Shown here in pieces: positions 1 through 64,000 of a DNA stretch of 64,000 nucleotides. This stretch comes from Botryllus schlosseri. Taxonomy: Eukaryota. The notes under the pieces are model-generated. The model was given only the letters and a program-made list of their open reading frames with translations. It searched no databases and was not told the origin of the DNA. Numbering within the stretch: the stretch's first letter is position 1; each line of letters opens with the position of its first letter. A program made the position numbers and the translations under genes. Location of the stretch: NCBI GenBank assembly GCA_051294905.1, contig CM119386.1, forward strand, positions 6,758,001 to 6,822,000, read 5' to 3'.

Positions 1-607
1 TGATCACTGAAAGACCGGTGGTGGCTGCAAAGCGTTGACATTCGCAACATATACAATATACATATACAGTTGTCTGATTCACTCACACCAGTCCCTTGGC
101 AGCTGATCTCAAAGACTACACGAACTGAACCTCAATTGCCGCTTATTTATCACAAGTCCCAGCATATAAGTTTTCGAACTGGGTTAGTGAAAAGATCAAC
201 CCACTGTGAACAAGATATCGATGACGATATTATAACGCTGATTAAACGGTCATTACTGCATACCGTGCTCTAAATATATGACGTCAGAAGCTGCGATGTT
301 TTCGTCACCTTGATCTTGCTCCACAGCTGTTCTCTTTTCCCTGGTTGTATGGTAAGTATAGCTTAACAATAGCATGAACTTAGTCCTTTGAAATAGAAAG
401 TTGAATAACTTCCCTTGCGACTGACGAGGATGACTGTATCAGATCGCAATTCGGCGCGTATCCACAATATATGGGATTGTATGCCGTGATGACACAAAGT
501 GATGCTGTATTCATATATAGTGTCGCGTGATGTGAAGTCTACCCTTATTTAGCATATTTGCAAAGCGCTATAGATCTTCGATCGCTGTTTGGGGGTAGAC
601 TATATGG

Positions 608-1015
608 TAGGGTTACCATACGTCCTCTTCTAAGAGGATTTGTCCTCTTTTTTGACTTTTTTGAAAGTGTCCTCAGAGGACGCCCAAATGTCCTCTTCTT
701 TGAGAGTTTGTCCTCCTTTTTGAAAATTTCGGTTAAATGTATGAGAAATTAAACTGAGATATAGCAAAGCAGTACTCAAGTAATGGTTCGACGGGTCTTT
801 CGGTAGTTGAGCGAGAACGATAACTTTTTTTAGTCAACACCACAAAATTAAGGGTAAGAGTGGATAATTAGGTAGTCCAATCAAATTGATGACCTTTAAT
901 CAACACAGTAGAATTAGTAAAAAAAATTCAGATTCACCAGTTATCCCAGACGGAACTACAGCTTTCAGGATTGTGAAGAGTCCTCCTTTTCGGACCTCTA
1001 ATTATGGTAACCATA
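608..1015. mobile_element. hAT-type MITE, TAGGGTTACCATA family
   Basis: TIR tagggttaccata...tatggtaaccata; flanks ctatatgg/ctatatga; absent at the homologous site in unit 2. Confidence 0.8.
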
Positions 1016-1564
1016 CTATATGAAATTACTTTCAGATTCAGTCCTAACAACCCAGAGTTTGATTATCTCACGTGGTTTTGCTTCTTTCTCTGGTTCATAG
1101 AGGCCTATAGTGCATTAGCAAGCCACCATTCATCAATCAACGCATTTCCCTTGGGAATGCATGGTTTTAATCCTATGCCAAAGGTTTTATAACTAGGGGA
1201 AGGGGTGGGGAGGAGGTACTCTCGAAACCGCATATCAGGTGTGATCGAACAATACTTTCTGAATTGGAGCAAACATAAATTACATTTACAATACACATTC
1301 ATAATTTTAATATCATTTTCACGGCTGTTAAAATTATGGCATAGGCGAGGCATTGTTCTCTGAATAGTTTCTGGTGATGTAGTTGCGGTTTTAGTTATGT
1401 TATTTTAGATTTAAACCGATGAAGGAGATACTCAAAGAAGCGAACGGGAAGAGCAAGACAGAGCGTCTAAAAGTAAGGGATGGCTAACTAAAGATCAACA
1501 TCGAACAATTGAAACCGAGCACTTGGCCGAGGTGGATGCCAGATTAAGAGGCCGTAACTGGTCG

Positions 1565-1702
1565 TTCTTCTCCTGTAGCAATGCGGCTAGTGGTTGGAAT
1601 TGAACCAAATTTGGTGTGCAGGCTTAAATTAGGTAACTCAACAATTGTATCAAGTAGCCAGTACGATTTCAGAATAAGTCATTTTTGATCACCCCTATTG
1701 TA
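1565..1702. mobile_element. Terminal fragment of a DNA element (TACAATAGGG end), related to 53262-53660
   Basis: Ends in tttttgatcacccctattgta, the reverse complement of the end at 53262; shares tagtggttggaattga. Confidence 0.5.
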
Positions 1703-1759
1703 GCCTACAGTGTACACTGTGTGTTCCTTGAGCAGAAGAGAATATATAATCTGACGATT

Positions 1760-1762
<3 letters not shown>

Positions 1763-1806
<44 letters not shown>
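1763..1806. repeat. (GA)n microsatellite
   Basis: Near-perfect GA run with one interruption; absent at the unit 2 homologous site. Confidence 0.95.
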
Positions 1807-1807
<1 letters not shown>

Positions 1808-2428
1808 GGAGTCTTTATTTTCATCCAACCAAAATACATAACAACAGACGGCAATGATGGTGGTACAAAAAGTATGCATGCACAGTATTAGGTATTAGAT
1901 AGGAATGATCGATACGACCTCGAGGCTTAACTAGTCTGATCCCACCCGCATCGAACAAGTGCACTTTTGATCCATACAGTCTGGCTGTAAAAAATGTTAG
2001 TTAAAAAAAAAGAAAAGGAAAAGAAAAAGTAAACGATGGTAGCAAATGATCAACGATTACGTTACGTCAATTTTCCATGCCAGGTCCGAATCTGAGAATC
2101 ATTGCTATTAGAAATTTTTTCGATTAAAAAATGCCCAATAGCGCAACGATTGATTCGTGTCTATGCAGAGGTGGTCAAAGTAGTCAAGAATGCTACTCAA
2201 GTAGAAGTAGAAGTAGCGACGAAAAAATCTACTCAAGTACGAGTAGAAGTACTTCTTACATAAGCAACCTAAAACTACTTGAAGTAGAAGTGGAATTGGC
2301 TGACTTCAAATCTACTCAAGTAAGTAAGTAGTTGTTGTAGTAAAAACGATCATAATTCGTTCGCATGGACTGTCAAAAGCTGCAAATGGAGCTATGCGGA
2401 AGGCGTAGAGAGCTGGATTCATATTGAT

Positions 2429-4104
2429 CAGGGGCGGGCAACTTCTCCAGTCGGCGGGCCGGATATAGGAAAATTAAATACTTGACGGGCCGGATTGCTG
2501 AATCGACACATTATTCGCCCATTCATCCACATATACAAGGAATAAATCGTATTTAATGAATGTATTTTAACGACAGCAATGTAACTTCAAAGCCATTTCT
2601 CGCCAATAATGACGAAGACAATGTGGATTTGAGTACAGCATTGTCATACAGGCACCACTATGTTTGCTTCTCTCTGATCGATCAACACGGTGCAATCCCT
2701 AATTAAGATTTCAAGGTGTTCGATAAGCCCGGTACTACGAATTCACCAATATATCTCTTCATTAGGGTTTAGTACAGATATGGCCAACCTTTTTGCCATT
2801 CACGGACGCATTTCGACTATTCATGTAGCCTACGGCCGCATTCCAGGGCATAGTCGTAATGAACTATCTGGACGCCAAATACACATGTTATAGTGTCCAT
2901 GTCCTTTTCCGGTGAACTCCGGACTTATCCATTTAATCACATAGGCTTATACTATACGCACCGACTTCGCGAGTGGTCACTGGTGATTGGTCATGGTTAT
3001 GTTATGGGCCGTACATAATCGCGCGAAGCGCGAAAATATTTTCCGATTCACCTATGAATTTCGTCACAGATAATAGTATTTGTCATATTATTTCTCATCC
3101 GATGCCATCAGATTAAACTGTAGATTTGATGGAGGGTGTGTTTTTCGAAAATTTAGGACAAGATATCAATGATGATGCATCTTTGGGTGGGCCAAATATG
3201 ATTATTCACTTGGTTACATGCTATTATTTCTTGACCTACCATCAAGATTGTCCGTACAGTGAGGAGTACAAGACTCCAAGTTGGTACTTCTATATGAGGC
3301 GCATCATTTTCCTCTGCTGTTCACGTCTGTACTGTGGGGCTATAATTGCAAAGGGCGCCACTATATTAAAATCGATAAACGAAGGCTTATTGAATCGCGC
3401 GCAGCGCGAAGAAAATTTCAAGATTGATTGGGATCTCTTAAAAAATCGAGACTCAATTTGTAAATTCAAATTGCATGTCGACGGCCGCCCGCACATACGG
3501 TACTAATTGAATTACTTGTCCACAAATTTCCCTTCTACGGCCGCCGGTTGGCCACCCTGGTTTAGTAGGTGACGAGATATAGCGTGGTTGTTCAACTGTA
3601 TGGCCTATTTTATCTCGATATTGAATTCATGCGGCCCGCGGCCTCTACAAAATTTGAAAGTGGCCCGCGACCCGTTTCGAGTTGGCGACCCCTGGCATAA
3701 GCGATGTCTTACAAAAGCCTAGAAGGGTGCCGTGCTACAAGTCGACGGTTACGGGATCAAAAATATGAAATATCGGCCTAGTGTAAATGACCATTGTAAT
3801 TGACAAACACCATCATTACCACTAATGACATTAGGGTTGAGTACATTGTAAATGCCGATAATGCAAGTCTTCTCGCTTCGACTAAATTACGAGTAAGCAC
3901 CACCCTCGCTCACTGCGTAGTGCGCATACATGTGTATAATAATATACAGGCACTAAAATTTGACGTTTACGCAAGTAGCAAGGAGTCTCTGAATACTGGA
4001 GCCGCGGGCCACATTATCATGTAAGACAGAAAACTGTCCGCGGGCCGGACAAAATCTCTTCGCGGGCCGGATCCGGCCCGCGGGCCGTATGTTGCCCACC
4101 CCTG
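2429..4104. mobile_element. hAT-type MITE nested in 2166-5103
   Basis: TIR caggggcgggcaac...gttgcccacccctg; perfect 8-bp TSD atattgat. Confidence 0.9.
2775..3559. mobile_element. hAT-type MITE nested in 2429-4104
   Basis: Ends cagatatggccaacc...ggttggccaccctg; perfect TSD gtttagta; relatives at 15522, 29679 and 31237. Confidence 0.88.
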
Positions 4105-7100
4105 ATATTGATGCATCCCAGGAGGTGTCAATTTTTGACAGAAAAAACAATCGTCCATATCATGGGATGCAAACGATAGTATTGATATGGAAATGCTATA
4201 TTACTCGTTTGTTTACTCGAACACCCCGTTTTAGAGAATATCATGGCATGGCGCCCTCCCCCATATTATAAGGCCCCTAGTTCAGTCGAAGAGCAATACG
4301 GAGAAGTTGTGCCGGATACGGCTTTAACACCTTGCGCGATTAGTATACGCTAATTAAAAATATGGCAGATCATAAAAATATGATATAGTGTATAGCTTTA
4401 TTTTCGGAAAATATTAGCATTCTCCAGACAAAAGAACTGAAACTATAATTAGACCTCAGCGTATAATACTCTTAATTGCAAGAAAAACATAAATACTACT
4501 TCTAAAAAGCGGAAAATATCTTTCATGTCTTTTTTCCAGACAATTTCAACGGTGGTCTGCTAAAACAGGTCTAACGTTAAAAAAAGTCAAGGTCCACTTT
4601 CCAGACTAGGACACGTCATGGGCTGCTATGTATAATAGGTAATGGCTAGATTGCGAAACGGTAGTTTCAAACGTTATGAGGGCCATACCTACTGTGATGA
4701 AATATTTGATATAGGCTACAATGTGGTGTGAACGCAACCACGCAACCCGTTATCTAAATTATATTCAGCGATACTTTTGTCAAAACATATATGTCACTCC
4801 ATATCTACTGTGCGCGAAGCGCAACGAAAATTTTGAGTAATTCATGACTTTTATGAAATTTAAATGTTGGTACTACGTGAAAATAGCCCCGAAATTCCTA
4901 AGGCTATCTTTCTTATTGGGGGATTAAATTACTTGTACTTGACAAACTGAAAATAGCGAAAAGTAAGTAAGTAGTTCACAAAATATTATGAAGTAGAAGT
5001 AGAAGTAGCGAAAAAGATTTCTACTTGAGTAAGTACCAGAAGTAGAGGGAAAATACTTGAGTACTTCAAAAAAGTAGAAGTACTTCGTTACTGACCACTT
5101 CTGGGCAGAACACAAGTTCGATCTGTAGAAAGTATGCAATAATAGGGTCCAATCGCCGCCTTTCATCTGCATCGTCGTTGTAAGTAAGCTAAAACATGGG
5201 CGTTGTTGGTATTCGTAAAGACATACCCTCCTAAAATATAAGCATTACGAAAGAGAAAGGGGTATTTATATACTGATGTTGAACATCTTTGGTTCAGGGT
5301 GCACGAGGTTATTGCACGAGGTAAATTGCATTACGTCATTCGTCACGCGTCTTCGCTTGCTTTGATTTTCCCTTAGGCATGATGCGGATATCGTGAAATG
5401 ACTTACTCTGTGTCAGCTGGAAAATACGCGGCAGTATTTGTATGCCGCGCAAAAGCCATCCAGCGAAGCATTTACTACGAACCGTCGAGACTAGTTGGGT
5501 ACGTGCCAGTGTAAGGACAGGGATCGCAGTGGAAATAGATGATAATTAGATTGATTTCAGGTAATGCCTTTACACATCATGTGAACAAATGGTTTGTAAA
5601 TGCGTTTGTATGCTAGGTGTAAGCAATTCTAAGATGCCCCACTTTCAGCCTTTCAGTTGTAATTGTAAATTGCCAGCAGTAAGGGCTATGTATGACAGGG
5701 GCTATATAGAGCAGCTTTAAAATTGTCAAGTGAATTAGTCCGGTATACTAATTGTATTGATTTGGGCCCAGTGCAGTTTGTGTATGCTACGCAATAATGA
5801 CTGGTATGACTATGCTAAGCAATAATGACTGGTATGACAACTTCGCACAGTTGAATCGTACAAGTGATATGAAGGATTCATATGGCTTGTACTGCTGATA
5901 ACATGGCAACTTCAAGCCTACACGTGTCATTGCATAATTGTATACTTCCAATTTCCATACATCGCGGCTCGTTAGTTAGTGATTCCCAACGATCAAGCTC
6001 ATTTGCACTGTGTGCATTTGTGCAGTCGTGTTATGCGCAATCTTGGTGATCTTTAGCCAAGCGCGCCTATTGCATTGATCAATGTTTCATCGCATCCGGC
6101 GTACGTGCAGTAATACGCTCACAAAACTGGGAAATAAGTTGCGTGACTAAATAAACAAACTGCAGTTGATGTCCCGTTGAATGTAGTCATCGTATACGTA
6201 TTTCTAGTCGATGCTTCATACTATTGCCCTTTTGTACTTTTGTTGCCTGCTCTGAAAACCACACTTGTACGTCATTGCTGGGTTCATTGTGGTTTGAGAC
6301 GAAATCGAGTGCTTGGTTAATTCGATTCAGCTTCGAGTATTGCGTTTCGAGTCGGGTGTTCGAGCACCACGAATGATGACTTCATAGCCATAGCAATGAC
6401 CTTGAAAGTAAGCTCCAATACGTATCTTTATTGGGCCCCAAGGAAATCATGCCAGTTTCACGACATCCAAAATAGTTTCGTTTATCTGGACCATTACTAT
6501 TTCGTAGCGCTTTGTGACCAGACCATTGTAATAAGAGTAGATCAGTACTTGATAGATATGTCTCTCCATGAATATTCATGATAGCAGTGTGTAAATCAGT
6601 ATCGAAGCTGAGATACGGTCAGCCAAGGCCATGAGGATCTAACCGTGGGAATAAAGTATGGTCAGTATTGAAATTATATTTTTCGTTAAAAAAAACGCGT
6701 ATAACTTTGTTACTCGAAAAGCTCGACTTGCTACTTAACTCGAATTAGTTCAGTTGATAATATCCTCGGATTTGTCTTATCCATTCTTTATTCCCAGCTC
6801 TACCTGCATGGTAGTGATTATACGGCGTAGCTTTTATCTGCCTAGGATCCTGAAAGTTTCTTCAACAGTTATACTAATCGGAAAACCAAGATTCCTGAAA
6901 TCTTTGAACTCCTTTATGGCATTGCAGTTACGTTGCAACGTTATGAACAGAAATACATCAGAATCCCAACCCTAAATCTGAGGGGGAGCAAGGCTAAATA
7001 ATGTTAACTGTCTCGCCCCTGACCAGTGACCAGTAAAGTAATTGACACACCGAAAAACTCTCTTTAGGAGGGGGGAGAGTGTCAGAAAGGCCATACCTAT

Positions 7101-7529
7101 TACTTAGTTACTCTTAAAGTTAGCATCGTTTTAACCAATATCATATTACCTACAATATTATTATATCCGATGGAAATTACTCTATGTGCTTCGCAAATGA
7201 ATTATGACCATGCTAATCTTGTTAGCTAATCCCGTAGCACTTGCTGTCATTATATCGCCAACCATTTAGTGGGCATGATCAACATTTGCAGGGTTCACAA
7301 AACCCAGCCACGCTCTTTCAAGGGTAAGGCGTCAAGAGTGTTGTAAGTACTCCAACTACGTTCACGTTTGTATGACACTGATTGCTCTGCATGCCGACAT
7401 TGCCATGCTCCCCAATCGTGATTACAGTTACTAACCAAGGGCGGGTCTGCGTAAAAGCATTGAGCGTCTTTGCGGCGAAGTCGATAAATTGCAATATGCC
7501 GTCGCCTCGTTTGGTTGCGGACAACACAC

Positions 7530-7650
7530 CCCGTCGATTTGGCCTACATTATAGTGGTCTTTGTGAACTGTACGAAGTGTCCGAAACATTGGAACACTTC
7601 GTATTTACATGCAAGCTTCTTAGATTATCATTAATTCTTCGCCGGCGGGC
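7530..7650 (+). mobile_element. Old non-LTR retrotransposon 3' fragment (I/Nimb-like C-terminal CCHC motif)
   Basis: SGLCELYEVSETLEHFVFTC here; HDSGLCEQYRVFETRGHLIFTCTRY at about 56520-56620; FETL*HFVFSC at about 37400. Shared by all three units. Confidence 0.6.
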
Positions 7651-7975
7651 CAGGCAATTGAGCCGAAAATGAATGCACGTCGAAGGACTATGCTTTATGT
7701 ACTGTGTAAGTTACAATATAGCTCGCGGACTGTTGTAGTTAGCTGCCACACACTGATAGCTTTGTAGACAGGATACGAGCCGGCTCTCAGATGTTTCGCC
7801 TCTTCTTCAAACTACACACTAGTAGAATCTTTTTAAATAATAGGCTTGAATTAACAGTCCTAGTTCACAACAAAAATGCGTTTTTGTTAAAGGGAAACTT
7901 ATGAAAATATTTTACGAGTGACCGGACTGTAAATTATTTGTTGCACAGTATAAACTATAATAATCTAAACTAAAG

Positions 7976-8205
7976 ATGGAAGAAAGAACCACTACCACAA
8001 CTACTACTTCCACAACGACAACTTCACAAGTAGCAATTGGCGTGAACGTTGGATTCTTAACGACTCCTTTAGGGATTCTTATCATCGTGGAATTCGTTCT
8101 AACGTTGCTCGCATGGACCTTGCTGGTTAGCGTGTGGTGGTACCCTTCTTACTCAGCACTTGGCTTTGCTGCGTTCGGATTCATCTTCAGCTGGTTGATT
8201 ACATT
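7976..8205 (+). CDS. MARVEL-domain 4-TM protein, copy 1, coding exon 1 (gene join 7976-8205, 9348-9497, 11270-11402; 170 aa)
   Basis: ATG at 7976 in aaagATGG context; donor TT|gtgagt at 8206. Spliced product: MEERTTTTTTTSTTTTSQVAIGVNVGFLTTPLGILIIVEFVLTLLAWTLLVSVWWYPSYSALGFAAFGFIFSWLITLGFFVVFVFGLHASTFANLPWGTIQIFCNLIFALLCFISACCVAAWAKHGSKLQASCAFGFIATVFYAISVLLSFRKAYGRFPWQNVANQSANT*. It has four hydrophobic helices and MARVEL-like motifs (FLxTPxGILxIVE; FGLH...LPW; A(S/A)xFGFxATxxY). Exon lengths 230+150+133=513 nt stay in frame across two phase-2 introns. Confidence 0.92.
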
Positions 8206-8877
8206 GTGAGTACAGCCATTCACGATCAGGAATATTCCAAAGTTCAGGCTAGTTATATCCGTCTAATGTAGGAGTCGTCAACACCTGACACGCGTGCCTC
8301 TTGTGGTACGCGAGTTGATTTTTTTCCTGACGCGCGGAACTATTTTGAGCGTGCCGCGAGCGTACGATGGTCACAATCACCCTTTCAAATAAGCCCCACT
8401 TTTTCGAAGAAATGAAGCATACTTTAATAACTAATATCAGGACTCCCGTGACGCCCACAAGTCTTACCTTTTATCTGCTAGGCTTTGTTTGCTGTGGCTG
8501 ATATCCATTGTTTGAGAGAATTGGTTTTAAAACCACGACTGAACGTGGTCTGTGGTTACCAATAAACAGTGTGTTTATATTTCCCTGATTTCATCGATTT
8601 CTCTTCGGCTTCTTGACATTTAATCACAAGGTCGAAATCAAGGCGGTTAAGCTTACCTATGGGTTTCAGCTTTTAGATATGCGGTTGGTATGATTCCTCG
8701 CTCAATTGATTCGAAAATTGTGGCAAAATTCAAAATGTTGTTCACGATATGTTCTCAGGAGGCGCTAAATTGCCGACTTATTTCACCCTTGTCAGAGCAT
8801 GAAAACGCAACAGTAATTCGCATGATTTATTCGCCGCCATTGGCGTTGATAATACGCTGGAATTTCGCTACGTAAAC

Positions 8878-9270
8878 CAAAAGGTGGTCAAAGTAGTCAA
8901 GACTCAAGAACATTACTTAAGTAGAAGAAGTACCCACACAGAATTCTACTCAAGTACAAGCGGGAGTGGTGTTTTACGAAGCAGCCCAAAACTACTTCAA
9001 GCAGAGCTGTATGGATTTGTGTTGCTTTACATCCCATGCCGTAGATATATCTTTTCAACAGTTCAGTATTCGATCGCATCATGTCATACAAATGATACCT
9101 CTTCCACAGAACAGTAGTTCTATATACCTTTGTTTCACCTAAGAACGCCTTTCAGAAATTGGATGGCATTGCGCCCTCCTTTATTATAAGGCTCGTAACC
9201 CTTATTACTTCTATTTTATGTAACCTACTCTTGAAAATCGTTACTTGTGATTGAGTGGTGAACACTGGCG
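8878..9270. mobile_element. Old decayed AGTAGA-family hAT relic in MARVEL intron 1
   Basis: Begins ggtggtcaaagtagtcaag...actcaag; orthologous relics at 40638-41008 and 60391-60780, so it predates the duplications. Confidence 0.7.
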
Positions 9271-9347
9271 AAATTAACATATACTTGAGTATCGTCAACA
9301 ATTTTGACCGAGCCTGGTCCAATCATTGCACATTGATAATTTCACAG

Positions 9348-9497
9348 GGGATTCTTCGTAGTTTTTGTATTCGGTCTCCATGCAAGCACGTTCGCGAATC
9401 TGCCCTGGGGAACTATTCAAATATTCTGTAATCTGATATTTGCATTGCTGTGCTTTATTTCTGCGTGTTGCGTTGCCGCATGGGCGAAGCATGGCAG
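9348..9497 (+). CDS. MARVEL copy 1, coding exon 2
   Basis: Acceptor tttcacag| and donor GCAG|gtaaag; 150 nt, phase 2-2; encodes (L)GFFVVFVFGLHASTFANLPWGTIQIFCNLIFALLCFISACCVAAWAKHG(S). The ORF track misses it. Confidence 0.92.
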
Positions 9498-9834
9498 GTA
9501 AAGTAATACTCACACTGTATATCCATTTCCTATAATAGTAAACGTCCCACCCCGATATGTATGTACTAATTGTACTTGTGCTTTAGTGCTTACTTCATAC
9601 TGTGTGGTTTCGCAACGTCCCGATCACTAGCCGATATGCTATTGTCATTATAGATAACTATTCCACGGATAGACGCGAAACAGATGATAGGCCTATATGG
9701 TTTCAGTGACCTGATCACATTATAATATTAATTTTCGGGATAAGTGTGACAGCGGCTGTACGTTCATTTTGAACAGGTTTGAATAAATTTTGCGCTCGTA
9801 TCGTCAGCAATGTAGTGTACGAATATAAATGCCA

Positions 9835-10160
9835 CTGTGATTGTGGTTACGTGGAAGAACGTCGAACCGTTTGCAGAAACGCATAAACCATGCATGACCC
9901 TATATTTATCAGAAAACGTGCATCACGCTCGGTGAAAAGCTCACCCTTAACTCATCCGCTCAAGCTTGAGGCTGAACGTTCAGAGGCCATAAAATCTGCC
10001 ATTGGCAAACATGTGTTGGATAATCCCGCTTTTGCCGAAAACTATCGAGGCGACAGATTTCGCGTCATCTGGAGCCCTGGAGGGGCCCTCACACTTTCAT
10101 CTGTCAGCCCAAGTTATGTCTACAAAAGGAGTTTGTGTACCACCTTAAAATAGTACATTG
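9835..10160 (+). mobile_element. Penelope-like element fragment (GIY-YIG endonuclease C-terminus) in MARVEL-1 intron 2
   Basis: Frameshifted CDCGYV...HDP.FIRK...SAIGKHVLDNPAFAENYRGDRFRVI...PKLCLQKEFVYHLKI; absent from copies 2 and 3. Confidence 0.7.
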
Positions 10161-10636
10161 AACGCTCTCATATTTGAGATTGCATTTCATGCTGGTGACG
10201 TCATATTTTATGATACGATTGCTGATATGCAATGTTCTTCCAAATTCTCTACTAATTGCTGACGATTACCGCTGACTCAATTGGATCGTCAGCTAAAACA
10301 TTACCATATCAGGTTACAAAGCAACCAGAAATTGCAAGCCAAATCTGATTGCCCACCGTAAAGTCCCATGTTTCGCATCTATTCATAGGTTAGTTACCTA
10401 TCGTGATATTCAACTATGGTCCAGGAGGGGCCTACGATATTCAATATCAATATTGAATATCGTAGGCCCCGGTCCAGGTTTATTCCACTTAGTACAAATA
10501 GTACATACCATTGCTATTTGTGGCGGCTAACCCCATTGTACAGGATTAGCAGACCTATTCTTGATATTAGAACAATGCTATACTGTCTCATTTCAAGTAA
10601 TGCATACAAACAGTATGTATAGTTCATTCCATTATG

Positions 10637-10941
10637 TAGGGTTACCATACGTCCTCCTTTAGGAGGATTTGTCCCCCTTTTTCGGGTTTTTGAAAATGTC
10701 CTCCTTTTGAGATTTTGTCCTCTTTTTTAGGAATTTTGGTCAAATTTGTAGCAAAATTCGACTGAGATGCCGTAAATCAGCACCGTAGCACTGTGGTTTC
10801 TTTTTTTTTAGTCCGACTTTTTTTAACCGACTACGAAGTGGTAGAAAATTTTCACTTTTTCAGGATTTTTCACCGGTATTCTGTGGTTGAAAATTTTGAA
10901 AGAGTGTCCTCTTTTCCCGATTCCAAAATATGGTAACCCTA
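10637..10941. mobile_element. TAGGGTTACCATA-family MITE in MARVEL-1 intron 2
   Basis: TIR tagggttaccata...tatggtaacccta; cattatg is duplicated on both sides. Confidence 0.85.
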
Positions 10942-11269
10942 CATTATGTAAATTGAAGACTTGCCATACTGGCATAGCAACAAGACAGAGATAATTGTAC
11001 GTACATCCAACATTCCCATACCCACTTTCGGGCTAACAATGTGTTGTTTGTTTTAACCCAATTCAGGCCTTTGAAAGTCAATTGCGATCCTACTACTATC
11101 GGTTCTCTCAAATGTGCAGTGTGCGCTGGACACATCATGTGAAACCAGTAAAATATCATGCCCCATTAATAAGTGCAGTTTCTAGTTGGGTGAAGAAGCC
11201 ACTTCAACTACCTGTGGAATGTTACAATCGATGAGATATTACTTGAATTGTACACATTTTGTTTTCTAG

Positions 11270-11402
11270 TAAGTTGCAAGCAAGCTGTGCGTTCGGATTC
11301 ATCGCGACTGTCTTCTACGCGATTAGCGTTCTTTTGTCTTTCCGAAAAGCGTATGGACGATTTCCTTGGCAGAATGTTGCCAACCAGTCTGCCAACACAT
11401 GA
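11270..11402 (+). CDS. MARVEL copy 1, coding exon 3
   Basis: Acceptor ttttgttttctag|; encodes (S)KLQASCAFGFIATVFYAISVLLSFRKAYGRFPWQNVANQSANT, TGA at 11400-11402; AATAAA at 11566-11571. Confidence 0.9.
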
Positions 11403-12072
11403 ACGAAACATGGTTAATTTCGAGGTAGCGTCTAGAACTCTAGATCATGGATTTGAGGTTCATTGTTGAAAGCCTCTAACTGACTTTATCGTACCAAAAT
11501 AAGCTATCGGACAGCACGTACGCTTTTTCTACTGGATTAACGCGGCATTCTTGGTTTGCTACCTAAATAAAGCTACTGAATACTACTGACTATGCGGAAT
11601 ATCACGTTCATAATGATCTTGTTATATAAAAACTCGACTGCGATATGTACGCATTTGATTGAGCCTGTGTTCGTCAACCGATCCGACCGTATTGAGCTAT
11701 TTTAGAGAAGCAGGAAATAGGTTATATTGCCGCGGATTGTGTTAGTGGCGGTAGCAGGATGTTAACTCGAGTCGAGCGTGGTAATTAGTATTGTATGAAT
11801 GTTATTGGGAATTTCCCAGTCAACCCGAAATTTCCTGGATGGTATCTCTGATATGGTACATAAAATGTTCAGAGTTGGAGCACCGAGGAAAGGTAACGCA
11901 CATTGACTTGATTACTTGCATAGCGTAGATAAGATCACGGATCTCATATTTCAAGGGGTCCATGAAAAGGAAATAAAAATCTTAGGGTCGAGTAATGAAA
12001 TTTGGATTTGCGGCGAATCTATGGATTGATCAACCCTGCGATTAGCTAGTAGATGATATCCAGTGATTAGGA

Positions 12073-13115
12073 CAGTGGTTCTCAACCTTATTGACCTCGC
12101 GGTAACCCTTTGAAAACGAAAAATAGTTCGTGGCACACTTGCACAGTGGTTCTCAACTTTTATCATATGTTTATCGTTCCTTCTTGATTACAACAAGTAG
12201 GGCGTATTCAGACGGAAGTAATGAGGGTCACTTTGATTTAATGACGATTTACGACGTCACGGAAACTTCAGGCTGCGCTTATAGTTACACATTCACAAGA
12301 TTCGCATGACAATACACTCTTTCCACTACCGCATTGTCGATGTAATTAGCCATCGTATCGAAGAGGCCAAGCACGATCGCCACTATCAAATACAAAGACG
12401 TAGTGGCGCATACATAGCCTAGCCTATATCGATGCCGAACGCATTTCTACTCAGATCGTGTAGCACGCGTTAGGATATAGCCATACCGCAAAAGTTCTAC
12501 GGACAGCCACCCGCAGTTCAATTATAGTTCCAACAAATCGGGATAACAACCTCAGCGGCGGGAAATTTCTTAACTGATATAATTTGATCCACTTTACTCC
12601 TAAATTATCAAATCCGTCGCCTGTAACATAACGTTGCCCTCCAAGCCTGCATTTTAACGGCAGTGCCGGCACGTTACCTAACGATCGCAATGTGGATGGT
12701 TAATGGCTGTGTTTGTAATTTGAATTTGTAAACGTGAACATCACTTCCAAAGGAATTCATTTCTCGCTGGTTATTAGGAAAAACATGAGGATTTGAAAAC
12801 TGCATTGTCAACAAGCGACACCATGTCTGCTCTTCTGATAAACGTATTGTGAAAAACTGAAAACAGTCTTCATCGCACGCAATATGTCGGGTAAAGCGAA
12901 TTGGCGGGGTGTATTGGTTGTGGGCATAACATCGATTTTGATCTGTCAAACGTGCAAACTTCACATCGAGCCCGACTTAGATATTATTGATCGTTTGCTG
13001 AAGACTAGAATTATTTTGCACATAATTTCAAAATTTCGAAGAAATCTAACGCGGCACCCTTGTGTTTCGTAAATAGCACACTAGTGTTTCGCGGCACACC
13101 GGTTGAGAACCACTG
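12073..13115. mobile_element. hAT (Charlie-like) non-autonomous element
   Basis: TIR cagtggttctcaacc...ggttgagaaccactg; TSD gattagga/gatcagga; empty site at about 63620; left end internally duplicated at about 12144. Confidence 0.88.
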
Positions 13116-15405
13116 GATCAGGAAGTAGATGATCCTTCTCCACAACAGCAGGCTTTTTGTTAGTAATCGGCATACTTTGGAATCCGTGAATGACAGCCGT
13201 AACTTATGGAATTAGCTCAATGACACGGCTCGTGCATTTTGTTACATCATGCAGCCACTGCGCGCGACCCATACTGCTGTAACAGTGTGGCTGTGTCGTG
13301 CCTGTAGCAGTAGGTAGCTGGCTGGCGACTGACTGTCTTAAGGTTGGCGACTTCTTAACTCACAGTTTCACTCGGTACGGACGTATTGCAGCAGAAATAC
13401 GTACGTCAGGTAGCGTAGTAAATGAGTCTGAGGGCGTGCGAGAGAGGTCGGCGCATATAGACGAGCGATACGAGAAAAAAAGGTATAGACTTGCGCAGTG
13501 CGCGGCAAGATAGCGAGACAGGACGCATGTGGGTCACATGGTAATCGCAGTACTACAGCAAAGCATGTAGTTCCCTCAACAGATACCTGACGTTATTTAG
13601 GGACGTTACGTTAAGGACCAGCGGTCTGCTACACGGTCCCCCCTTGAGAGGGAGCGGAACTAGGTGACGTGGAAGAGTCACAGTACTGAATTATTATCGT
13701 CGGTATCTGCTACGAAGGGAGCCACATGCGAGGATATAAAGCAAATGAAAAAAATACAAAAACATGCAGTTGCGAATGGTTGATAGATGTACCGAGTGAG
13801 TTTTATGTTATTTATTACAACACACACTATTAGCCTAAAAGAAAAATACACTAAAGCAACGAACAACAAAAGAAAATGAGCATAACAAGTAAATCACCCA
13901 CGCAGGGGTGGCAATGCGATGTACAATTCGATCGCGCCGCGCGTGGGGGCAAGGTTCTTGAAAAAAAAATTCACCACATTGCGTGGGATCGATGAGTCAA
14001 TATATACAAGACCCTCGACGGTACGTGCTGGGATGCTGGAGTGGGCTAGATCGAGGGTTGGTGACGCTACCAAGCCACGGCGTGTGGCGTCATATTTGCG
14101 TGCGTGTAGACGTGGACGTTGGATGATCGATGAGCAAGGTTGAAATTGAATGACGGGCCACGGTGTCGAAACCGTGGTGGTTCGCGCCAGCTGTGTTGCT
14201 CCGTTGCCGTATGTATGAGCGGTTGCGAGTCGTGGGCGAACGTGGAGTCGTATCTGGTTGAAGTCGTGCGTTTGAGACATGGCCGTGAACTGTGCGTCGT
14301 TCGGCTGTCGTTCGCGAATCAATATAGAGGTTGTGTCCGTCCGTCACGTGTTTGAGTGGTAGCCAGAATTGACCGATCGCAGTTCAATGTCCGGGTGGCC
14401 CAAGCATCCGAAGTCATCTTCAATTGAGCGGCGTACCGTCGTCCGGGTCGGGAATTGCGCGGGTAGGCTGAAAACAAGCTAGGCGCCAGCATAATGTGAT
14501 AAAAAACGGTATAACGATTACTAAGCCTAGACGAAGCACAGAACACACGGTAAATAAAACAATGCGATTACTATAGCCAATAACCACAATCCAGGCGGGG
14601 GTATGTAATAAACGGGAGTGAGGGCAGTGCCCAGCGTAGGACAGGATGCTGTGGCCCGCTGGTTCGCCTATGATTCGGCTCGATCGCCGGAGATGAGCGA
14701 TGTATGAAAATTGTGAATGTTGCGAGTGATATGTGTCGTCGCGTGCGCGGTTTGTGTCGCGTGAGGAGGACAAATCTCGTCACGTGAGTTAAACAGGGTG
14801 TTACGCGTTGAATTAAACATGAAGATGACCCTAATGACGATTCGAATTAGCGCGTGTAATCGTAACTGTGGTAGCCATGCTATAATGCAGCATGTATTTT
14901 TGAAGGTATAGTGCTATGCCGACCGGTATCGTGAAGAAGCGGCCACTGCATGTATAATGCGTATACGCAGTGTTGTCAGTGGTAGAGGAACCAATCCATC
15001 ACACCTGTTCGCGAAATGGGGGTGCAAAGGTGAACATTCTTATCTGACGATAAATGAACATTATATTAACCGGTACACGATACATAGTCAAAGATTCAGA
15101 TGTGAGTCTAACTGTACCAAATCCGTCTCCAGACTTCATGCGACCCCGATCGCTCGACCACGGAAGGCGCATTTCCACGCGGGTTTCATCGTATCCGCCA
15201 GCAGACACTCCGAAACCGCGCAATGGCTACGCATCCGCTGGCAGCAGCGAAAAGGAAATATGAAAAATTCCTACGACTGCCTTTGAGGCAGCGGGCTGCT
15301 AGATCGGGGTCACACGTGTGCACATAAATCTGAAGACGTCCTCGGAGCCAGGGTGTTCACTCTTACTAACAATGAACATATGCCGAGTGTCCCGGAGCAC
15401 TAGAT

Positions 15406-16745
15406 CAGTGGTTCTCAACCTTTTTTGACACGCGCCCCCCTTGGAGATGGTCAAAAGATTCGCGCCCCCCCTGAACCCCCTTTCATTTATCGTCATGTCA
15501 AAAAGAGCACATCATCTAATACAGAGGTGGGCAACGTTTTTGATAATCATGGCCGCATTTCGATTGCTTATGTAGCGAAAGGCTGCATTCCAGGGCATAG
15601 CCGCAATGAATGATCTGGACGCAAAATTCCTATGGTAAACTGTCCATATCCATTCCGGTGAACTCCAGACTATTGTACTTTTCACAACGGCCTATTGTGC
15701 GCACCAAAATAGCGAGTGGCAATGTTATGAATAGTTGCCGGGAGGTGCGTATTGTCGCGCGAAGCGCGAAAAATTTTCAGGGCCGCGAACGAATTGTTAT
15801 TTCTTGACAATTCTCATTCCGGCTCGGATTAAGAAGGGCGCTACTGCATTAAAATCGAAAAATGAATTCTTGTTGAATTGTGCAGAGGGCGAAGAAAATT
15901 TCAAGATTAATTAAAATCTCTCGCAAATGCGGGAGTGAATTCGTAATTGCAATTTCCATGTCTACGGCCGCCAACACATACTAATTGAATTAAGCGTCGA
16001 CGGCCGCTCAAATTCCCTTCTACGGCCGCAGGCTGCCCACCCCTGATCTAATAGTATACATAAGGTATATCTTACACCAATTTTGAATCTGCATTCCAGT
16101 TGTTGAGTCTTTTACATTGCTGAAAATTTTCTTAAAACTTGTTTGAAAATAACAAAAAAACATAGAACAAGACATCCATTAATTAATTTCAAGGTAGGTC
16201 ACCCTGAGACTAATCTTGATGTTGGTAGTGAGTACAGAGAGCAAGGCGTCGTTCTGTCCTGCCAGGCTAAATTTGATCAGTTTTGGAAATTAATTAAATT
16301 GTGTTGATTTATAGCCTAATTGAGGCCGACACCGGGACACCTACGTTGCATCCAAGTCTGTCTTAGGCAGTGCAGTTCGCAAGCTACTAACAACAGCTGC
16401 CCAGCGCGACAAGCTTTAGGCTACTGTCAAAGCTATGAAGCAATGAATGACTTACACGTGGGAATTGCTCTCTATATCTCCAAGGAATTTAAAAAATTTG
16501 CTCAAATGAAGTTGAAATCAGACTATACTCCGTTGAGCGCGGTTGCTAGAGTTGCAAGCTTTCTTGAATATGGAATAAATTTCATCTTCATTAATCGTCT
16601 TCTCATAATGGATGTGAAACACATGTTCAGACACGTACAATATATACTGACTGTGTCAATTTCTCGCGCCCCCCCTATATTGACTTCGTCAATTTCTCGC
16701 GCCCCCCCTGAGAGCTTCCCGCGCCCCCCAGGTTGAGAACCCCTG
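15406..16745. mobile_element. hAT-type MITE inside the LTR element
   Basis: TIR cagtggttctcaacc...ggttgagaacccctg; perfect TSD cactagat. Confidence 0.9.
15522..16045. mobile_element. hAT-type MITE nested in 15406-16745
   Basis: Ends cagaggtgggcaac...ctgcccacccctg; perfect TSD atctaata. Confidence 0.9.
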
Positions 16746-16899
16746 CACTAGATGGATCCTCAAAGGTGTCGCGAGCAAAGTTCAAACGTTATGAACAGAC
16801 GGAGCTCAAAAGACAGTCCTTGTACTAAGGCAGCGCTAGCTACCCGACCAGGTTACGTCACGACAATACTAAGATTCGAAGAGAACAAGACGCGGCGGG

Positions 16900-17045
16900 A
16901 GATTTGATACGGCAATTAAGTGGAAGCGATCCGCGATGAGACGAGACAGGCGTTTTGATACGGTAATTATGTGGAGGCGATCACGCGGCGAGAAGCGCCG
17001 GGCGATTGGATATGGTGATTAAGTGGAAGCTATCCCGTGGCGAAC
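16900..17045. repeat. Three degenerate tandem repeats (period about 51 nt) in the LTR-element interior
   Basis: Unit core tt(t/g)gata(c/t)gg(c/t)(a/g)atta(a/t)gtgga(a/g)gc(g/t)atc at about 16903, 16954 and 17006. Confidence 0.75.
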
Positions 17046-19185
17046 GCAGAATTGCGTAATCAGTGATTGCTGGAAAAAAACGGCTGTTTGCGCAACTAGG
17101 GCGAGAACAATGAAAGTAAAAGAGCGCGTGGGGATGCGATTATACACGTCGTCCTAATACTCGCTTGAAAGTGGAAAGCATGAAAAGATATAATCGATTG
17201 CTCGTTAACGGAAATTAGTCACACTGCTGGATTCTTCCCAGCTGAGTCTGTTGTGAATCAAGCAAGTAGCATGACCACGTGCTCGGAGACGGCGTGAGCT
17301 GTAACCCCCAATTAGATCCAAAATAAAACAGATTCCTGTTGAATCAGGTATGAAATAATCTGAAGATATGCGGGCTTGGGCACAAGTGACCGCAATTTCA
17401 AACAAGGAAAGGTGCTTGTACGGGTACGAAGACTGCGAACCCTCTGAATAGCAGAAAGTATAATAACGCTCACATAATGGCCTTTCCAAAACTTCCCTTA
17501 AGGACTGAAGGACGTGCGACCAGATCCTGAATGAACAATTGAAATAAGAAAGAAGAAGTAGTAATTTGATTTGATACATGCAGTAATGCTTGAAGCATGT
17601 CAATCGGATAAATAAAAAAAGGATCGCACATTTCAACATGCTTGGCGGTGTCGCGGCGCATATATATGCGGCGGTCAGTATAATTTGAATGCCGGCGTAA
17701 TCAAGTGGAGCGAGTGCCATGAAATTTAAAGAAATGATTTTTGGAGAAAAAGCGTATTGCGTGATTGGGCGCGAAAATTCCGAATTGCGTTCCGAATTGC
17801 GAATTGTTAGAATCGTTGCGATACCGAATCGTGGCCAGTGACCGATTTAGGTGAATCGTGTGCGGTATTGATATTATTGAAAGGGGTAGGCCTACTGGCT
17901 AACGCTTTCGCTGGATTGTATTTACTAGTCATAGAGAAATATTCAAATACATGCACGTGTACATTGCTATGTTAAATGATAAGTATGATAGGATTGAAAA
18001 TAAGAACGGCGACTAAACAGTTGCAATATACAAAAGTCATTTGGAAAAACATTTTTGACGCCTAACTTATAATCAACGATCGAAAATATGAACAGGTTAC
18101 CGGGGAGGTGAAGGTGATGATCCCGTGGCTCCTGAAGTCGATGGCGAACATACGGCAATGTCCTGATGAGGCTTTGTGAGTTACCGAGCTCAAGGTTGCC
18201 ATGTAACTGATGGTTCTTGAATATCCGCGGAGCTATGTGGGTTACCGAACTCTTGGCATCATGAAACAGTGAGGCTGAGTGATGATCCCGTGGCTCCTGG
18301 ATGTGATGGCGAACGTACGGCCTTGCAATATCCTGAGGCTTTGTGAGTTACCGAACTCGAGGCAACATGTAACAGTGTGGCTGTGTCGTGCCTGTAGCAG
18401 TAGGTAGCTGGCTGGCGACTTCTTAACTCACAGTTTCACTCGGTACGGACGTATTGCAGCAGAAATACGTACCTCAGGTAGCGTAGTAAAATGAGTCTGA
18501 GGGCGTGTGAGAGAGGTCGGCGCATATAGACGAGCGATACGAGGAAAAAAAGGTATAGACTTGTGCAGTGCGCGGCAAGATAGCGAGACAGGATATTGTG
18601 CAATCGTATGTGGGTCACATGGTAATCGCAGTACTACAGCAAAGCATGTAGTTCCCTCAACAGATACCTGACGTTATTTAGGGACGTTACGTTAAGGACC
18701 AGCGGTCTGCTACACTGCAGTTAGCCCAATACGTACATATAACTTTCTACTGAAAAATGTCTGCATGATTCAATGATCGACTGTGTCCCGTTGGACAATA
18801 GGGATATAGTTTCATCGATGAACATTGAACAATCAACATGGCAAAGCAAAAGGCCTCAGTTGCCAAGAAGCAACCCGCCATCAATGTGTATCACCCATCA
18901 CAGAGCCGAAACAGCTTTCCCCCCAGACCCCCCCGTCAGGTTATACGTTTTCACCGCTAGTTGTAAGCGAGATTTGCTATGCTCGTTAGTGGGGCAGATC
19001 CAGTCGCCGAATCGGGAGAAGTGCGAAAATTTCGATTAATTCATGATTGAGTCACTGATATTGCGTATTGCATATATATTGCTATCAATTTTTTATCCTC
19101 TCTCTGCCCACGTAATCCGACAAATTTCACAATTATATCTTTAATTTGAGACCGAGTCGTATTTAGAGCGCAGTATACCTGTAAT

Positions 19186-19987
19186 CAGGGTTGCCATACC
19201 GTCCTTATTTCTAAGATTTGGCCTTATTTTGAAGGGCCAGGTCTTAGGAAAACTCAACTGTCCTTATTTCTAAGAAATGCCCTTATTTTCGACTTGCGTC
19301 CTTATTTTGTCTTATTTTCAACAACTACAGAATTTCAATCGTTTTCCTCTGGTATCTGTGTTGCATATTATTTCAAAATTATGCTTTTACGTCGAGATTA
19401 TGTGACATCATAAATGAAATGAACTCCCGTGCCGTGCGCACCACAGGATTTGACTTCTAAATGGCGTGATGGCTCGGGCAATGAGTGGTCGTATAGCAGT
19501 TTTGGCTCTTCCAAGCTATCGTACCGGACGCCATTTTAGCAGTAAACAGCAGAATACCAGGTTTCTGCTGTTTAATCTACAGCAGAATAAGCTGTGAAGA
19601 AGGCAGCATTTATTGCGTATTAGTGAAAAAGCGCACAGTGAGGTCGACACTTGACGTAAAAAGTAGTAAAGTTATAAATCATTGATAAAGTTATCTAAAT
19701 TATATTGCACATTTAGTTCCACCTACTAATAAGGCTAAATCTGATTAGTTGAAATGAGCAATCGTAAAAACGTTTTTCGTGACGATTATGAGAGAGAATT
19801 CAAGGTTATCGAACGAACCTTGAAGGGCGAGTGTTTTGCAAATTGCAATATCTGCTATTGCGATATTCATCTGAAGGCCTCATTGAAAGACCTCTATTTC
19901 AACTCACATTGGTACCCCAAAACACAAGTGTGTCATAATGATTTTTCAACTGTCCTTATTTTTTGGTCCATGTCGATGGCAACCGTG
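19186..19987 (+). mobile_element. Internally deleted hAT-like transposon retaining the transposase N-terminus
   Basis: TIR cagggttgccat...atggcaaccgtg; TSD cctgtaat/cctataat; ORF at 19754 (MSNRKNVFRDDYEREF...FANCNICYCDIHL) resembles a BED-type zinc-finger start. Confidence 0.75.
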
Positions 19988-21077
19988 CCTATAATATTGA
20001 TTGAAGCGCGGTGATGACATTAGCCGCGAAGATTCATTCTGTAATACCGAAAATAGCCACCTCTGATTTAGGTATGCGATCTTTCTACCGAATCTATTCG
20101 CGTGTCATGGAACTCGCTATTGCTAGATGCAGTAGTTAAGTATCAATTTACGGCGTCACGAAGACTACTAACGCCGTCCATTTTGACTGCATCCGCGTGT
20201 TCTCACGGGAAAGTTCTGAAAGGGAGCAACACCGCTACGTGGTATGGTTTCTAGAAAGATTGGAGCGAAAACACCCACAGGGGCTATAAGGGATAGGGGT
20301 ATACCTTACAATTTCACACAACGCTATGATATCAATTCAACCGTCGTAAATAATATAGCCTACTCGACCTAGTATCGTTGTGGCATGTCCAGCTTCCGCA
20401 TATCGGGTCAACTGCGGCTTGTGGTAACATTTTATGCTCCGCGACAAAATGACTCGCTTGCCATGCTAGGCAGCAAAACAGTATACTGGAACAACTGCTA
20501 CCACAATTTTCCACTTGGGAACAAGCTACGATTAGGTGCCTACACTCCTTCAGTTTTCAAACGAACTCATTCTCGTTAGAAAAATTTGGATATAATAATA
20601 TATTGAATCAAATTTATTGCTCTTGAAATAGTCCTGGTGCTTCGCTCTTTCAATTCACTTCCTTGTATACTATATGCGTCATTCATTGAGTCCCTTTCTG
20701 GGCGCTTTTTGTAAAGACGCCATCAGAAGGAGCGACACGGGAGGAGGAGCACAGCAGATAAACTTCCGACGCCTCGAAACTTTCTGCTGCCGATAATCAA
20801 ACTGGGCTCTCTCATATCGATGATGGTGGATTTGCCTGCTGCACCACCCAGACTTGTACAAACTGAACATTTAGTTAGTTGATGGTCAACTAACTAACGG
20901 ATTTTTGAGTAGCTCTAGTTCTAGTTGCGGATTATGAAAATTGAGTAGTTCTAGTTCTATATCTAGTTGCCGATTTTCAAAATTCAGTAGCTCTAGTTTC
21001 GGGTACCATATTTTCGTGACCCAAATTCCGGACACTCTTTAGCACCAGCTAGCGGGTTTTAAAATGAGGTATATGAA

Positions 21078-21760
21078 CAGAGATGGTCAGTAACGTAGTA
21101 CTTCTACTTTTTGGAAGTACTCAAGTAGTTTTCCTCTACTTCTGGTACTTCCTCAAGTAGATCTGATTTTATTTACTTCTACTTCGTAGTATTTTGTGAT
21201 CTACTTACTTACTTTTCGCTGTTTTCAGTTTGTCAAGTTGAAGTAATTTAATCCCCCCTACGAAAGCTAGCCTGAGGGATTTCGGGGCTGTTTAAACGGA
21301 GTACCAACATTTATTATTTATTCATAAAAGTCAAGTGAAGCCCAGAAATTTTGTGCGCTTTGCGCACAGTTGTTATGGAGTCGCAACTATGTTTTCACGA
21401 AAGTATCAGTGAATATAATTTAGGTACCGGATTGCTTGGTTCTGCTTACACCGCATTGTCGCCCATATCAAATATTTTATCACAGTAAATATGGCCCACC
21501 ATAACGTTTGAAACTACTGTTTCGCAATATAGCAATTACCTATCATATCGTAATCTAGCAGCCCATGACGTGTCCTGCTAATCTGGAAAATCCGTCTTTT
21601 TTTAACGTTACGCCTGTTTTAGCACATGACCTTAGAAGCTTCATGGACAAAATACGTGAAACATATTTGCCGCTTTTTAGAAGTGGGATTTGTATTTCAC
21701 TTTCACTCTATACTTGAGTACTTCCAAAAAGTATAAGTACCTCGCAACTGACAACCTCTG
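21078..21760. mobile_element. AGTAGA-family derivative with the same terminus type at both ends
   Basis: Left end cagagatggtcagtaacgtagtacttc; right end (reverse complement) cagaggttgtcagttgcgaggtacttatactttttggaagtactcaag. Confidence 0.75.
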
Positions 21761-22022
21761 TATGAAATAGGCCAACACAATACAATGTAGATCTATCTAT
21801 TTCGGATGTAGAATATACAATGTACAATGTACAATGTACATACAAATCAAGGTTTACTTGTATTATGTATGTATGTCATATGTTGATGATAGAGTTACCA
21901 AACGTAATCATATTTACTGTTATGTTCGTGCATTTTACGTCGGTATCGTTTGTCTCTTATTTGCCTAGGATTAGTAATTACCGCCAATCATTATTTCCTC
22001 GTGTGTCGTGCTTTGTATTTAT

Positions 22023-23308
22023 CAGAGGTGGTCAGTAACGAAGTACTTCTACTTTTTCGAAGTACTCAAGTAGTTATCCTCTACTTCTGGTACTTACTCA
22101 AGTAGATCTGATTTTCGCTACTTCTACTTCTACTTCGTAATATTTTGTGATCTACTTACTTACTTCTCGCTATTTTCAGTTTGTCAAGTAGAAGTAGTTC
22201 AATCTTTCAATCAGGAAGACAGCCTGAGGAATTTCGGGGCTGTTTTCGCGGAGTATCAACATTTAATTTTCATAAGAATTGAGTAAAGCCCAGAATTTTC
22301 GTCGCGCTTCGCGCGCGGTGACTACGGAGTTACCAGTATGATTTCACGGAAGTATCGATGAATATAATTTAGATAGCGGGTTGGCGTGGTTCCGTTCGCA
22401 CAGGGATATCTAGAATTAGATATCTATATATCCCTGCGTTCACACCACATTGTCCCCCCTCGCCCATATGAAATAATTCATCACGGTATATATGGATCAT
22501 CAAAACGTTTGAAACTGATGTTTCGCAATGTAGCATTTACTTATCATATCGTAATCTAGCATGTCCATGGCGCGTCCTAACCTGACAAAGTGGACTCTAA
22601 CATTTTTTTGTTAGTTTTAGAGCTGATTTAGCATACCACCTTTGAAACTTTCTGGACCAAAGGCATGAAAAACGTTTTCCGCTTTTAGAAGTAGTATTCA
22701 TGTTTCATTTTCAATTTCCAGTACCATATACTTTGAGTTATAATCAAAATCAGTTATTTTGTCTGGATAACATACATGATAAAGTATTAAAGCAAGTGTA
22801 CTAATGCCTTTGATTTCCGGAAATATAGCTACACAATATCGCATTGTTACGGTCCACCACATTTTTTATTATCGTTTACTAATCGCGCAAAGTGTTAACA
22901 CCGTATCCTATACAACTTCTCCGTATTGCTCTTCGACTAAACTACGGACCTTATAATATGGGGGATGGCGCCATACCATGCTATTTTCTAAAACGTGCTG
23001 TTCGAGAAAACAGAGGATAAGTATCGCATTTCCATATCAATCGTATCATTCCTTCCGATGATGTGAAGGGATGCTTATGCTATCGAAAATTGGATACCTG
23101 CTTCTATGCATAAATATGAATCAAGCTCGTCAACTTTCGCAACTACTTACTTACTTGAGTACTTTTAAAGTCAGTAAATTCTACTTCTACTTCAAGTAGT
23201 TTTAGGGTGCTTACGGAAGAAGTACTTCTACTTGTACTTGAGTAGATTTTTTCGTCGCTACTTCTACTTCTACTTGAGTAGCTTTCTTGGCTACTTTGAC
23301 CACCTCTG
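22023..23308. mobile_element. AGTAGA-family hAT element, about 1.3-kb form
   Basis: TIR cagaggtggtca...tgaccacctctg; perfect 8-bp TSD gtatttat. Confidence 0.92.
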
Positions 23309-23727
23309 GTATTTATACCCTGGGTTCTGTTGTCTACGGGTCTTTCGTTTAACTGTACTCTGGAATCTGGATCTTGTCGCTGCCTTAAGTTATTCTGCTG
23401 ATAATATGCTGATTTCATATTGCAACCTCGTCGTATGAGTTATTGTTCAAGCAAGATCAACAACATAACATTTACAGTATAGCGTTATAAATGACAAATA
23501 AAATACACAATCACGGTACTCGCGACCCAATACTGAAGAGATGAATATTTGTGCATTCGGAATGGTGGAAGAGGATATGGTAATCTGCATATGACAGTTA
23601 CTCAATATGACTAGTACATTAGGTACGGTTTCCCGTTTTGCACCCCGAAAGGCAGCGCAGATACGCGGCACATGACATGGGGATTGATTGCTGAACTTCC
23701 TGCGGTTGATCACTGAAAGACCGATTA

Positions 23728-25676
23728 CACTGGTCTACAAGATTTTGCGACAGGACTTCTTTGGGTCAATTATACCTAATTTTGGGGCGCTGAATACGAA
23801 TCTGACGTTATTTTTGCTCTGTTACATCACGTTTTTGTGATATTATATAAGTTGAATAATTCTTGCGATTTCGTATTTAGCCAGCGTAGCCACCTCCGAG
23901 GTAATTCTTGCGATTTCGTATGTGGCCAGCGTAGCAACCTCCGACTACCTGTTGTAAGTATGCGATCACCCTCCGCAGACAAAATATAGGCTACTTATAG
24001 ATATTTAGTTATTTACTGACTTTAAGTAATTCCCAGACCTTTCATTTCATCTTCCACTTGAAATAGTTTTCACATGTCTTAGAAATTGCTACTTCTACTT
24101 GTAATTGAGTAGAAAAGTAAGGCGTTACTTGTACTACTTGAGTAGCAACGCCGATCACTTCGACCAACTCTAGTTCATAGTACAATATCACGGCAAATTA
24201 GAAATTGCCAAAAATGTAAAGCTTTTTTTATTTAAAACGGGCGTTTAATCATGCATAACAGTAAGAAAAAAAACTCGAAACCATTTAAAAACATTACTAG
24301 AAATTACCCAATGCTCATCTCTGGCCCTGTTACAGCAATAGGAACACAAGGTATGTGGTGTAGGCTACAAAATGTCCTATGTCGGGACGGATCGACTGTC
24401 CTAGAATCGATGCATGTTTATTTCTATTGTGAAGTAATACGCACTTCAGGTTTCGTGTTTCGAGCTGTTAGCAAGCAATCTCCATTCATCTGGTTGTCTA
24501 TATTAGACGAAACAAAAGAAGCCCTTTATATCATGGCAATAAACCAAAAGAAAAACAGTTCAGAAACAGCTTTCCTCGATTCCGATGAAATGTGACAGTA
24601 TATGGAAATTGGAGAAGAAGAATTAGTATGATAATTACAGGCGGAGATTATTGATGATAAATTTCTTTCAAGTTCTTTGGTAAAGCAGACATCCTATTTC
24701 TTTAAATATTACAAAACAAGCTTAAAAGGCCACATATTTGGGTCATGTACCGGAGTGAACGATTCTCTTCTACGAAATATGTCAAGAATACAGTGCTTAT
24801 TGTCTGACAACTTTTACGTTTTACGAAAGAGCAGTGTGCTGTCGCAAAATGCATTGATCGATTAAGTCTGCAGAACAGATGTATAAAGATAGATAACGTA
24901 GGGAACTAAATTAGGTATCGAACTACTAATCACAATGTTAAAACGAAGAGTGGCATATAACGATGATAACTGCTACCAACTAAAAAGCATCCACATGTAA
25001 ATTTATGGGTCGAAAAGAGGTCCTGGTCGAAAGAAGATAGAGAACCAATGGATTCAAGATCACCGAAAATTCAGTTATTCTGTTCTACAACAACCCGGGT
25101 TTCATCATTATAGATGATTTCAATAACAATATTTGATCTGTTGCTGTTGTACGCTCGCCGTAATGTCCCTAACGAAAGCCGAAATATGATTAATTTATGA
25201 AAATGATAAAATATATACCCAAAAAAATCTGACGTGATAGAGAAATTCTGAGCACAGAATCGGATTCAGCAACCTAATATTAGCCTTCATTAATCATTAA
25301 AATGTTTGGAGCACATTTTTTCGAAATTTGTAAACCAGTGTAATTTTATGGGTCGCGAAGAGCTTCTGATAGATAGAGAATCACTGGATTAAAGTTCACC
25401 GAAAAAAAAATTTATTCTGTACTACAACGACCCAGGTTTCATGATAGATGGTTTCAATAACAATATTTGATATCATGTTGTTGTATACTGACCGTGATGT
25501 CACTATCGAAAGCCGAGATTTGATTAATTTATGAATATGAGAAAAATTTATACGAAAAAAAATCTGATGTGGTGAAATATTCTGAGCACAGAATCGGATT
25601 CAGCAACCTTAAATTAGCCTATATCAACCATTAAAATTTTTGGCGCAATTTTTTTTTCGAAATTTGTAGACCAGTG
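23728..25676. mobile_element. Chapaev3-like (CMC) non-autonomous element
   Basis: TIR cactggtctacaa...ttgtagaccagtg; TTA on both flanks (CACTG ends with TWA TSD are typical of Chapaev3); right end tandemly duplicated. Confidence 0.7.
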
Positions 25677-25895
25677 TTAGCGCTGAAGAGCATAAACATT
25701 TGCAACATATACAGACGTCTTATATTCTCATAAAAGTAGCCCCTTGGTAGTTGGTCTCAAAGACTATACGAACTGAACCTCGATTGCTGCTTAGTGCTTA
25801 TCCATCCCAAGTCCCAGCATATATGTTTTTGAGCTGGGTTAGTTCAACTTCGTGAAAAGATCAACCCACTGTGAACAAGATATCGATGACGATAT

Positions 25896-26169
25896 TGTAT
25901 TGTATTGATGAGATAAGACAGTGGTGCTTATAGCCTTATGAGGCTTTGTGCTCCACGACAATGGCATAATGGCAATTCAACAGTTCAATGCATTTTTTCT
26001 TCTTTTTGGCGACTTCGATTCAGTCTCTCTCTCTCTCTTCCACACTCATTCATTCATCGGATCTTTGCTGCCGACTTTCCAGCTCGGCTTACTGTACTTT
26101 CTGGGCTTTTCAAGTCACTGTAATTGCAGTGAGGTCAGCGATACGACCATACCACGTTGAATACACCCG
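25896..26169 (-). mobile_element. Short retroposon insertion (LINE/SINE 3' end)
   Basis: 14-bp TSD atcgatgacgatat (25882-25895 and 26170-26183); (CAATA)n-like tail on the - strand; absent in unit 1. Confidence 0.7.
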
Positions 26170-26649
26170 ATCGATGACGATATAATAACGCTGATTAGAC
26201 GGTCATTTTTGCATACCGTGCTCTAAATATATGACTTCAGAAGCTGCGATGTTTTCGTCACCTTGATCTTGTTCCACAGCTGTTCTCTTTTGCTCTGGTT
26301 GTATGTATAGCCGAACAATAGCATGAACTCAGTCCTTTGAAATATAAAGTTGAAGAACTTCCCTTGCGACGGATGAAGATGACTGTATCAGATCGTAATT
26401 CGGCGCGTATTTACAATACACGACTCCGGGGCTATCTGCTATGATGAGGCGAAGTGATGCTGCATTCAAGTATGGCTTTTCTTGATGTGTCTACACTTAT
26501 TGAACATCGTTGCGCAGCTCTATAAATCTTCGATCGGCGATTTGCGATGGACTTTATGAAATTAATTAAAGATTCACCCCCAACAACCAAAAGTACGATT
26601 ATATCTCATGGCTTTGGTTCTTTTTTGATTCATGGTGGCCTGTAGTCCG

Positions 26650-27885
26650 GCCGTGTTATTTTTGAAACATGCCACAAATAAAATATCTTATTGTTGGCAT
26701 TTTTCAGATTTTATTTTATGCAATTGCGGCATCCCCATGAATTCATATTTATAGACTTGAATTCACCATATAAAACGCTTCAGTTTGGTCTTTCTTATGA
26801 AATGGAGGTCACAAAACATGCAGTAGCCTATCAACACTGTGCCCTCAAACAGCAAGATTTAATCTGAATTGGAAACGATGTTGGAGCCCAAATTTACCCG
26901 ATACAAAACCGAGTGCTTCTGCAACAACCCTTCTCAATAGTCAATTCCCTATGCGTGCAAAATGACCAGCATTCACACTGCTGGTCACAATACTTATGAT
27001 AAAAATTCAAAAGCGTTTCCTACATGTTTGGATTGCAGCCTTCACTACCCAACCAACGGTAAAAAATCATAGGTGACATTAATAATTAATCAATATTATA
27101 TGGAAAATTATCCACCTGGCGATGAAAAACTGGGAAAAGACAAAATTTATGTATGTATGTAAGGCACGTGTAGATCTGGAGGAATTTTGCACAGTGTCCT
27201 GTTGGAAAACGTGACATCATCTATCAGTTATTGAACAATGAACATGCAAAGAGTTTTCAATTGCAAGCTGAAGAGAACTGGAATTGAGTATATGCACATC
27301 GACATTGGCAATGCACATTGAGCTAAATATGGCGTGGATCGCGCATGGCGGCAGCATGATGGAACAGAATGCATGAGCATTGAGCAATGAGCATTGACAA
27401 CAGGAAAATGTCTATTAATTGCGCTAAATTTAAAAATTAGGGCCCTCTATCGTAGATTAAGAAACATGATGATTACTACTTTGGCGTACAGATATCAGAG
27501 ATCATCTACTTTCTAATAGCTTAATAACATTTACTTCCTATTTGCTGGATATCATCTATTTCCTAATCGCTGGATTTAGCAATTCACAGATTTGCCGTAA
27601 ATCCAGATTTAATCACTGGACTTTTTGGCCTTTCATTGACTTTTCATGGCCCCTGGGATAGTAGTCTGCGGACCATCGAAGGATTACGGACCCTAATTTA
27701 AGAGTTATGCTTTACACACTTATATTGTCGTTTCATACAAACTACTGTCAGATCTTTTTGACATTTTGATCAAAAACTTTCATTAATTCTATATTTTCAA
27801 GAAGACCTATTTTTGGCATTTTCAAAATTTTATTTTGGGCAGTTTTGGCTTTCGGTTTCGCGAAATGCCAAAAATAACACTGTCT
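26650..27885. mobile_element. Probable degenerate DNA element
   Basis: Insertion relative to unit 1 with imperfect inverted ends (gtgttattttt...aaaaataacac). Confidence 0.45.
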
Positions 27886-28310
27886 ACAGTACCTCAACAA
27901 GCCACCATTCATCAATCAACGCATTTCTCTTGGAAATACATAGTTTTAATCCTATGCCAGAGGTTTCGTAAATGCGGGTGGGGCTGTGGGTACTCTCGAA
28001 ACCGCATATCAGACATGAACGAACAATATTTTCTGAAATGGAGCATATACATACACAACATACATTAATAATTTTGGTATCATTTCCATAGTTGTCACAA
28101 TTACAGGAAAAGCGAGGCATTGTTCTCTGGATAGTTTCTGGTGGTGTAGATGCGGTTTTAGTTATGTTATTTTAGACCGATGAAGGACGTAGGCTACTAA
28201 GAGAAGCGAACGGAAAGATCAAGACTAGTCTAAAAGTGAAAGACAGCTGAATAAAGATCAACATCGAACAATTGACATCAAGAACTAAACACCGAGGTGA
28301 ATGCCAGAGA

Positions 28311-30991
28311 GACCGATGGTGTGAACGTGAGGTTCACGTTCGCGTTCTGTGTGTGAAACTCGGGAATTTAGAGGTTCGCGTTCACAACAGAACCTTGGTA
28401 GGTTTTGCACTGTGAATCTTTTTGGTAAATTGTAATTTGCACTTACTTATAAGATCTTTGGTTCAAATTTATTGCATTTCAACTGCGGGTCACTCTATGC
28501 ATGGCGCTGGCAGCATAAAAAATCAACACTAAACGAGCATGCACCGTGACAACCTTAAAAGTTTTTTACCGGTACTTGCTTTTTTGTTACCAAAAGTTGC
28601 CGAAAGCTCGTGTAACTAATAAAGTTATATTCATACAAGTGGACGTTAAATAGGGTGTGAAAGCTATCAAGGTCTTACGTTTATCGTCTGCTATCGGCGC
28701 AACAAAGTATTCAAAAATTTATCGAAATATCCGAGCTTTCCGTTTGTGAATATTTAGTGACTCTCTGCTGTGAGCTTGACCCGCAATCACACAACATCAC
28801 GAGCGATATACGTAGTCAGCGAATGATGCTTATTCAACCAATCAATGACATTGATATCGTTTTCTGATGTAAAAAATCGAGCGGGCGTACTGGGTCAATC
28901 TCGACTTCATATATTTACTGTATCAATAAAGCAAAATCCGTGCGATTAAGGTGCTGGCTACTGTTATATAACTTGTTGTTTATGGTATCGGTAGCGAGTA
29001 TAGAAACCCGTTTTACACTCTGCTCAATATCAATGTAGCAATACTCAGATTCCGAACACATCGTCCGGTCTGGTTAAGACCGTTAAGGCGTAAGCTTATA
29101 TTCCCTGGTAAGTCCTCGTCGAAATTGTTGGCAAAGCGACGGAATGTACTGATTCTATGAGATTATTATATCCTTTGATAACCGCGGTTGATACATTTAG
29201 CGACGTTTAAAAAGCCAATATGTACTTCAGCAATGCGACATTATGTGGCCCGAGTCTTCGCTTGGTATTGTGTACATTAATATAGGCCAGGGGTCACCAA
29301 CACGCGGTCCGCGAGGTCATATTTTGCGGCCCGCGGCCCGATTTGGAGAAATTTTGGAAGAATGCTCAGCGAAGCATTTCGAAATGCCGACATTGATTTC
29401 TGTTTAAACATATTATTGTTGTTGTTCAAGGTAAGCCATTCTACTGTGCCAAATATCACTATTCCTTCGGTTCGGCATCGTAATATCATTCTATGGAGGA
29501 ATATTTGCTGATATGAATGCGCAAATTGCCTTGGCGTGCAATGACCAACCACTGCCAAGACCGGGAGGCTTGATAAACGACTTCGGGCTCTACAAGAGAT
29601 CACTGCTTTACGAGTAGATAGTTTTCCAGCAAATAGGCTACCTTGTCTATAACTAACCCCAATATCGATTCTTTAATACTGGGGCGGTCAATCTACGGCA
29701 GTAGAAGAAAAATTATGCGGGCGTCGACACTCAATTCAATTAGGATGTGTTGGCGGCAGTCAATATTATGCAAATTGAATGGACGAATTGCCTCCCTAAT
29801 TAATGAGAGCTTTGAATTATTCTTGAAATTTTCTTCGCGCTGCGCGCGCGTCAATACGAGTTGATTTTTGATATTAATATAGCAGTTTCCATTGTAATCT
29901 GAGTCTCACAGTACAGAGGCGAACAACAGAGAAAAGTTATGTGCCCCATAAAGAAATACCAATTTCTAATCGTGTTCTTCTCATCCCGAGTTAAATTTTT
30001 TTGGTAGGCCTGCGTTTGGGCGAATCCAATATATTTCCACTATAACGACAATTCTAATGGGAGGTCAAGAAATAACTGCATGTAACATAGGAGACTAATG
30101 AGAATTGGCCCACCCAAAGATGCACCACAGCATTAATAACTTCTCTAAGTTTTTTGAAGAAACCCCATGCATAAACTCTACCGGCGAATCTGATGACATG
30201 GGCCGAGAAAAGATGAATTTTGATAGTAATGTGTGAAACAATACTAATAATGCAATGACGAAATCCCCTCATGAACATGAAAAAATTTTCGCGCTTCGCG
30301 CGAATACAGTATGCGACTCCGTGTTGCCCATCTTCACAACATGACTATACTCACGATCTCGGTGCCCATAGTAAGCCGATATGAGTAAATAGATTTGTCC
30401 GGAGTGTACCAGCAATGGACATGGTGAGGTTAACGTAGATATTTGGCCCCAGCTTGTTTATTACCACCATGCACCGGAATGCGGCCGCGGGCTACATGAG
30501 TAATCGAAATGCGGCCGTGAATAGCAAATAGGTTGGCCACCCCTGTTTTGGTTGCTACAGAGTGTTGTCAGGTATCGTGCGCAGATCATAGTTCAAAATA
30601 TAATGAAATGGATGAGCATGATTTTTTGTATTTGTGTTTGTTCAATCAAATATTATTCATTTAGTGGCGACTATGCCCATCGCCCATGTAAGAGAGCACA
30701 GCATTGTACTTACGTAGAGTTATCGCACGTGATTGATAAGCTGCGTTGGCTATGTTAATCTCGATATTGAAGTCATGCGGCCCGCGGCCCCTGGGAGTTT
30801 TGAAAAGTGGCCCGCGACCCATTTTGAGTTGGCGACCCCTGATATAGGCTATCACGTCATTGAAAAAAAGGGTTGGAATTAGCAATAAGCAATATGACGT
30901 CACGAGGTTCACGTTCGTGTTCACACAGAACCTTTCAAAAAGGTTCGCGTTCACACGAACCCGAACCTTTCAGAGGTTCACACCATCCCTA
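28311..30991. mobile_element. hAT-like element (gatggtgtgaac ends) hosting nested MITEs
   Basis: Inverted ends gatggtgtgaac...gttcacaccatc with subterminal gttcacgttcg motifs; absent in unit 1. Confidence 0.6.
29288..30841. mobile_element. hAT-type MITE with a nested MITE at about 29679-30545
   Basis: TIR caggggtcaccaac...gttggcgacccctg; perfect TSD atataggc. Confidence 0.88.
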
Positions 30992-31236
30992 GTAACTACA
31001 TCACATTGCGTCCTGTGTATCGCATTCTACATTGTATGTGCCTTCAGAGAATGAGAAAATATAATCTGACTACTACGATTACGTTACGTCAATTTTCCAC
31101 GCCAGGTCCAAATCTGAGCATCATTGCTATTAAAAATTTTATCGATTCAAACTGCTTTAATGTAACGATTGATTGTTCGTGCCTATGGCGGAACACAAAT
31201 TCGAACAATAGAAAGTATGCAATAATAGGCTTAGGA

Positions 31237-32453
31237 CAGGGGTGGGCAACCTGCGGCCGTGGGAGGGAATTTGTGCGGCCGTGACACGTGATATAATTAC
31301 TATGTGTCAGGGGCCGTCAACAGGCAAATTGAATTTACGAACTGACTCCCGAATTTTTGAGAGACTTTGGTAGTTAGTCTTGAAATTTTCTTCGCGCTAG
31401 GCGGGATTCAATGCTAAACTTCATTTTCGATTTTAATATAGTAGCCTAGCGTCCTTCGCAATCTGAGCCCACAGTACAGATGCGAACAGCAGAGGGAAAT
31501 TATCCGCCCCATATAGAAAGACCAAATTCTCACGGAAGAAATTTCTTATAGTAATTTTGGGCGATTTCAACATATTTCCACTATAGCCTACCGGCAATCC
31601 TGAAGGGAGCTCAAGAAATAACAGCATGCAACAAAGTGACTAATAACAATTGTTCCACACGAAGAGGGATCATGATACCAGTGAATCTGATCACATGGTC
31701 TGATAAAGGATAAATATTTGATGGCAATAAGGGTTGCATTTAAAACAAAGGGTTGTTTAGAACACTTTGTCCAAAACATGTTTCAGACAGTGTTCTAAAC
31801 GAAGGCCTTTCAGATTTTTTTCCAAGTTGTATAAGTATGCCATTTTTGTGTAAATACTTTCCAAAAAACATGTTGTATGAGCCTACGGACGATTACGCAC
31901 CCGATATTGCCGATGTATACAATATCGGAGGTGGTGAAATCCTCTAAATATTCGGTTCAACAGCTATAGTTGGTAGATCTTTCTTCAAATGAGCTTTATT
32001 TACCCAATATTTTCACTTGTCAATGTAAATCCACTATGACGTCCCAATTGAATATTCGTGACGTCATGGTTTAAAAAGACAATAAAAATACAATAAAAAC
32101 ATGTTTTGAACAAGGACCTTGTTTTAAACATGTTTGTTTTGGATTGATTTTTATTTTAAATGCAGCCATAGCAATATGTGAATCTACCTAATCTGAAAAA
32201 AGTGCGCGCTTGGCGCGACCATAACGTATCCCAGTCAGTATTCAAGACATGGCCACTCACGATTTCAGTGCGTATAATAAGCCGATATCAGAAAGTAAAT
32301 TAGTCCGGAGTTCACCGTAAATGGACATGGGCAGTTTAACATGGGTATTGGGCGCCCAGTTAGTTCATTACGGCTTATACACTGGAATGCGGCCGTCGGC
32401 TACATAAGTAATCGCAATGCGGCCGTGAGTAGCAAAAAGGTTGCTCCGCCCTG
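31237..32453. mobile_element. MITE of the 2775/15522 family with a nested element at about 31732-32167
   Basis: Ends caggggtgggcaacc...ggttgctccgccctg; the inner piece has gg(t/c)tgcatttaaaa inverted ends. Confidence 0.7.
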
Positions 32454-33616
32454 TAGGGTCTAATCGCCGCTTTTCATCTGCACCGACGTTGTAACTAAGT
32501 AAGCTGAAACATGGGCATTGTTGGTATTCGTAAAGACATACCCTAGAATATGAGCATTACGAAAGAGAAAGGGCATATTTACTGATGTTGAACACACTTG
32601 GTTCAGGGTGCACGGAGTTATCGCACGAGGTAAATTGCATTACGTCATTCGTCACGCGTCTTCGCTTGCTTGGATTTCCCCTTGGGCATGATGCGGATAT
32701 CGTAAAATGACTTACTCTGTATCAACTGGAAAATACGCGGCAGCCCCTACTGGAATCTCGGTACGTTTCGCCTGATATAACAGGTGAGCAGCGATGATTT
32801 TCCAAGTTGAAGTACTAAAAAATAATTAAATAATTAAAAAATGAAACATAGTGTGAGCACAGGACACCGATTCCATACGCGCGCGGCAGTATTTGTTACG
32901 CCGCGCGAAAGCGATCCCGCGAAGCATTTAATACGAACTGACGAGATGAGTTGGGTACGTGCTAGTGTATAAGGACAGGGATCGCAGTGGAAATATATGA
33001 TAATAAGATTGATTGCAGATAATGCGTTTACACACCAAGTCAACAAAGGATTTTATGCGTTTGTGTCCGAGGTGTAAAAGACATTCGAAGAAGCCACACT
33101 TCCAGTCTTTCAGTTGTAAATTTTCAGCAGTAAGGGCTATGTATAGAACAGCTCTTAATTTGTAAGTGAATTAGTCCGGTTTACTAATGGTATTGATTTG
33201 GGTCCAGTGCAGTTTTTTATGCTAAGCAATACTGACTGGCATGACAACTTCGCGCAGTTTGAACCGTACAAATGATATGAAGGATTTACATGGAATTTAC
33301 AGCTGATTATATGGCAACATCAAGCCTGTATGTGTAATTGCATAATTGCATATTTACCATGCATCACGGCACGATAGTTAGTGAACCCAAGTTAAGAAAC
33401 GTTCAAGATCATTCACATTCGTGTTATAGGCCTACGCAATCTTGGTAATCTTTAGTCCCGCACGATTATTGCATTGATCAACGTTCCATCGCATACGGCT
33501 TGTGAGCAGTACGCTTACAAACCTGGAACTAAATTGCGTGACTCAATAAACAAACTGCAGTAAATTTCCCATTAAATGTAGCTATCGTATACGTATTTCC
33601 AGTCAGTGCTTTATAT

Positions 33617-34790
33617 CAGTGGTTCTCAACCTTTTTCGACTCGCGGACCGGTAAAATTTCAAAAAATGTCTTGCGGACCGGTGAACTGTCAAAATTGAAA
33701 CGAAGCCAAAATGTAAAGTATGCAACCGTTTTTTGCGATGATATGGTGCTAGAGAGTGACATTTAAAGGGTTTTGATCGCATTTAATTATATTCATGATG
33801 GCATCCATGTGATTTTATGGTAGTGAGTCTGGCCAGTCGAGGCACCGTGTCGTGCTACCTTGCTCAATGCTCATCGCCCACTGCCACCAGACGCAGGCTA
33901 CTCAGGCAACTGCGAATACAATGCGTACCGCAAGAAAACACATAACAGCAGTTATACCGGCCATGCGCAAATCCGGGCCGAAAAAGTACTTCGTCAGTCC
34001 ACCCCAAATATTTTGGTCTTGGGGCCACCACAGGGCGATAAGCCAAACTTCGGGGGGCTACGCCCCAAGATCCTACTTTTGGGTGGATGTTCTCACCTGT
34101 ACTTGTGATCACATCCATTCTACTCCGCGTAAGCAGTGAGTTTACGTAGCTTATCGCGACCATAGCGAAAATTTCCAATCATTCACGACTGAAGTGGTTT
34201 TCTCGCTGCCGAATTTTTGGCCCAAATTTCGGAGTCTCATATGTTAACCTAAACTTCATTATGTGTTGGTAAGTCGTGGCGCCGTAATGGCTGACGCCGA
34301 AATGCCTATAAATCATGCGTATTTCTCGAAGAAGGGCACCTAATAAGCAAGACATTTAGGGACACTAAATCGTGCTAAGCCCGAAAAGAAATTGAAAAAT
34401 GTTGGAAAAAGTTTCAAATAAAACGCTATGATTTATGTTTATTTGCGAAATAATTTTGGGCCCTTTTCAAGTTACGGTCCTGCCCAAAATAAATGAATCG
34501 AAAACCATTGATCAAACTGCGCTGTTTAGCGATGAGTGAGCTCGTATCTGTTCTGTATTTGTCGCTCGCATGTCGTCAAATGAAACGTCTTGAACTTTAA
34601 GTCAAATCGAGCATGTTTCCAGCCCTAACTTTACCTCACGAAGTTTTGAATCAGTTTAAAATTAGATGTTTTATTTATTTTATCAAAGGACAAGCCTTCA
34701 ACATTGCATCTTGAAATTGAAGTATTAAACTGTCATATACCTGGCGGACCGGCAGGAATGTTGTCGCGGACCGGCGGTTGAGAACCACTG
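33617..34790. mobile_element. hAT (Charlie-like) non-autonomous element
   Basis: TIR cagtggttctcaacc...ggttgagaaccactg; TSD ctttatat/ctttatac. Confidence 0.88.
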
Positions 34791-36519
34791 CTTTATACTA
34801 CCAACCTGATGTACTTTTATAGCCTGCTCTGATAACTATAGTTTTATGTCATTGCTTGGTTCATTGTGGTTTGAGAGTAAGTCCTATGCCTAGGTAATTC
34901 GATTCAGCTTCTAGCATTGCGCTTCGGGTTAAGTATTCCAGCCTGACTTCACAGCCATAGCAATCACATTGAAAGTAAGTTTCAACAGTATCTTTATTGG
35001 GCCACAATGCAATTATGTCAGTTTTGCGATATCCAAAATATTTCTGTACCGTATATCTGGACCATTACTATTTCGTAGTGCTTTGTGGTCATTGTAAGAG
35101 TCGATCTCAACTTAACAGATATTTCGCTCCATCACCATGAATATTCACAGCATTTGGTGAATCATTATCGAAGGCGAGATACCGTCACGTCGGTCAGTCG
35201 AGGCCACGGGGATCTAACCGTGGAAATAAAGTATTGTTTGTATTGAAATTTACATTTTTCGTTGAAAAAAGAAACGTTAATTTTGTTACTGAAAAAAGCG
35301 ACTTGCGACATTACTCGAATCAGTAGAGTTGATACTCTTCTCGGATTTGGCTCCTCGATTCTTTATTCCCAGCCCTACCTGACCGTAATGATACGACGTA
35401 GCCTTTATCAAAGTTGCGTAGGACCTTAAAAGTTTCCTTGATATTGATCGGAAAACCAACATTGATGAAATCTTTCAACCCTAAATCTGAGGGAGAGCAC
35501 GGCTAAATAATGTTAACGATCTCGCCCCTGACCAGGGACTGGTAGTGTAATTGGCACACCAAAAACCTCCAGATTTGGAGGGGCAGAGTGTCACGATGGC
35601 CATACTTTCACATAGTCACTGTTGAAGCTGAAATCGTTTTTACCAAGATCATATCAGTTATGTGCTTCGCGAATGAATTACTACCATGCTAATCATATCT
35701 CCTAATCCCGTAGCACTTGCTGTCATTATATCGCTAGTCGCTAACGATGTAGGTAGAGGGCGCGATCAACGTTTGTAACGGGGACGGGCAACATACGGCC
35801 CGCGACGAGATTTTGAGCGGCCCGTAGATACGGGCGTAAATAGTAATGTGGCCCGCGACCACAATCTGTCGCAATCCCACACTACTTGCTTGTTACGTCA
35901 AATGATAGTGACTGTAGGTCGCTACCAAGGCTTACGTAGCGCCATATCTCTTATTTTGGTAGTAAACCAGTGTCACAAACTCGACTGATTGTCAAACTCT
36001 GAAATATTGTTTCTTAACTTTTTTTCGTTCAGCACCCCTTTTTGAAAATTGCCTAGGTCTGGCGCTCACACCCATATTTTAAGGATATTTCGGCGACAAA
36101 TAACGAACCGTCTAACTAAACGACGATACTCTTGATCAGTGGTTCTGATTGATTCTGGACCTATAAAACGAATAGAGTTAAATACCAACGCAAAAAGGCG
36201 CTTTATCGCTCATATATACGTAGAAATACTTAACTACGTAAAAAAATGCCTCGGAATTATAGTTCCCAGCCAAAATAGAGAATAGTGTATAGAGAAACGA
36301 ATTGATGAGATGCAAAACATTACCAATTTAAAAATTGATATGATACAATTCTAGCTTGGTTGAGGACTATAAGCTATATTGGAATTCAATTTCAATAAAA
36401 AAAAGAGGTTTGGTTAAGTTAAAAACAGAGAACGGGAATAGACATTTTGCTATTCAATTACTTTACTATAGTAGTTTATGACAGCGTAAGCTGTAAGCTT
36501 CGATCACTTCGTTTGCGGT

Positions 36520-36815
36520 CAATGTATTTGTGAGATAACAATGGGGCTTATTAAACCGCACGATCATTTAATGATTGGTCACTCTCACGGGTTACACCAG
36601 CGTTTTGCGTACAACCCGAACATATGCAAGATGCAATGATTTTCATCGACATCGATTGCTTGATGACTTGAAATTGACTCGTGAATTTTGCTCCGAGTCA
36701 CGAGTCAATCGGTATTTCTGATACGCCGAGTCAAGTCAAGTCAAGTCATTTTAGCAAAGTGACTCGAGTCAACTCAAGTCATATGAAAAAGGTGACTCGA
36801 GTCATTCCAACACTG
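36520..36815. mobile_element. Right end of a GAGTC-repeat hAT-like element (family of 49754-51117)
   Basis: gagtcaagtcaagtc arrays ending ccaacactg; homologous to about 50780-51117. Confidence 0.7.
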
Positions 36816-37649
36816 GTAATCAATGCATCTTCTGGGGGCTGGCTATTATAGCATCTGGTCGTTAATTTTTTTGAATGATTTTGTTAATAATATTGGTTCT
36901 TCCGTGATCCATATAGGCTATTACTATATACTATATCTTCTCCCCGCCCACATTATCCGACTTAGCGGTAGAGCTGGTGCAGGATGATGACTTCGAAAAT
37001 GCAGGAAGCGTGATTGTACATCGTTAAGTCATGTTCATGGCACACCGGTAAGATTATTTATCAACCTAATGCCGGTGCGCACCACTGAGCGATACAAACA
37101 ACACACATCCGGAAGTTTCCAACCTTTTAGGGTCGCGACTCCATTTCCAATTTGAAAATGCTCCGTGGCCTAGCTCAAAAGTTGATAAGCTGATTGCTAT
37201 AAAAAGGTTATGACCTTTGCCAGACATACTGGCGACCTATTTTGGTAGCTGATTACGTTCAACATCTTTGAATAAATCATTTAAATCGCCTTAACCTACT
37301 CTAGGAATATACCGTAATGTTATCCCACATCAACTATGCCACCGAGATCTAGCTCATCAAACTCTAGTTTCTGAGCGTCACACGAGCTCGAACTTCGAAA
37401 CATTGTAGCACTTCGTATTCTCATGCACTTGCACGCTCTACAGTTCCCCAAGGGAATATATGCTTGAAGCTTGTAACCTGCAATATTTTTTGTTATCAAT
37501 AATTCTTCACGGAGAAACCCATTAATAGTCCCTATAGTTATGACTGGAAGGGACATATTATCCCACATCAACCATGCCCTTCGAGGTCTAGCTCACCAAA
37601 CCCTAGTTGCTGAGCGCCATACCAACTCCATATCCACCCACCCACACCT

Positions 37650-39415
37650 CGTTCACATTATCTTTTGGTGCCATTACCTGGAACCAGGGGTGGTCAGTAA
37701 CGAAGTACTTCTTCTTTTTCGAAGTACTCAAGTAGTTTTCCTCTACTTCTGGTACTTACTCAAGTAGATCTGATTTTTGCTACTTCTACTTCTATTTCAT
37801 AATATTTTGTGATCTACTTACTTACTTACTTCTCGCTATTTTCAGTTTGTCAAGTAGAAGTAGTTCAATCTTCCAATCAGGAAGATAGCCTGAGCAATTT
37901 CGGGGCTGTTTTCACGGAGTACCAACATTTAAGTTCCATAAAAGTTGAGTAAGCCCAGAATTTTCGTCGCGCTTCGCGCGCAGTGGATATGTCGTTACCA
38001 GTATGAATTCATGAAAGTATCGATGAATATAATCTAGATAGCGGGTTGGCGTGATTCCGTTCACACAGGGATATTTAGAACTAGATATCTAGATATCCCT
38101 GAGTTCACACCACATTGTCACCCTTCGCCCATATGAAATTATTAATCGCAATATATATGGCTCATCATAACGTTTGAAACTGATGTTTCGCAATCTAGCA
38201 TTTACTTGTCATATCGTAATCTAGCATGTCCATAGCGCTTCCTAACCTGGAAAAGTGGACTCTGGCATATTTTGTTAGTTTTAGAGCTGTTTCAGCATAC
38301 CACCTTTGAAACTTTCTGGACTAAAGGCATGAAAAACGCGTTCCACTTTTAGAACAAGTATTTCTGTTTCATTTTCAATTCCCAGAATCATATACTTTGA
38401 ATTATAATTAATATCGGTTCTTTTGTATGGATAACATACATGTTGAAGTATAAAAGCAAGTGTAGTAATGCCTTTAGTTTCTGGAAATAAAGCTACACAA
38501 TATGGCATTTTTACGGTCCACCATATTTTTTATTAACGTTTGCTAATCGCGCAAACTGTTTACACCGTATCCTATACAACTTATCCGTATTGCTCTTCCA
38601 CTAAACTACGGACCTTATAATATGGGGGATGGCGCCATACCATGCTATTTTCTAAAACGTGCTGTTCGAGAAAACAGAATTCGTATCGCATTTCCATATT
38701 AATCCTATCATTTTGATCCCTTATGCTATCGAAAATTGGATACCTGCTGGTATGCATCAATGTAAATCAAGCTCGGCCCCTTTCGCATAGCTCAGTTTGC
38801 ACCTTTATACAATCCATGTGAACAAATTAGGATCGTTTTCACATCTACTTACTTACTTGAGTACTTTTAAAGTCTGTCAATTCTACTTCTACTTCAAGTA
38901 GTTTTAGGTTGCTTATGGAATAAGTACTTCTACTCGTTCTTGAGTAGATTTTTTCGTCACTACTTCTACTTCTACTTGAGTAGCTTTCTTGACTACTTTG
39001 ACTACCTCTGCCTGGAACTCTCTACCAGAAGACCTCAGAAATTTGCGTGATCATCTATTTAAAAAACGTTATCGGAAACACATATTAGATAAGTATTGAT
39101 TAAATGCAGATATTGCAATTGATGTCTTGTGTTTTTAAGTATCGTGAAATCTGCACTTTAAATTCAGTCCTGCACTCCAGTCCTAAAACTTTGATGTATA
39201 TAGCTCGTTCTATCCTTGTTGATTTTTCCTATGCATTTCTTGTAGTTTTGTATATTTATTTTTCATCCTTATGCACCATTGATTGGAATGTGTATACTCC
39301 TACAGGTGGCGACTGTGTGCTAAGCCCTTTCGGCTCCTCGTCGTCATCCTGGTCCGTACCGGATTTTCGCTGGTGTGAAAAATAAATGATTGATCGATTG
39401 ATTGATTGATTGAAA
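37650..39415 (+). mobile_element. CR1/L2-like LINE 3' end, interrupted by a hAT element
   Basis: Removing 37685-39010 and one TSD restores SFGAITWNSLPEDLRNLRDHLFKKRYRKHILDKY*, followed by a 3' UTR and an (ATTG)n tail at about 39385-39412. Confidence 0.8.
37685..39010. mobile_element. AGTAGA-family hAT element, about 1.3-kb form
   Basis: Collinear with 22023-23308; perfect TSD cctggaac. Confidence 0.92.
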
Positions 39416-39774
39416 TAGAAAGGAAACTGGAAATTTCCTAGGTAGGTCAGACAATTGAACTGAAAATAAATGTACATCGATGCATTATGCTTTATATACT
39501 GTGTAAGCTACAATATAGCTCGCGGACTGCTGTAGTTAGCTGCCACACACTGATAGCTTTGTAGACAGGATACGAGTCGTCTCTCAGATGTTTCGTTTGC
39601 CCTTAAATCTACAGTACACACTAGTGGTATCTTTGCAAGTAACAGTTTTGAATTTATGGTACTAGTTCACAACAAAAATGCATTTTTATTAAAGGGAAAC
39701 TTATGGAAATATTTTACGAGTGACCATATTCTAAATTATTTATTACTCAGTATAAACTACAATCTAAACTAAAG

Positions 39775-40004
39775 ATGAAACAAAGAACCACTACCACAAC
39801 TACTATTTCCACAACGACAACTTCACAAGTAACAATTGGCGTGAACGTCGGATTCTTAACGACTCCTTCTGGTATTCTTATCATCGTGGAATTCGTTCTT
39901 ACATTGCTTGCGTGGACCCTGTTGGTTAGTGTGGAGTGGTACGTTCGGGAACCATCACTCGGCTTTGCTGCGTTCGGATTCATCTTTAGCTGGTTGATTA
40001 CATT
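39775..40004 (+). CDS. MARVEL-domain 4-TM protein, copy 2, coding exon 1 (gene join 39775-40004, 43026-43175, 44089-44251; 180 aa)
   Basis: Paralog of 7976-8205 with the same 230-nt length and TT|gtgagt donor. Spliced product: MKQRTTTTTTISTTTTSQVTIGVNVGFLTTPSGILIIVEFVLTLLAWTLLVSVEWYVREPSLGFAAFGFIFSWLITLGFFIVFVFGLHESTFANLPWGMIQIFCNLVFALLCFISACCVAANASGWSNLQASCAFGFFATIFYAISVLVSFRKVYGRLFVRMVPTSQPTHERNRFIVQSL*. Confidence 0.9.
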
Positions 40005-41033
40005 GTGAGTACAGCCATTCACGACCAGGAATATTCGAAAGTTCAGGCTATAGTTATATCCATAGTGTAGGGGTATCCAACACCCGACAGTACGCGAGCT
40101 GATTTTTACATGACGTGCGAATTGATTTTGAGTGTACCGGGGACTACGATCGTAAGTCCAGAGCCCCTGATACGTCACAATCACCCTTTCTAATAGGCAT
40201 CCCCTTTTCGAAGAAATAAACATAAATTTAATAGCGGAAATCATGACTGTTGCTGCTATCCATTGTTTGATAGAATTGGTTGTAAAACCACGACTGAACG
40301 TGGTATTCGGTTACTGATAAACAATGTGTTTATATGTACTTGATTTTATCGATTTTTCCTTGGCTTCTTGACATTCAATCACTAGGTTGAAATCAAGGGG
40401 GTTAAGCTTTCTTACGGGTTTCAGCTTTCAGATATGCGGTTGGTATGATTACTCGCTCATTTGAGTCGGACATTGTGACAAAATTCAAAATGCTTCTCAC
40501 TATGTTCTTATGTAGGCGCTAAATTGCCGACTTATTTGAGCCATTTCAGAGCATGTAAACGCAATGTTCAGTAATTCACATGATGTATTCACCGCCATAT
40601 AGCGTTAGTAATACCTTAGAATTTTGCTACGTTAACTCAGAGGTGGTAAAAGTGGTGAAGACTCCAGAACGCTACCACAGTAGAAGAAGTAGCTACGCAG
40701 AATTTTACTCAAGTACGAGCCGGAGTAGTGTTTTCCGAAGCAGTCCAATACTACTTCAGATCCAAATGGGCTTTACATCCCGTATGCGGGAGATATATCT
40801 TTCAATCGTGTGATGCAAATGATACCTCCACCATAGAATAGTAGTAGGCCTACTCTATCTTTGTTTCACCTCAGTACTTCTTTTAGAAATTGAGCGGCTA
40901 TACACCCTCCTTCATTATAAGGATCGTTACCCTCATAACTTCTACCTTCATGTAACCTATAGTTATAAAAATCGCTACTTCTTGTAATTGAGTGGCGAAC
41001 ACTGGCAACATTAACATAGGCTATACGTGATTA

Positions 41034-42959
41034 CACTGGACAACAAAAATATTTCATCATAGTATGTGAGAACGATATGAGGGTAAATCGGGGGCGTTGA
41101 GCTCGAAAATAGCATTGGTTTCTGCGAATTAGCTCTATTTTTTCAGGATATCACCGAATTAGTCATTTTTATTTATTTATTTATTTTTATTTTATTCAAA
41201 CTAGGTTACATTTTATCCAAACTAAAGTAAATGTTTTAGTAGGTCCAATCTGTATTCGTAATAATGTTGAGGAGTCAGTGTTATCGTACTATAATTCGAA
41301 ATCAGGTCTGGCAGGGACGTAAAGCTGCGACTGGAGAATTTCAGGGTAGTGTGTAATTGGCTGTAAAGCAGAGTCAATGTTTAGGAATTGCTATGACTTC
41401 TTCTTTGGCCTCATGTATGTAAATTAGGTGTTTCTCCACATAATGTTAGAATTGTAGGCCTACTACTTATCTTCATTTCTGGTTGGAACTATTTGTCCTG
41501 GAGAAGTAGTTTGGCCTGAAAAAAACTTATTTGACTAAGAAACTGACAAATCTTTACATGAATTTTTTTTACTGAAATCTGGACCTATGAAGAATTCCAG
41601 TATAGTTACATCACGCATTATGGTAGAAATAATTAAAAAAATTGTAGTACAACAACGAAAGACACTTTCCGGAATTCTCGGGTAGAAAGTGTCTGTCCTT
41701 ACAAAGTCAAGAATGGAGGAAGAACGTTCAACAGCAGCAATTGTTTGCTGGCAACACTGAAGTTGTGCGTATACACTTCTGGTGACACACCGTGTAGCTT
41801 CATTCTGATAATGTTGTCCACATAACAATTTTTCATCATGCGCTTCTTGATATAAGAACCAATGCCCATGCAATCAGTTTTGCTTCAGTTAGGATATTGC
41901 GGTACGTTCAGCACAACACCATGCCAACCTATTAATTTCATTTGGCCGTTTATGATGCACAATGAACAGATAATGTGCCATCTACAATGGTAGGCCTATA
42001 AAGTAGGCTAAAAGCTGTAAAATGTCGTACGATAAGTTCACCGACTGTGCAATCATTTACGATACAAACGAAGTGCAGGTCGCAAAAAAATCTTGACTTT
42101 GTAAACAACTGTGACAATTTTTGGACCTAACGCCACAATCAGGTTTCATATTTACTAGAACGGATATATTCTACTAATAAATAATATTGAAAAATGTGCC
42201 CATCTAGTAGAAGCGATATCGTTTCTCGCAAGCAGAACGCCGTGGCGAAGGCCACGGTATCAGCGCTGTGGAAAATCCACGATCGTTTGAAACATAAATA
42301 AATCAAATAAAAAAGTCATCACACCTTGCAGTGGGCAATAACTGCTCAAATACTTCGTAGTTCTCACAGCACACAATGAACCACGCTTTTTAGGGATACT
42401 GCCGACTGCTAACTTAGTCCATTGATTGGCAAGATCAAGTAACAATAGACTTTTCTGATGCAGCTGAAAAAATAAACGGAGGACCCTAAATTGCCCTGAC
42501 TGAATCGATCCTGAATTTTTAAGGCGAATTTAGCTGTTTTATTTATCAGTCGTTTCAACACTATACAACAGTTGCCTTCTAAACCTACACCGGCCCCATT
42601 TGCTCTCAGCGCCTCCTACCGCCAAATTTCCTATCCAGTGCCCCCCAATCACCCATTTCATGGCCATCGCCCCTTCGCACTCGCGAACGCCCCCCAGGGG
42701 GTGCTGCAGCCAACTTTGGGAACCACTGATATCAACTAATCTAAGCCCATATTCACCTCCTCCAGCGCGAGTTAAGCTACATTACACACAAACATACTAC
42801 TTTTCTAGCATATGCAGGAAGAGGCAATATCTCAAAAGATGGATCCAATTCGGCAGAAGCAATGGCATTATCGGACTCAGCGCCCCTTATATATCCTACC
42901 CCTGGATCGATCTCACATACCATGATTTTTGAAAGAAAATTATTTTTTGTTGCCCTATG
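41034..42959 (-). mobile_element. Chapaev-like element in MARVEL-2 intron 1
   Basis: Imperfect TIR cactggacaacaaaaata / catagggcaacaaaaaata; TTA on both flanks; cggactcagcgcccc subterminal motif; decayed Cys/His-rich ORF at 41535-41873 (-). Absent from copies 1 and 3. Confidence 0.6.
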
Positions 42960-43025
42960 TTATTGTTAACGATTTCCACTGCATCAGTTTCAATAATTGC
43001 ACAATGCACATTGATAATTTCACAG

Positions 43026-43175
43026 GGGATTCTTCATAGTTTTTGTATTCGGTCTACATGAAAGCACGTTCGCGAACCTGCCCTGGGGAATGATTCAAAT
43101 TTTCTGTAACCTGGTATTTGCATTGCTGTGCTTTATTTCTGCGTGTTGTGTTGCCGCCAACGCGAGCGGGTGGAG
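43026..43175 (+). CDS. MARVEL copy 2, coding exon 2
   Basis: Acceptor tttcacag| and donor GGAG|gtaaag; 150 nt, open frame, many synonymous differences from copy 1. Confidence 0.9.
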
Positions 43176-44088
43176 GTAAAGTAATACTCAAACTTCTATA
43201 TTCCTTCCCTCTAAATAGGATGCGACCCACCCGAGATGCATTTACTTGGCGACGTTAGCGTGTGCTTTAGTCCCTACTTACACTGTGTGGCATAGCAATT
43301 AGCAACGTTCTGATCGTTTTCTGGTGTGATGTTATAGTTGTAGATAACTATCTCACGGATAGATGCGAAACTGATGTAAAAGGTTGGTTACGGTGACCTG
43401 ACCAGTGACCACATTATCATTTTTATTTTTGGGATAAGTGTGCCAGCAGCTGTGCTTTCATTTTGAACCAGCTTTAATAAATATTGCGCTCGGGTCGCCA
43501 GCTATAAGATTACCATATCTGTTTGCGAAGCAACCAGAAATTACAAGCCAAATTCTGTTGCCCAACCGTGCAGTCCCACCTTTCGCATCTATTCATATGT
43601 TAGTTACATATATATAGTGATATTCAACTATGGGCCAAGTTTATTACAAATAGTGTATGTCATTGCTATTTGTGGCGACTAACCCCAGTGTACAGGAGTA
43701 TCAGGCCTCTGTTTGATTTTAGAACAGTGTTATGCTAAGTCATTTCAAGTAATGCATACAAACAGTGCGTAGGCCTATACGTTACTCCATTGCGTAAATT
43801 GTAGACTTGATATACTGGCATATCAACAAGAAATAATGGTTCATCGCCATACCGACTTGCGTGCCTGCAATGTGTTTTTGTTATAACCCATTTCAGGCCT
43901 TTGAAAGCCTATTGCGATCCTGTGCTCTAACAGACATAGTGTGGGTTGGGCACGAGATGTTAAAAATGTAAAATATCATGCCTATTGATAAGTGCAGTCT
44001 CTAGTTGGGTGACGAAGCCACTTCAACTACCTGTGGAATGATACTATCGATGAGATATTACTTGGATTGTATGCATTTTGTTTTCTAG

Positions 44089-44251
44089 TAACTTACAAGC
44101 AAGCTGTGCGTTCGGATTCTTCGCAACTATCTTCTACGCCATTAGCGTGCTTGTGTCGTTCCGCAAAGTGTATGGGCGGTTATTTGTCAGAATGGTGCCC
44201 ACCAGCCAGCCAACACATGAACGAAACAGGTTCATTGTTCAAAGCCTCTAA
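44089..44251 (+). CDS. MARVEL copy 2, coding exon 3 (tail frameshifted after TM4)
   Basis: Acceptor ttttgttttctag|. TM4 is intact. A 1-nt deletion near 44180-44187 relative to copies 1 and 3 bypasses the ancestral TGA (44218-44220), so the frame ends at TAA 44249-44251. ATTAAA at 44339-44344. Confidence 0.85.
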
Positions 44252-44674
44252 CTGACTTTATCGTACCAAAATAACCTATTCGAACAGCACTTATGCTGCT
44301 TTTCTACTGGATTTACGCGGTATTTCGCTTGCTACCAAATTAAAGCTATATTATAAAGTATATATATATATATAATACTACACTGACTATGGGAAATCTC
44401 ACGTTCCTATTAATCTCTTTATATAGAGAAGCAGGAAATATGGTATATTGCCGCGGATTGTTTTAGTGGCGGCTCCAGGATGTTCAGTCGAGCGTGGTAA
44501 AAAGTATTGTAGTTATATAGCTCGCTGGTGGTGTGCCTGGGGTTATTATGGGCGGGGTGGGGCACTAACGCGAAACTAGGTGTGGTGAACTAACACTACA
44601 AAGATAAGAATCGCTCGCATGGTGACCCGTTCAGGTAGGTGCTGTGGTGAACTAACATTAAAACCGGAGGTGGC

Positions 44675-46370
44675 CAGAGGTGGTCAAAGTAGCCAAGAAA
44701 ACTACTCAAGTACGAGTAGAGTATTACTTTCAAAAGCAACCTAAAACTACTTGAAGTAGAAGTGGTATTGACTGACGTTAAATCTACTCAAGTAAGGAAG
44801 TACTTGTGAAAACGATCGTAATTCGTTCGCATGGACTGTCAACAGCTGCAAATTGAGCTATGGGAAAGTACCTGAGCGTGATTCACTTTGATGCATCCAG
44901 GAGGTATCAATCTTCGACAGCATGAGCAATGCGCATTCGTCAGCATCATGGGATGAAAATTATACTATTGATATGGAAATGCGATGCTAATTCTCTGTTT
45001 ACTCGAACAGCCCGTTTTAGAAAATATCATGGTATGGCGCCCTCCCCCATACTATAAGGCCCGTAGTTAAGTCGGAGAGCAATACGAAGAAGTTATATCG
45101 GATACGGTGTTAACGATTTGCGCGATTAGTAAACGTAAATAAAAAACGTGGTGGTTCGTAAAAATGCCACATTGTGTACTTTATTTCCGGAAAATAAAGA
45201 CTTTACTACACTTGCTTCTATAGGCCTACTTCAACCTGTATGTTCTCCAGACAAAGCAACTGAAACTAATTATTGTCCAAAGTAGGATACTGGGAATTGA
45301 AAGAGAGATATAAACACTATTTCTAAAAGGCGGAAAATATATTTCATGACTGTAGTCCTGACAGTTTCGAAGGTGGTCTGCTAAACATATGTCTGAAGCT
45401 AAAAAAGTCAAGAGCTCACTTTTCCAGACTGGACTGCTAGATTACGATAGACTACGATTACGATTACGATATGATAAATGCTAGACTGTGAAACATCAGC
45501 TTCAAACGTTATGATGATGATCCATATTTACTGCCATGAAATATCTCATACCGGTGACAATGCGATCTGAACGGAACCACGCAAACCGCTATATGGCGCT
45601 GTCTAATTTATATTCATCGATACTTCCGTGAAATCATATTGATCGCTCCATATCATTACTGCGCGAAGCACGGCGAAAATTATGGGCTTTACTCTACTTT
45701 TAAGAAAACTATATGTTGACACTATGTGAAAACAGCCCCAAAATTCTCCAGGCTAGTTATCTGATTGGAGGATTGAACTACTTCTACTTGAAAAACTGAA
45801 AATAGCGTAAAGCAAGTAGGTAGATCACAAAATATTACGAAGTAGAGGTAGCGGGAAATTTGATTTACTTGAGTAAGTATCCAAGTAGTGGAAAACTTGT
45901 TACTGCAGTAATCTGCAGTGCATAATAATTATCAACAATCGATTAGGCGCCGCAATGGTTGTTCTCTTATGTTGATTGAGCGCCGCCTCAAGTTTATTCG
46001 GCTTTGTCGTTGGTGCTGCGTGTTGATACGTTGAGTTGGTACGCTGTTAGTTGTTATTCGTGGTATCTGTCTGTGGTCACTAGTTACTGACATGTGTTTC
46101 TATTGCTCAGGCTTGTCTCCATAAACGCAGGCGACCACCACAATTTTAAAACCTAGTCTGACGACATACCTTATTTGCTGCAATTGGACATCCATTTGTT
46201 ACGTCGTTCGTTTAAATATATTATTTCAACCTTCTTCAACGGATCATCGTTTGTCGGGATCGGTCGTGTGATTTGAGTTCAAATAAAAGTGGTTTCAATA
46301 CCTCTCCTCAAGAGCAGTTACAGTACTTCAAAAAAGTAGAAGTAGGCTACTTCGTTGCTGACCACCTCTG
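44675..46370. mobile_element. AGTAGA-family hAT element containing a probable solo LTR
   Basis: TIR cagaggtggtca...tgaccacctctg; TSD gaggtggc/ggggtggc. Confidence 0.88.
45898..46322 (+). mobile_element. Probable solo LTR
   Basis: Insertion into the hAT terminus with tgttac...gttaca ends and AATAAA about 35 nt before the end; TSD not clear. Confidence 0.55.
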
Positions 46371-46725
46371 GGGGTGGCATGCTAACGTTTCAGGTATATA
46401 GGCTGTGGTGGTGAAGTGACCCTTATTGACCCTCATAGGATGTGTTGGTATGGTGTGGTATAGTGATCGGTTGTGAACTAACACTACCGGGATAGGGGGC
46501 TTTTATCAAGTGTAGAAAGAGTCACGCTATTAGGTCTTGCGTGTATGCGTTATCATCAAATTAATATCCGATTTGGGTCAAGTCTTACGAATGTGAAAAC
46601 CTTTCACAGTTGAATAAAAAGATGGATCGTTGAAAGATGAATACAACTGAGCTTGATATGGATTGCAGGTTGCGGTGGTTGTCTACTTGTGTAATCTTAC
46701 GGGTCAAGCGTCGAAATATATCACT

Positions 46726-46883
46726 TGTGGCGGCTCTACAAGGCGCGCTGATCGAAGTTTTGATTGCCAATTTGTTAATGCTTCCGCTTCCCTTTTTTAA
46801 TGCATTTATTTTGATCTGTTTTCTCGTGCAGTTAGGATTCTCGTCAGGCTGTCGTCGCGAGTGAAGGTCGACCGGACTCTACA
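46726..46883 (+). mobile_element. Diverged LTR-like sequence related to the Gypsy 3' LTR at 49581
   Basis: tgtggcggctctacaaggcgcgc...gattgccaatttgttaatgcttccgc aligns with tgtagcagctccacaaagcgtgc...gattgccaatttgtgaatgcttccgc; ends in ctaca. Confidence 0.55.
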
Positions 46884-47227
46884 GACAGTTTCGGTACTAC
46901 GATAGAGACAGTAATTGTTTGCTTAGCAGAATCAGGTCTTGCAATCATCAGTCATCAATCGTTCATATAAGGCAAGAGCACCAAGCTCTTCCTCCATACT
47001 GACAGTTTTTGAACTCATAGGAATGGAGGAACAGAGTCAGAGTATGGAGGTCAGCCTATTGCGCGGCAACTTGAAACGCGGATGTGCGGATGATCCGTCT
47101 ATCGACGCGGAGTCAAAACAAAAGATGTTTGTTTGTTTGTTTGGGGTATTCATGGTGTTTGTTGACTAGGTAATTTACACCAGACCAACTTTCTGCATTT
47201 TTGATTCCGTATATGCCGACTTTTAGC

Positions 47228-47551
47228 CAGAGGTGCTCAGTAACGAATTACTTCTACTTTTTTGAAGTACTCAAGTAGTTTTCCTCTACTTCTGGTACTT
47301 ACTCAAGTAGATATTTTTTCGCTACTCCTAGCTCCATTTGCAGCTTTGGACAGTCCATGCAAACGAATTACAATCGTTTTCTTATCTACTTACTTACTTG
47401 AGTAGATTTAAAGTCAGTCAATTCGACTTCTACTTCAAGTAGTTTCAGGTTGCTTATGTAAGAAGTACTTCTACTCGAACTTGAGTAATTATTTTCGTCG
47501 CCACTTCTACTTCCACTTGAGTAGCTTTCCTGACTACTTAGACCTCCTCTG
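47228..47551. mobile_element. Short internal-deletion derivative of the AGTAGA family
   Basis: Both terminus types are joined with almost no interior. Confidence 0.8.
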
Positions 47552-48049
47552 CTAGCATGGCCCACTTATATGCTTTTTGTAAGACACCGCTTATGCTCAC
47601 AAAGAGGTTATACTGGAACAAACACACCTGTCTTTACAGTCTTTCTTTCGAGCAATAAGCAACGCCATCGAAGCCCTTATCCACTCTTTATGGACAACTG
47701 CATAAAACAATGATCGGGAAATCGGGAAATTTAAGACCCTTAGCTTCTGGTGACCTACTACTACACAGTTCCTTCCCGACGACATTGAGTAGTAGGCCTC
47801 GTAATATAATCTGATAACTGGCGATAATAGTGTTATTAGTTCACAGACCTAGCCGTTAAGAACGCAGTTCAAATAGAGATGATCTGCTTCAGATATTCAC
47901 GGGGATTGAAAGAGGACAGTTTCAATCAAACTAGGTGAGCAAAATTATTAAAGAGCTTCTTGGAGGTACAGAATTTCAGTATTCAAAAATCCTTAACTGG
48001 CCATGAACTTGTGGCCGGCCACGATGGATCAGTGTGGCCGCCCATGAAA

Positions 48050-49731
48050 TTCACAGTGGTCGGCCGAGTTGAGACCCATACTGCCCTATGACACCCGGTT
48101 GAAGAGCCCTAATCTAGATAGGTCTAACCCACGGGATTTTTCTCGGCGGGCTGATCAAATGTGGCTATGGATATCCGCCGATTACAGTATTAGTATACTA
48201 AGTAAGATCAAACCGGTCATTCCTAAAACGATTGAGCCGGTTTCAAACTTCTGCTTCTACCATCGACAATTTGGTAAGAAAACACGACAATCCTGCCCTC
48301 CATGTGCTTGGCAACAGAAAAACGATAGAGCCGGTTGTCCGCAGTAAACGTGGCAACCGGCCAACATTTACTTTACTTGCAAGACCTGAGATATAACTTC
48401 CTTTTTCTTGTCGAAACCGGGGCGAAAGTCAGCGTATTCGCACCCACCAGGCTCGAATGTAGACACGAAGCCTTTGGTCCGCTGCTTACGGCCTCGAACA
48501 GAAGCATCATACGTACTTGCGGGACCAAGCTTTTCGTTGGGGTTCCCGTCAGGCAAATATGGTTGGGTATTCACCGTGGTTTACGTGTCCCAGATAGGGT
48601 TGCATTTAAAACAAAATCAAGGAAAAAAAAAACAAGGGAAGACGTATTTGCAGACGATGGTAGATCGTTTCACTCGCTGGCCGGAGGCGATAGCAATGGA
48701 GGACTCGACAACACTGACGTGCGCCAGAGCCTTCATTGCCAAATAGGTGAGACGTTTCGGTATTCTAGCACATATAACTTTAGTGTAGTGGTATAGCGGT
48801 CGTAGCTCGACATCTGAAGGTTCCCTTGCTCACTTTACGATAAAGGCAATTCCGACACGTATCTCTTCCGATCGGCAACCGCAGTTAACCTCGATCGATC
48901 AGCTACCAAAGGTGTTCCCACGCAAGATGACGAGTTCTCACCAACAAGCCTCGTGGAACGTTTTCACAGACAGTTGAAAAGTTCCCTTATGGCGAGACCG
49001 TCTGGTCCAAACTGCGTGGATCAGCTACCTTGGGTGCTTATAGGTATCTGCACAACACCCAAAGAGGATTTGGAAGCCTCTTCCTCTTCCGCCAAACATG
49101 TGTACGGTGCAGCAGCATTGACGGTTCCAGGTGACTTTGTTCCTTACTTAGCAGAGAGCGATAAACGATTCGCAATCTCCTTCCACGGCCAATGTAACGT
49201 CACGGCATGTCGAAAGCTACAGCTCCGAGAAGTCTGAAGAAATGCCCATATGTGCTCATTCAAAGGGGTGCACTGCACAACGGCTACCGTTGACCTTGCG
49301 ATGGGCCGTACAAGGTTTTGCAGAAATCAGCAAAGTTGTTCACGCTATTCATAGGCGGCAGACCGGATGTGGCATCCGTCGATCGTCTGAAGCCAGCATA
49401 TATGGATAGAAAAGGACCACTGGAAGTGGAATTGGAAGTGGCACAACCTTCAAGACGCGGTAGTCCACCACGGCAAATACGCGAGATCGAGCAATCACGC
49501 GATTTTCAAGATGCAAGAAGATCTAAACGCAACAGGCATCCTCCATCTCGCTACGGTTCCTGAGGCGGTGGAGGGAGTGGTGTAGCAGCTCCACAAAGCG
49601 TGCTCGTCGAAGGATGATTGTCCGATTGCCAATTTGTGAATGCTTCCGCGTCTCTTTTCAATACATGCATGTTGATGTGATTTATATTGCAGTTACTAAA
49701 TTCGCCCGTGATTAACGGAGCTCTCGCTACC
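48050..49731 (+). mobile_element. Degenerate Ty3/Gypsy retrotransposon (CsRn1-like), RT/RNase H deleted
   Basis: Gag knuckle CFYHRQFGKKTRQSCPPCAW; protease FLVETGAKVSV; integrase TMVDRFTRWPEAI, ERFHRQLKSSL and VDRLKPA; PPT gaggcggtggagggagtgg followed by a TG-start LTR at 49581-49731. Confidence 0.88.
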
Positions 49732-49753
49732 CCCTATACTCATTAGGTCCATT

Positions 49754-51117
49754 CAGTGTTGGTATCAAGTCACTACCTTCGAATCACGAGTCATCTCGAG
49801 TCATTGCACATTTTGACTCGAGTCAAGTCAAGTCAATCGACTTTCAAAGGTGACTCGAGTCAACTCAAGTCACTCGTTTTTTGGAGGTGACTAGAGTCAA
49901 GTCAAGTCAAGTCACGAGTCAAGTCACAATTCAAGTCAAATTGAATTTTCGAAGTATGAGTGATCATTTAAATTCATTATATTTTACTAGGTGTGTTAAA
50001 GAGATCAATCGGTCATTTATCTTGAATCAAATAACGAATTCAAAGTTAAATATACATGCAAAAATGCGTTGTATCGCGCACGCACACGTAGAACTGCTAA
50101 TAAAACACGTAAGTAACTGTATAGTAAGTAACTGTGTCAAACATACGACCCGCCAAATGATTTCATTCGGGCCGCGAAGACATTCTGAGTATATGTTGTA
50201 AATTGCGTGATTTTATCCAACACATTTCTCGAATTTGTAGTAAGAAATACTACTAATAAATATTCCTTCAAGATGGCAAATTTCGGGTATGTTCATAGGC
50301 CACATTAAAACAACCCGACAGCGGAGTTGTGATTGTGGTTATCGTCAGGAGAAAATCGCTGACATTAACACCCAATTCCGAGAATGCGAAAAAGTGCATA
50401 TATTGAGTTAAGTCTGTTAAAAGTTAGTAATATTTTGGAATCATTTGACTGGTGCGGCCCGCAAGTAATCTGTATATTTGAATTCGATCCGCAACGTCAG
50501 TTGAGTTTGACAGCTCTGAGCTACATGCTACATTCTCTTATTATCAGCCAAAATAGAGGATCGAATACGAAGCCTCGAGAAGATGAAAGAAATTGATATC
50601 GTACAACACACTAGCCATATATATATACATCTGTGAGGATATAAATGCATAAAATATATTTGTTAGATTCAAATCATACAAGAGGGTTGGTAAAGGTGAG
50701 TGCCGTGCAATGTAAGGACAGAGCCGTCCAATAAACAGCGATACGTTGCCATCAAATTAATCTGCTACTACGACAACGCCAGCTGTGATCATTTCGTATG
50801 CGGTCAGTGTATTTGTGATGTAATAATCAAGGATCAGTGAAACGTACGATCAGTGAATGACTGGTTGCTCTCACAAGTTACAACGGCGTAACGTGAATAA
50901 TCCGAACATGCACAATGATTTAGTCGACACCGTTTACTTGATGACTTGAAATTGACTCGTAAATTTTGCTCCGAGTCACGAGTCAATCCACATTTTTGAA
51001 GCTCCGAGTCAAGTCAAGTCAAGTCATTTTTGCAAAGTGACTCGAGTCAAGTCAAGTCATTCGAAAAAGTTGACTCGAGTCTGACTCGAGTCAATGACTC
51101 GAGTCATCCCAACACTG
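49754..51117. mobile_element. GAGTC-repeat hAT-like non-autonomous element
   Basis: TIR cagtgttgg...ccaacactg; perfect TSD ggtccatt; subterminal gactcgagtcaagtc arrays. Confidence 0.9.
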
Positions 51118-51299
51118 GGTCCATTAACTTACCTACAGTACACAGCCAGTATCAATCCAACAAGTTTCATTGCTGATCACTGTACCTTTTCCAGAAGTAC
51201 ACAAAGAGACAAGTATGTGGAATGAGTAATAATGAACATGAGAACATTGTTACTTTGTCCATCTCACTGAACATTCCCAAATTCTTCAGAGTTACAAAT

Positions 51300-52900
51300 G
51301 ATAACATGACAACCTCAAGCCTGCATGTTTGAATTGTAGAATTGCATATTTCCCGTACATCGCAGCTCGATAGTTAGTGAATCCAAGTTAAGGAACGATC
51401 AAGCTCATTTGCACTGTACAGTGTGCATTTGCACTTATGCAGTCGGGTCATGCGAAATCTTGGTCATCTTTAGCCAAACACGCCTATTGATCAACGTTTC
51501 ATCGCATCCGGATTGCGCTTACAGAACTGGGAACTAAATTGCGTGACTCAATAAACCAACTACAGTAAATGCCCCATTGAATGTATAGCCGTCGTATACG
51601 TGTTTCAAGTCGATGCTTTATATTACTGCCCTTTTGTACTTTTGTATAGCCTGCTCTGAAAACCATACTTGAACGTCATTTGAAGAGCTTCTTGGAAGTA
51701 CAGAATTTCTATATACAATGGAATAGTATATTCATATTGAAATGAACCCGATAATTGATATACAAATTTCTTTCCATTTCTCTACTAGTTGCTGACGATT
51801 ACGCCTGACGAGTGTCAGCCGAAAATGCCCGGGTTCATTTCAATACGAATGTACTTGTCAGTTGTACTTCATTGCGTGGTTTATTGTGGTTTGAGAAGAA
51901 ATCATGTTACTGGGTATTTCAATTCAGCTTTTAGTATTGCTTTTCTTGTCGGGTATTCGAGCACCACGTTTGAATTCATAGCCATATAGCAATGGCCTTT
52001 AAAGTAAGTTTCAAAGCGTATCTTTATTGGATCATAATGCAATTATGCCAGTTTCACGATATCCAAAATAGTTTCTAATATCTGGACCATTACTATTTCG
52101 TATCGCTTTGTGACCAGACCATTGTAATAATATTAGATTACTACTGTATGGATATGCCGCTCCATGAATATTCATAGCAATGTTTACATCATTATCGAAG
52201 CTACGATACGGTCAGCCGAGGTCATGAGGATTCAACCGTGGGAATACAGTATTGTCAGTATCGAAATCATATTTTTGCTGAAAAAAAAACGCGTATAATT
52301 TTGTTACTCGAAAAAATCGACTTGCTACGTTAATCGAATTATAGCACAGTTGATACTCTACTCGGAATTGTCTCGTCGATTCCTTATTCCCAGTTCTACC
52401 TGGTGGCTATTAGTGATAATACGGTGTAGCTTTTATCTACCCAGGATCCTGAAAGTTTCTTTAACAGTTATATTGATCGGGAAACCAAGAGACCTGAAAT
52501 CTTTCAACTCCTTCACAACATTGCAGTTTCATTGCAACGATATGAACAGAAATATATCAAAATTCCAATCCTACATCTGAAGGAGAGCGAAGCTAAATAA
52601 TGTTAACCGCCTCGCCCCTGACCAGTGATCAGTAGTGGAATTGACACACCGAAAAACTCTATACTTGGAGGGGGAGAGTGTCAGAAAGGTCACACCTATT
52701 AATAAGTTACTCTTAAAGTTAGCATCAGTGTTACCAAGATCACATTAGCCACAATATTATTTTATTCGATGGAAATTACTATATATTTGCTTCGAAAATG
52801 AATTAGCTAATCTTGCTTCCTAATCCCGTAGGACTTGCTGTCATTATATCACCAACCATGTAGTGAGCACGATCGCCATTTGGAGGGTTCACAAAAAACA
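51300..52900 (-). pseudogene. Decayed CTL/FN3-like gene, unit 3 partial copy (Ig part absent)
   Basis: SCSLHGW*YNDSKSYGI near 52880-52820; 177-nt phase 1-1 exon 52576-52400; FN3-like SSNLILLQWSGHKAIRNSNGPDIRNYFGYRETG...LLYGYEFK at about 52235-51900. Confidence 0.45.
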
Positions 52901-53261
52901 GCCACGCCCTCGTAAGTGCAAGGCGTGAAAGAGTGTCGGAAGTACTTCGACGACGTTTACGGTTGTATGAAGTGATGTGTTAAGAGGTGATTCCGTGTCC
53001 GCCCGTCTCCGCAAATGTTCGATTCTGATATTGTTACCTCAGTGTCATGTATGCTGTGTATCTATTTGTGGGAGTCACGAGGTCATCCGACGTAACCTTT
53101 CATGCTGTAGTATGCCATCAAATCTAAACATACACTGACACAGAAAGTGATTGCTCTGTATATCAACATTGTCAGTTGATGTCAGTCTAAAAGACCGCAA
53201 CTGCGCGTCTTTCGGCATCCTGCTATCTGTTCATTAAATCGTATTGTGTCTTATCGCATTG

Positions 53262-53660
53262 TACAATAGGGCTGTTCAAAAAAACTTTTTCTTCAGATTT
53301 CACTAGCTACTTGATAAAGTTCTTAGGTTGGTGAAAACAACGCTGCGCGTCAACTTTGGCTCAATACCAACCAGTAAAGGCGATTTTCTTGCAGTAGAAA
53401 GCTTTGAATTGATCATTAAAAAACTTTCAAAATCAAAATTTTTCTGTCAACCCCATAAAATTGTTATGCTATCAGTACAGATGATGCACAGAAAATTTGG
53501 CTAAATTCCAACCACTAAGCGAGTTATTGCAGTAGAAAAATATTCAATTCCATGATTTTATAATAAATAATTAAAGAGTTAGCCACCGTAAATACTATTT
53601 TATTCTAATTCAATTTTTCTACTGCAATAACTTCGCTTCTAGTGGTTGGAATTGAGCTGA
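53262..53660. mobile_element. DNA-element left end with an internal inverted repeat
   Basis: Starts tacaatagggctgttcaaaaa; aattccaaccacta...gttattgcagtagaaaaa is mirrored about 90 nt downstream. Confidence 0.55.
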
Positions 53661-53663
53661 TTA

Positions 53664-56368
53664 CTCTGGTCTACACGATTCTCACGAATCAGACATTATT
53701 TTTGCTCTATCACATCACGTTTTTGAGATAATATATATGTTGAATATTTCTACTTTTTCGAGGTAATCAAGTAGATTTTGGCTACTTGCAATACTTACTG
53801 AAGTGGTAATGTTTTACAACTACTTCAACATCTACCTGAAAAGTATTCTTGGATTAGCTAATTACGTTTGCAATTTGGTTTTTGTAAATAAGAAAGTGGT
53901 TCAGGGATAATATTGCGTCACTATCATGAGTTAAATTCCATAAGAAACGTGTGAAATGGCCTCTGAATCACAGTAACTGAATATATTTTTTCGAAGATTC
54001 TACCGATGGGTGGTGTCATTAGAGTCATTTTGCGTTAGATGCAACGATACATCTTGCGATTTCGTATTTAGCAACCTCCGGCCAAGTATTGAAAGTATGA
54101 GACCACCCTCTCCCGACCTAATATACTTATAAATTTACTGACATTTAGTAATTCTCTTACATTTTATCTTCTACGTGAAATAGTTTTCACATGTCTTAGA
54201 AATTAATGTAATTCTACTTTTAATTGACTAGAAATGACTAGCAACGCCGATCGCTTCGACCAACTCTAGTTCATGGCAAAATATTACGGCAAATAAGAAA
54301 CTGCCAAAAATATAAAGCTTTTGTATTTAGAACTGACGTTTAATCATACAAAATACTAACAAAAAGCCGCGAAACCATTTAAAAACATCACGAGAAAGTA
54401 ACGAATGCTTATCTCTAGCTCTGTTCCAGCAGAACACATGGTATTTGACAGAGGTGGTCAAAGTCGTCAAGAAAGCTACTCAAGTAGAAGTAGAAGTACT
54501 TCTTCCATAAGTCACCTAAGACTACTTCGAGTAGAAGTAGAATTGACTGACTTTAAATCTACTCAAGTAAGTAAGTCGTTTCGACAACAGTCTTAATTCG
54601 TTCGCATGGACTGTCAAAAGCTGCAAATTGAGCTATGCGGAAGGTGCAGAGAGCTTGATTCGTATTGATGCATCCCAGGAGGTATCAATTTTCGACAGAA
54701 TAAGCATTTTTTCGCATGATGGTGCGTAAATTATAATATTGATATATAAATGCGATACTAACCCTTTGTTCACTAGACGACCCCGTTTTAGAGAGTATCA
54801 TGGCATGTCGCCCTACCCCATATTATAAGGCCCCAAGTTTAGGATAAGAGCAATACGGAGAAGTTGTATCGGATACGGTTTCAACACTTTACGCAATCAA
54901 CATACATTAATTGAAAAATATTACGAAGTAGAAGTAGAGAAAATCAGATCTACTAGAGTAGGTGCCAGAAGTAGAAGAAAACTACTCGAGTACTTCCAAC
55001 AAGTAGAAGTACTTCGTTACTGACCACCTCTGTTATTTGATGTAGGTCACAGAATGTCCTACGTCGAGACGGATCGACTGTCCTAGAACCGATGCATATT
55101 TATTTCTATTGTGAAGTAACACGCACTTCAAGTTTCGTGTTGAGCTATTAGTAAGCAATCTCTATTCATTGGGTTGTCTATAATAGACAATGCAAAAGAA
55201 GCCCTTTAAATCATGGCAATAAACCCAAAGAAAAAGAGTTCAGAAACAGCTCTCCTCGATTCCGATAAGATGTGACAGTATATGGAAACTTGAGAAGAAG
55301 AATCAGCATGATGATAAATTCTAGTACAGGCGGAGATTAATGATGATAAATTCTTTCAAGTTATCATGATAAGCATTTTTTTTTTTCATTGGAAAAGAAG
55401 GCATCCTGTTCCTTTTAATGTTTCAAAACCAGCTTAAATGGCCACATATTTGGGTTATAGTGCCGGCAATGTCTATTGTTTGCAAACTTTTACGTTTTAC
55501 GAAAGAGCAGTGCGCTGTCACAAAATGCATTGACCGATTAAGTCTGCAGGACAGATGTATAAAGAAAGATAACGTATGGAACTAAACTGGATACGGAGCT
55601 ACTAATCGCAATCTTTACACGAAGAGTGGTATATAAAGATGATAACTGCTACCGACTAAAATGTTGCATCCAGATCCACATATATATTTATGGGTCGAAA
55701 AGAGGTCCTGATGGAAAGAAGATAGACAACCACTGGATTCAATTTCACCAAAACCTCGGTTATTCTGTTCTACAACAACCCAGTTTTCATCATTATAGAT
55801 GATTTCATTAACAATATTTGAACTGTTGTTGTTGTACGCTCACCGTAATGTCACTAACGTCAGCCGACATTTGATTAATTTATGAAAATGAGAAAAATAC
55901 ACACCGAAAAATTCTGAGGTGATAGAGAAATTCTTAGCACATAATCGTATTCAGAAACCTAATATAAACTAGAATCAATCATTACAATATTTAGGGCAAA
56001 TTTATTTTTTGAAATTTGTAGACTAGTGTAATTTTACGGGTCGAAAATAGCTTCTGATTGAACGATATAGCGAATCACTGGATCCAAGTTCCCCGAAAAC
56101 TAACTCATTCTGTACTTCAAAAACCCAGGTTTCATGATAGATGATTTGAATAACAATATTCGATCTGTTGCTGTTTTATGCTAACCGTGATGTAACTATC
56201 GAAAGCCGTAATTTGAATAATTTATGAAAATGAGAAAGATTCATACGGAAAAATCTGACGTGATAGAAAAATTCTGAGCACAGAATCGGATTCAGCAACC
56301 TTCAATTAGCCTACATCAAACATTAATTTTTTTGGCGCAAAAATTTACTCGGAATTTGTGGACCAGTG
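53664..56368. mobile_element. Chapaev3-like element, second copy of 23728-25676
   Basis: tta|ctctggtctacac...tgtggaccagtg|tta; collinear interior and duplicated right end; carries an extra hAT insertion. Confidence 0.7.
54449..55032. mobile_element. AGTAGA-family derivative inserted in the Chapaev3-like element
   Basis: TIR cagaggtggtca...tgaccacctctg; TSD gtatttga/ttatttga; empty site at about 24350. Confidence 0.88.
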
Positions 56369-57102
56369 TTATTGATTATATTGTCCTGCTCGCACAATTA
56401 CGACGATCGTGGTTACTAACCAAGCGCGGGATAGCGTAAGAGCACCTATCTGGCGATGTCAATCAATTGCAATATAGCGTCGTCTAGTTGCAGTGCATTT
56501 GCCGAGAATACACCTCGTCGATTTTTCCAACATGACAGCGGTCTTTGTGAACAGTACCGAGTATTCGAAACACGGGGACACTTGATATTTACATGCACGC
56601 GTTACCGCTCCTGAAGGGGATATCCGCTCAAAGCTTGTAACCTACAATATTTTTCGATAACTCTTGATTCTTCGTTGAGCAACCCATTGATAGACTCGAA
56701 TTATGACGGCCCCTTATGCAACCCACATCAATCATCCCTCAAAGTCTGGCGCGCCAAACCCTAGTTTCTGAGCACCTTACCCCATATCCACCCACCAATT
56801 CTGCTGAAAATAAATGCACATCAAAGCAATATTTTTTATGTACTTTAGAAGTTACAATATAGCTTGCGGGCTGTTGCTATTTGCAACCACACACTTATTG
56901 CTTTGTAGACAGGATTCCGAGTCGGCTCTCAGATTTTTCGGTTGTCCTTGAATCGACACCCTAGGTGAATCTAGTTCAATATAACTGGCCTAAATTAACA
57001 GTCCTAGGTCACAACAAATATGCGTATTATTATTATAAAATATTTATGAAAATATTTTGGATAGATTTTCCGAGTCACCGGGCTGTAGTATATAAACTAT
57101 AG

Positions 57103-59083
57103 CAGTGCTTTTCAACCTGTGTGACGGTTCGCACTTGTGCGAATGAAAAAAATTCCAGTGCGAATGACGAAGGTAGTGCGAATAGGGCGAATGGAAATCC
57201 GGATCAAGTGCGAATGACGAAGGTGGTGCGAATGGTGCGAATGAAAATCCGGATCAAGTGCGAATCAAAATCTTGGTTAATTGTCAACTTTTCTGACGTG
57301 AAATAATTCAAATAAACCTTATAGGAAATTTAAGGTCAGTGTAACTTCTGTTGTTGCGACAGAATTGTAAAACTTAATACGACGCACCACTAATCGGAGC
57401 TCTCACGAGCCATCGTGAATTAATATTCCCACACTGTAATTATTACGTAACCAAACGTTTGGTTGGGAAGCTGGTTTAGTGGCAGTATACAGATCTCTAC
57501 AATCTCCATAGTGCCAGACATACAGTATATCAGCCCGTCTGAGCTTGCGACAGGCTGGAAAAATATCTTCAAATTGACTTTCTACACTCTTTCGCTATAA
57601 ACATCTTCATATTTTCGTAATAACTGTTCGATAAGCGCGAGGCACGAGGATAGTAGTAAATACTATCATTAAAGACTCACATTTGCAAGTTACTGTAACA
57701 CAAATTTTGCCTCCTTCGCAGGTTATTAAAGTATGGACCGCGAAGGGTGTAATTTTGGGTCGATACCATGCTATTTGTCAATATGTAGCCTATGCAGTAT
57801 TTATAGAATTTATTGCAAAAAAGCCTGTGTTGGGTACTGTACCCAATGAGCGAGACACGCAGAAAATATAACTTTATCATGAGAACTCATGATAAGATTT
57901 CCAAATGTTTTTTCTGGAAAACATGGTCGAAGCCCGTTGGGATGAATTAATGTAGGGGCGAGTAACGAGCGAGCTCAGGCATATGAGATTCATTCATTTC
58001 GAGACTAACCCCTTCTGCGTCGGGACACGTGAAGACGTAAAGTTTTGGCGAACAAACCGCTGGCGGTGCCAAAACATAAGCTTAGACAAAACCTCAGTCT
58101 AAAAATGACCGATTCTGGATGCTCAAACCTTTCGAAATGGATTGGATATACGCTCCGTTGTCGGCACGGAATAGGCCCGTTCTTGCAATCTGAGTAGACT
58201 GTAGTACAACTGAGATACGCAGAGGAATTCAATTCACTCTAATTTGAAATCGCGTACGTCATACATGTTTTGTTGAGCTGTCATGGGTAGAATTGTGGTG
58301 TACGCGCTCTGTATGTCACACATGCCCGTAAAATCGTAGCATACAACTGTAATGTTAAAAATGAATTCATTTTCATGGGTGAGGCACGGGTCGCGAGATG
58401 CCACAAAAACTCAAATATTGGTGGTAGTCTAAAAGCAACTTTACCGTTATTAAACTGTTATGAATTCTCAAGTTAGTAATGAGTAAAACACACAGTATCG
58501 TGAGTTATTTGCTCTTCTCATAAACTCGCGAGACAGAAGTTGCAGCAACGTATTATAAGGTAGCGAGCTCTAATGTGCCCTGATCGTTTTGCATCTTCTG
58601 TTCCATAAAGACGTAAGGCAAACGCCTCAACACACACATGTGGGTATTCCATCCTTTCGACAAACTGGAGCGTCGCGGGACCTTTGTGTCAGCTCTCAAA
58701 AACGATTTCTGCCAGCACGCATTTTTATTCGCGAAAAATATACGCTGCTGTATTTTGGATAGAAGTGCAGAACAGATTATAAGACCTGGTCAATCAAGCA
58801 CTAGTAGACGTTCTTGTACAAATTCCCAACAACATTGTTTGGCCGAGAAGGGTTTTAGTGAAATAGTTGAAAGCAAAACGAGCGAAAAAAGTTACCTTTT
58901 TAACGAAACACCTAACAGCTTAAGCTACATAGTAGTCAATTTGTTGCACATCTGAACAAAATGTTGTCAAGTAGGCCTATCTTCATCGTCTTTATGCATA
59001 ACAATTTTCGATTACTTTGTGCGAATGAAATTCATTTTACAAAAAAAAGTGCGAATGGAGCTCAAAAAGGTTGAAAAGCACTG
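57103..59083. mobile_element. hAT-like element replacing the start of MARVEL-3
   Basis: 16-bp perfect TIR cagtgcttttcaacct...aggttgaaaagcactg; many subterminal gtgcgaatg motifs; no TSD, and about 60 nt of the gene are missing at the junction. Confidence 0.85.
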
Positions 59084-59839
59084 AACGGCCAATTCACGAG
59101 TATCAATTGGCATCAACGTCGGATTCTTAACGACTTCTTCTGGGATTCTTATCATCATGGAATTCGTTCCAACGTTGCTTGCGTGGACCCTGCTCGTTAC
59201 CGCGGCTCCCGCAGGGTGGTGCGCTTATGTACCAGTACTCTGCTTCGCTGCGTTCGGATTCATCTTCAGCTGGTTGATAACATTGTGAGTACAGCCATTC
59301 CCGATCAGGAATATCCTTAAGTTCAGGCTATTGTTATATCCATCTAGTGTAGGGGTCGTCAACACCTGACACGCGTGCTTCTTGTGGTACGCGAGTTAAA
59401 TTTTTTCATGACGTGCGGAATGATTTTGAGCGTACCGGGGCCTACGATCGTAAGCCTCGAGCGTACGATATGTCACAATCAACCTTTCAAATAGTCACCA
59501 CTTTTTCGAAGAAATGAAACATCATTTTGGAACGAAAATCATAGCTCCCGAGACGCCTACGTGTCTACCCATTATCTAGGCTCTGTTAGCCGTTGCTGAT
59601 ATCCATTGTTTGAGCGAATTGGTTATAAGACCACGGCTGAACGTGGTATATGCGATTACTAATAAACGATGTGCTTAATTGATTCGTAAATTGTGACAAA
59701 ATTCAAAATGTTGCTCACGATATGTTCTCAGGGAGACGCTATATATTGCTGACTTATTTGACTATTTCCAGAGCACGAAAACGCAATAGTAATTCTCTAA
59801 TTCACATGACGTATTCACCGCCATTGGCGTTGATAATAC

Positions 59840-60360
59840 TATAGAAATTAAACATGAAACGGCAACGATCGATTTTGCAGCTTCGTTCCGCTTCGCTGAG
59901 GCTGGAGTGGAGAATTGTTTTGCGTAAGCGACTGTAGGATTTCTGGCAATCCAAAAGTTATCTTCCAGAGCGCAGAAATTACTGAATCTGGTCTTGATCG
60001 AAACCTATTGCCGCATTGATTCAAAAAATATGAATGAAAATATAGTCACGCTTCAGTCATTGACGAAAAACCACCCTCAACATCTGAAATGTGCATTGTT
60101 CAGAACAATCGGGTAACGCGACCTAATGACCATAACAATGACCCGTTGCGACTCTCCAATTGTTCGAACAATGCTGATATTCCAGACTTGGAGGACGGAT
60201 TCTAGGTGGATCAGTGCCTGATCATATTTTAATTTATATTTTCGGAATTGGTGCAACAGTAGCTTTCGATCAAGACCAGATTCAGTAATTTCTGCCCTCG
60301 AAAAGATAGCTTTTGGATTGCCAGAAATCGGCCGTTACCCTGCCATGTTTAATTTCTATA
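59840..60360. mobile_element. Foldback-type MITE with long TIRs in MARVEL-3 intron 1
   Basis: Ends tatagaaattaaacatg...catgtttaatttctata plus a mirrored block ctggcaatccaaaag...gaaattactgaatctggtcttgatcgaaa; ataatac duplicated on both flanks. Confidence 0.8.
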
Positions 60361-61468
60361 ATAATACGGTAGAATTTTGCTACGTAAACCCTGACGTGGT
60401 CAAAGTAGTCAAGACTCAAGAACACTATTAAAGTAGAACAAGTAGCCACGCAGAATTCTACTCAAGTACAACCGGGAGCTATAGTGTTATTCGAAGCCAC
60501 CCAAAACTGCATCAAGTAAAGCTACGTGAATTTGCGTTGCTTTACATCCCTTGCCGGAGATACATTTTTTCAACAGTTTAGTATTCGACCGCATCATGTC
60601 ATACAAATGATAACTCTTCCATAGAACAGTAGTTCTATACCTTTGTTTCACCCAAGAACGTCTTTCAGAAATTGGATGGCATTGCGCCCTCCTATAGTTC
60701 GTAACCCTTATTACTTCTACTTTATGTAACCTACTCTTGAAAATCGTTAGTTCTTGTACTTGAGTGGTGAACACTGGTGACATTAACATATACTTGTATA
60801 TAGTCAACGATTTTGAACATCTGGTCCAATCACTGCACATTGATAATTTTACAGGGGATTCTTCGTAGTTTTTGTACTCGGTCTCCATGCAACCACGTTC
60901 GCGAATCTGCCATGGGGAACTATTCAAATATTCGGTAACCTCATATTTGCATTGCTGTGCTTCATTTCTACGTGTTGCGTTGCCGCATGGGCGAAGCATA
61001 GCAGGTAAAGTAATACTGCGTTGCCTCCGAGGCGAGATGGATGAGGTAGACTAATACTCAAACTTCTATATTCCTTTCCTATAATAGGATACGTCTCACC
61101 CGAGATGTATTTACTTGGCGTGTGCTTTATTAGTGCTTACTTTACACTGTGTGGCATAGAAATTAGCAACGTCCTGATCACTTTCTGGTGTGATGTTATA
61201 GCTAACTATCCCACGGGTGGATGCGAAACAGATGATAGATGGTTAGAGTGACCTGACCACATTATCATTTTTATTTTTGAGATAAGTGTGACAGCAGCTG
61301 CGTGCTTTCATGTTGAACAAGTTTTAAGAAATTTTGCGTTTGGTTCGCCAGCTATAAGATTACCACTTCTGTTTGTGAAGCAACCAGAAATTGCGAGCTT
61401 AATCCGGTTGCTTAACCGTGCAATCCCATATTCCGCTGCATCAACTCATAGGTTAGTTACCTATATAG

Positions 61469-61909
61469 TAGGCTTACCATACGTCCTCTTTTAAGAGGAT
61501 TTGTCCTCTGTTTTGGCTTTTTTGAAAGTGTCCTCGGAGGACGCCCTTTTGTCCTCTTTTTTGAGATTTTGTCCTCTTTTTTGAAAATTTAGGCAGATTT
61601 AGAGCAAATTGCGAGTGATATGCCGCATATTAGCACAGAAGTGAAGCTCCGGCGGGTGTTTCGGAGTTAAAAACGGTGATTCTAGCTCTGAGCGAAAAGA
61701 TGACCTTTTTTTTTTAGTCATCCACCTGGCAAAGTGGAGTAAAAAACGTTATTTTGAGCTCTGAGCAGAAGTGATGACCTTTTTTTTTTAGTCAACCGAT
61801 CGCAAAGTGGGAAAAATTAACCGGTATTTGAGAATTTTACTCGGTTTTGCAAGTTGAAAATTTCTGAAAAAGTGTCCTCTTTTATGATTTCCAAAATATG
61901 GTAAGCCTG
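61469..61909. mobile_element. TAGGGTTACCATA-family MITE in MARVEL-3 intron 2
   Basis: Ends taggcttaccata...tatggtaagcctg; TSD ctatatag/ctatgtag. Confidence 0.88.
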
Positions 61910-62981
61910 CTATGTAGTGATATTCAACTATGGTCCAAGTCTATTGCACTTGGTTAGTACAAATAGTCATAGTGTTTGTCATTGCTATTTGTGGCGGCGA
62001 ACCCCAGTGTACAGGATCAGTAGGCCAATGTTTGATATTAGAATAGTGTTATACTGTGTCATTTTAAGTAGGCTAATGCATACAAACAGTACGTTTAGTT
62101 TATTAAATTATGTAAATTGTAGACTTGAAATTCTGGCATATCAACAAGAAATAGATAATTGTTCACCCCCATACCGACTTTCGCTCTAACAATGTGTTGC
62201 TCGTTCTAACCCAGTTCAGGCCTTTGAAAGCGTAATGCGATCCTACTATGTGTTCTTACAGGCATAGTGTGGGCTGGACACGACAAAATGTAAAACGAGA
62301 AAATATCATGCCCAATTAACAAGTGCTGTCTCTAGTTGGGTGACGAGACCACTTCAACTACCTGTGGAATGTTACTATCGATAAGATATTACTTGAATTG
62401 TACGCATTTTGTTTTTTAGTAAGTTGCAAGCGAGCTGTGCGTTCGGATTCTTCGCAACTGTCTTCTAAGCGATTAGCGCTCTTGTGTCGTTCCGAAAAGC
62501 GCATGGGCGGTTTCCTTGGCAGAATGTTGCCAACCAGCCAGCCAACACAAGAACAAAACATGGTTAATTTCGAGATAATGGACTTGTGTGATTCATTATT
62601 GAAAGCCTCTAACTGACTTTACCGTACCAAAAATACGTTATTCGGACAGCACTTATGCTGCTTTTCTACTGGATTTACGCGGTAATTTTGGTTTGCTACC
62701 AAAATAAAACTACTGCATATTATACTGACTATGTGGAATATCACGTTCGTAGTGATCTCTTTATATGCAACGTCGGCAGCGAGATGTATGCATTTGATTA
62801 GGCCTGTGCTCTGCAACCAATCCTACTGTATTCATCTATTTTAGAACAGCAGGAAATAGGATTATGTTAGTGGCGGTTTCAGAATGTTAAATCGAGTCGA
62901 GCGTGGTAATTAGTATTGTATGAATGTTATTGGGAATTTCCCAGTCGAACCGAAATTTCCTGAATGGTATCTATGATATCA

Positions 62982-63387
62982 TAGGGTAATCAACCATATT
63001 TAGCAATCCGGAAAGGAGGGCAATTTTTTAAATATCATAAGAGTTAGTTGAAAACAGTTGATGTTGGAATATTTACTGGAAATCTTGTGTCGACAAACAA
63101 TTGGTCATCACTTTGACTCGGCTCATCAATTAACCGCTTTTTTGCGTTACGCTTGCGGTGTTGACTGAAAACAGAAACGTTCCAGTGAATCGACTCCCGA
63201 ACGACCGTAGCTCGAACGTCAGCATTGCTTATTTCTCGTCATTGTTGCCGATTTTCAGTTGGCCCTGTAAATTAGCCTAGGTGCAGAAGCTGTAAAGGAG
63301 CACGAATTGCCAAAAAGTGGTGCATTCAAGCGTCGCGTATGAGGACATTTTCAATTTCACGAAAATGAAGGACGTATGGTAAGCCTA
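62982..63387. mobile_element. MITE related to the TAGG(G/C)TTACCA family
   Basis: Ends tagggtaatcaaccata...gacgtatggtaagccta; tatgatatca repeated on both sides; absent in unit 1. Confidence 0.7.
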
Positions 63388-64000
63388 TATGATATCATAC
63401 ATAAAATGTTCAAAGATTTGTGATACCGAGTAAAAGTGATGCACATTGGCTTGAATACGTTCATAGCTAGATAAGCTCACGGAATCTCACATTCCGAGGG
63501 GTCCATGAAAGGCAAATGCAATCTTAGGGTCGAGACCAAAATGCCGAGTAATGAAATTTGGATTTACGGCGAATCTATGGATTGATCAATTCAGCGATTA
63601 GGTAGTAGATGATATCTAGTAATTAGGAAGTAGATGATCCTTGTCCATAACAGCAGGCTTTTCGTTAGTAATCAGCATAATTCGGAATCCTTGAATGAGA
63701 GCAGTAACTTTTGGATTTAGCTCAATGACGACCCATTTTCCCGCTGCCACCGCTCGTGCATTTTGTTACATCATGTTACCACCGCGCGCGACCCATACTG
63801 CGGTTAGCTCAATACTTACATATAACCTGTGACTGAAAAATGTCCGCATGATTCAATTATTGACTGTGCTACGTTGGACAATAGCGATATAGTTTCATCG
63901 ATGAACATTGATCAATCAGCATGCGCACTGCTCAGTGCAAAAGGCCTCAGTTGACACGAAGCAACCCGTCATCAATGCGTACCATACATAGGAAAGAAAC

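Follow-up and report, generated by a model that had tools for sequence, protein, structure and literature searches.

Loop divergence in a small tandem array of plasmolipin-like MARVEL genes of the ascidian Botryllus schlosseri: a hint of selection on an exposed surface

The stretch of Botryllus schlosseri DNA analysed here (64,000 nucleotides; the window) contains three tandem copies of a three-exon MARVEL gene with a product of about 170 aa, and the divergence of two short loops of the encoded proteins is a hint, though no proof yet, that an exposed surface is under selection. The three duplicate segments are 76-88% identical to one another, introns included. Copy 1 (7976-11402; 170 aa) is the intact one in the window; copy 2 (39775-44251) is shifted in frame by a 1-nt deletion, and copy 3 (59085-62552) is a pseudogene that has lost its start and carries two in-frame stops. 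A fourth and older copy lies about 8 kb outside the window, at the place that corresponds by synteny to the one gene of Styela clava, and a remote paralog brings the family members found in the genome to only five. Homology searches, in which copy 1 exon 1 and then the orthologs that it recovered were the queries, yielded no further same-species members with exon 1 or with P0017; the contigs of P0019 (L014/L015) have no DNA similarity to the window and are therefore assigned to another species. Pfam scans of the large open reading frames in the rest of the window gave no matches. Given that the S. clava locus holds a single gene within 22 kb and that copy 4 occupies the syntenic position, the copies are regarded as a young tandem family of plasmolipin-like MARVEL genes specific to the lineage of this ascidian. 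The tandem paralog array described in the first-pass annotation is thus present with its three copies, but it is small, one copy being dead and another damaged.

All features lie on the forward strand. In copy 1, exon 1 (7976..8205) encodes, according to its translation, the start codon, a poly-Thr N-tail, TM1, loop 1 (SVWWYPSYSAL, 8129-8161) and the beginning of TM2; exon 2 (9348..9497) takes in the remainder of TM2, followed by the cytoplasmic loop and TM3, and enters loop 2 (AWAKHG); and exon 3 (11270..11402) encodes the end of loop 2, TM4, the tail FRKAYGRFPWQ..ANT and the stop. The Pfam MARVEL profile PF01284 matches the three exons colinearly at profile positions 1-53, 56-98 and 115-135 (19.3, 17.3 and 15.1 bits, each below the cut-off of 32.8, with the colinear sum above it), and the full-length orthologs P0002 and P0014-P0016 also carry it. 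An AlphaFold model of the S. clava ortholog, with a pTM of 0.69 and a helix pLDDT of 85-95, shows an up-down bundle of four helices (33-53, 62-86, 99-123 and 129-157) with two short loops on the same face. The MARVEL four-helix identity proposed in the first-pass annotation is thereby confirmed, and so is the coincidence of the variable stretches with the two short loops, which the model places on one side of the membrane. Among solved structures, synaptogyrin and synaptophysin are the best fold matches of the model, and a sequence search of the same structures returned weak synaptophysin matches only. In MAL, occludin and synaptophysin the topology is established, with cytoplasmic termini; by analogy, both termini would be cytoplasmic here and loops 1 and 2 would face outward (or the lumen), with which the basic residues after TM4 (FRKAYGR) and the N-x-S sequons that copy 2 and the orthologs have in loop 2 are consistent. 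The two loops, which would be the only parts exposed on that face, measure about 8 and 5 residues in the model, and the exposed variable surface amounts to 13-19 residues.

At least one copy, namely copy 1, is transcribed and correctly spliced, as judged from RNA reads. RNA reads from X23 and X27, together with an X12 contig, cross its splice joint 8205->9348 (GT..AG), and contigs of X12 and X5 contain the joint 9497->11270; read depth over exon 2 is limited to the exon, read coverage coincides exactly with the three exons, and the reads span exon 3 and the 3' UTR to about 11600. The reference sequence of copy 2 was not found in the RNA-like runs by word-fraction comparison, these runs containing 0.01-0.03 of copy-2 words versus 0.12-0.18 of copy-1 words. 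When RNA is aligned to copy 1, depth collapses across loop 1, and additional variants of both loops, from other individuals, occur in reads and contigs of four runs: codon 59 read as AAA, a loop-1 haplotype with a 1-nt gap at 8153 (three studies) and, in loop 2, a +3-nt form and a GNSH form. These variants may be alleles, unassembled paralogs or the product of pooled animals.

Copies 2 and 3 both carry lesions. The exon-1 region of copy 1 (7648-8290) is 86% identical in DNA to that of copy 2, flanks included, and copy 2 has exon 1 at 39775..40004 (by translation; loop 1 SVEWYVREPSL, 39928-39960), exon 2 at 43026..43175 (loop 2 ANASGW with an N-x-S sequon, as in the orthologs) and exon 3 at 44089..44251, in which the 1-nt deletion, near 44181-44186, replaces the tail FPWQ..ANT, a tail kept across species, and gives a product of 180 aa. 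In copy 3 about 2 kb stands in place of the start region, with a promoter-like homology block left 2 kb upstream (56796-57058, by blast); the exon-1 remnant (59085..59284) has no start codon, follows a TGA (59082-59084), has a Pro in TM1 and includes a loop 1 of 14 codons (TAAPAGWCAYVPVL, 59199-59240). Exon 2 of copy 3 (60855..61004, AWAKHS) has a 41-bp tandem duplication at its donor (60977..61058), the second unit of which holds the orphan SEARWM (61026-61043) with its own GT, and exon 3 (62420..62552) has an in-frame TAA in TM4 (62466-62468) and has lost the terminal stop (AGA). Since copy 3 is a pseudogene, its loop variants do not count as working variants. The peptides quoted in the first-pass annotation for both loops of the three copies and for SEARWM, and the coordinates given there, all proved right, as did the lack of any difference between copies 1 and 2 in LTLLAWTLLV and FAAFGFIFSWLITL; the loop 2 sequences AWAKHGSK, ANASGWSN and AWAKHSSK are likewise correct, but those of copies 1 and 3 differ at one residue.

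The closest pair among the copies switches along the duplicated unit, a mosaic similarity that reveals gene conversion among them. Exon 2 of copy 3 lies inside a tract that was converted by copy-1-like sequence: a blast block of 88% identity joins 8849-9510 to 60361-61017, and three-way informative sites at this exon favour the pairing of copies 1 and 3. The orphan SEARWM unit aligns without gaps to copy 2 only and the flank behind it is copy-2-like, so that the donor duplication most probably marks a junction left by recombination or conversion. A recent conversion of the copy 1 loops from copy 4 was ruled out by a loop dN of 0.96, and a compensated frameshift within loop 1 was rejected upon inspection, no shifted register matching better.

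When copy 1 is compared with copy 2, 26 of the 66 loop bases differ (39%), as against 16.6% of 2389 aligned non-coding columns, among which 33-base windows with at least 13 mismatches, the level of each loop, make up only 3%. Loop base divergence thus exceeds that of introns (p<1e-5) and of synonymous sites (27%; p ~0.015-0.02), and loop dN is 0.54, compared with a dS of 0.33 outside the loops and a non-coding divergence of 0.17. In the same pair dN/dS is 0.08 for the helices and 0.33 for the cytoplasmic parts; the helix changes are mostly synonymous (15 versus 5 non-synonymous) and eight of the 22 loop codons differ at two or three bases, both as had been noticed at first reading. When the synonymous rate is shared, codon maximum likelihood yields a loop omega of 2.7 (p=0.007 versus 1), or 5.7 (p=1e-4) with the model-based loops of 13 codons, and one above 1 for four loop definitions, these values being based on 13-22 codons of essentially one informative pair. 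The omegas come from a custom codon likelihood; a fit on the loops alone drove its parameters to their bounds and, being degenerate, was dropped. The excess in loop omega is due to the codons with two or three changes, which clustered mutation or micro-conversion from a diverged donor would yield as well. A loop dN/dS above 1 is obtained with the shared synonymous rate (2.7-5.7) but not when the loops' own synonymous sites are used (0.86), and the earlier inference of diversifying selection is supported only in part: the loops far outpace helices and cytoplasmic parts, but the count of changed loop residues (11 of 22) agrees with the neutral expectation of 7-11 (p 0.06-0.55).

Diversifying selection on the loops, in favour of altered outer surfaces, is our leading reading, if a tentative one. 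The excess loop change would then be adaptive, the selective agent being, by analogy, possibly a virus or toxin that docks on the loops. The family, whose products are four-helix membrane proteins of the raft type, evolves through duplication, gene conversion and decay, with helices, cytoplasmic loop and tails under strong purifying selection; after duplication, the outer loops were freed from the mild constraint seen in the orthologs, and their rate of change since then equals or exceeds the neutral one. On this reading altered outer surfaces would be selected, e.g. for escape from a loop-docking virus or toxin, with copies turning over during the surface change, one now dead and one damaged. 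Several MARVEL proteins are exploited as virus or toxin receptors via tiny outer loops, and MAL is required for the binding of Clostridium perfringens epsilon toxin, for which small outer loops matter. The first-pass argument that the pattern is unexpected for MAL/plasmolipin genes is weak: plasmolipin serves an endogenous mouse retrovirus as its entry receptor, and a plasmolipin of shrimp is a candidate virus receptor (PMC8682038).

A close rival is relaxed constraint only, in which the loops, having lost a bound partner, drift neutrally in copies that are decaying, with the scaffold still needed; we consider it conceivable, albeit with reserve. The ratio of 0.86, the neutral residue count and the presence of one pseudogene and one frameshifted copy all fit such drift, as do the orthologs, in which no part is under less constraint than the loops (about 5-6 times the rest). 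It accounts less well for loops that have diverged beyond introns and synonymous sites, for an omega above 1 under all four loop definitions with the shared synonymous rate and for the strong constraint on helices and cytoplasmic parts of the very same copies. Orthologs with equally variable loops, the pattern that the first-pass annotation had associated with relaxed constraint, were not found: the orthologs conserve the loop motif S-I-x-W-F-H-x-x-G-E-L, and loop omega is at most 0.15 among ascidian orthologs. Over the whole 8-sequence tree it is 0.34, which speaks against diversifying selection, but both are values that indicate relative (here mild) constraint only, synonymous sites being saturated and branch lengths at their bounds.

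Clustered multi-base changes or gene conversion can mimic selection, and the loops might only look over-diverged, without faster substitution, if they were older or foreign patches that escaped homogenisation, or the outcome of complex multi-base events or micro-conversion from other haplotypes. This we judge improbable. The clear mosaicism among the copies, the conversion junction at the copy 3 exon 2 donor, the raised loop dS (0.63 versus 0.33 elsewhere in the gene, on few sites), the eight codons with two or more changes and the ortholog-like loops of copy 2 (WYVRE versus WFHRE; N-x-S sequon) speak for it. However, with only five family members found in the genome, there is no donor for the copy 1 loops, copy 4 being equally distant, and the retention of patches amid homogenised flanks would itself imply selection for diversity. 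Finally, ascidians possess self/non-self recognition systems, and several loop variants appear in RNA of different studies, but a self/non-self or gamete recognition code with polymorphism of the allorecognition type is very hard to credit on so small a surface, and the known ascidian recognition genes belong, to our knowledge, to other families.

A broader version of the selective reading, which we hold to be unlikely, would make this a tunicate-specific family serving as a fast, polymorphic surface marker, with selected loops of 5-8 residues shuffled by conversion and acting as an arms-race docking site or a recognition code. Plasmolipin, MAL and occludin are usually seen as conserved trafficking or junction proteins, and literature searches returned no earlier account of rapidly evolving loops in MARVEL proteins or of MARVEL arrays in ascidians. 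Under the broader version, no MARVEL protein would have been shown before to undergo such fast, polymorphic loop evolution. The array, with its conserved helices, over-diverged loops, gene conversion and dead copies, would offer a natural and compact example of how receptor surfaces evolve, in an invertebrate closely related to the vertebrates, and its variable surface is small enough (13-19 residues) for loop swaps to be easy; should the loops simply lack constraint, the locus is one of ordinary birth-and-death evolution.

As to known systems, the nearest named protein is the S. clava ortholog, which NCBI names 'plasmolipin-like', and plasmolipin (PLLP) resembles the ascidian products in its size of about 170-180 aa, its four helices and its short loops. 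It is the best fold match of the AlphaFold model (TM 0.74-0.80), at 21-30% identity only, and the vertebrate protein is the best vertebrate sequence match, a weak one (E=4e-4). Because CMTM8 scores almost equally and the evidence is one of best hits, the genes are filed as 'plasmolipin-like' and not as PLLP. In contrast to PLLP, every ascidian family member recovered has the poly-Thr N-tail and the FRKAYGRFPWQ..ANT tail, and the young tandem array, the fast loops and the decaying copies found here are undescribed for it. CMTM8, CMTM4 and MARVELD1 are second-rank fold matches (TM 0.70-0.78), rat CMTM8 is a weak sequence match, and in UniRef the S. clava protein is called 'MARVEL domain-containing protein 1-like'; unlike this group, the ascidian genes are without a chemokine-like region. 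MAL shares the fold class (TM 0.64-0.68), but is a more distant relative.

A Pfam MARVEL profile (PF01284) matches the translations of the three exons of the window genes in order (profile positions 1-53, 56-98 and 115-135), with scores of 19.3, 17.3 and 15.1 bits for the single exons, the cut-off for a whole protein being 32.8. An exhaustive homolog search with exon 1 as the query led to Styela clava XP_039273728.1, named ‘plasmolipin-like’ or ‘MARVEL domain-containing protein 1-like’, a protein of 172 aa encoded in three exons as in the window copies by the sole such gene within 22 kb; four full-length transcripts of other ascidians (P0014-P0017) are orthologs. The AlphaFold model of the S. 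clava protein (pTM 0.69) consists of four long helices, with loops at residues 54-61 and 124-128; its closest folds in Swiss-Prot are those of plasmolipin (TM 0.74-0.80), CMTM8, CMTM4, MARVELD1 and MAL, and the closest solved structures are synaptogyrin and synaptophysin. On these grounds, the genes are filed as plasmolipin-like MARVEL proteins, not as PLLP itself. A Thr run in the cytoplasmic N-tail (7985-8024 in copy 1) is kept in the three-exon members with a start codon, namely copies 1 and 2 and the ascidian proteins P0001, P0002, P0014-P0017 and P0019, and this poly-Thr N-tail, together with the FRKAYGRFPWQ tail, is a mark of this ascidian subfamily.

Self-comparison of the window, which belongs to a genome of 495 Mb, yields three segmental duplicates (about 7650-12080, 39450-44350 and 56800-63630) whose identity, also across introns and flanks, is 76-88%, and each of which carries one 3-exon MARVEL gene, always on the + strand. 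Copy 1 (exons 7976-8205, 9348-9497 and 11270-11402) is intact and encodes 170 aa. Copy 2 (39775-40004, 43026-43175 and 44089-44251) has lost 1 nt near 44181-44186, and the resulting frameshift replaces the tail ...GRFPWQNVANQSANT, conserved in all orthologs found, so that the product has 180 aa. Copy 3 is a pseudogene: about 2 kb (57059-59089) stand in place of its start-codon region, TM1 carries a Pro, an in-frame TGA is present at 59082-59084, TM4 is interrupted by a TAA (62466-62468) and the terminal stop is gone. That segment and 41018-43002, in intron 1 of copy 2, are insertions of about 2 kb without counterpart in copy 1. Upstream of each MARVEL gene, the duplicated unit continues for several kb (4105-7382, 32454-35654 and 51299-52976); a 126-aa ORF upstream of the duplicated block (3126-3506) has no Pfam match. 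At least six copies of a short dispersed repeat, about 170-260 bases long and 85-93% identical, lie in the window in both orientations (2161-2428, 23140-23308, 38756-39011, 44687-44866, 47329-47555 and 54469-54669).

Just beyond the window lies an older copy, copy 4 (G000:C16:6830051-6832105 on the same contig, window-equivalent 72051-74105; locus L007/L010), with a protein about 55% identical, compact introns and the loops SVWWWSHWHSL and ASGSKRVENFR. The first of its exons with homology begins at a splice acceptor that immediately follows an in-frame TAA, which places the start codon in an additional exon upstream. In S. clava, the MARVEL gene is followed by a gene whose exons find matches in DNA 7.7 kb downstream of copy 4. 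Copy 4 is therefore the positional ortholog of the single S. clava gene, and copies 1-3 are a lineage-specific addition. The same chromosome carries, at a distance of 200 kb downstream, a remote paralog of the MARVEL family (G000:C16:7026803-7027021; 6804-7022 of locus L008), with about 29-35% identity in exon 1 and a possible second exon about 4 kb upstream of the exon-1 match (L008 2525-2644).

At three-way informative sites, the closest pair among copies 1-3 shifts along the unit, from copies 1 and 2 in exon 1 (7600-8200, copy-1 coordinates) to copies 1 and 3 in exon 2 (8800-9600) and to copies 2 and 3 in intron 2 (9600-9800), a pattern characteristic of gene conversion or unequal exchange, which accounts for the difference of only one residue between the loop-2 sequences of copies 1 and 3. 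A 41-bp duplication (60977-61058), of which the second unit aligns gap-free to copy 2 only, lies exactly where copy 3 switches from copy-1-like to copy-2-like sequence, and is read as a conversion junction that left the former loop-2 coding end in place.

The first-pass annotation had proposed hypervariable loops under diversifying selection on a nearly invariant four-helix scaffold. Its peptides and coordinates are all correct, the two helix strings that it took to be identical in copies 1 and 2 are indeed so, and the multi-base changes that it saw in loop codons are borne out, two or three bases being changed in 8 of 22. By the Nei-Gojobori method, the same two copies differ by dN 0.026 and dS 0.31 in the helices (dN/dS 0.08) and by dN 0.039 and dS 0.33 in all non-loop codons (0.12), with a dN/dS of 0.33 for the cytoplasmic non-helix parts by codon maximum likelihood. 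Non-coding divergence is 16.6% over 2389 aligned columns, and the 13 mismatches of each loop are attained by only 3% of 33-base non-coding windows. In a purpose-written codon likelihood model with a single synonymous rate over the whole gene, loop omega is 2.7 (support interval about 1.3-6, p=0.007 against 1), the loops taken singly point in the same direction (p=0.016 and 0.045), and omega is 2.7-5.7 across four definitions of the loops (p 0.007 to 0.0001). On the loops' own sites (22 codons), the Nei-Gojobori values are dN 0.54, dS 0.63 and dN/dS 0.86. All these loop rates come from 13-22 codons of essentially one gene pair, of which copy 2 is damaged. Diversifying selection on the loops is tentatively preferred; pure relaxation of constraint is a serious contender, if a somewhat less probable one.

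In simulations, the loops have a significant excess of changed bases whether the intron rate (p<1e-5) or the rate at synonymous sites (p about 0.015) is taken as the standard, and the number of changed loop residues, 11 of 22, is not significant (p 0.06-0.55); therefore, the signal depends on codons with two or three hits. Such codons are produced by repeated adaptive replacement, by clustered multi-base mutation and by micro-conversion from a diverged haplotype alike, and an artefact of history or mutation is considered improbable. That the loops form a code for self or gamete recognition is very improbable.

The single-copy orthologs do not have the equally free loops by which the first-pass annotation would have recognized relaxed constraint only. 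The loops are the most variable part across species (loop 1 is SIPWFHREGEL, SIPSFHNRGEL, SITWFHYRGEL, SISGFHYLSEL or SCCYILAPQL), and a motif persists despite saturated synonymous sites; with the same saturation, omega is 0.145 in the loops and 0.025 in the rest between S. clava and P0014, and 0.34 and 0.06, respectively, over all eight sequences. Thus, single-copy orthologs hold the loops under mild constraint. Free or accelerated loop change is a trait of the young array, in which the loops of copy 2 (WYVRE; N-A-S) look ancestral and those of copy 1 derived.

A fraction of 0.12-0.18 of the copy-1 words, about the exonic share, occurs in RNA-like Logan runs, and only 0.01-0.03 of the copy-2 words. 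When two raw RNA runs (X23 and X27) and two contig sets (X12 and X5, the latter of uncertain kind) were aligned to 7700-11700 at 80% likeness, read depth was confined to the three exons and 3′ UTR of copy 1, plus repeats in intron 2, and 32 and 83 reads backed the splice joint 8205->9348 (GT..AG), which shows that the family is expressed and that its splicing is correct. The reads differ from the reference copy 1, all with copy-2-like letters at 8050, 8070-8071, 11276, 11306 and 11334, and depth collapses in loop 1. Several loop variants are new: codon 59 is AAA in X23; X27, X12 and X5 contain a haplotype that lacks 1 nt at 8153 and has G at 8158; X23, X27 and X12 contain a loop-2 form longer by one codon (TG letters where exons 2 and 3 join); and ..AKGNSHLQ is a minor loop-2 form in X27. 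At least three different exon-1 sequences occur in X12. Loop diversity beyond the reference thus exists, its source being alleles, unassembled paralogs or pooled animals.

In each of the four runs, depth is very high over the dispersed repeats in intron 2 of copy 1 (9710-11050), with contig depth reaching several thousand. Joints within these repeats and loose ends are numerous, which gives them the look of an abundant family of mobile elements that is transcribed. One X5 contig joins 9048-9495 to 11268-11524, retaining 300 bases of intron 1 and lacking intron 2, and is either partly spliced RNA or a DNA haplotype without intron 2.

The picture with the most support is that of a raft-type four-helix protein in which the membrane core and the cytoplasmic tails perform the conserved work, only about 13-19 residues being exposed on the other face. 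In this lineage, the gene underwent tandem duplication and its copies exchange segments; replacement of the exposed residues has run at the neutral rate or above it, and copies decay.

A literature search found no description of fast-evolving MARVEL loops or of ascidian MARVEL arrays; the components, i.e. a MARVEL gene, tandem duplication, gene conversion and variable loops, are already known. Binding of epsilon-toxin needs MAL. An endogenous retrovirus of mice uses plasmolipin as its entry receptor, and for yellow head virus a plasmolipin from shrimp is a candidate receptor (PMC8682038). In the light of the virus-receptor precedents of plasmolipin and the toxin precedent of MAL, receptor escape is the most natural selective reading of the loops.

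What the first reader, a model, noticed from the sequence alone, without database searches (positions are those of the whole stretch)
60977..61058. 41-bp tandem duplication preserves a fourth, orphan loop-2 variant with its own splice donor
Seen: gcgttgccgcatgggcgaagcatagcag|gtaaagtaatact (60977-61017) is followed directly by gcgttgcctccgaggcgagatggatgag|gtagactaatact (61018-61058). The two units share their flanks but encode different loops, CVAAWAKHS and CVASEARWM. The second variant matches no gene in the window. Splicing at the second donor (61046) would include an in-frame TAA, so it is non-productive here. Inference: the two units are too different to be a slippage copy. This looks like an out-of-register recombination or conversion between paralogs at exactly the variable loop, so loops may be swapped between family members like cassettes.
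Basis: partly seen in the sequence, partly recalled or inferred. Interest (0 to 1): 0.7.

Follow-up and report, generated by a model that had tools for sequence, protein, structure and literature searches.

The report
Recombination scar in a MARVEL pseudogene
An extra 41 bases in an intron of a dead sea-squirt membrane-protein gene are most likely that gene's former exon end, left behind when sequence from a neighbouring copy overwrote the exon; it is a tidy but ordinary trace of exchange between duplicated genes.

Summary
Copy C of a three-gene tandem MARVEL family has exactly 41 extra bases (61018-61058) compared with copies A and B. They sit directly after the exon-2 end and the first 13 intron bases, and they repeat those 41 bases (60977-61017) at 28/41 identity. 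Eleven of the 13 differences fall in the 20 bases that encode the variable loop. The second loop (VASEARWM) occurs nowhere else in the 495-Mb assembly.

- The gene has three coding exons. Intron 2 runs 61005-62419.
- Copy C is a pseudogene. A repeat removed its start codon, a TAA replaces a family-invariant Tyr, and its stop codon is lost.
- No C-specific RNA was seen in the little RNA sampled.

The duplication coincides with a recombination breakpoint. To its left C resembles A (91% against 81% to B); to its right C resembles B (87% against 74% to A). The best breakpoint lies between 60978 and 61061 (Fisher 1e-11, permutation p<1e-4).

Most likely A-type sequence overwrote C's exon 2 and was joined 41 bases out of register. 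C's old exon end stayed in the intron as a relic.

Loop-only "cassette" swapping is not supported. The A-like stretch is at least 600 bp and no donor bank exists.

The parts
60977..61017 (+). Unit 1: the last 28 bases of exon 2 of paralog C (loop VAAWAKHS) plus the first 13 intron bases. A-type sequence.
   Evidence: Differs from A's homologous 41 bases at 1 position and from B's at 12. The donor at 61004|61005 corresponds to the splice site used by RNA reads from an A-type copy.
61018..61058 (+). Unit 2: 41 extra bases holding a second exon end (loop VASEARWM) and a gtagac donor. Interpreted as the relic of C's earlier exon end.
   Evidence: Exact 41-column gap in A and B. Unique in the genome. 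Its loop is nearer to B's (7/20 differences) than to A's (12/20) or unit 1's (11/20). It shares the Ser codon TCC with paralog D.
60855..61004 (+). Exon 2 of paralog C (end of TM2, short cytoplasmic turn, TM3, start of extracellular loop 2).
   Evidence: A splice joint 59284>60855 with GT..AG ends is seen in RNA. The homologous exons match Pfam MARVEL positions 51-98 (C) and 56-98 (A).
61005..62419 (+). Intron 2 of paralog C. Unit 2 lies at its 5' end.
   Evidence: RNA loose ends after 61004 match the exons at 11270 and 44089, which are homologous to 62420.
62420..62552 (+). Exon 3 of paralog C (end of loop 2, TM4, tail). It carries a premature TAA at 62466-62468, and the normal stop is changed to AGA.
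   Evidence: Alignment with A and B; translation. The Tyr replaced by the stop is invariant in five related tunicate proteins. The end coordinate is approximate.
59084..59284 (+). 5'-truncated exon 1 of paralog C (no start codon). A high-copy repeat ends at 59083.
   Evidence: Alignment with A and B. At least 1438 genome candidates match 58940-59083. Contig depth there is about 280,000. No remnant of the ATG region was found upstream.
60400..61017 (+). A-like stretch of C (3' part of intron 1 plus exon 2 plus 13 intron bases).
   Evidence: Identity A-C 0.914, B-C 0.812, A-B 0.83. Sliding profile.
61059..61470 (+). B-like part of C's intron 2.
   Evidence: Identity B-C 0.868, A-C 0.74, A-B 0.685.
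7976..11402 (+). Paralog A, intact (exons 7976-8205, 9348-9497, 11270-11402; 170 aa). Carries the same loop type as unit 1.
   Evidence: Gene model. Aligns end to end with the Styela clava MARVEL protein P0002.
39775..44251 (+). Paralog B (exons 39775-40004, 43026-43175, 44089-44251). Loop is VAANASGW. The tail is shifted by a 1-base deletion near 44181.

Best explanation
Unit 2 is the original exon-2 end (loop codons plus splice donor) of paralog C.

Proposed sequence of events:
1. A break in C near the loop was repaired using paralog A, or an A-type copy, as template.
2. A-type sequence was copied across at least about 600 bp, through A's loop and 13 bases into the intron.
3. The new A-type loop could not pair with C's very different loop on the other side of the break. 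The repair therefore ended by end joining (1-base microhomology, T) and not by annealing.
4. The joint was 41 bases out of register. The result looks like a tandem duplication whose left copy is A-type and whose right copy is C's old sequence.

The extra 41 bases now lie in an intron and have no function. C has since decayed, or had already decayed, into a pseudogene.

Shown: the insertion, its uniqueness, the breakpoint, the pseudogene lesions and the gene model.
Inferred: the direction of copying (A to C), the single-step mechanism and the break position.
For: - Exact 41-base insertion compared with A and B.
- Unit 1 is A-type (1/41 differences). Unit 2 differs at 13/41 positions, 11 of them in the 20-base loop.
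- The maximum chi-square breakpoint lies between 60978 and 61061. Sites where A and C agree against sites where B and C agree: 69/19 on the left, 27/67 on the right (Fisher 1.2e-11; 0 of 10,000 permutations reach this).
- Identity profiles cross at the junction.
- C belongs to both close pairs (A-C on the left, B-C on the right) and carries the scar, so C is the most economical recombinant.
- Unit 2 fits the B-like right side: 10/41 differences to B against 14/41 to A.
- Unit 2 keeps the family's loop length, frame and splice phase.
- There is a 1-base microhomology at the joint.
- Experimental precedents exist. Tandem duplications arise from end joining of aborted recombination intermediates (PMC8654963). 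Homologous repair can terminate by microhomology end joining where the second end lacks homology (PMC5104497).
Against: - With three sequences and no alignable outgroup in the introns, the direction of exchange cannot be fixed. Neither A-to-C nor C-to-A fits the distances to B well.
- Part of the left/right contrast comes from A being unusually divergent to the right of the junction (A-B 0.685). B-C identity there is not unusually high.
- A pre-existing 41-base insertion would stop a conversion at the same point, so the coincidence of junction and breakpoint does not prove a single event.
- Unit 2's loop is not B's loop (7/20 differences), and no donor or allele carrying it was found.
- The only reads spanning the junction come from the probable source individual.
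Confidence: 0.55

Rival explanations
1. Two steps. An ordinary 41-base tandem duplication (slippage or end joining) arose in ancestral C, giving two copies of C's old exon end. Later an in-register conversion from A overwrote the upstream copy and stopped at the insertion, where homology with A ends. Unit 2 is still a relic of C's old loop.
For: It explains the same data: the breakpoint at the junction, the A-type unit 1 and the orphan unit 2. Heterology is a natural stop for a conversion. The 1-base microhomology is typical of small duplications.
Against: It needs two independent events where one is enough. No allele or paralog with two like units was seen.
Confidence: 0.25
2. An old exact duplication in C, followed by very fast change of the exonic loop (unit 1) under diversifying selection while the intronic copy stayed put. 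The new loop later passed from C to A by conversion, which ended at the insertion.
For: Both extracellular loops are the divergence hot spots of the family. Between A and B they show 8/15 and 9/15 base differences, against 0-4 in the other 15-base windows before B's frameshifted tail. The loops are also variable in related species.
Against: The selected copy would need about 10 changes in 20 bases while the flanks gained 2 in 21. That is a far larger excess than between A and B. It also needs the extra C-to-A transfer, and C carries the lesions of a long-dead gene.
Confidence: 0.1
3. Assembly artefact or chance resemblance. The 41 bases are not really there, or only look like the exon end.
For: Paralogs share 31-mers here and the read-derived contigs break at 60988-61000. 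The second individual (X5) has no contig over 60814-61161.
Against: A contig with no differences spans 60988-61492 at single-copy depth and includes C's private A at 61000. The chance of 28/41 matches is below 1e-6. The insertion is in exact register with the paralog alignment.
Confidence: 0.04
4. A working device: an alternative 5' splice site, or a stored loop cassette used to vary the protein.
For: Unit 2 keeps an open loop frame, a GT donor and the family's splice phase. An expressed copy with a loop junction that is not in the reference exists in another individual.
Against: An in-frame TAA lies at 61006-61008, and 41 is not a multiple of 3. No RNA joint at 61045 was seen. All RNA reads on the exon that cover sites private to C carry the letters of A and B, and no C-type letter was seen. 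The host gene has three disabling lesions. No other intronic loop copies exist in the window or beside paralog D.
Confidence: 0.03

Closest known systems
Interlocus (ectopic) gene conversion or unequal recombination between tandem paralogs
   Same: Mosaic similarity along the gene, with a statistically sharp breakpoint. One paralog (C) is close to different partners on either side.
   Different: Here the end of the exchanged stretch is out of register by 41 bases, so the overwritten gene's old exon end survives next to the imported one. Ordinary conversion leaves no such relic.
Tandem duplications from end joining of aborted homologous-recombination intermediates, and non-canonical termination of homologous repair (Kamp et al. 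2021, PMC8654963; Hartlerode et al. 2016, PMC5104497)
   Same: A short duplication at the place where templated synthesis ends, joined with minimal microhomology (1 base). Lack of homology at the second end (here the divergent loop) is the stated cause of such termination.
   Different: Those are experimental events that copy from a sister chromatid or an identical template, so the two copies are identical. Here the template was a diverged paralog, so the two copies differ. The mechanism is inferred here, not observed.
Small tunicate MARVEL proteins annotated 'plasmolipin-like / MARVEL domain-containing protein 1-like' (Styela clava XP_039273728.1)
   Same: Same length (170-174 aa), poly-Thr N-terminus, four hydrophobic segments and the conserved tail RKAYGRFPWQN..ANT. 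Variable residues are concentrated in the two extracellular loops.
   Different: The window's species has its own tandem set (A, B, C and D). A's exon-1 peptide is 64% identical to the Styela protein. No function is known for any of them.
Programmed cassette diversification (for example gene-conversion-based immunoglobulin or antigenic variation)
   Same: Only the superficial picture: a variable loop between constant flanks and a silent extra copy.
   Different: There is no array of silent donors, the exchanged stretch is much longer than the loop, the event sits in a pseudogene, and it is germline rather than somatic.

Membership tests
MARVEL domain proteins (Pfam PF01284) | Match to the PF01284 profile across the domain | tested here: met
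   A's three exon peptides match profile positions 1-53, 56-98 and 115-135 in order (19.3, 17.3 and 15.1 bits). Each is below the 32.8-bit cutoff on its own because only pieces could be submitted. A aligns end to end with P0002, P0007, P0008 and P0009, which carry precomputed PF01284 hits.
MARVEL domain proteins (Pfam PF01284) | Four transmembrane helices with two extracellular loops | not tested
   Four hydrophobic stretches are visible in the alignment. No topology predictor was run, so calling the loop 'extracellular loop 2' rests on the known MARVEL topology.
Interparalog gene conversion / ectopic recombination | Significant change of nearest relative along the sequence (breakpoint) | tested here: met
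   Maximum chi-square 45, Fisher 1.2e-11, 0 of 10,000 permutations reach this; breakpoint between 60978 and 61061.
Interparalog gene conversion / ectopic recombination | Identifiable donor for each part | tested here: inconclusive
   Unit 1 and the left stretch match A (1/41 differences; 91% identity). The right side is B-like (87%). Unit 2's loop has no match in the genome. The direction cannot be fixed with three sequences.
Replication-slippage tandem duplication | Two near-identical units, with differences spread at random | tested here: not met
   13/41 differences, 11 of them in the central 20 bases (P=0.002).
Alternative 5' splice site / mutually exclusive cassette | Reading frame kept, and RNA junctions from the second donor | tested here: not met
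   TAA at 61006-61008; the unit length of 41 is not divisible by 3. No joint from 61045 was seen, but RNA sampling was shallow: 6% of one run plus contigs of one older run.
Programmed cassette (donor-bank) diversification | Multiple silent donor copies of the variable segment | tested here: not met
   The flank-loop-donor motif occurs only at the three exon ends and unit 2 in the window, and once beside paralog D. The genome has only four clear paralogs.

The most novel reading that the evidence does not exclude
The hypervariable extracellular loops of this tunicate MARVEL family are shuffled between paralogs and alleles in the population as a regular source of surface diversity, for example for some form of cell or self recognition. 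Unit 2 would be a frozen snapshot of one such exchange. The expressed copy in run X23, with A-type exon 2 joined to a B-type exon 3 start and an extra Gly codon, would be another mosaic.
Probability: 0.07. Interest if true: 0.7.

Novelty: new member of a known kind. Interest (0 to 1): 0.27.

Why it matters
The scar is a rare natural case in which a gene exchange left the overwritten sequence beside the imported one. It shows what the recipient's loop looked like before the exchange, and that repair ended by out-of-register joining at a stretch of high divergence. That makes it a useful teaching example and a small piece of evidence that this tunicate MARVEL array evolves by patchy exchange plus fast loop divergence. 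It has no functional consequence here, because it lies in the intron of a dead gene. It does not reveal a new mechanism.

Tried and rejected
- **Short intron after the units.** I first tried acceptors at 61091 and 61133 and the open frame 61045-61248 as the last exon. This was rejected. A and B are broken in that frame, there is no RNA there, and the RNA loose ends and the family alignment place the last exon at 62420.
- **Whole-unit alignment.** A MAFFT alignment of whole gene units misaligned B around its 2-kb intron insertion and gave false counts. It was replaced by block-wise alignments.
- **Protein search with C's exon-2 open frame.** No candidates were found. This says nothing, because of the tool's length window.
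- **Metagenome scan for unit 2's 20-base core.** Six hits, all with unrelated flanks, so all are chance matches.
- **Search for other loop variants.** A search with the full-length Styela clava relative found five further proteins: four close family members from Logan run assemblies (source species unnamed) and one distant match. None of the four aligned family members has an EARWM-type loop, and full-length proteins of the window's own species are not in that collection.
- **Remnant of C's start codon.** A search upstream of the repeat found nothing.
- **Second individual (X5).** It has no contig over 60814-61161, so presence or absence of the 41 bases there could not be judged.
- **Not attempted.** A full-length spliced protein of A was not typed into the search tools, so no direct Pfam score for the whole protein was obtained.

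Full report
**1. The observation**

Three homologous gene copies lie in the window. In their alignment, copies A (about 9470) and B (about 43148) run from the shared gtaaagtaatact straight into caaac/cacac. Copy C has exactly 41 extra bases, 61018-61058.

These 41 bases repeat the preceding 41 (60977-61017) at 28/41 identity:
- 8/8 in the 5' flank
- 9/20 in the loop core
- 11/13 in the donor flank

That many matches has a chance probability of 7e-9 to 5e-7. The concentration of 11 of the 13 differences in the central 20 bases has P=0.002.

A pattern made of the flanks with a free loop occurs only at the three true exon ends and at unit 2. TRF missed the pair because two copies at 68% identity score too low.

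**2. Uniqueness**

- The 25-base core of unit 2, with up to 3 mismatches, is found once in the 495-Mb assembly.
- A degenerate pattern for C-V-A-S-E-A-R-W-M is also found once.
- A six-frame protein search with exon 2 finds A, B, C and one further paralog, D, about 9 kb beyond the window. D's loop is VASGSKRV. There is also one doubtful match on another contig.

No intact SEARWM gene exists in this assembly. A metagenome scan gave only chance hits.

**3. Read support**

In run X1, a 505-base contig matches 60988-61492 with no difference, at depth 47. Neighbouring single-copy contigs have depth 40-54, and no contig lacking the 41 bases is listed.

The contig starts 30 bases left of the junction, one short of the tool's own bridging rule. 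It includes C's private A at 61000.

X1 is probably the individual that was assembled, so this rules out a gross k-mer-level chimera but is not independent confirmation. The second individual (X5) has contigs on both sides at 3-4% divergence but none over 60814-61161.

**4. What the gene is**

RNA joints and loose ends, paralog alignments and relatives from other tunicates give a three-exon gene.

| Copy | Exons | State |
|---|---|---|
| A | 7976-8205, 9348-9497, 11270-11402 | Intact, 170 aa |
| B | 39775-40004, 43026-43175, 44089-44251 | 1-base deletion near 44181 shifts the conserved tail |
| C | 59084-59284, 60855-61004, 62420 onward | Pseudogene (section 5) |

A's exon peptides match Pfam MARVEL positions 1-53, 56-98 and 115-135 in order.

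The closest named relative is Styela clava XP_039273728.1, annotated 'plasmolipin-like / MARVEL domain-containing protein 1-like'. It has 172 aa and is 64% identical to A's exon-1 peptide. A aligns with it end to end, including the tail RKAYGRFPWQN..ANT.

Intron 2 of C is therefore 61005-62419, and unit 2 lies at its 5' end. The open frame at 61045-61248, which I first took for the next exon, is broken in A and B and has no RNA.

The variable segment at the end of exon 2 is the start of the TM3-TM4 loop. That loop has the same length in every copy in this genome, including unit 2, and in four of the five related proteins.

**5. Copy C is a pseudogene**

- A high-copy repeat (at least 1438 candidates in the genome) ends at 59083 and replaces the start codon and first codons. 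No remnant of them lies upstream.
- TAC has become TAA at 62466-62468, replacing a Tyr of TM4 that is invariant in the five related tunicate proteins.
- The normal TGA stop is AGA in C.
- At the sites private to C that they cover (60877, 60893, 60970), all RNA reads carry the letters shared by A and B. The X6 contig also carries A's private T at 60939. No C-specific read was seen.

RNA sampling was shallow: about 6% of one bulk run, plus the contigs of one older run whose RNA nature is a guess.

**6. The junction is a recombination breakpoint**

I aligned homologous blocks of A, B and C separately and classified the variable sites by which copy is the odd one out.

| Region | A-C identity | B-C identity | A-B identity |
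|---|---|---|---|
| 60400-61017 (left) | 0.914 | 0.812 | 0.83 |
| 61059-61470 (right) | 0.74 | 0.868 | 0.685 |

- A maximum chi-square scan over 60355-61470 puts the best breakpoint between sites 60978 and 61061.
- Counts of sites where A and C agree against sites where B and C agree are 69/19 on the left and 27/67 on the right.
- Fisher's test gives 1.2e-11, and none of 10,000 permutations reaches the observed value.
- A sliding profile shows the A-C and B-C curves crossing in the window that contains the duplication.
- Elsewhere in the gene the three copies are about equally distant, at 83-90%.

C belongs to both close pairs and carries the scar, so C is the most economical recombinant.

Unit 2 fits the B-like right side. 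It has 10/41 differences to B against 14/41 to A, and 7/20 against 12/20 in the loop alone. It also shares the Ser codon TCC with D.

**7. Mechanism**

The simplest account runs as follows:
1. A break occurred in ancestral C near the loop.
2. One end copied from an A-type template through the loop and 13 bases into the intron.
3. The other end still carried C's own, very different loop, so the two could not anneal.
4. They were end-joined with a 1-base microhomology (T), 41 bases out of register.

This kind of outcome has been shown experimentally. Tandem duplications arise from end joining of aborted recombination intermediates (PMC8654963). Homologous repair can terminate by microhomology end joining where the second end lacks homology (PMC5104497).

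I cannot separate this from a two-step history: a plain 41-base duplication first, then an in-register conversion that stopped at the insertion. A pre-existing insertion would block a conversion at the same point. In both histories unit 2 is a relic of C's earlier loop.

A third history is less likely. It supposes an exact duplication, then very fast change of the exonic loop, then transfer from C to A. That needs about 10 changes in 20 bases while the flanks gained 2 in 21.

The direction of exchange is inferred, not shown. The distances to B fit neither direction well. Part of the contrast reflects A being unusually divergent to the right of the junction.

**8. The cassette idea**

Both extracellular loops are the divergence hot spots of the family. 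Between A and B they show 8/15 and 9/15 base differences, against 0-4 in the other 15-base windows before B's frameshifted tail. The loops are also the variable parts in related species.

However, the one exchange documented here spans at least about 600 bp, not the loop alone. There is no bank of silent loops. The event also sits in a dead gene.

One loose thread remains. In RNA run X23, 20 reads continue after 61004 with TGG followed by B-type exon-3 letters, although their exon-2 letters are A-type. This implies an expressed copy or allele that is not in the reference, with one extra Gly codon at the exon 2-exon 3 junction within loop 2. One related protein, P0010, also has a longer loop with a Gly just before the conserved Asn. 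It hints at further allelic or mosaic diversity but proves nothing about cassettes.

**9. Verdict**

The host gene is a pseudogene, the gene model had to be corrected, and the generalisation to cassette-like loop swapping is not supported.

This is a clear example of a known kind of event, of modest interest. The array note gave the family lead, which I checked with Pfam and with homologues.

Noticed in passing
window 57059-59083 and 59084-59284: About 2 kb, ending in a high-copy interspersed repeat (at least 1438 genome candidates for 58940-59083), replaces the start codon region of paralog C. A's upstream region 7849-7913 reappears at 56993-57058.
   Followed up: partly
window 62466-62468: TAA in paralog C replaces the Tyr of TM4 that is invariant in five related tunicate proteins. 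C's normal stop codon is also changed (TGA to AGA).
   Followed up: yes
window 44160-44251: Paralog B has a 1-base deletion near 44181. It replaces the conserved tail RKAYGRFPWQN..ANT with an unrelated 180-aa ending (stop at 44249), so B may also be impaired. B also has a roughly 2-kb insertion in intron 1 (about 41018-43002).
   Followed up: partly
window 61004/61005 (RNA run X23): Twenty RNA reads with A-type exon-2 letters continue with TGG followed by B-type exon-3 letters (TAACTTAC...). This implies an expressed copy or allele with an extra Gly codon that is absent from the reference.
   Followed up: no
window 8130-8170, 39930-39970, 59215-59265: Loop 1 (between TM1 and TM2) is a second divergence hot spot. 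C has a 9-base insertion there, and all three copies differ in sequence.
   Followed up: partly
window 61092-61248: The conserved 5' part of intron 2 has a membrane-like open frame of 68 codons in C only. A and B are frameshifted or stopped there, and no RNA covers it. It could be an old decayed exon or chance.
   Followed up: partly
window 61547-61584 and 61663-61810: A 20-base repeat (1.9 copies) and a 73-base repeat (2 copies) lie in intron 2 of C. Very high contig depth from 61423 onward indicates another interspersed repeat.
   Followed up: no
L011/L012 (G000:C16:6830051-6832093): A fourth paralog, D, lies 8-10 kb beyond the window end. Three homologous coding exons were found, its loop 2 is VASGSKRVE, and its start codon probably lies in a further upstream exon.
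   Followed up: partly
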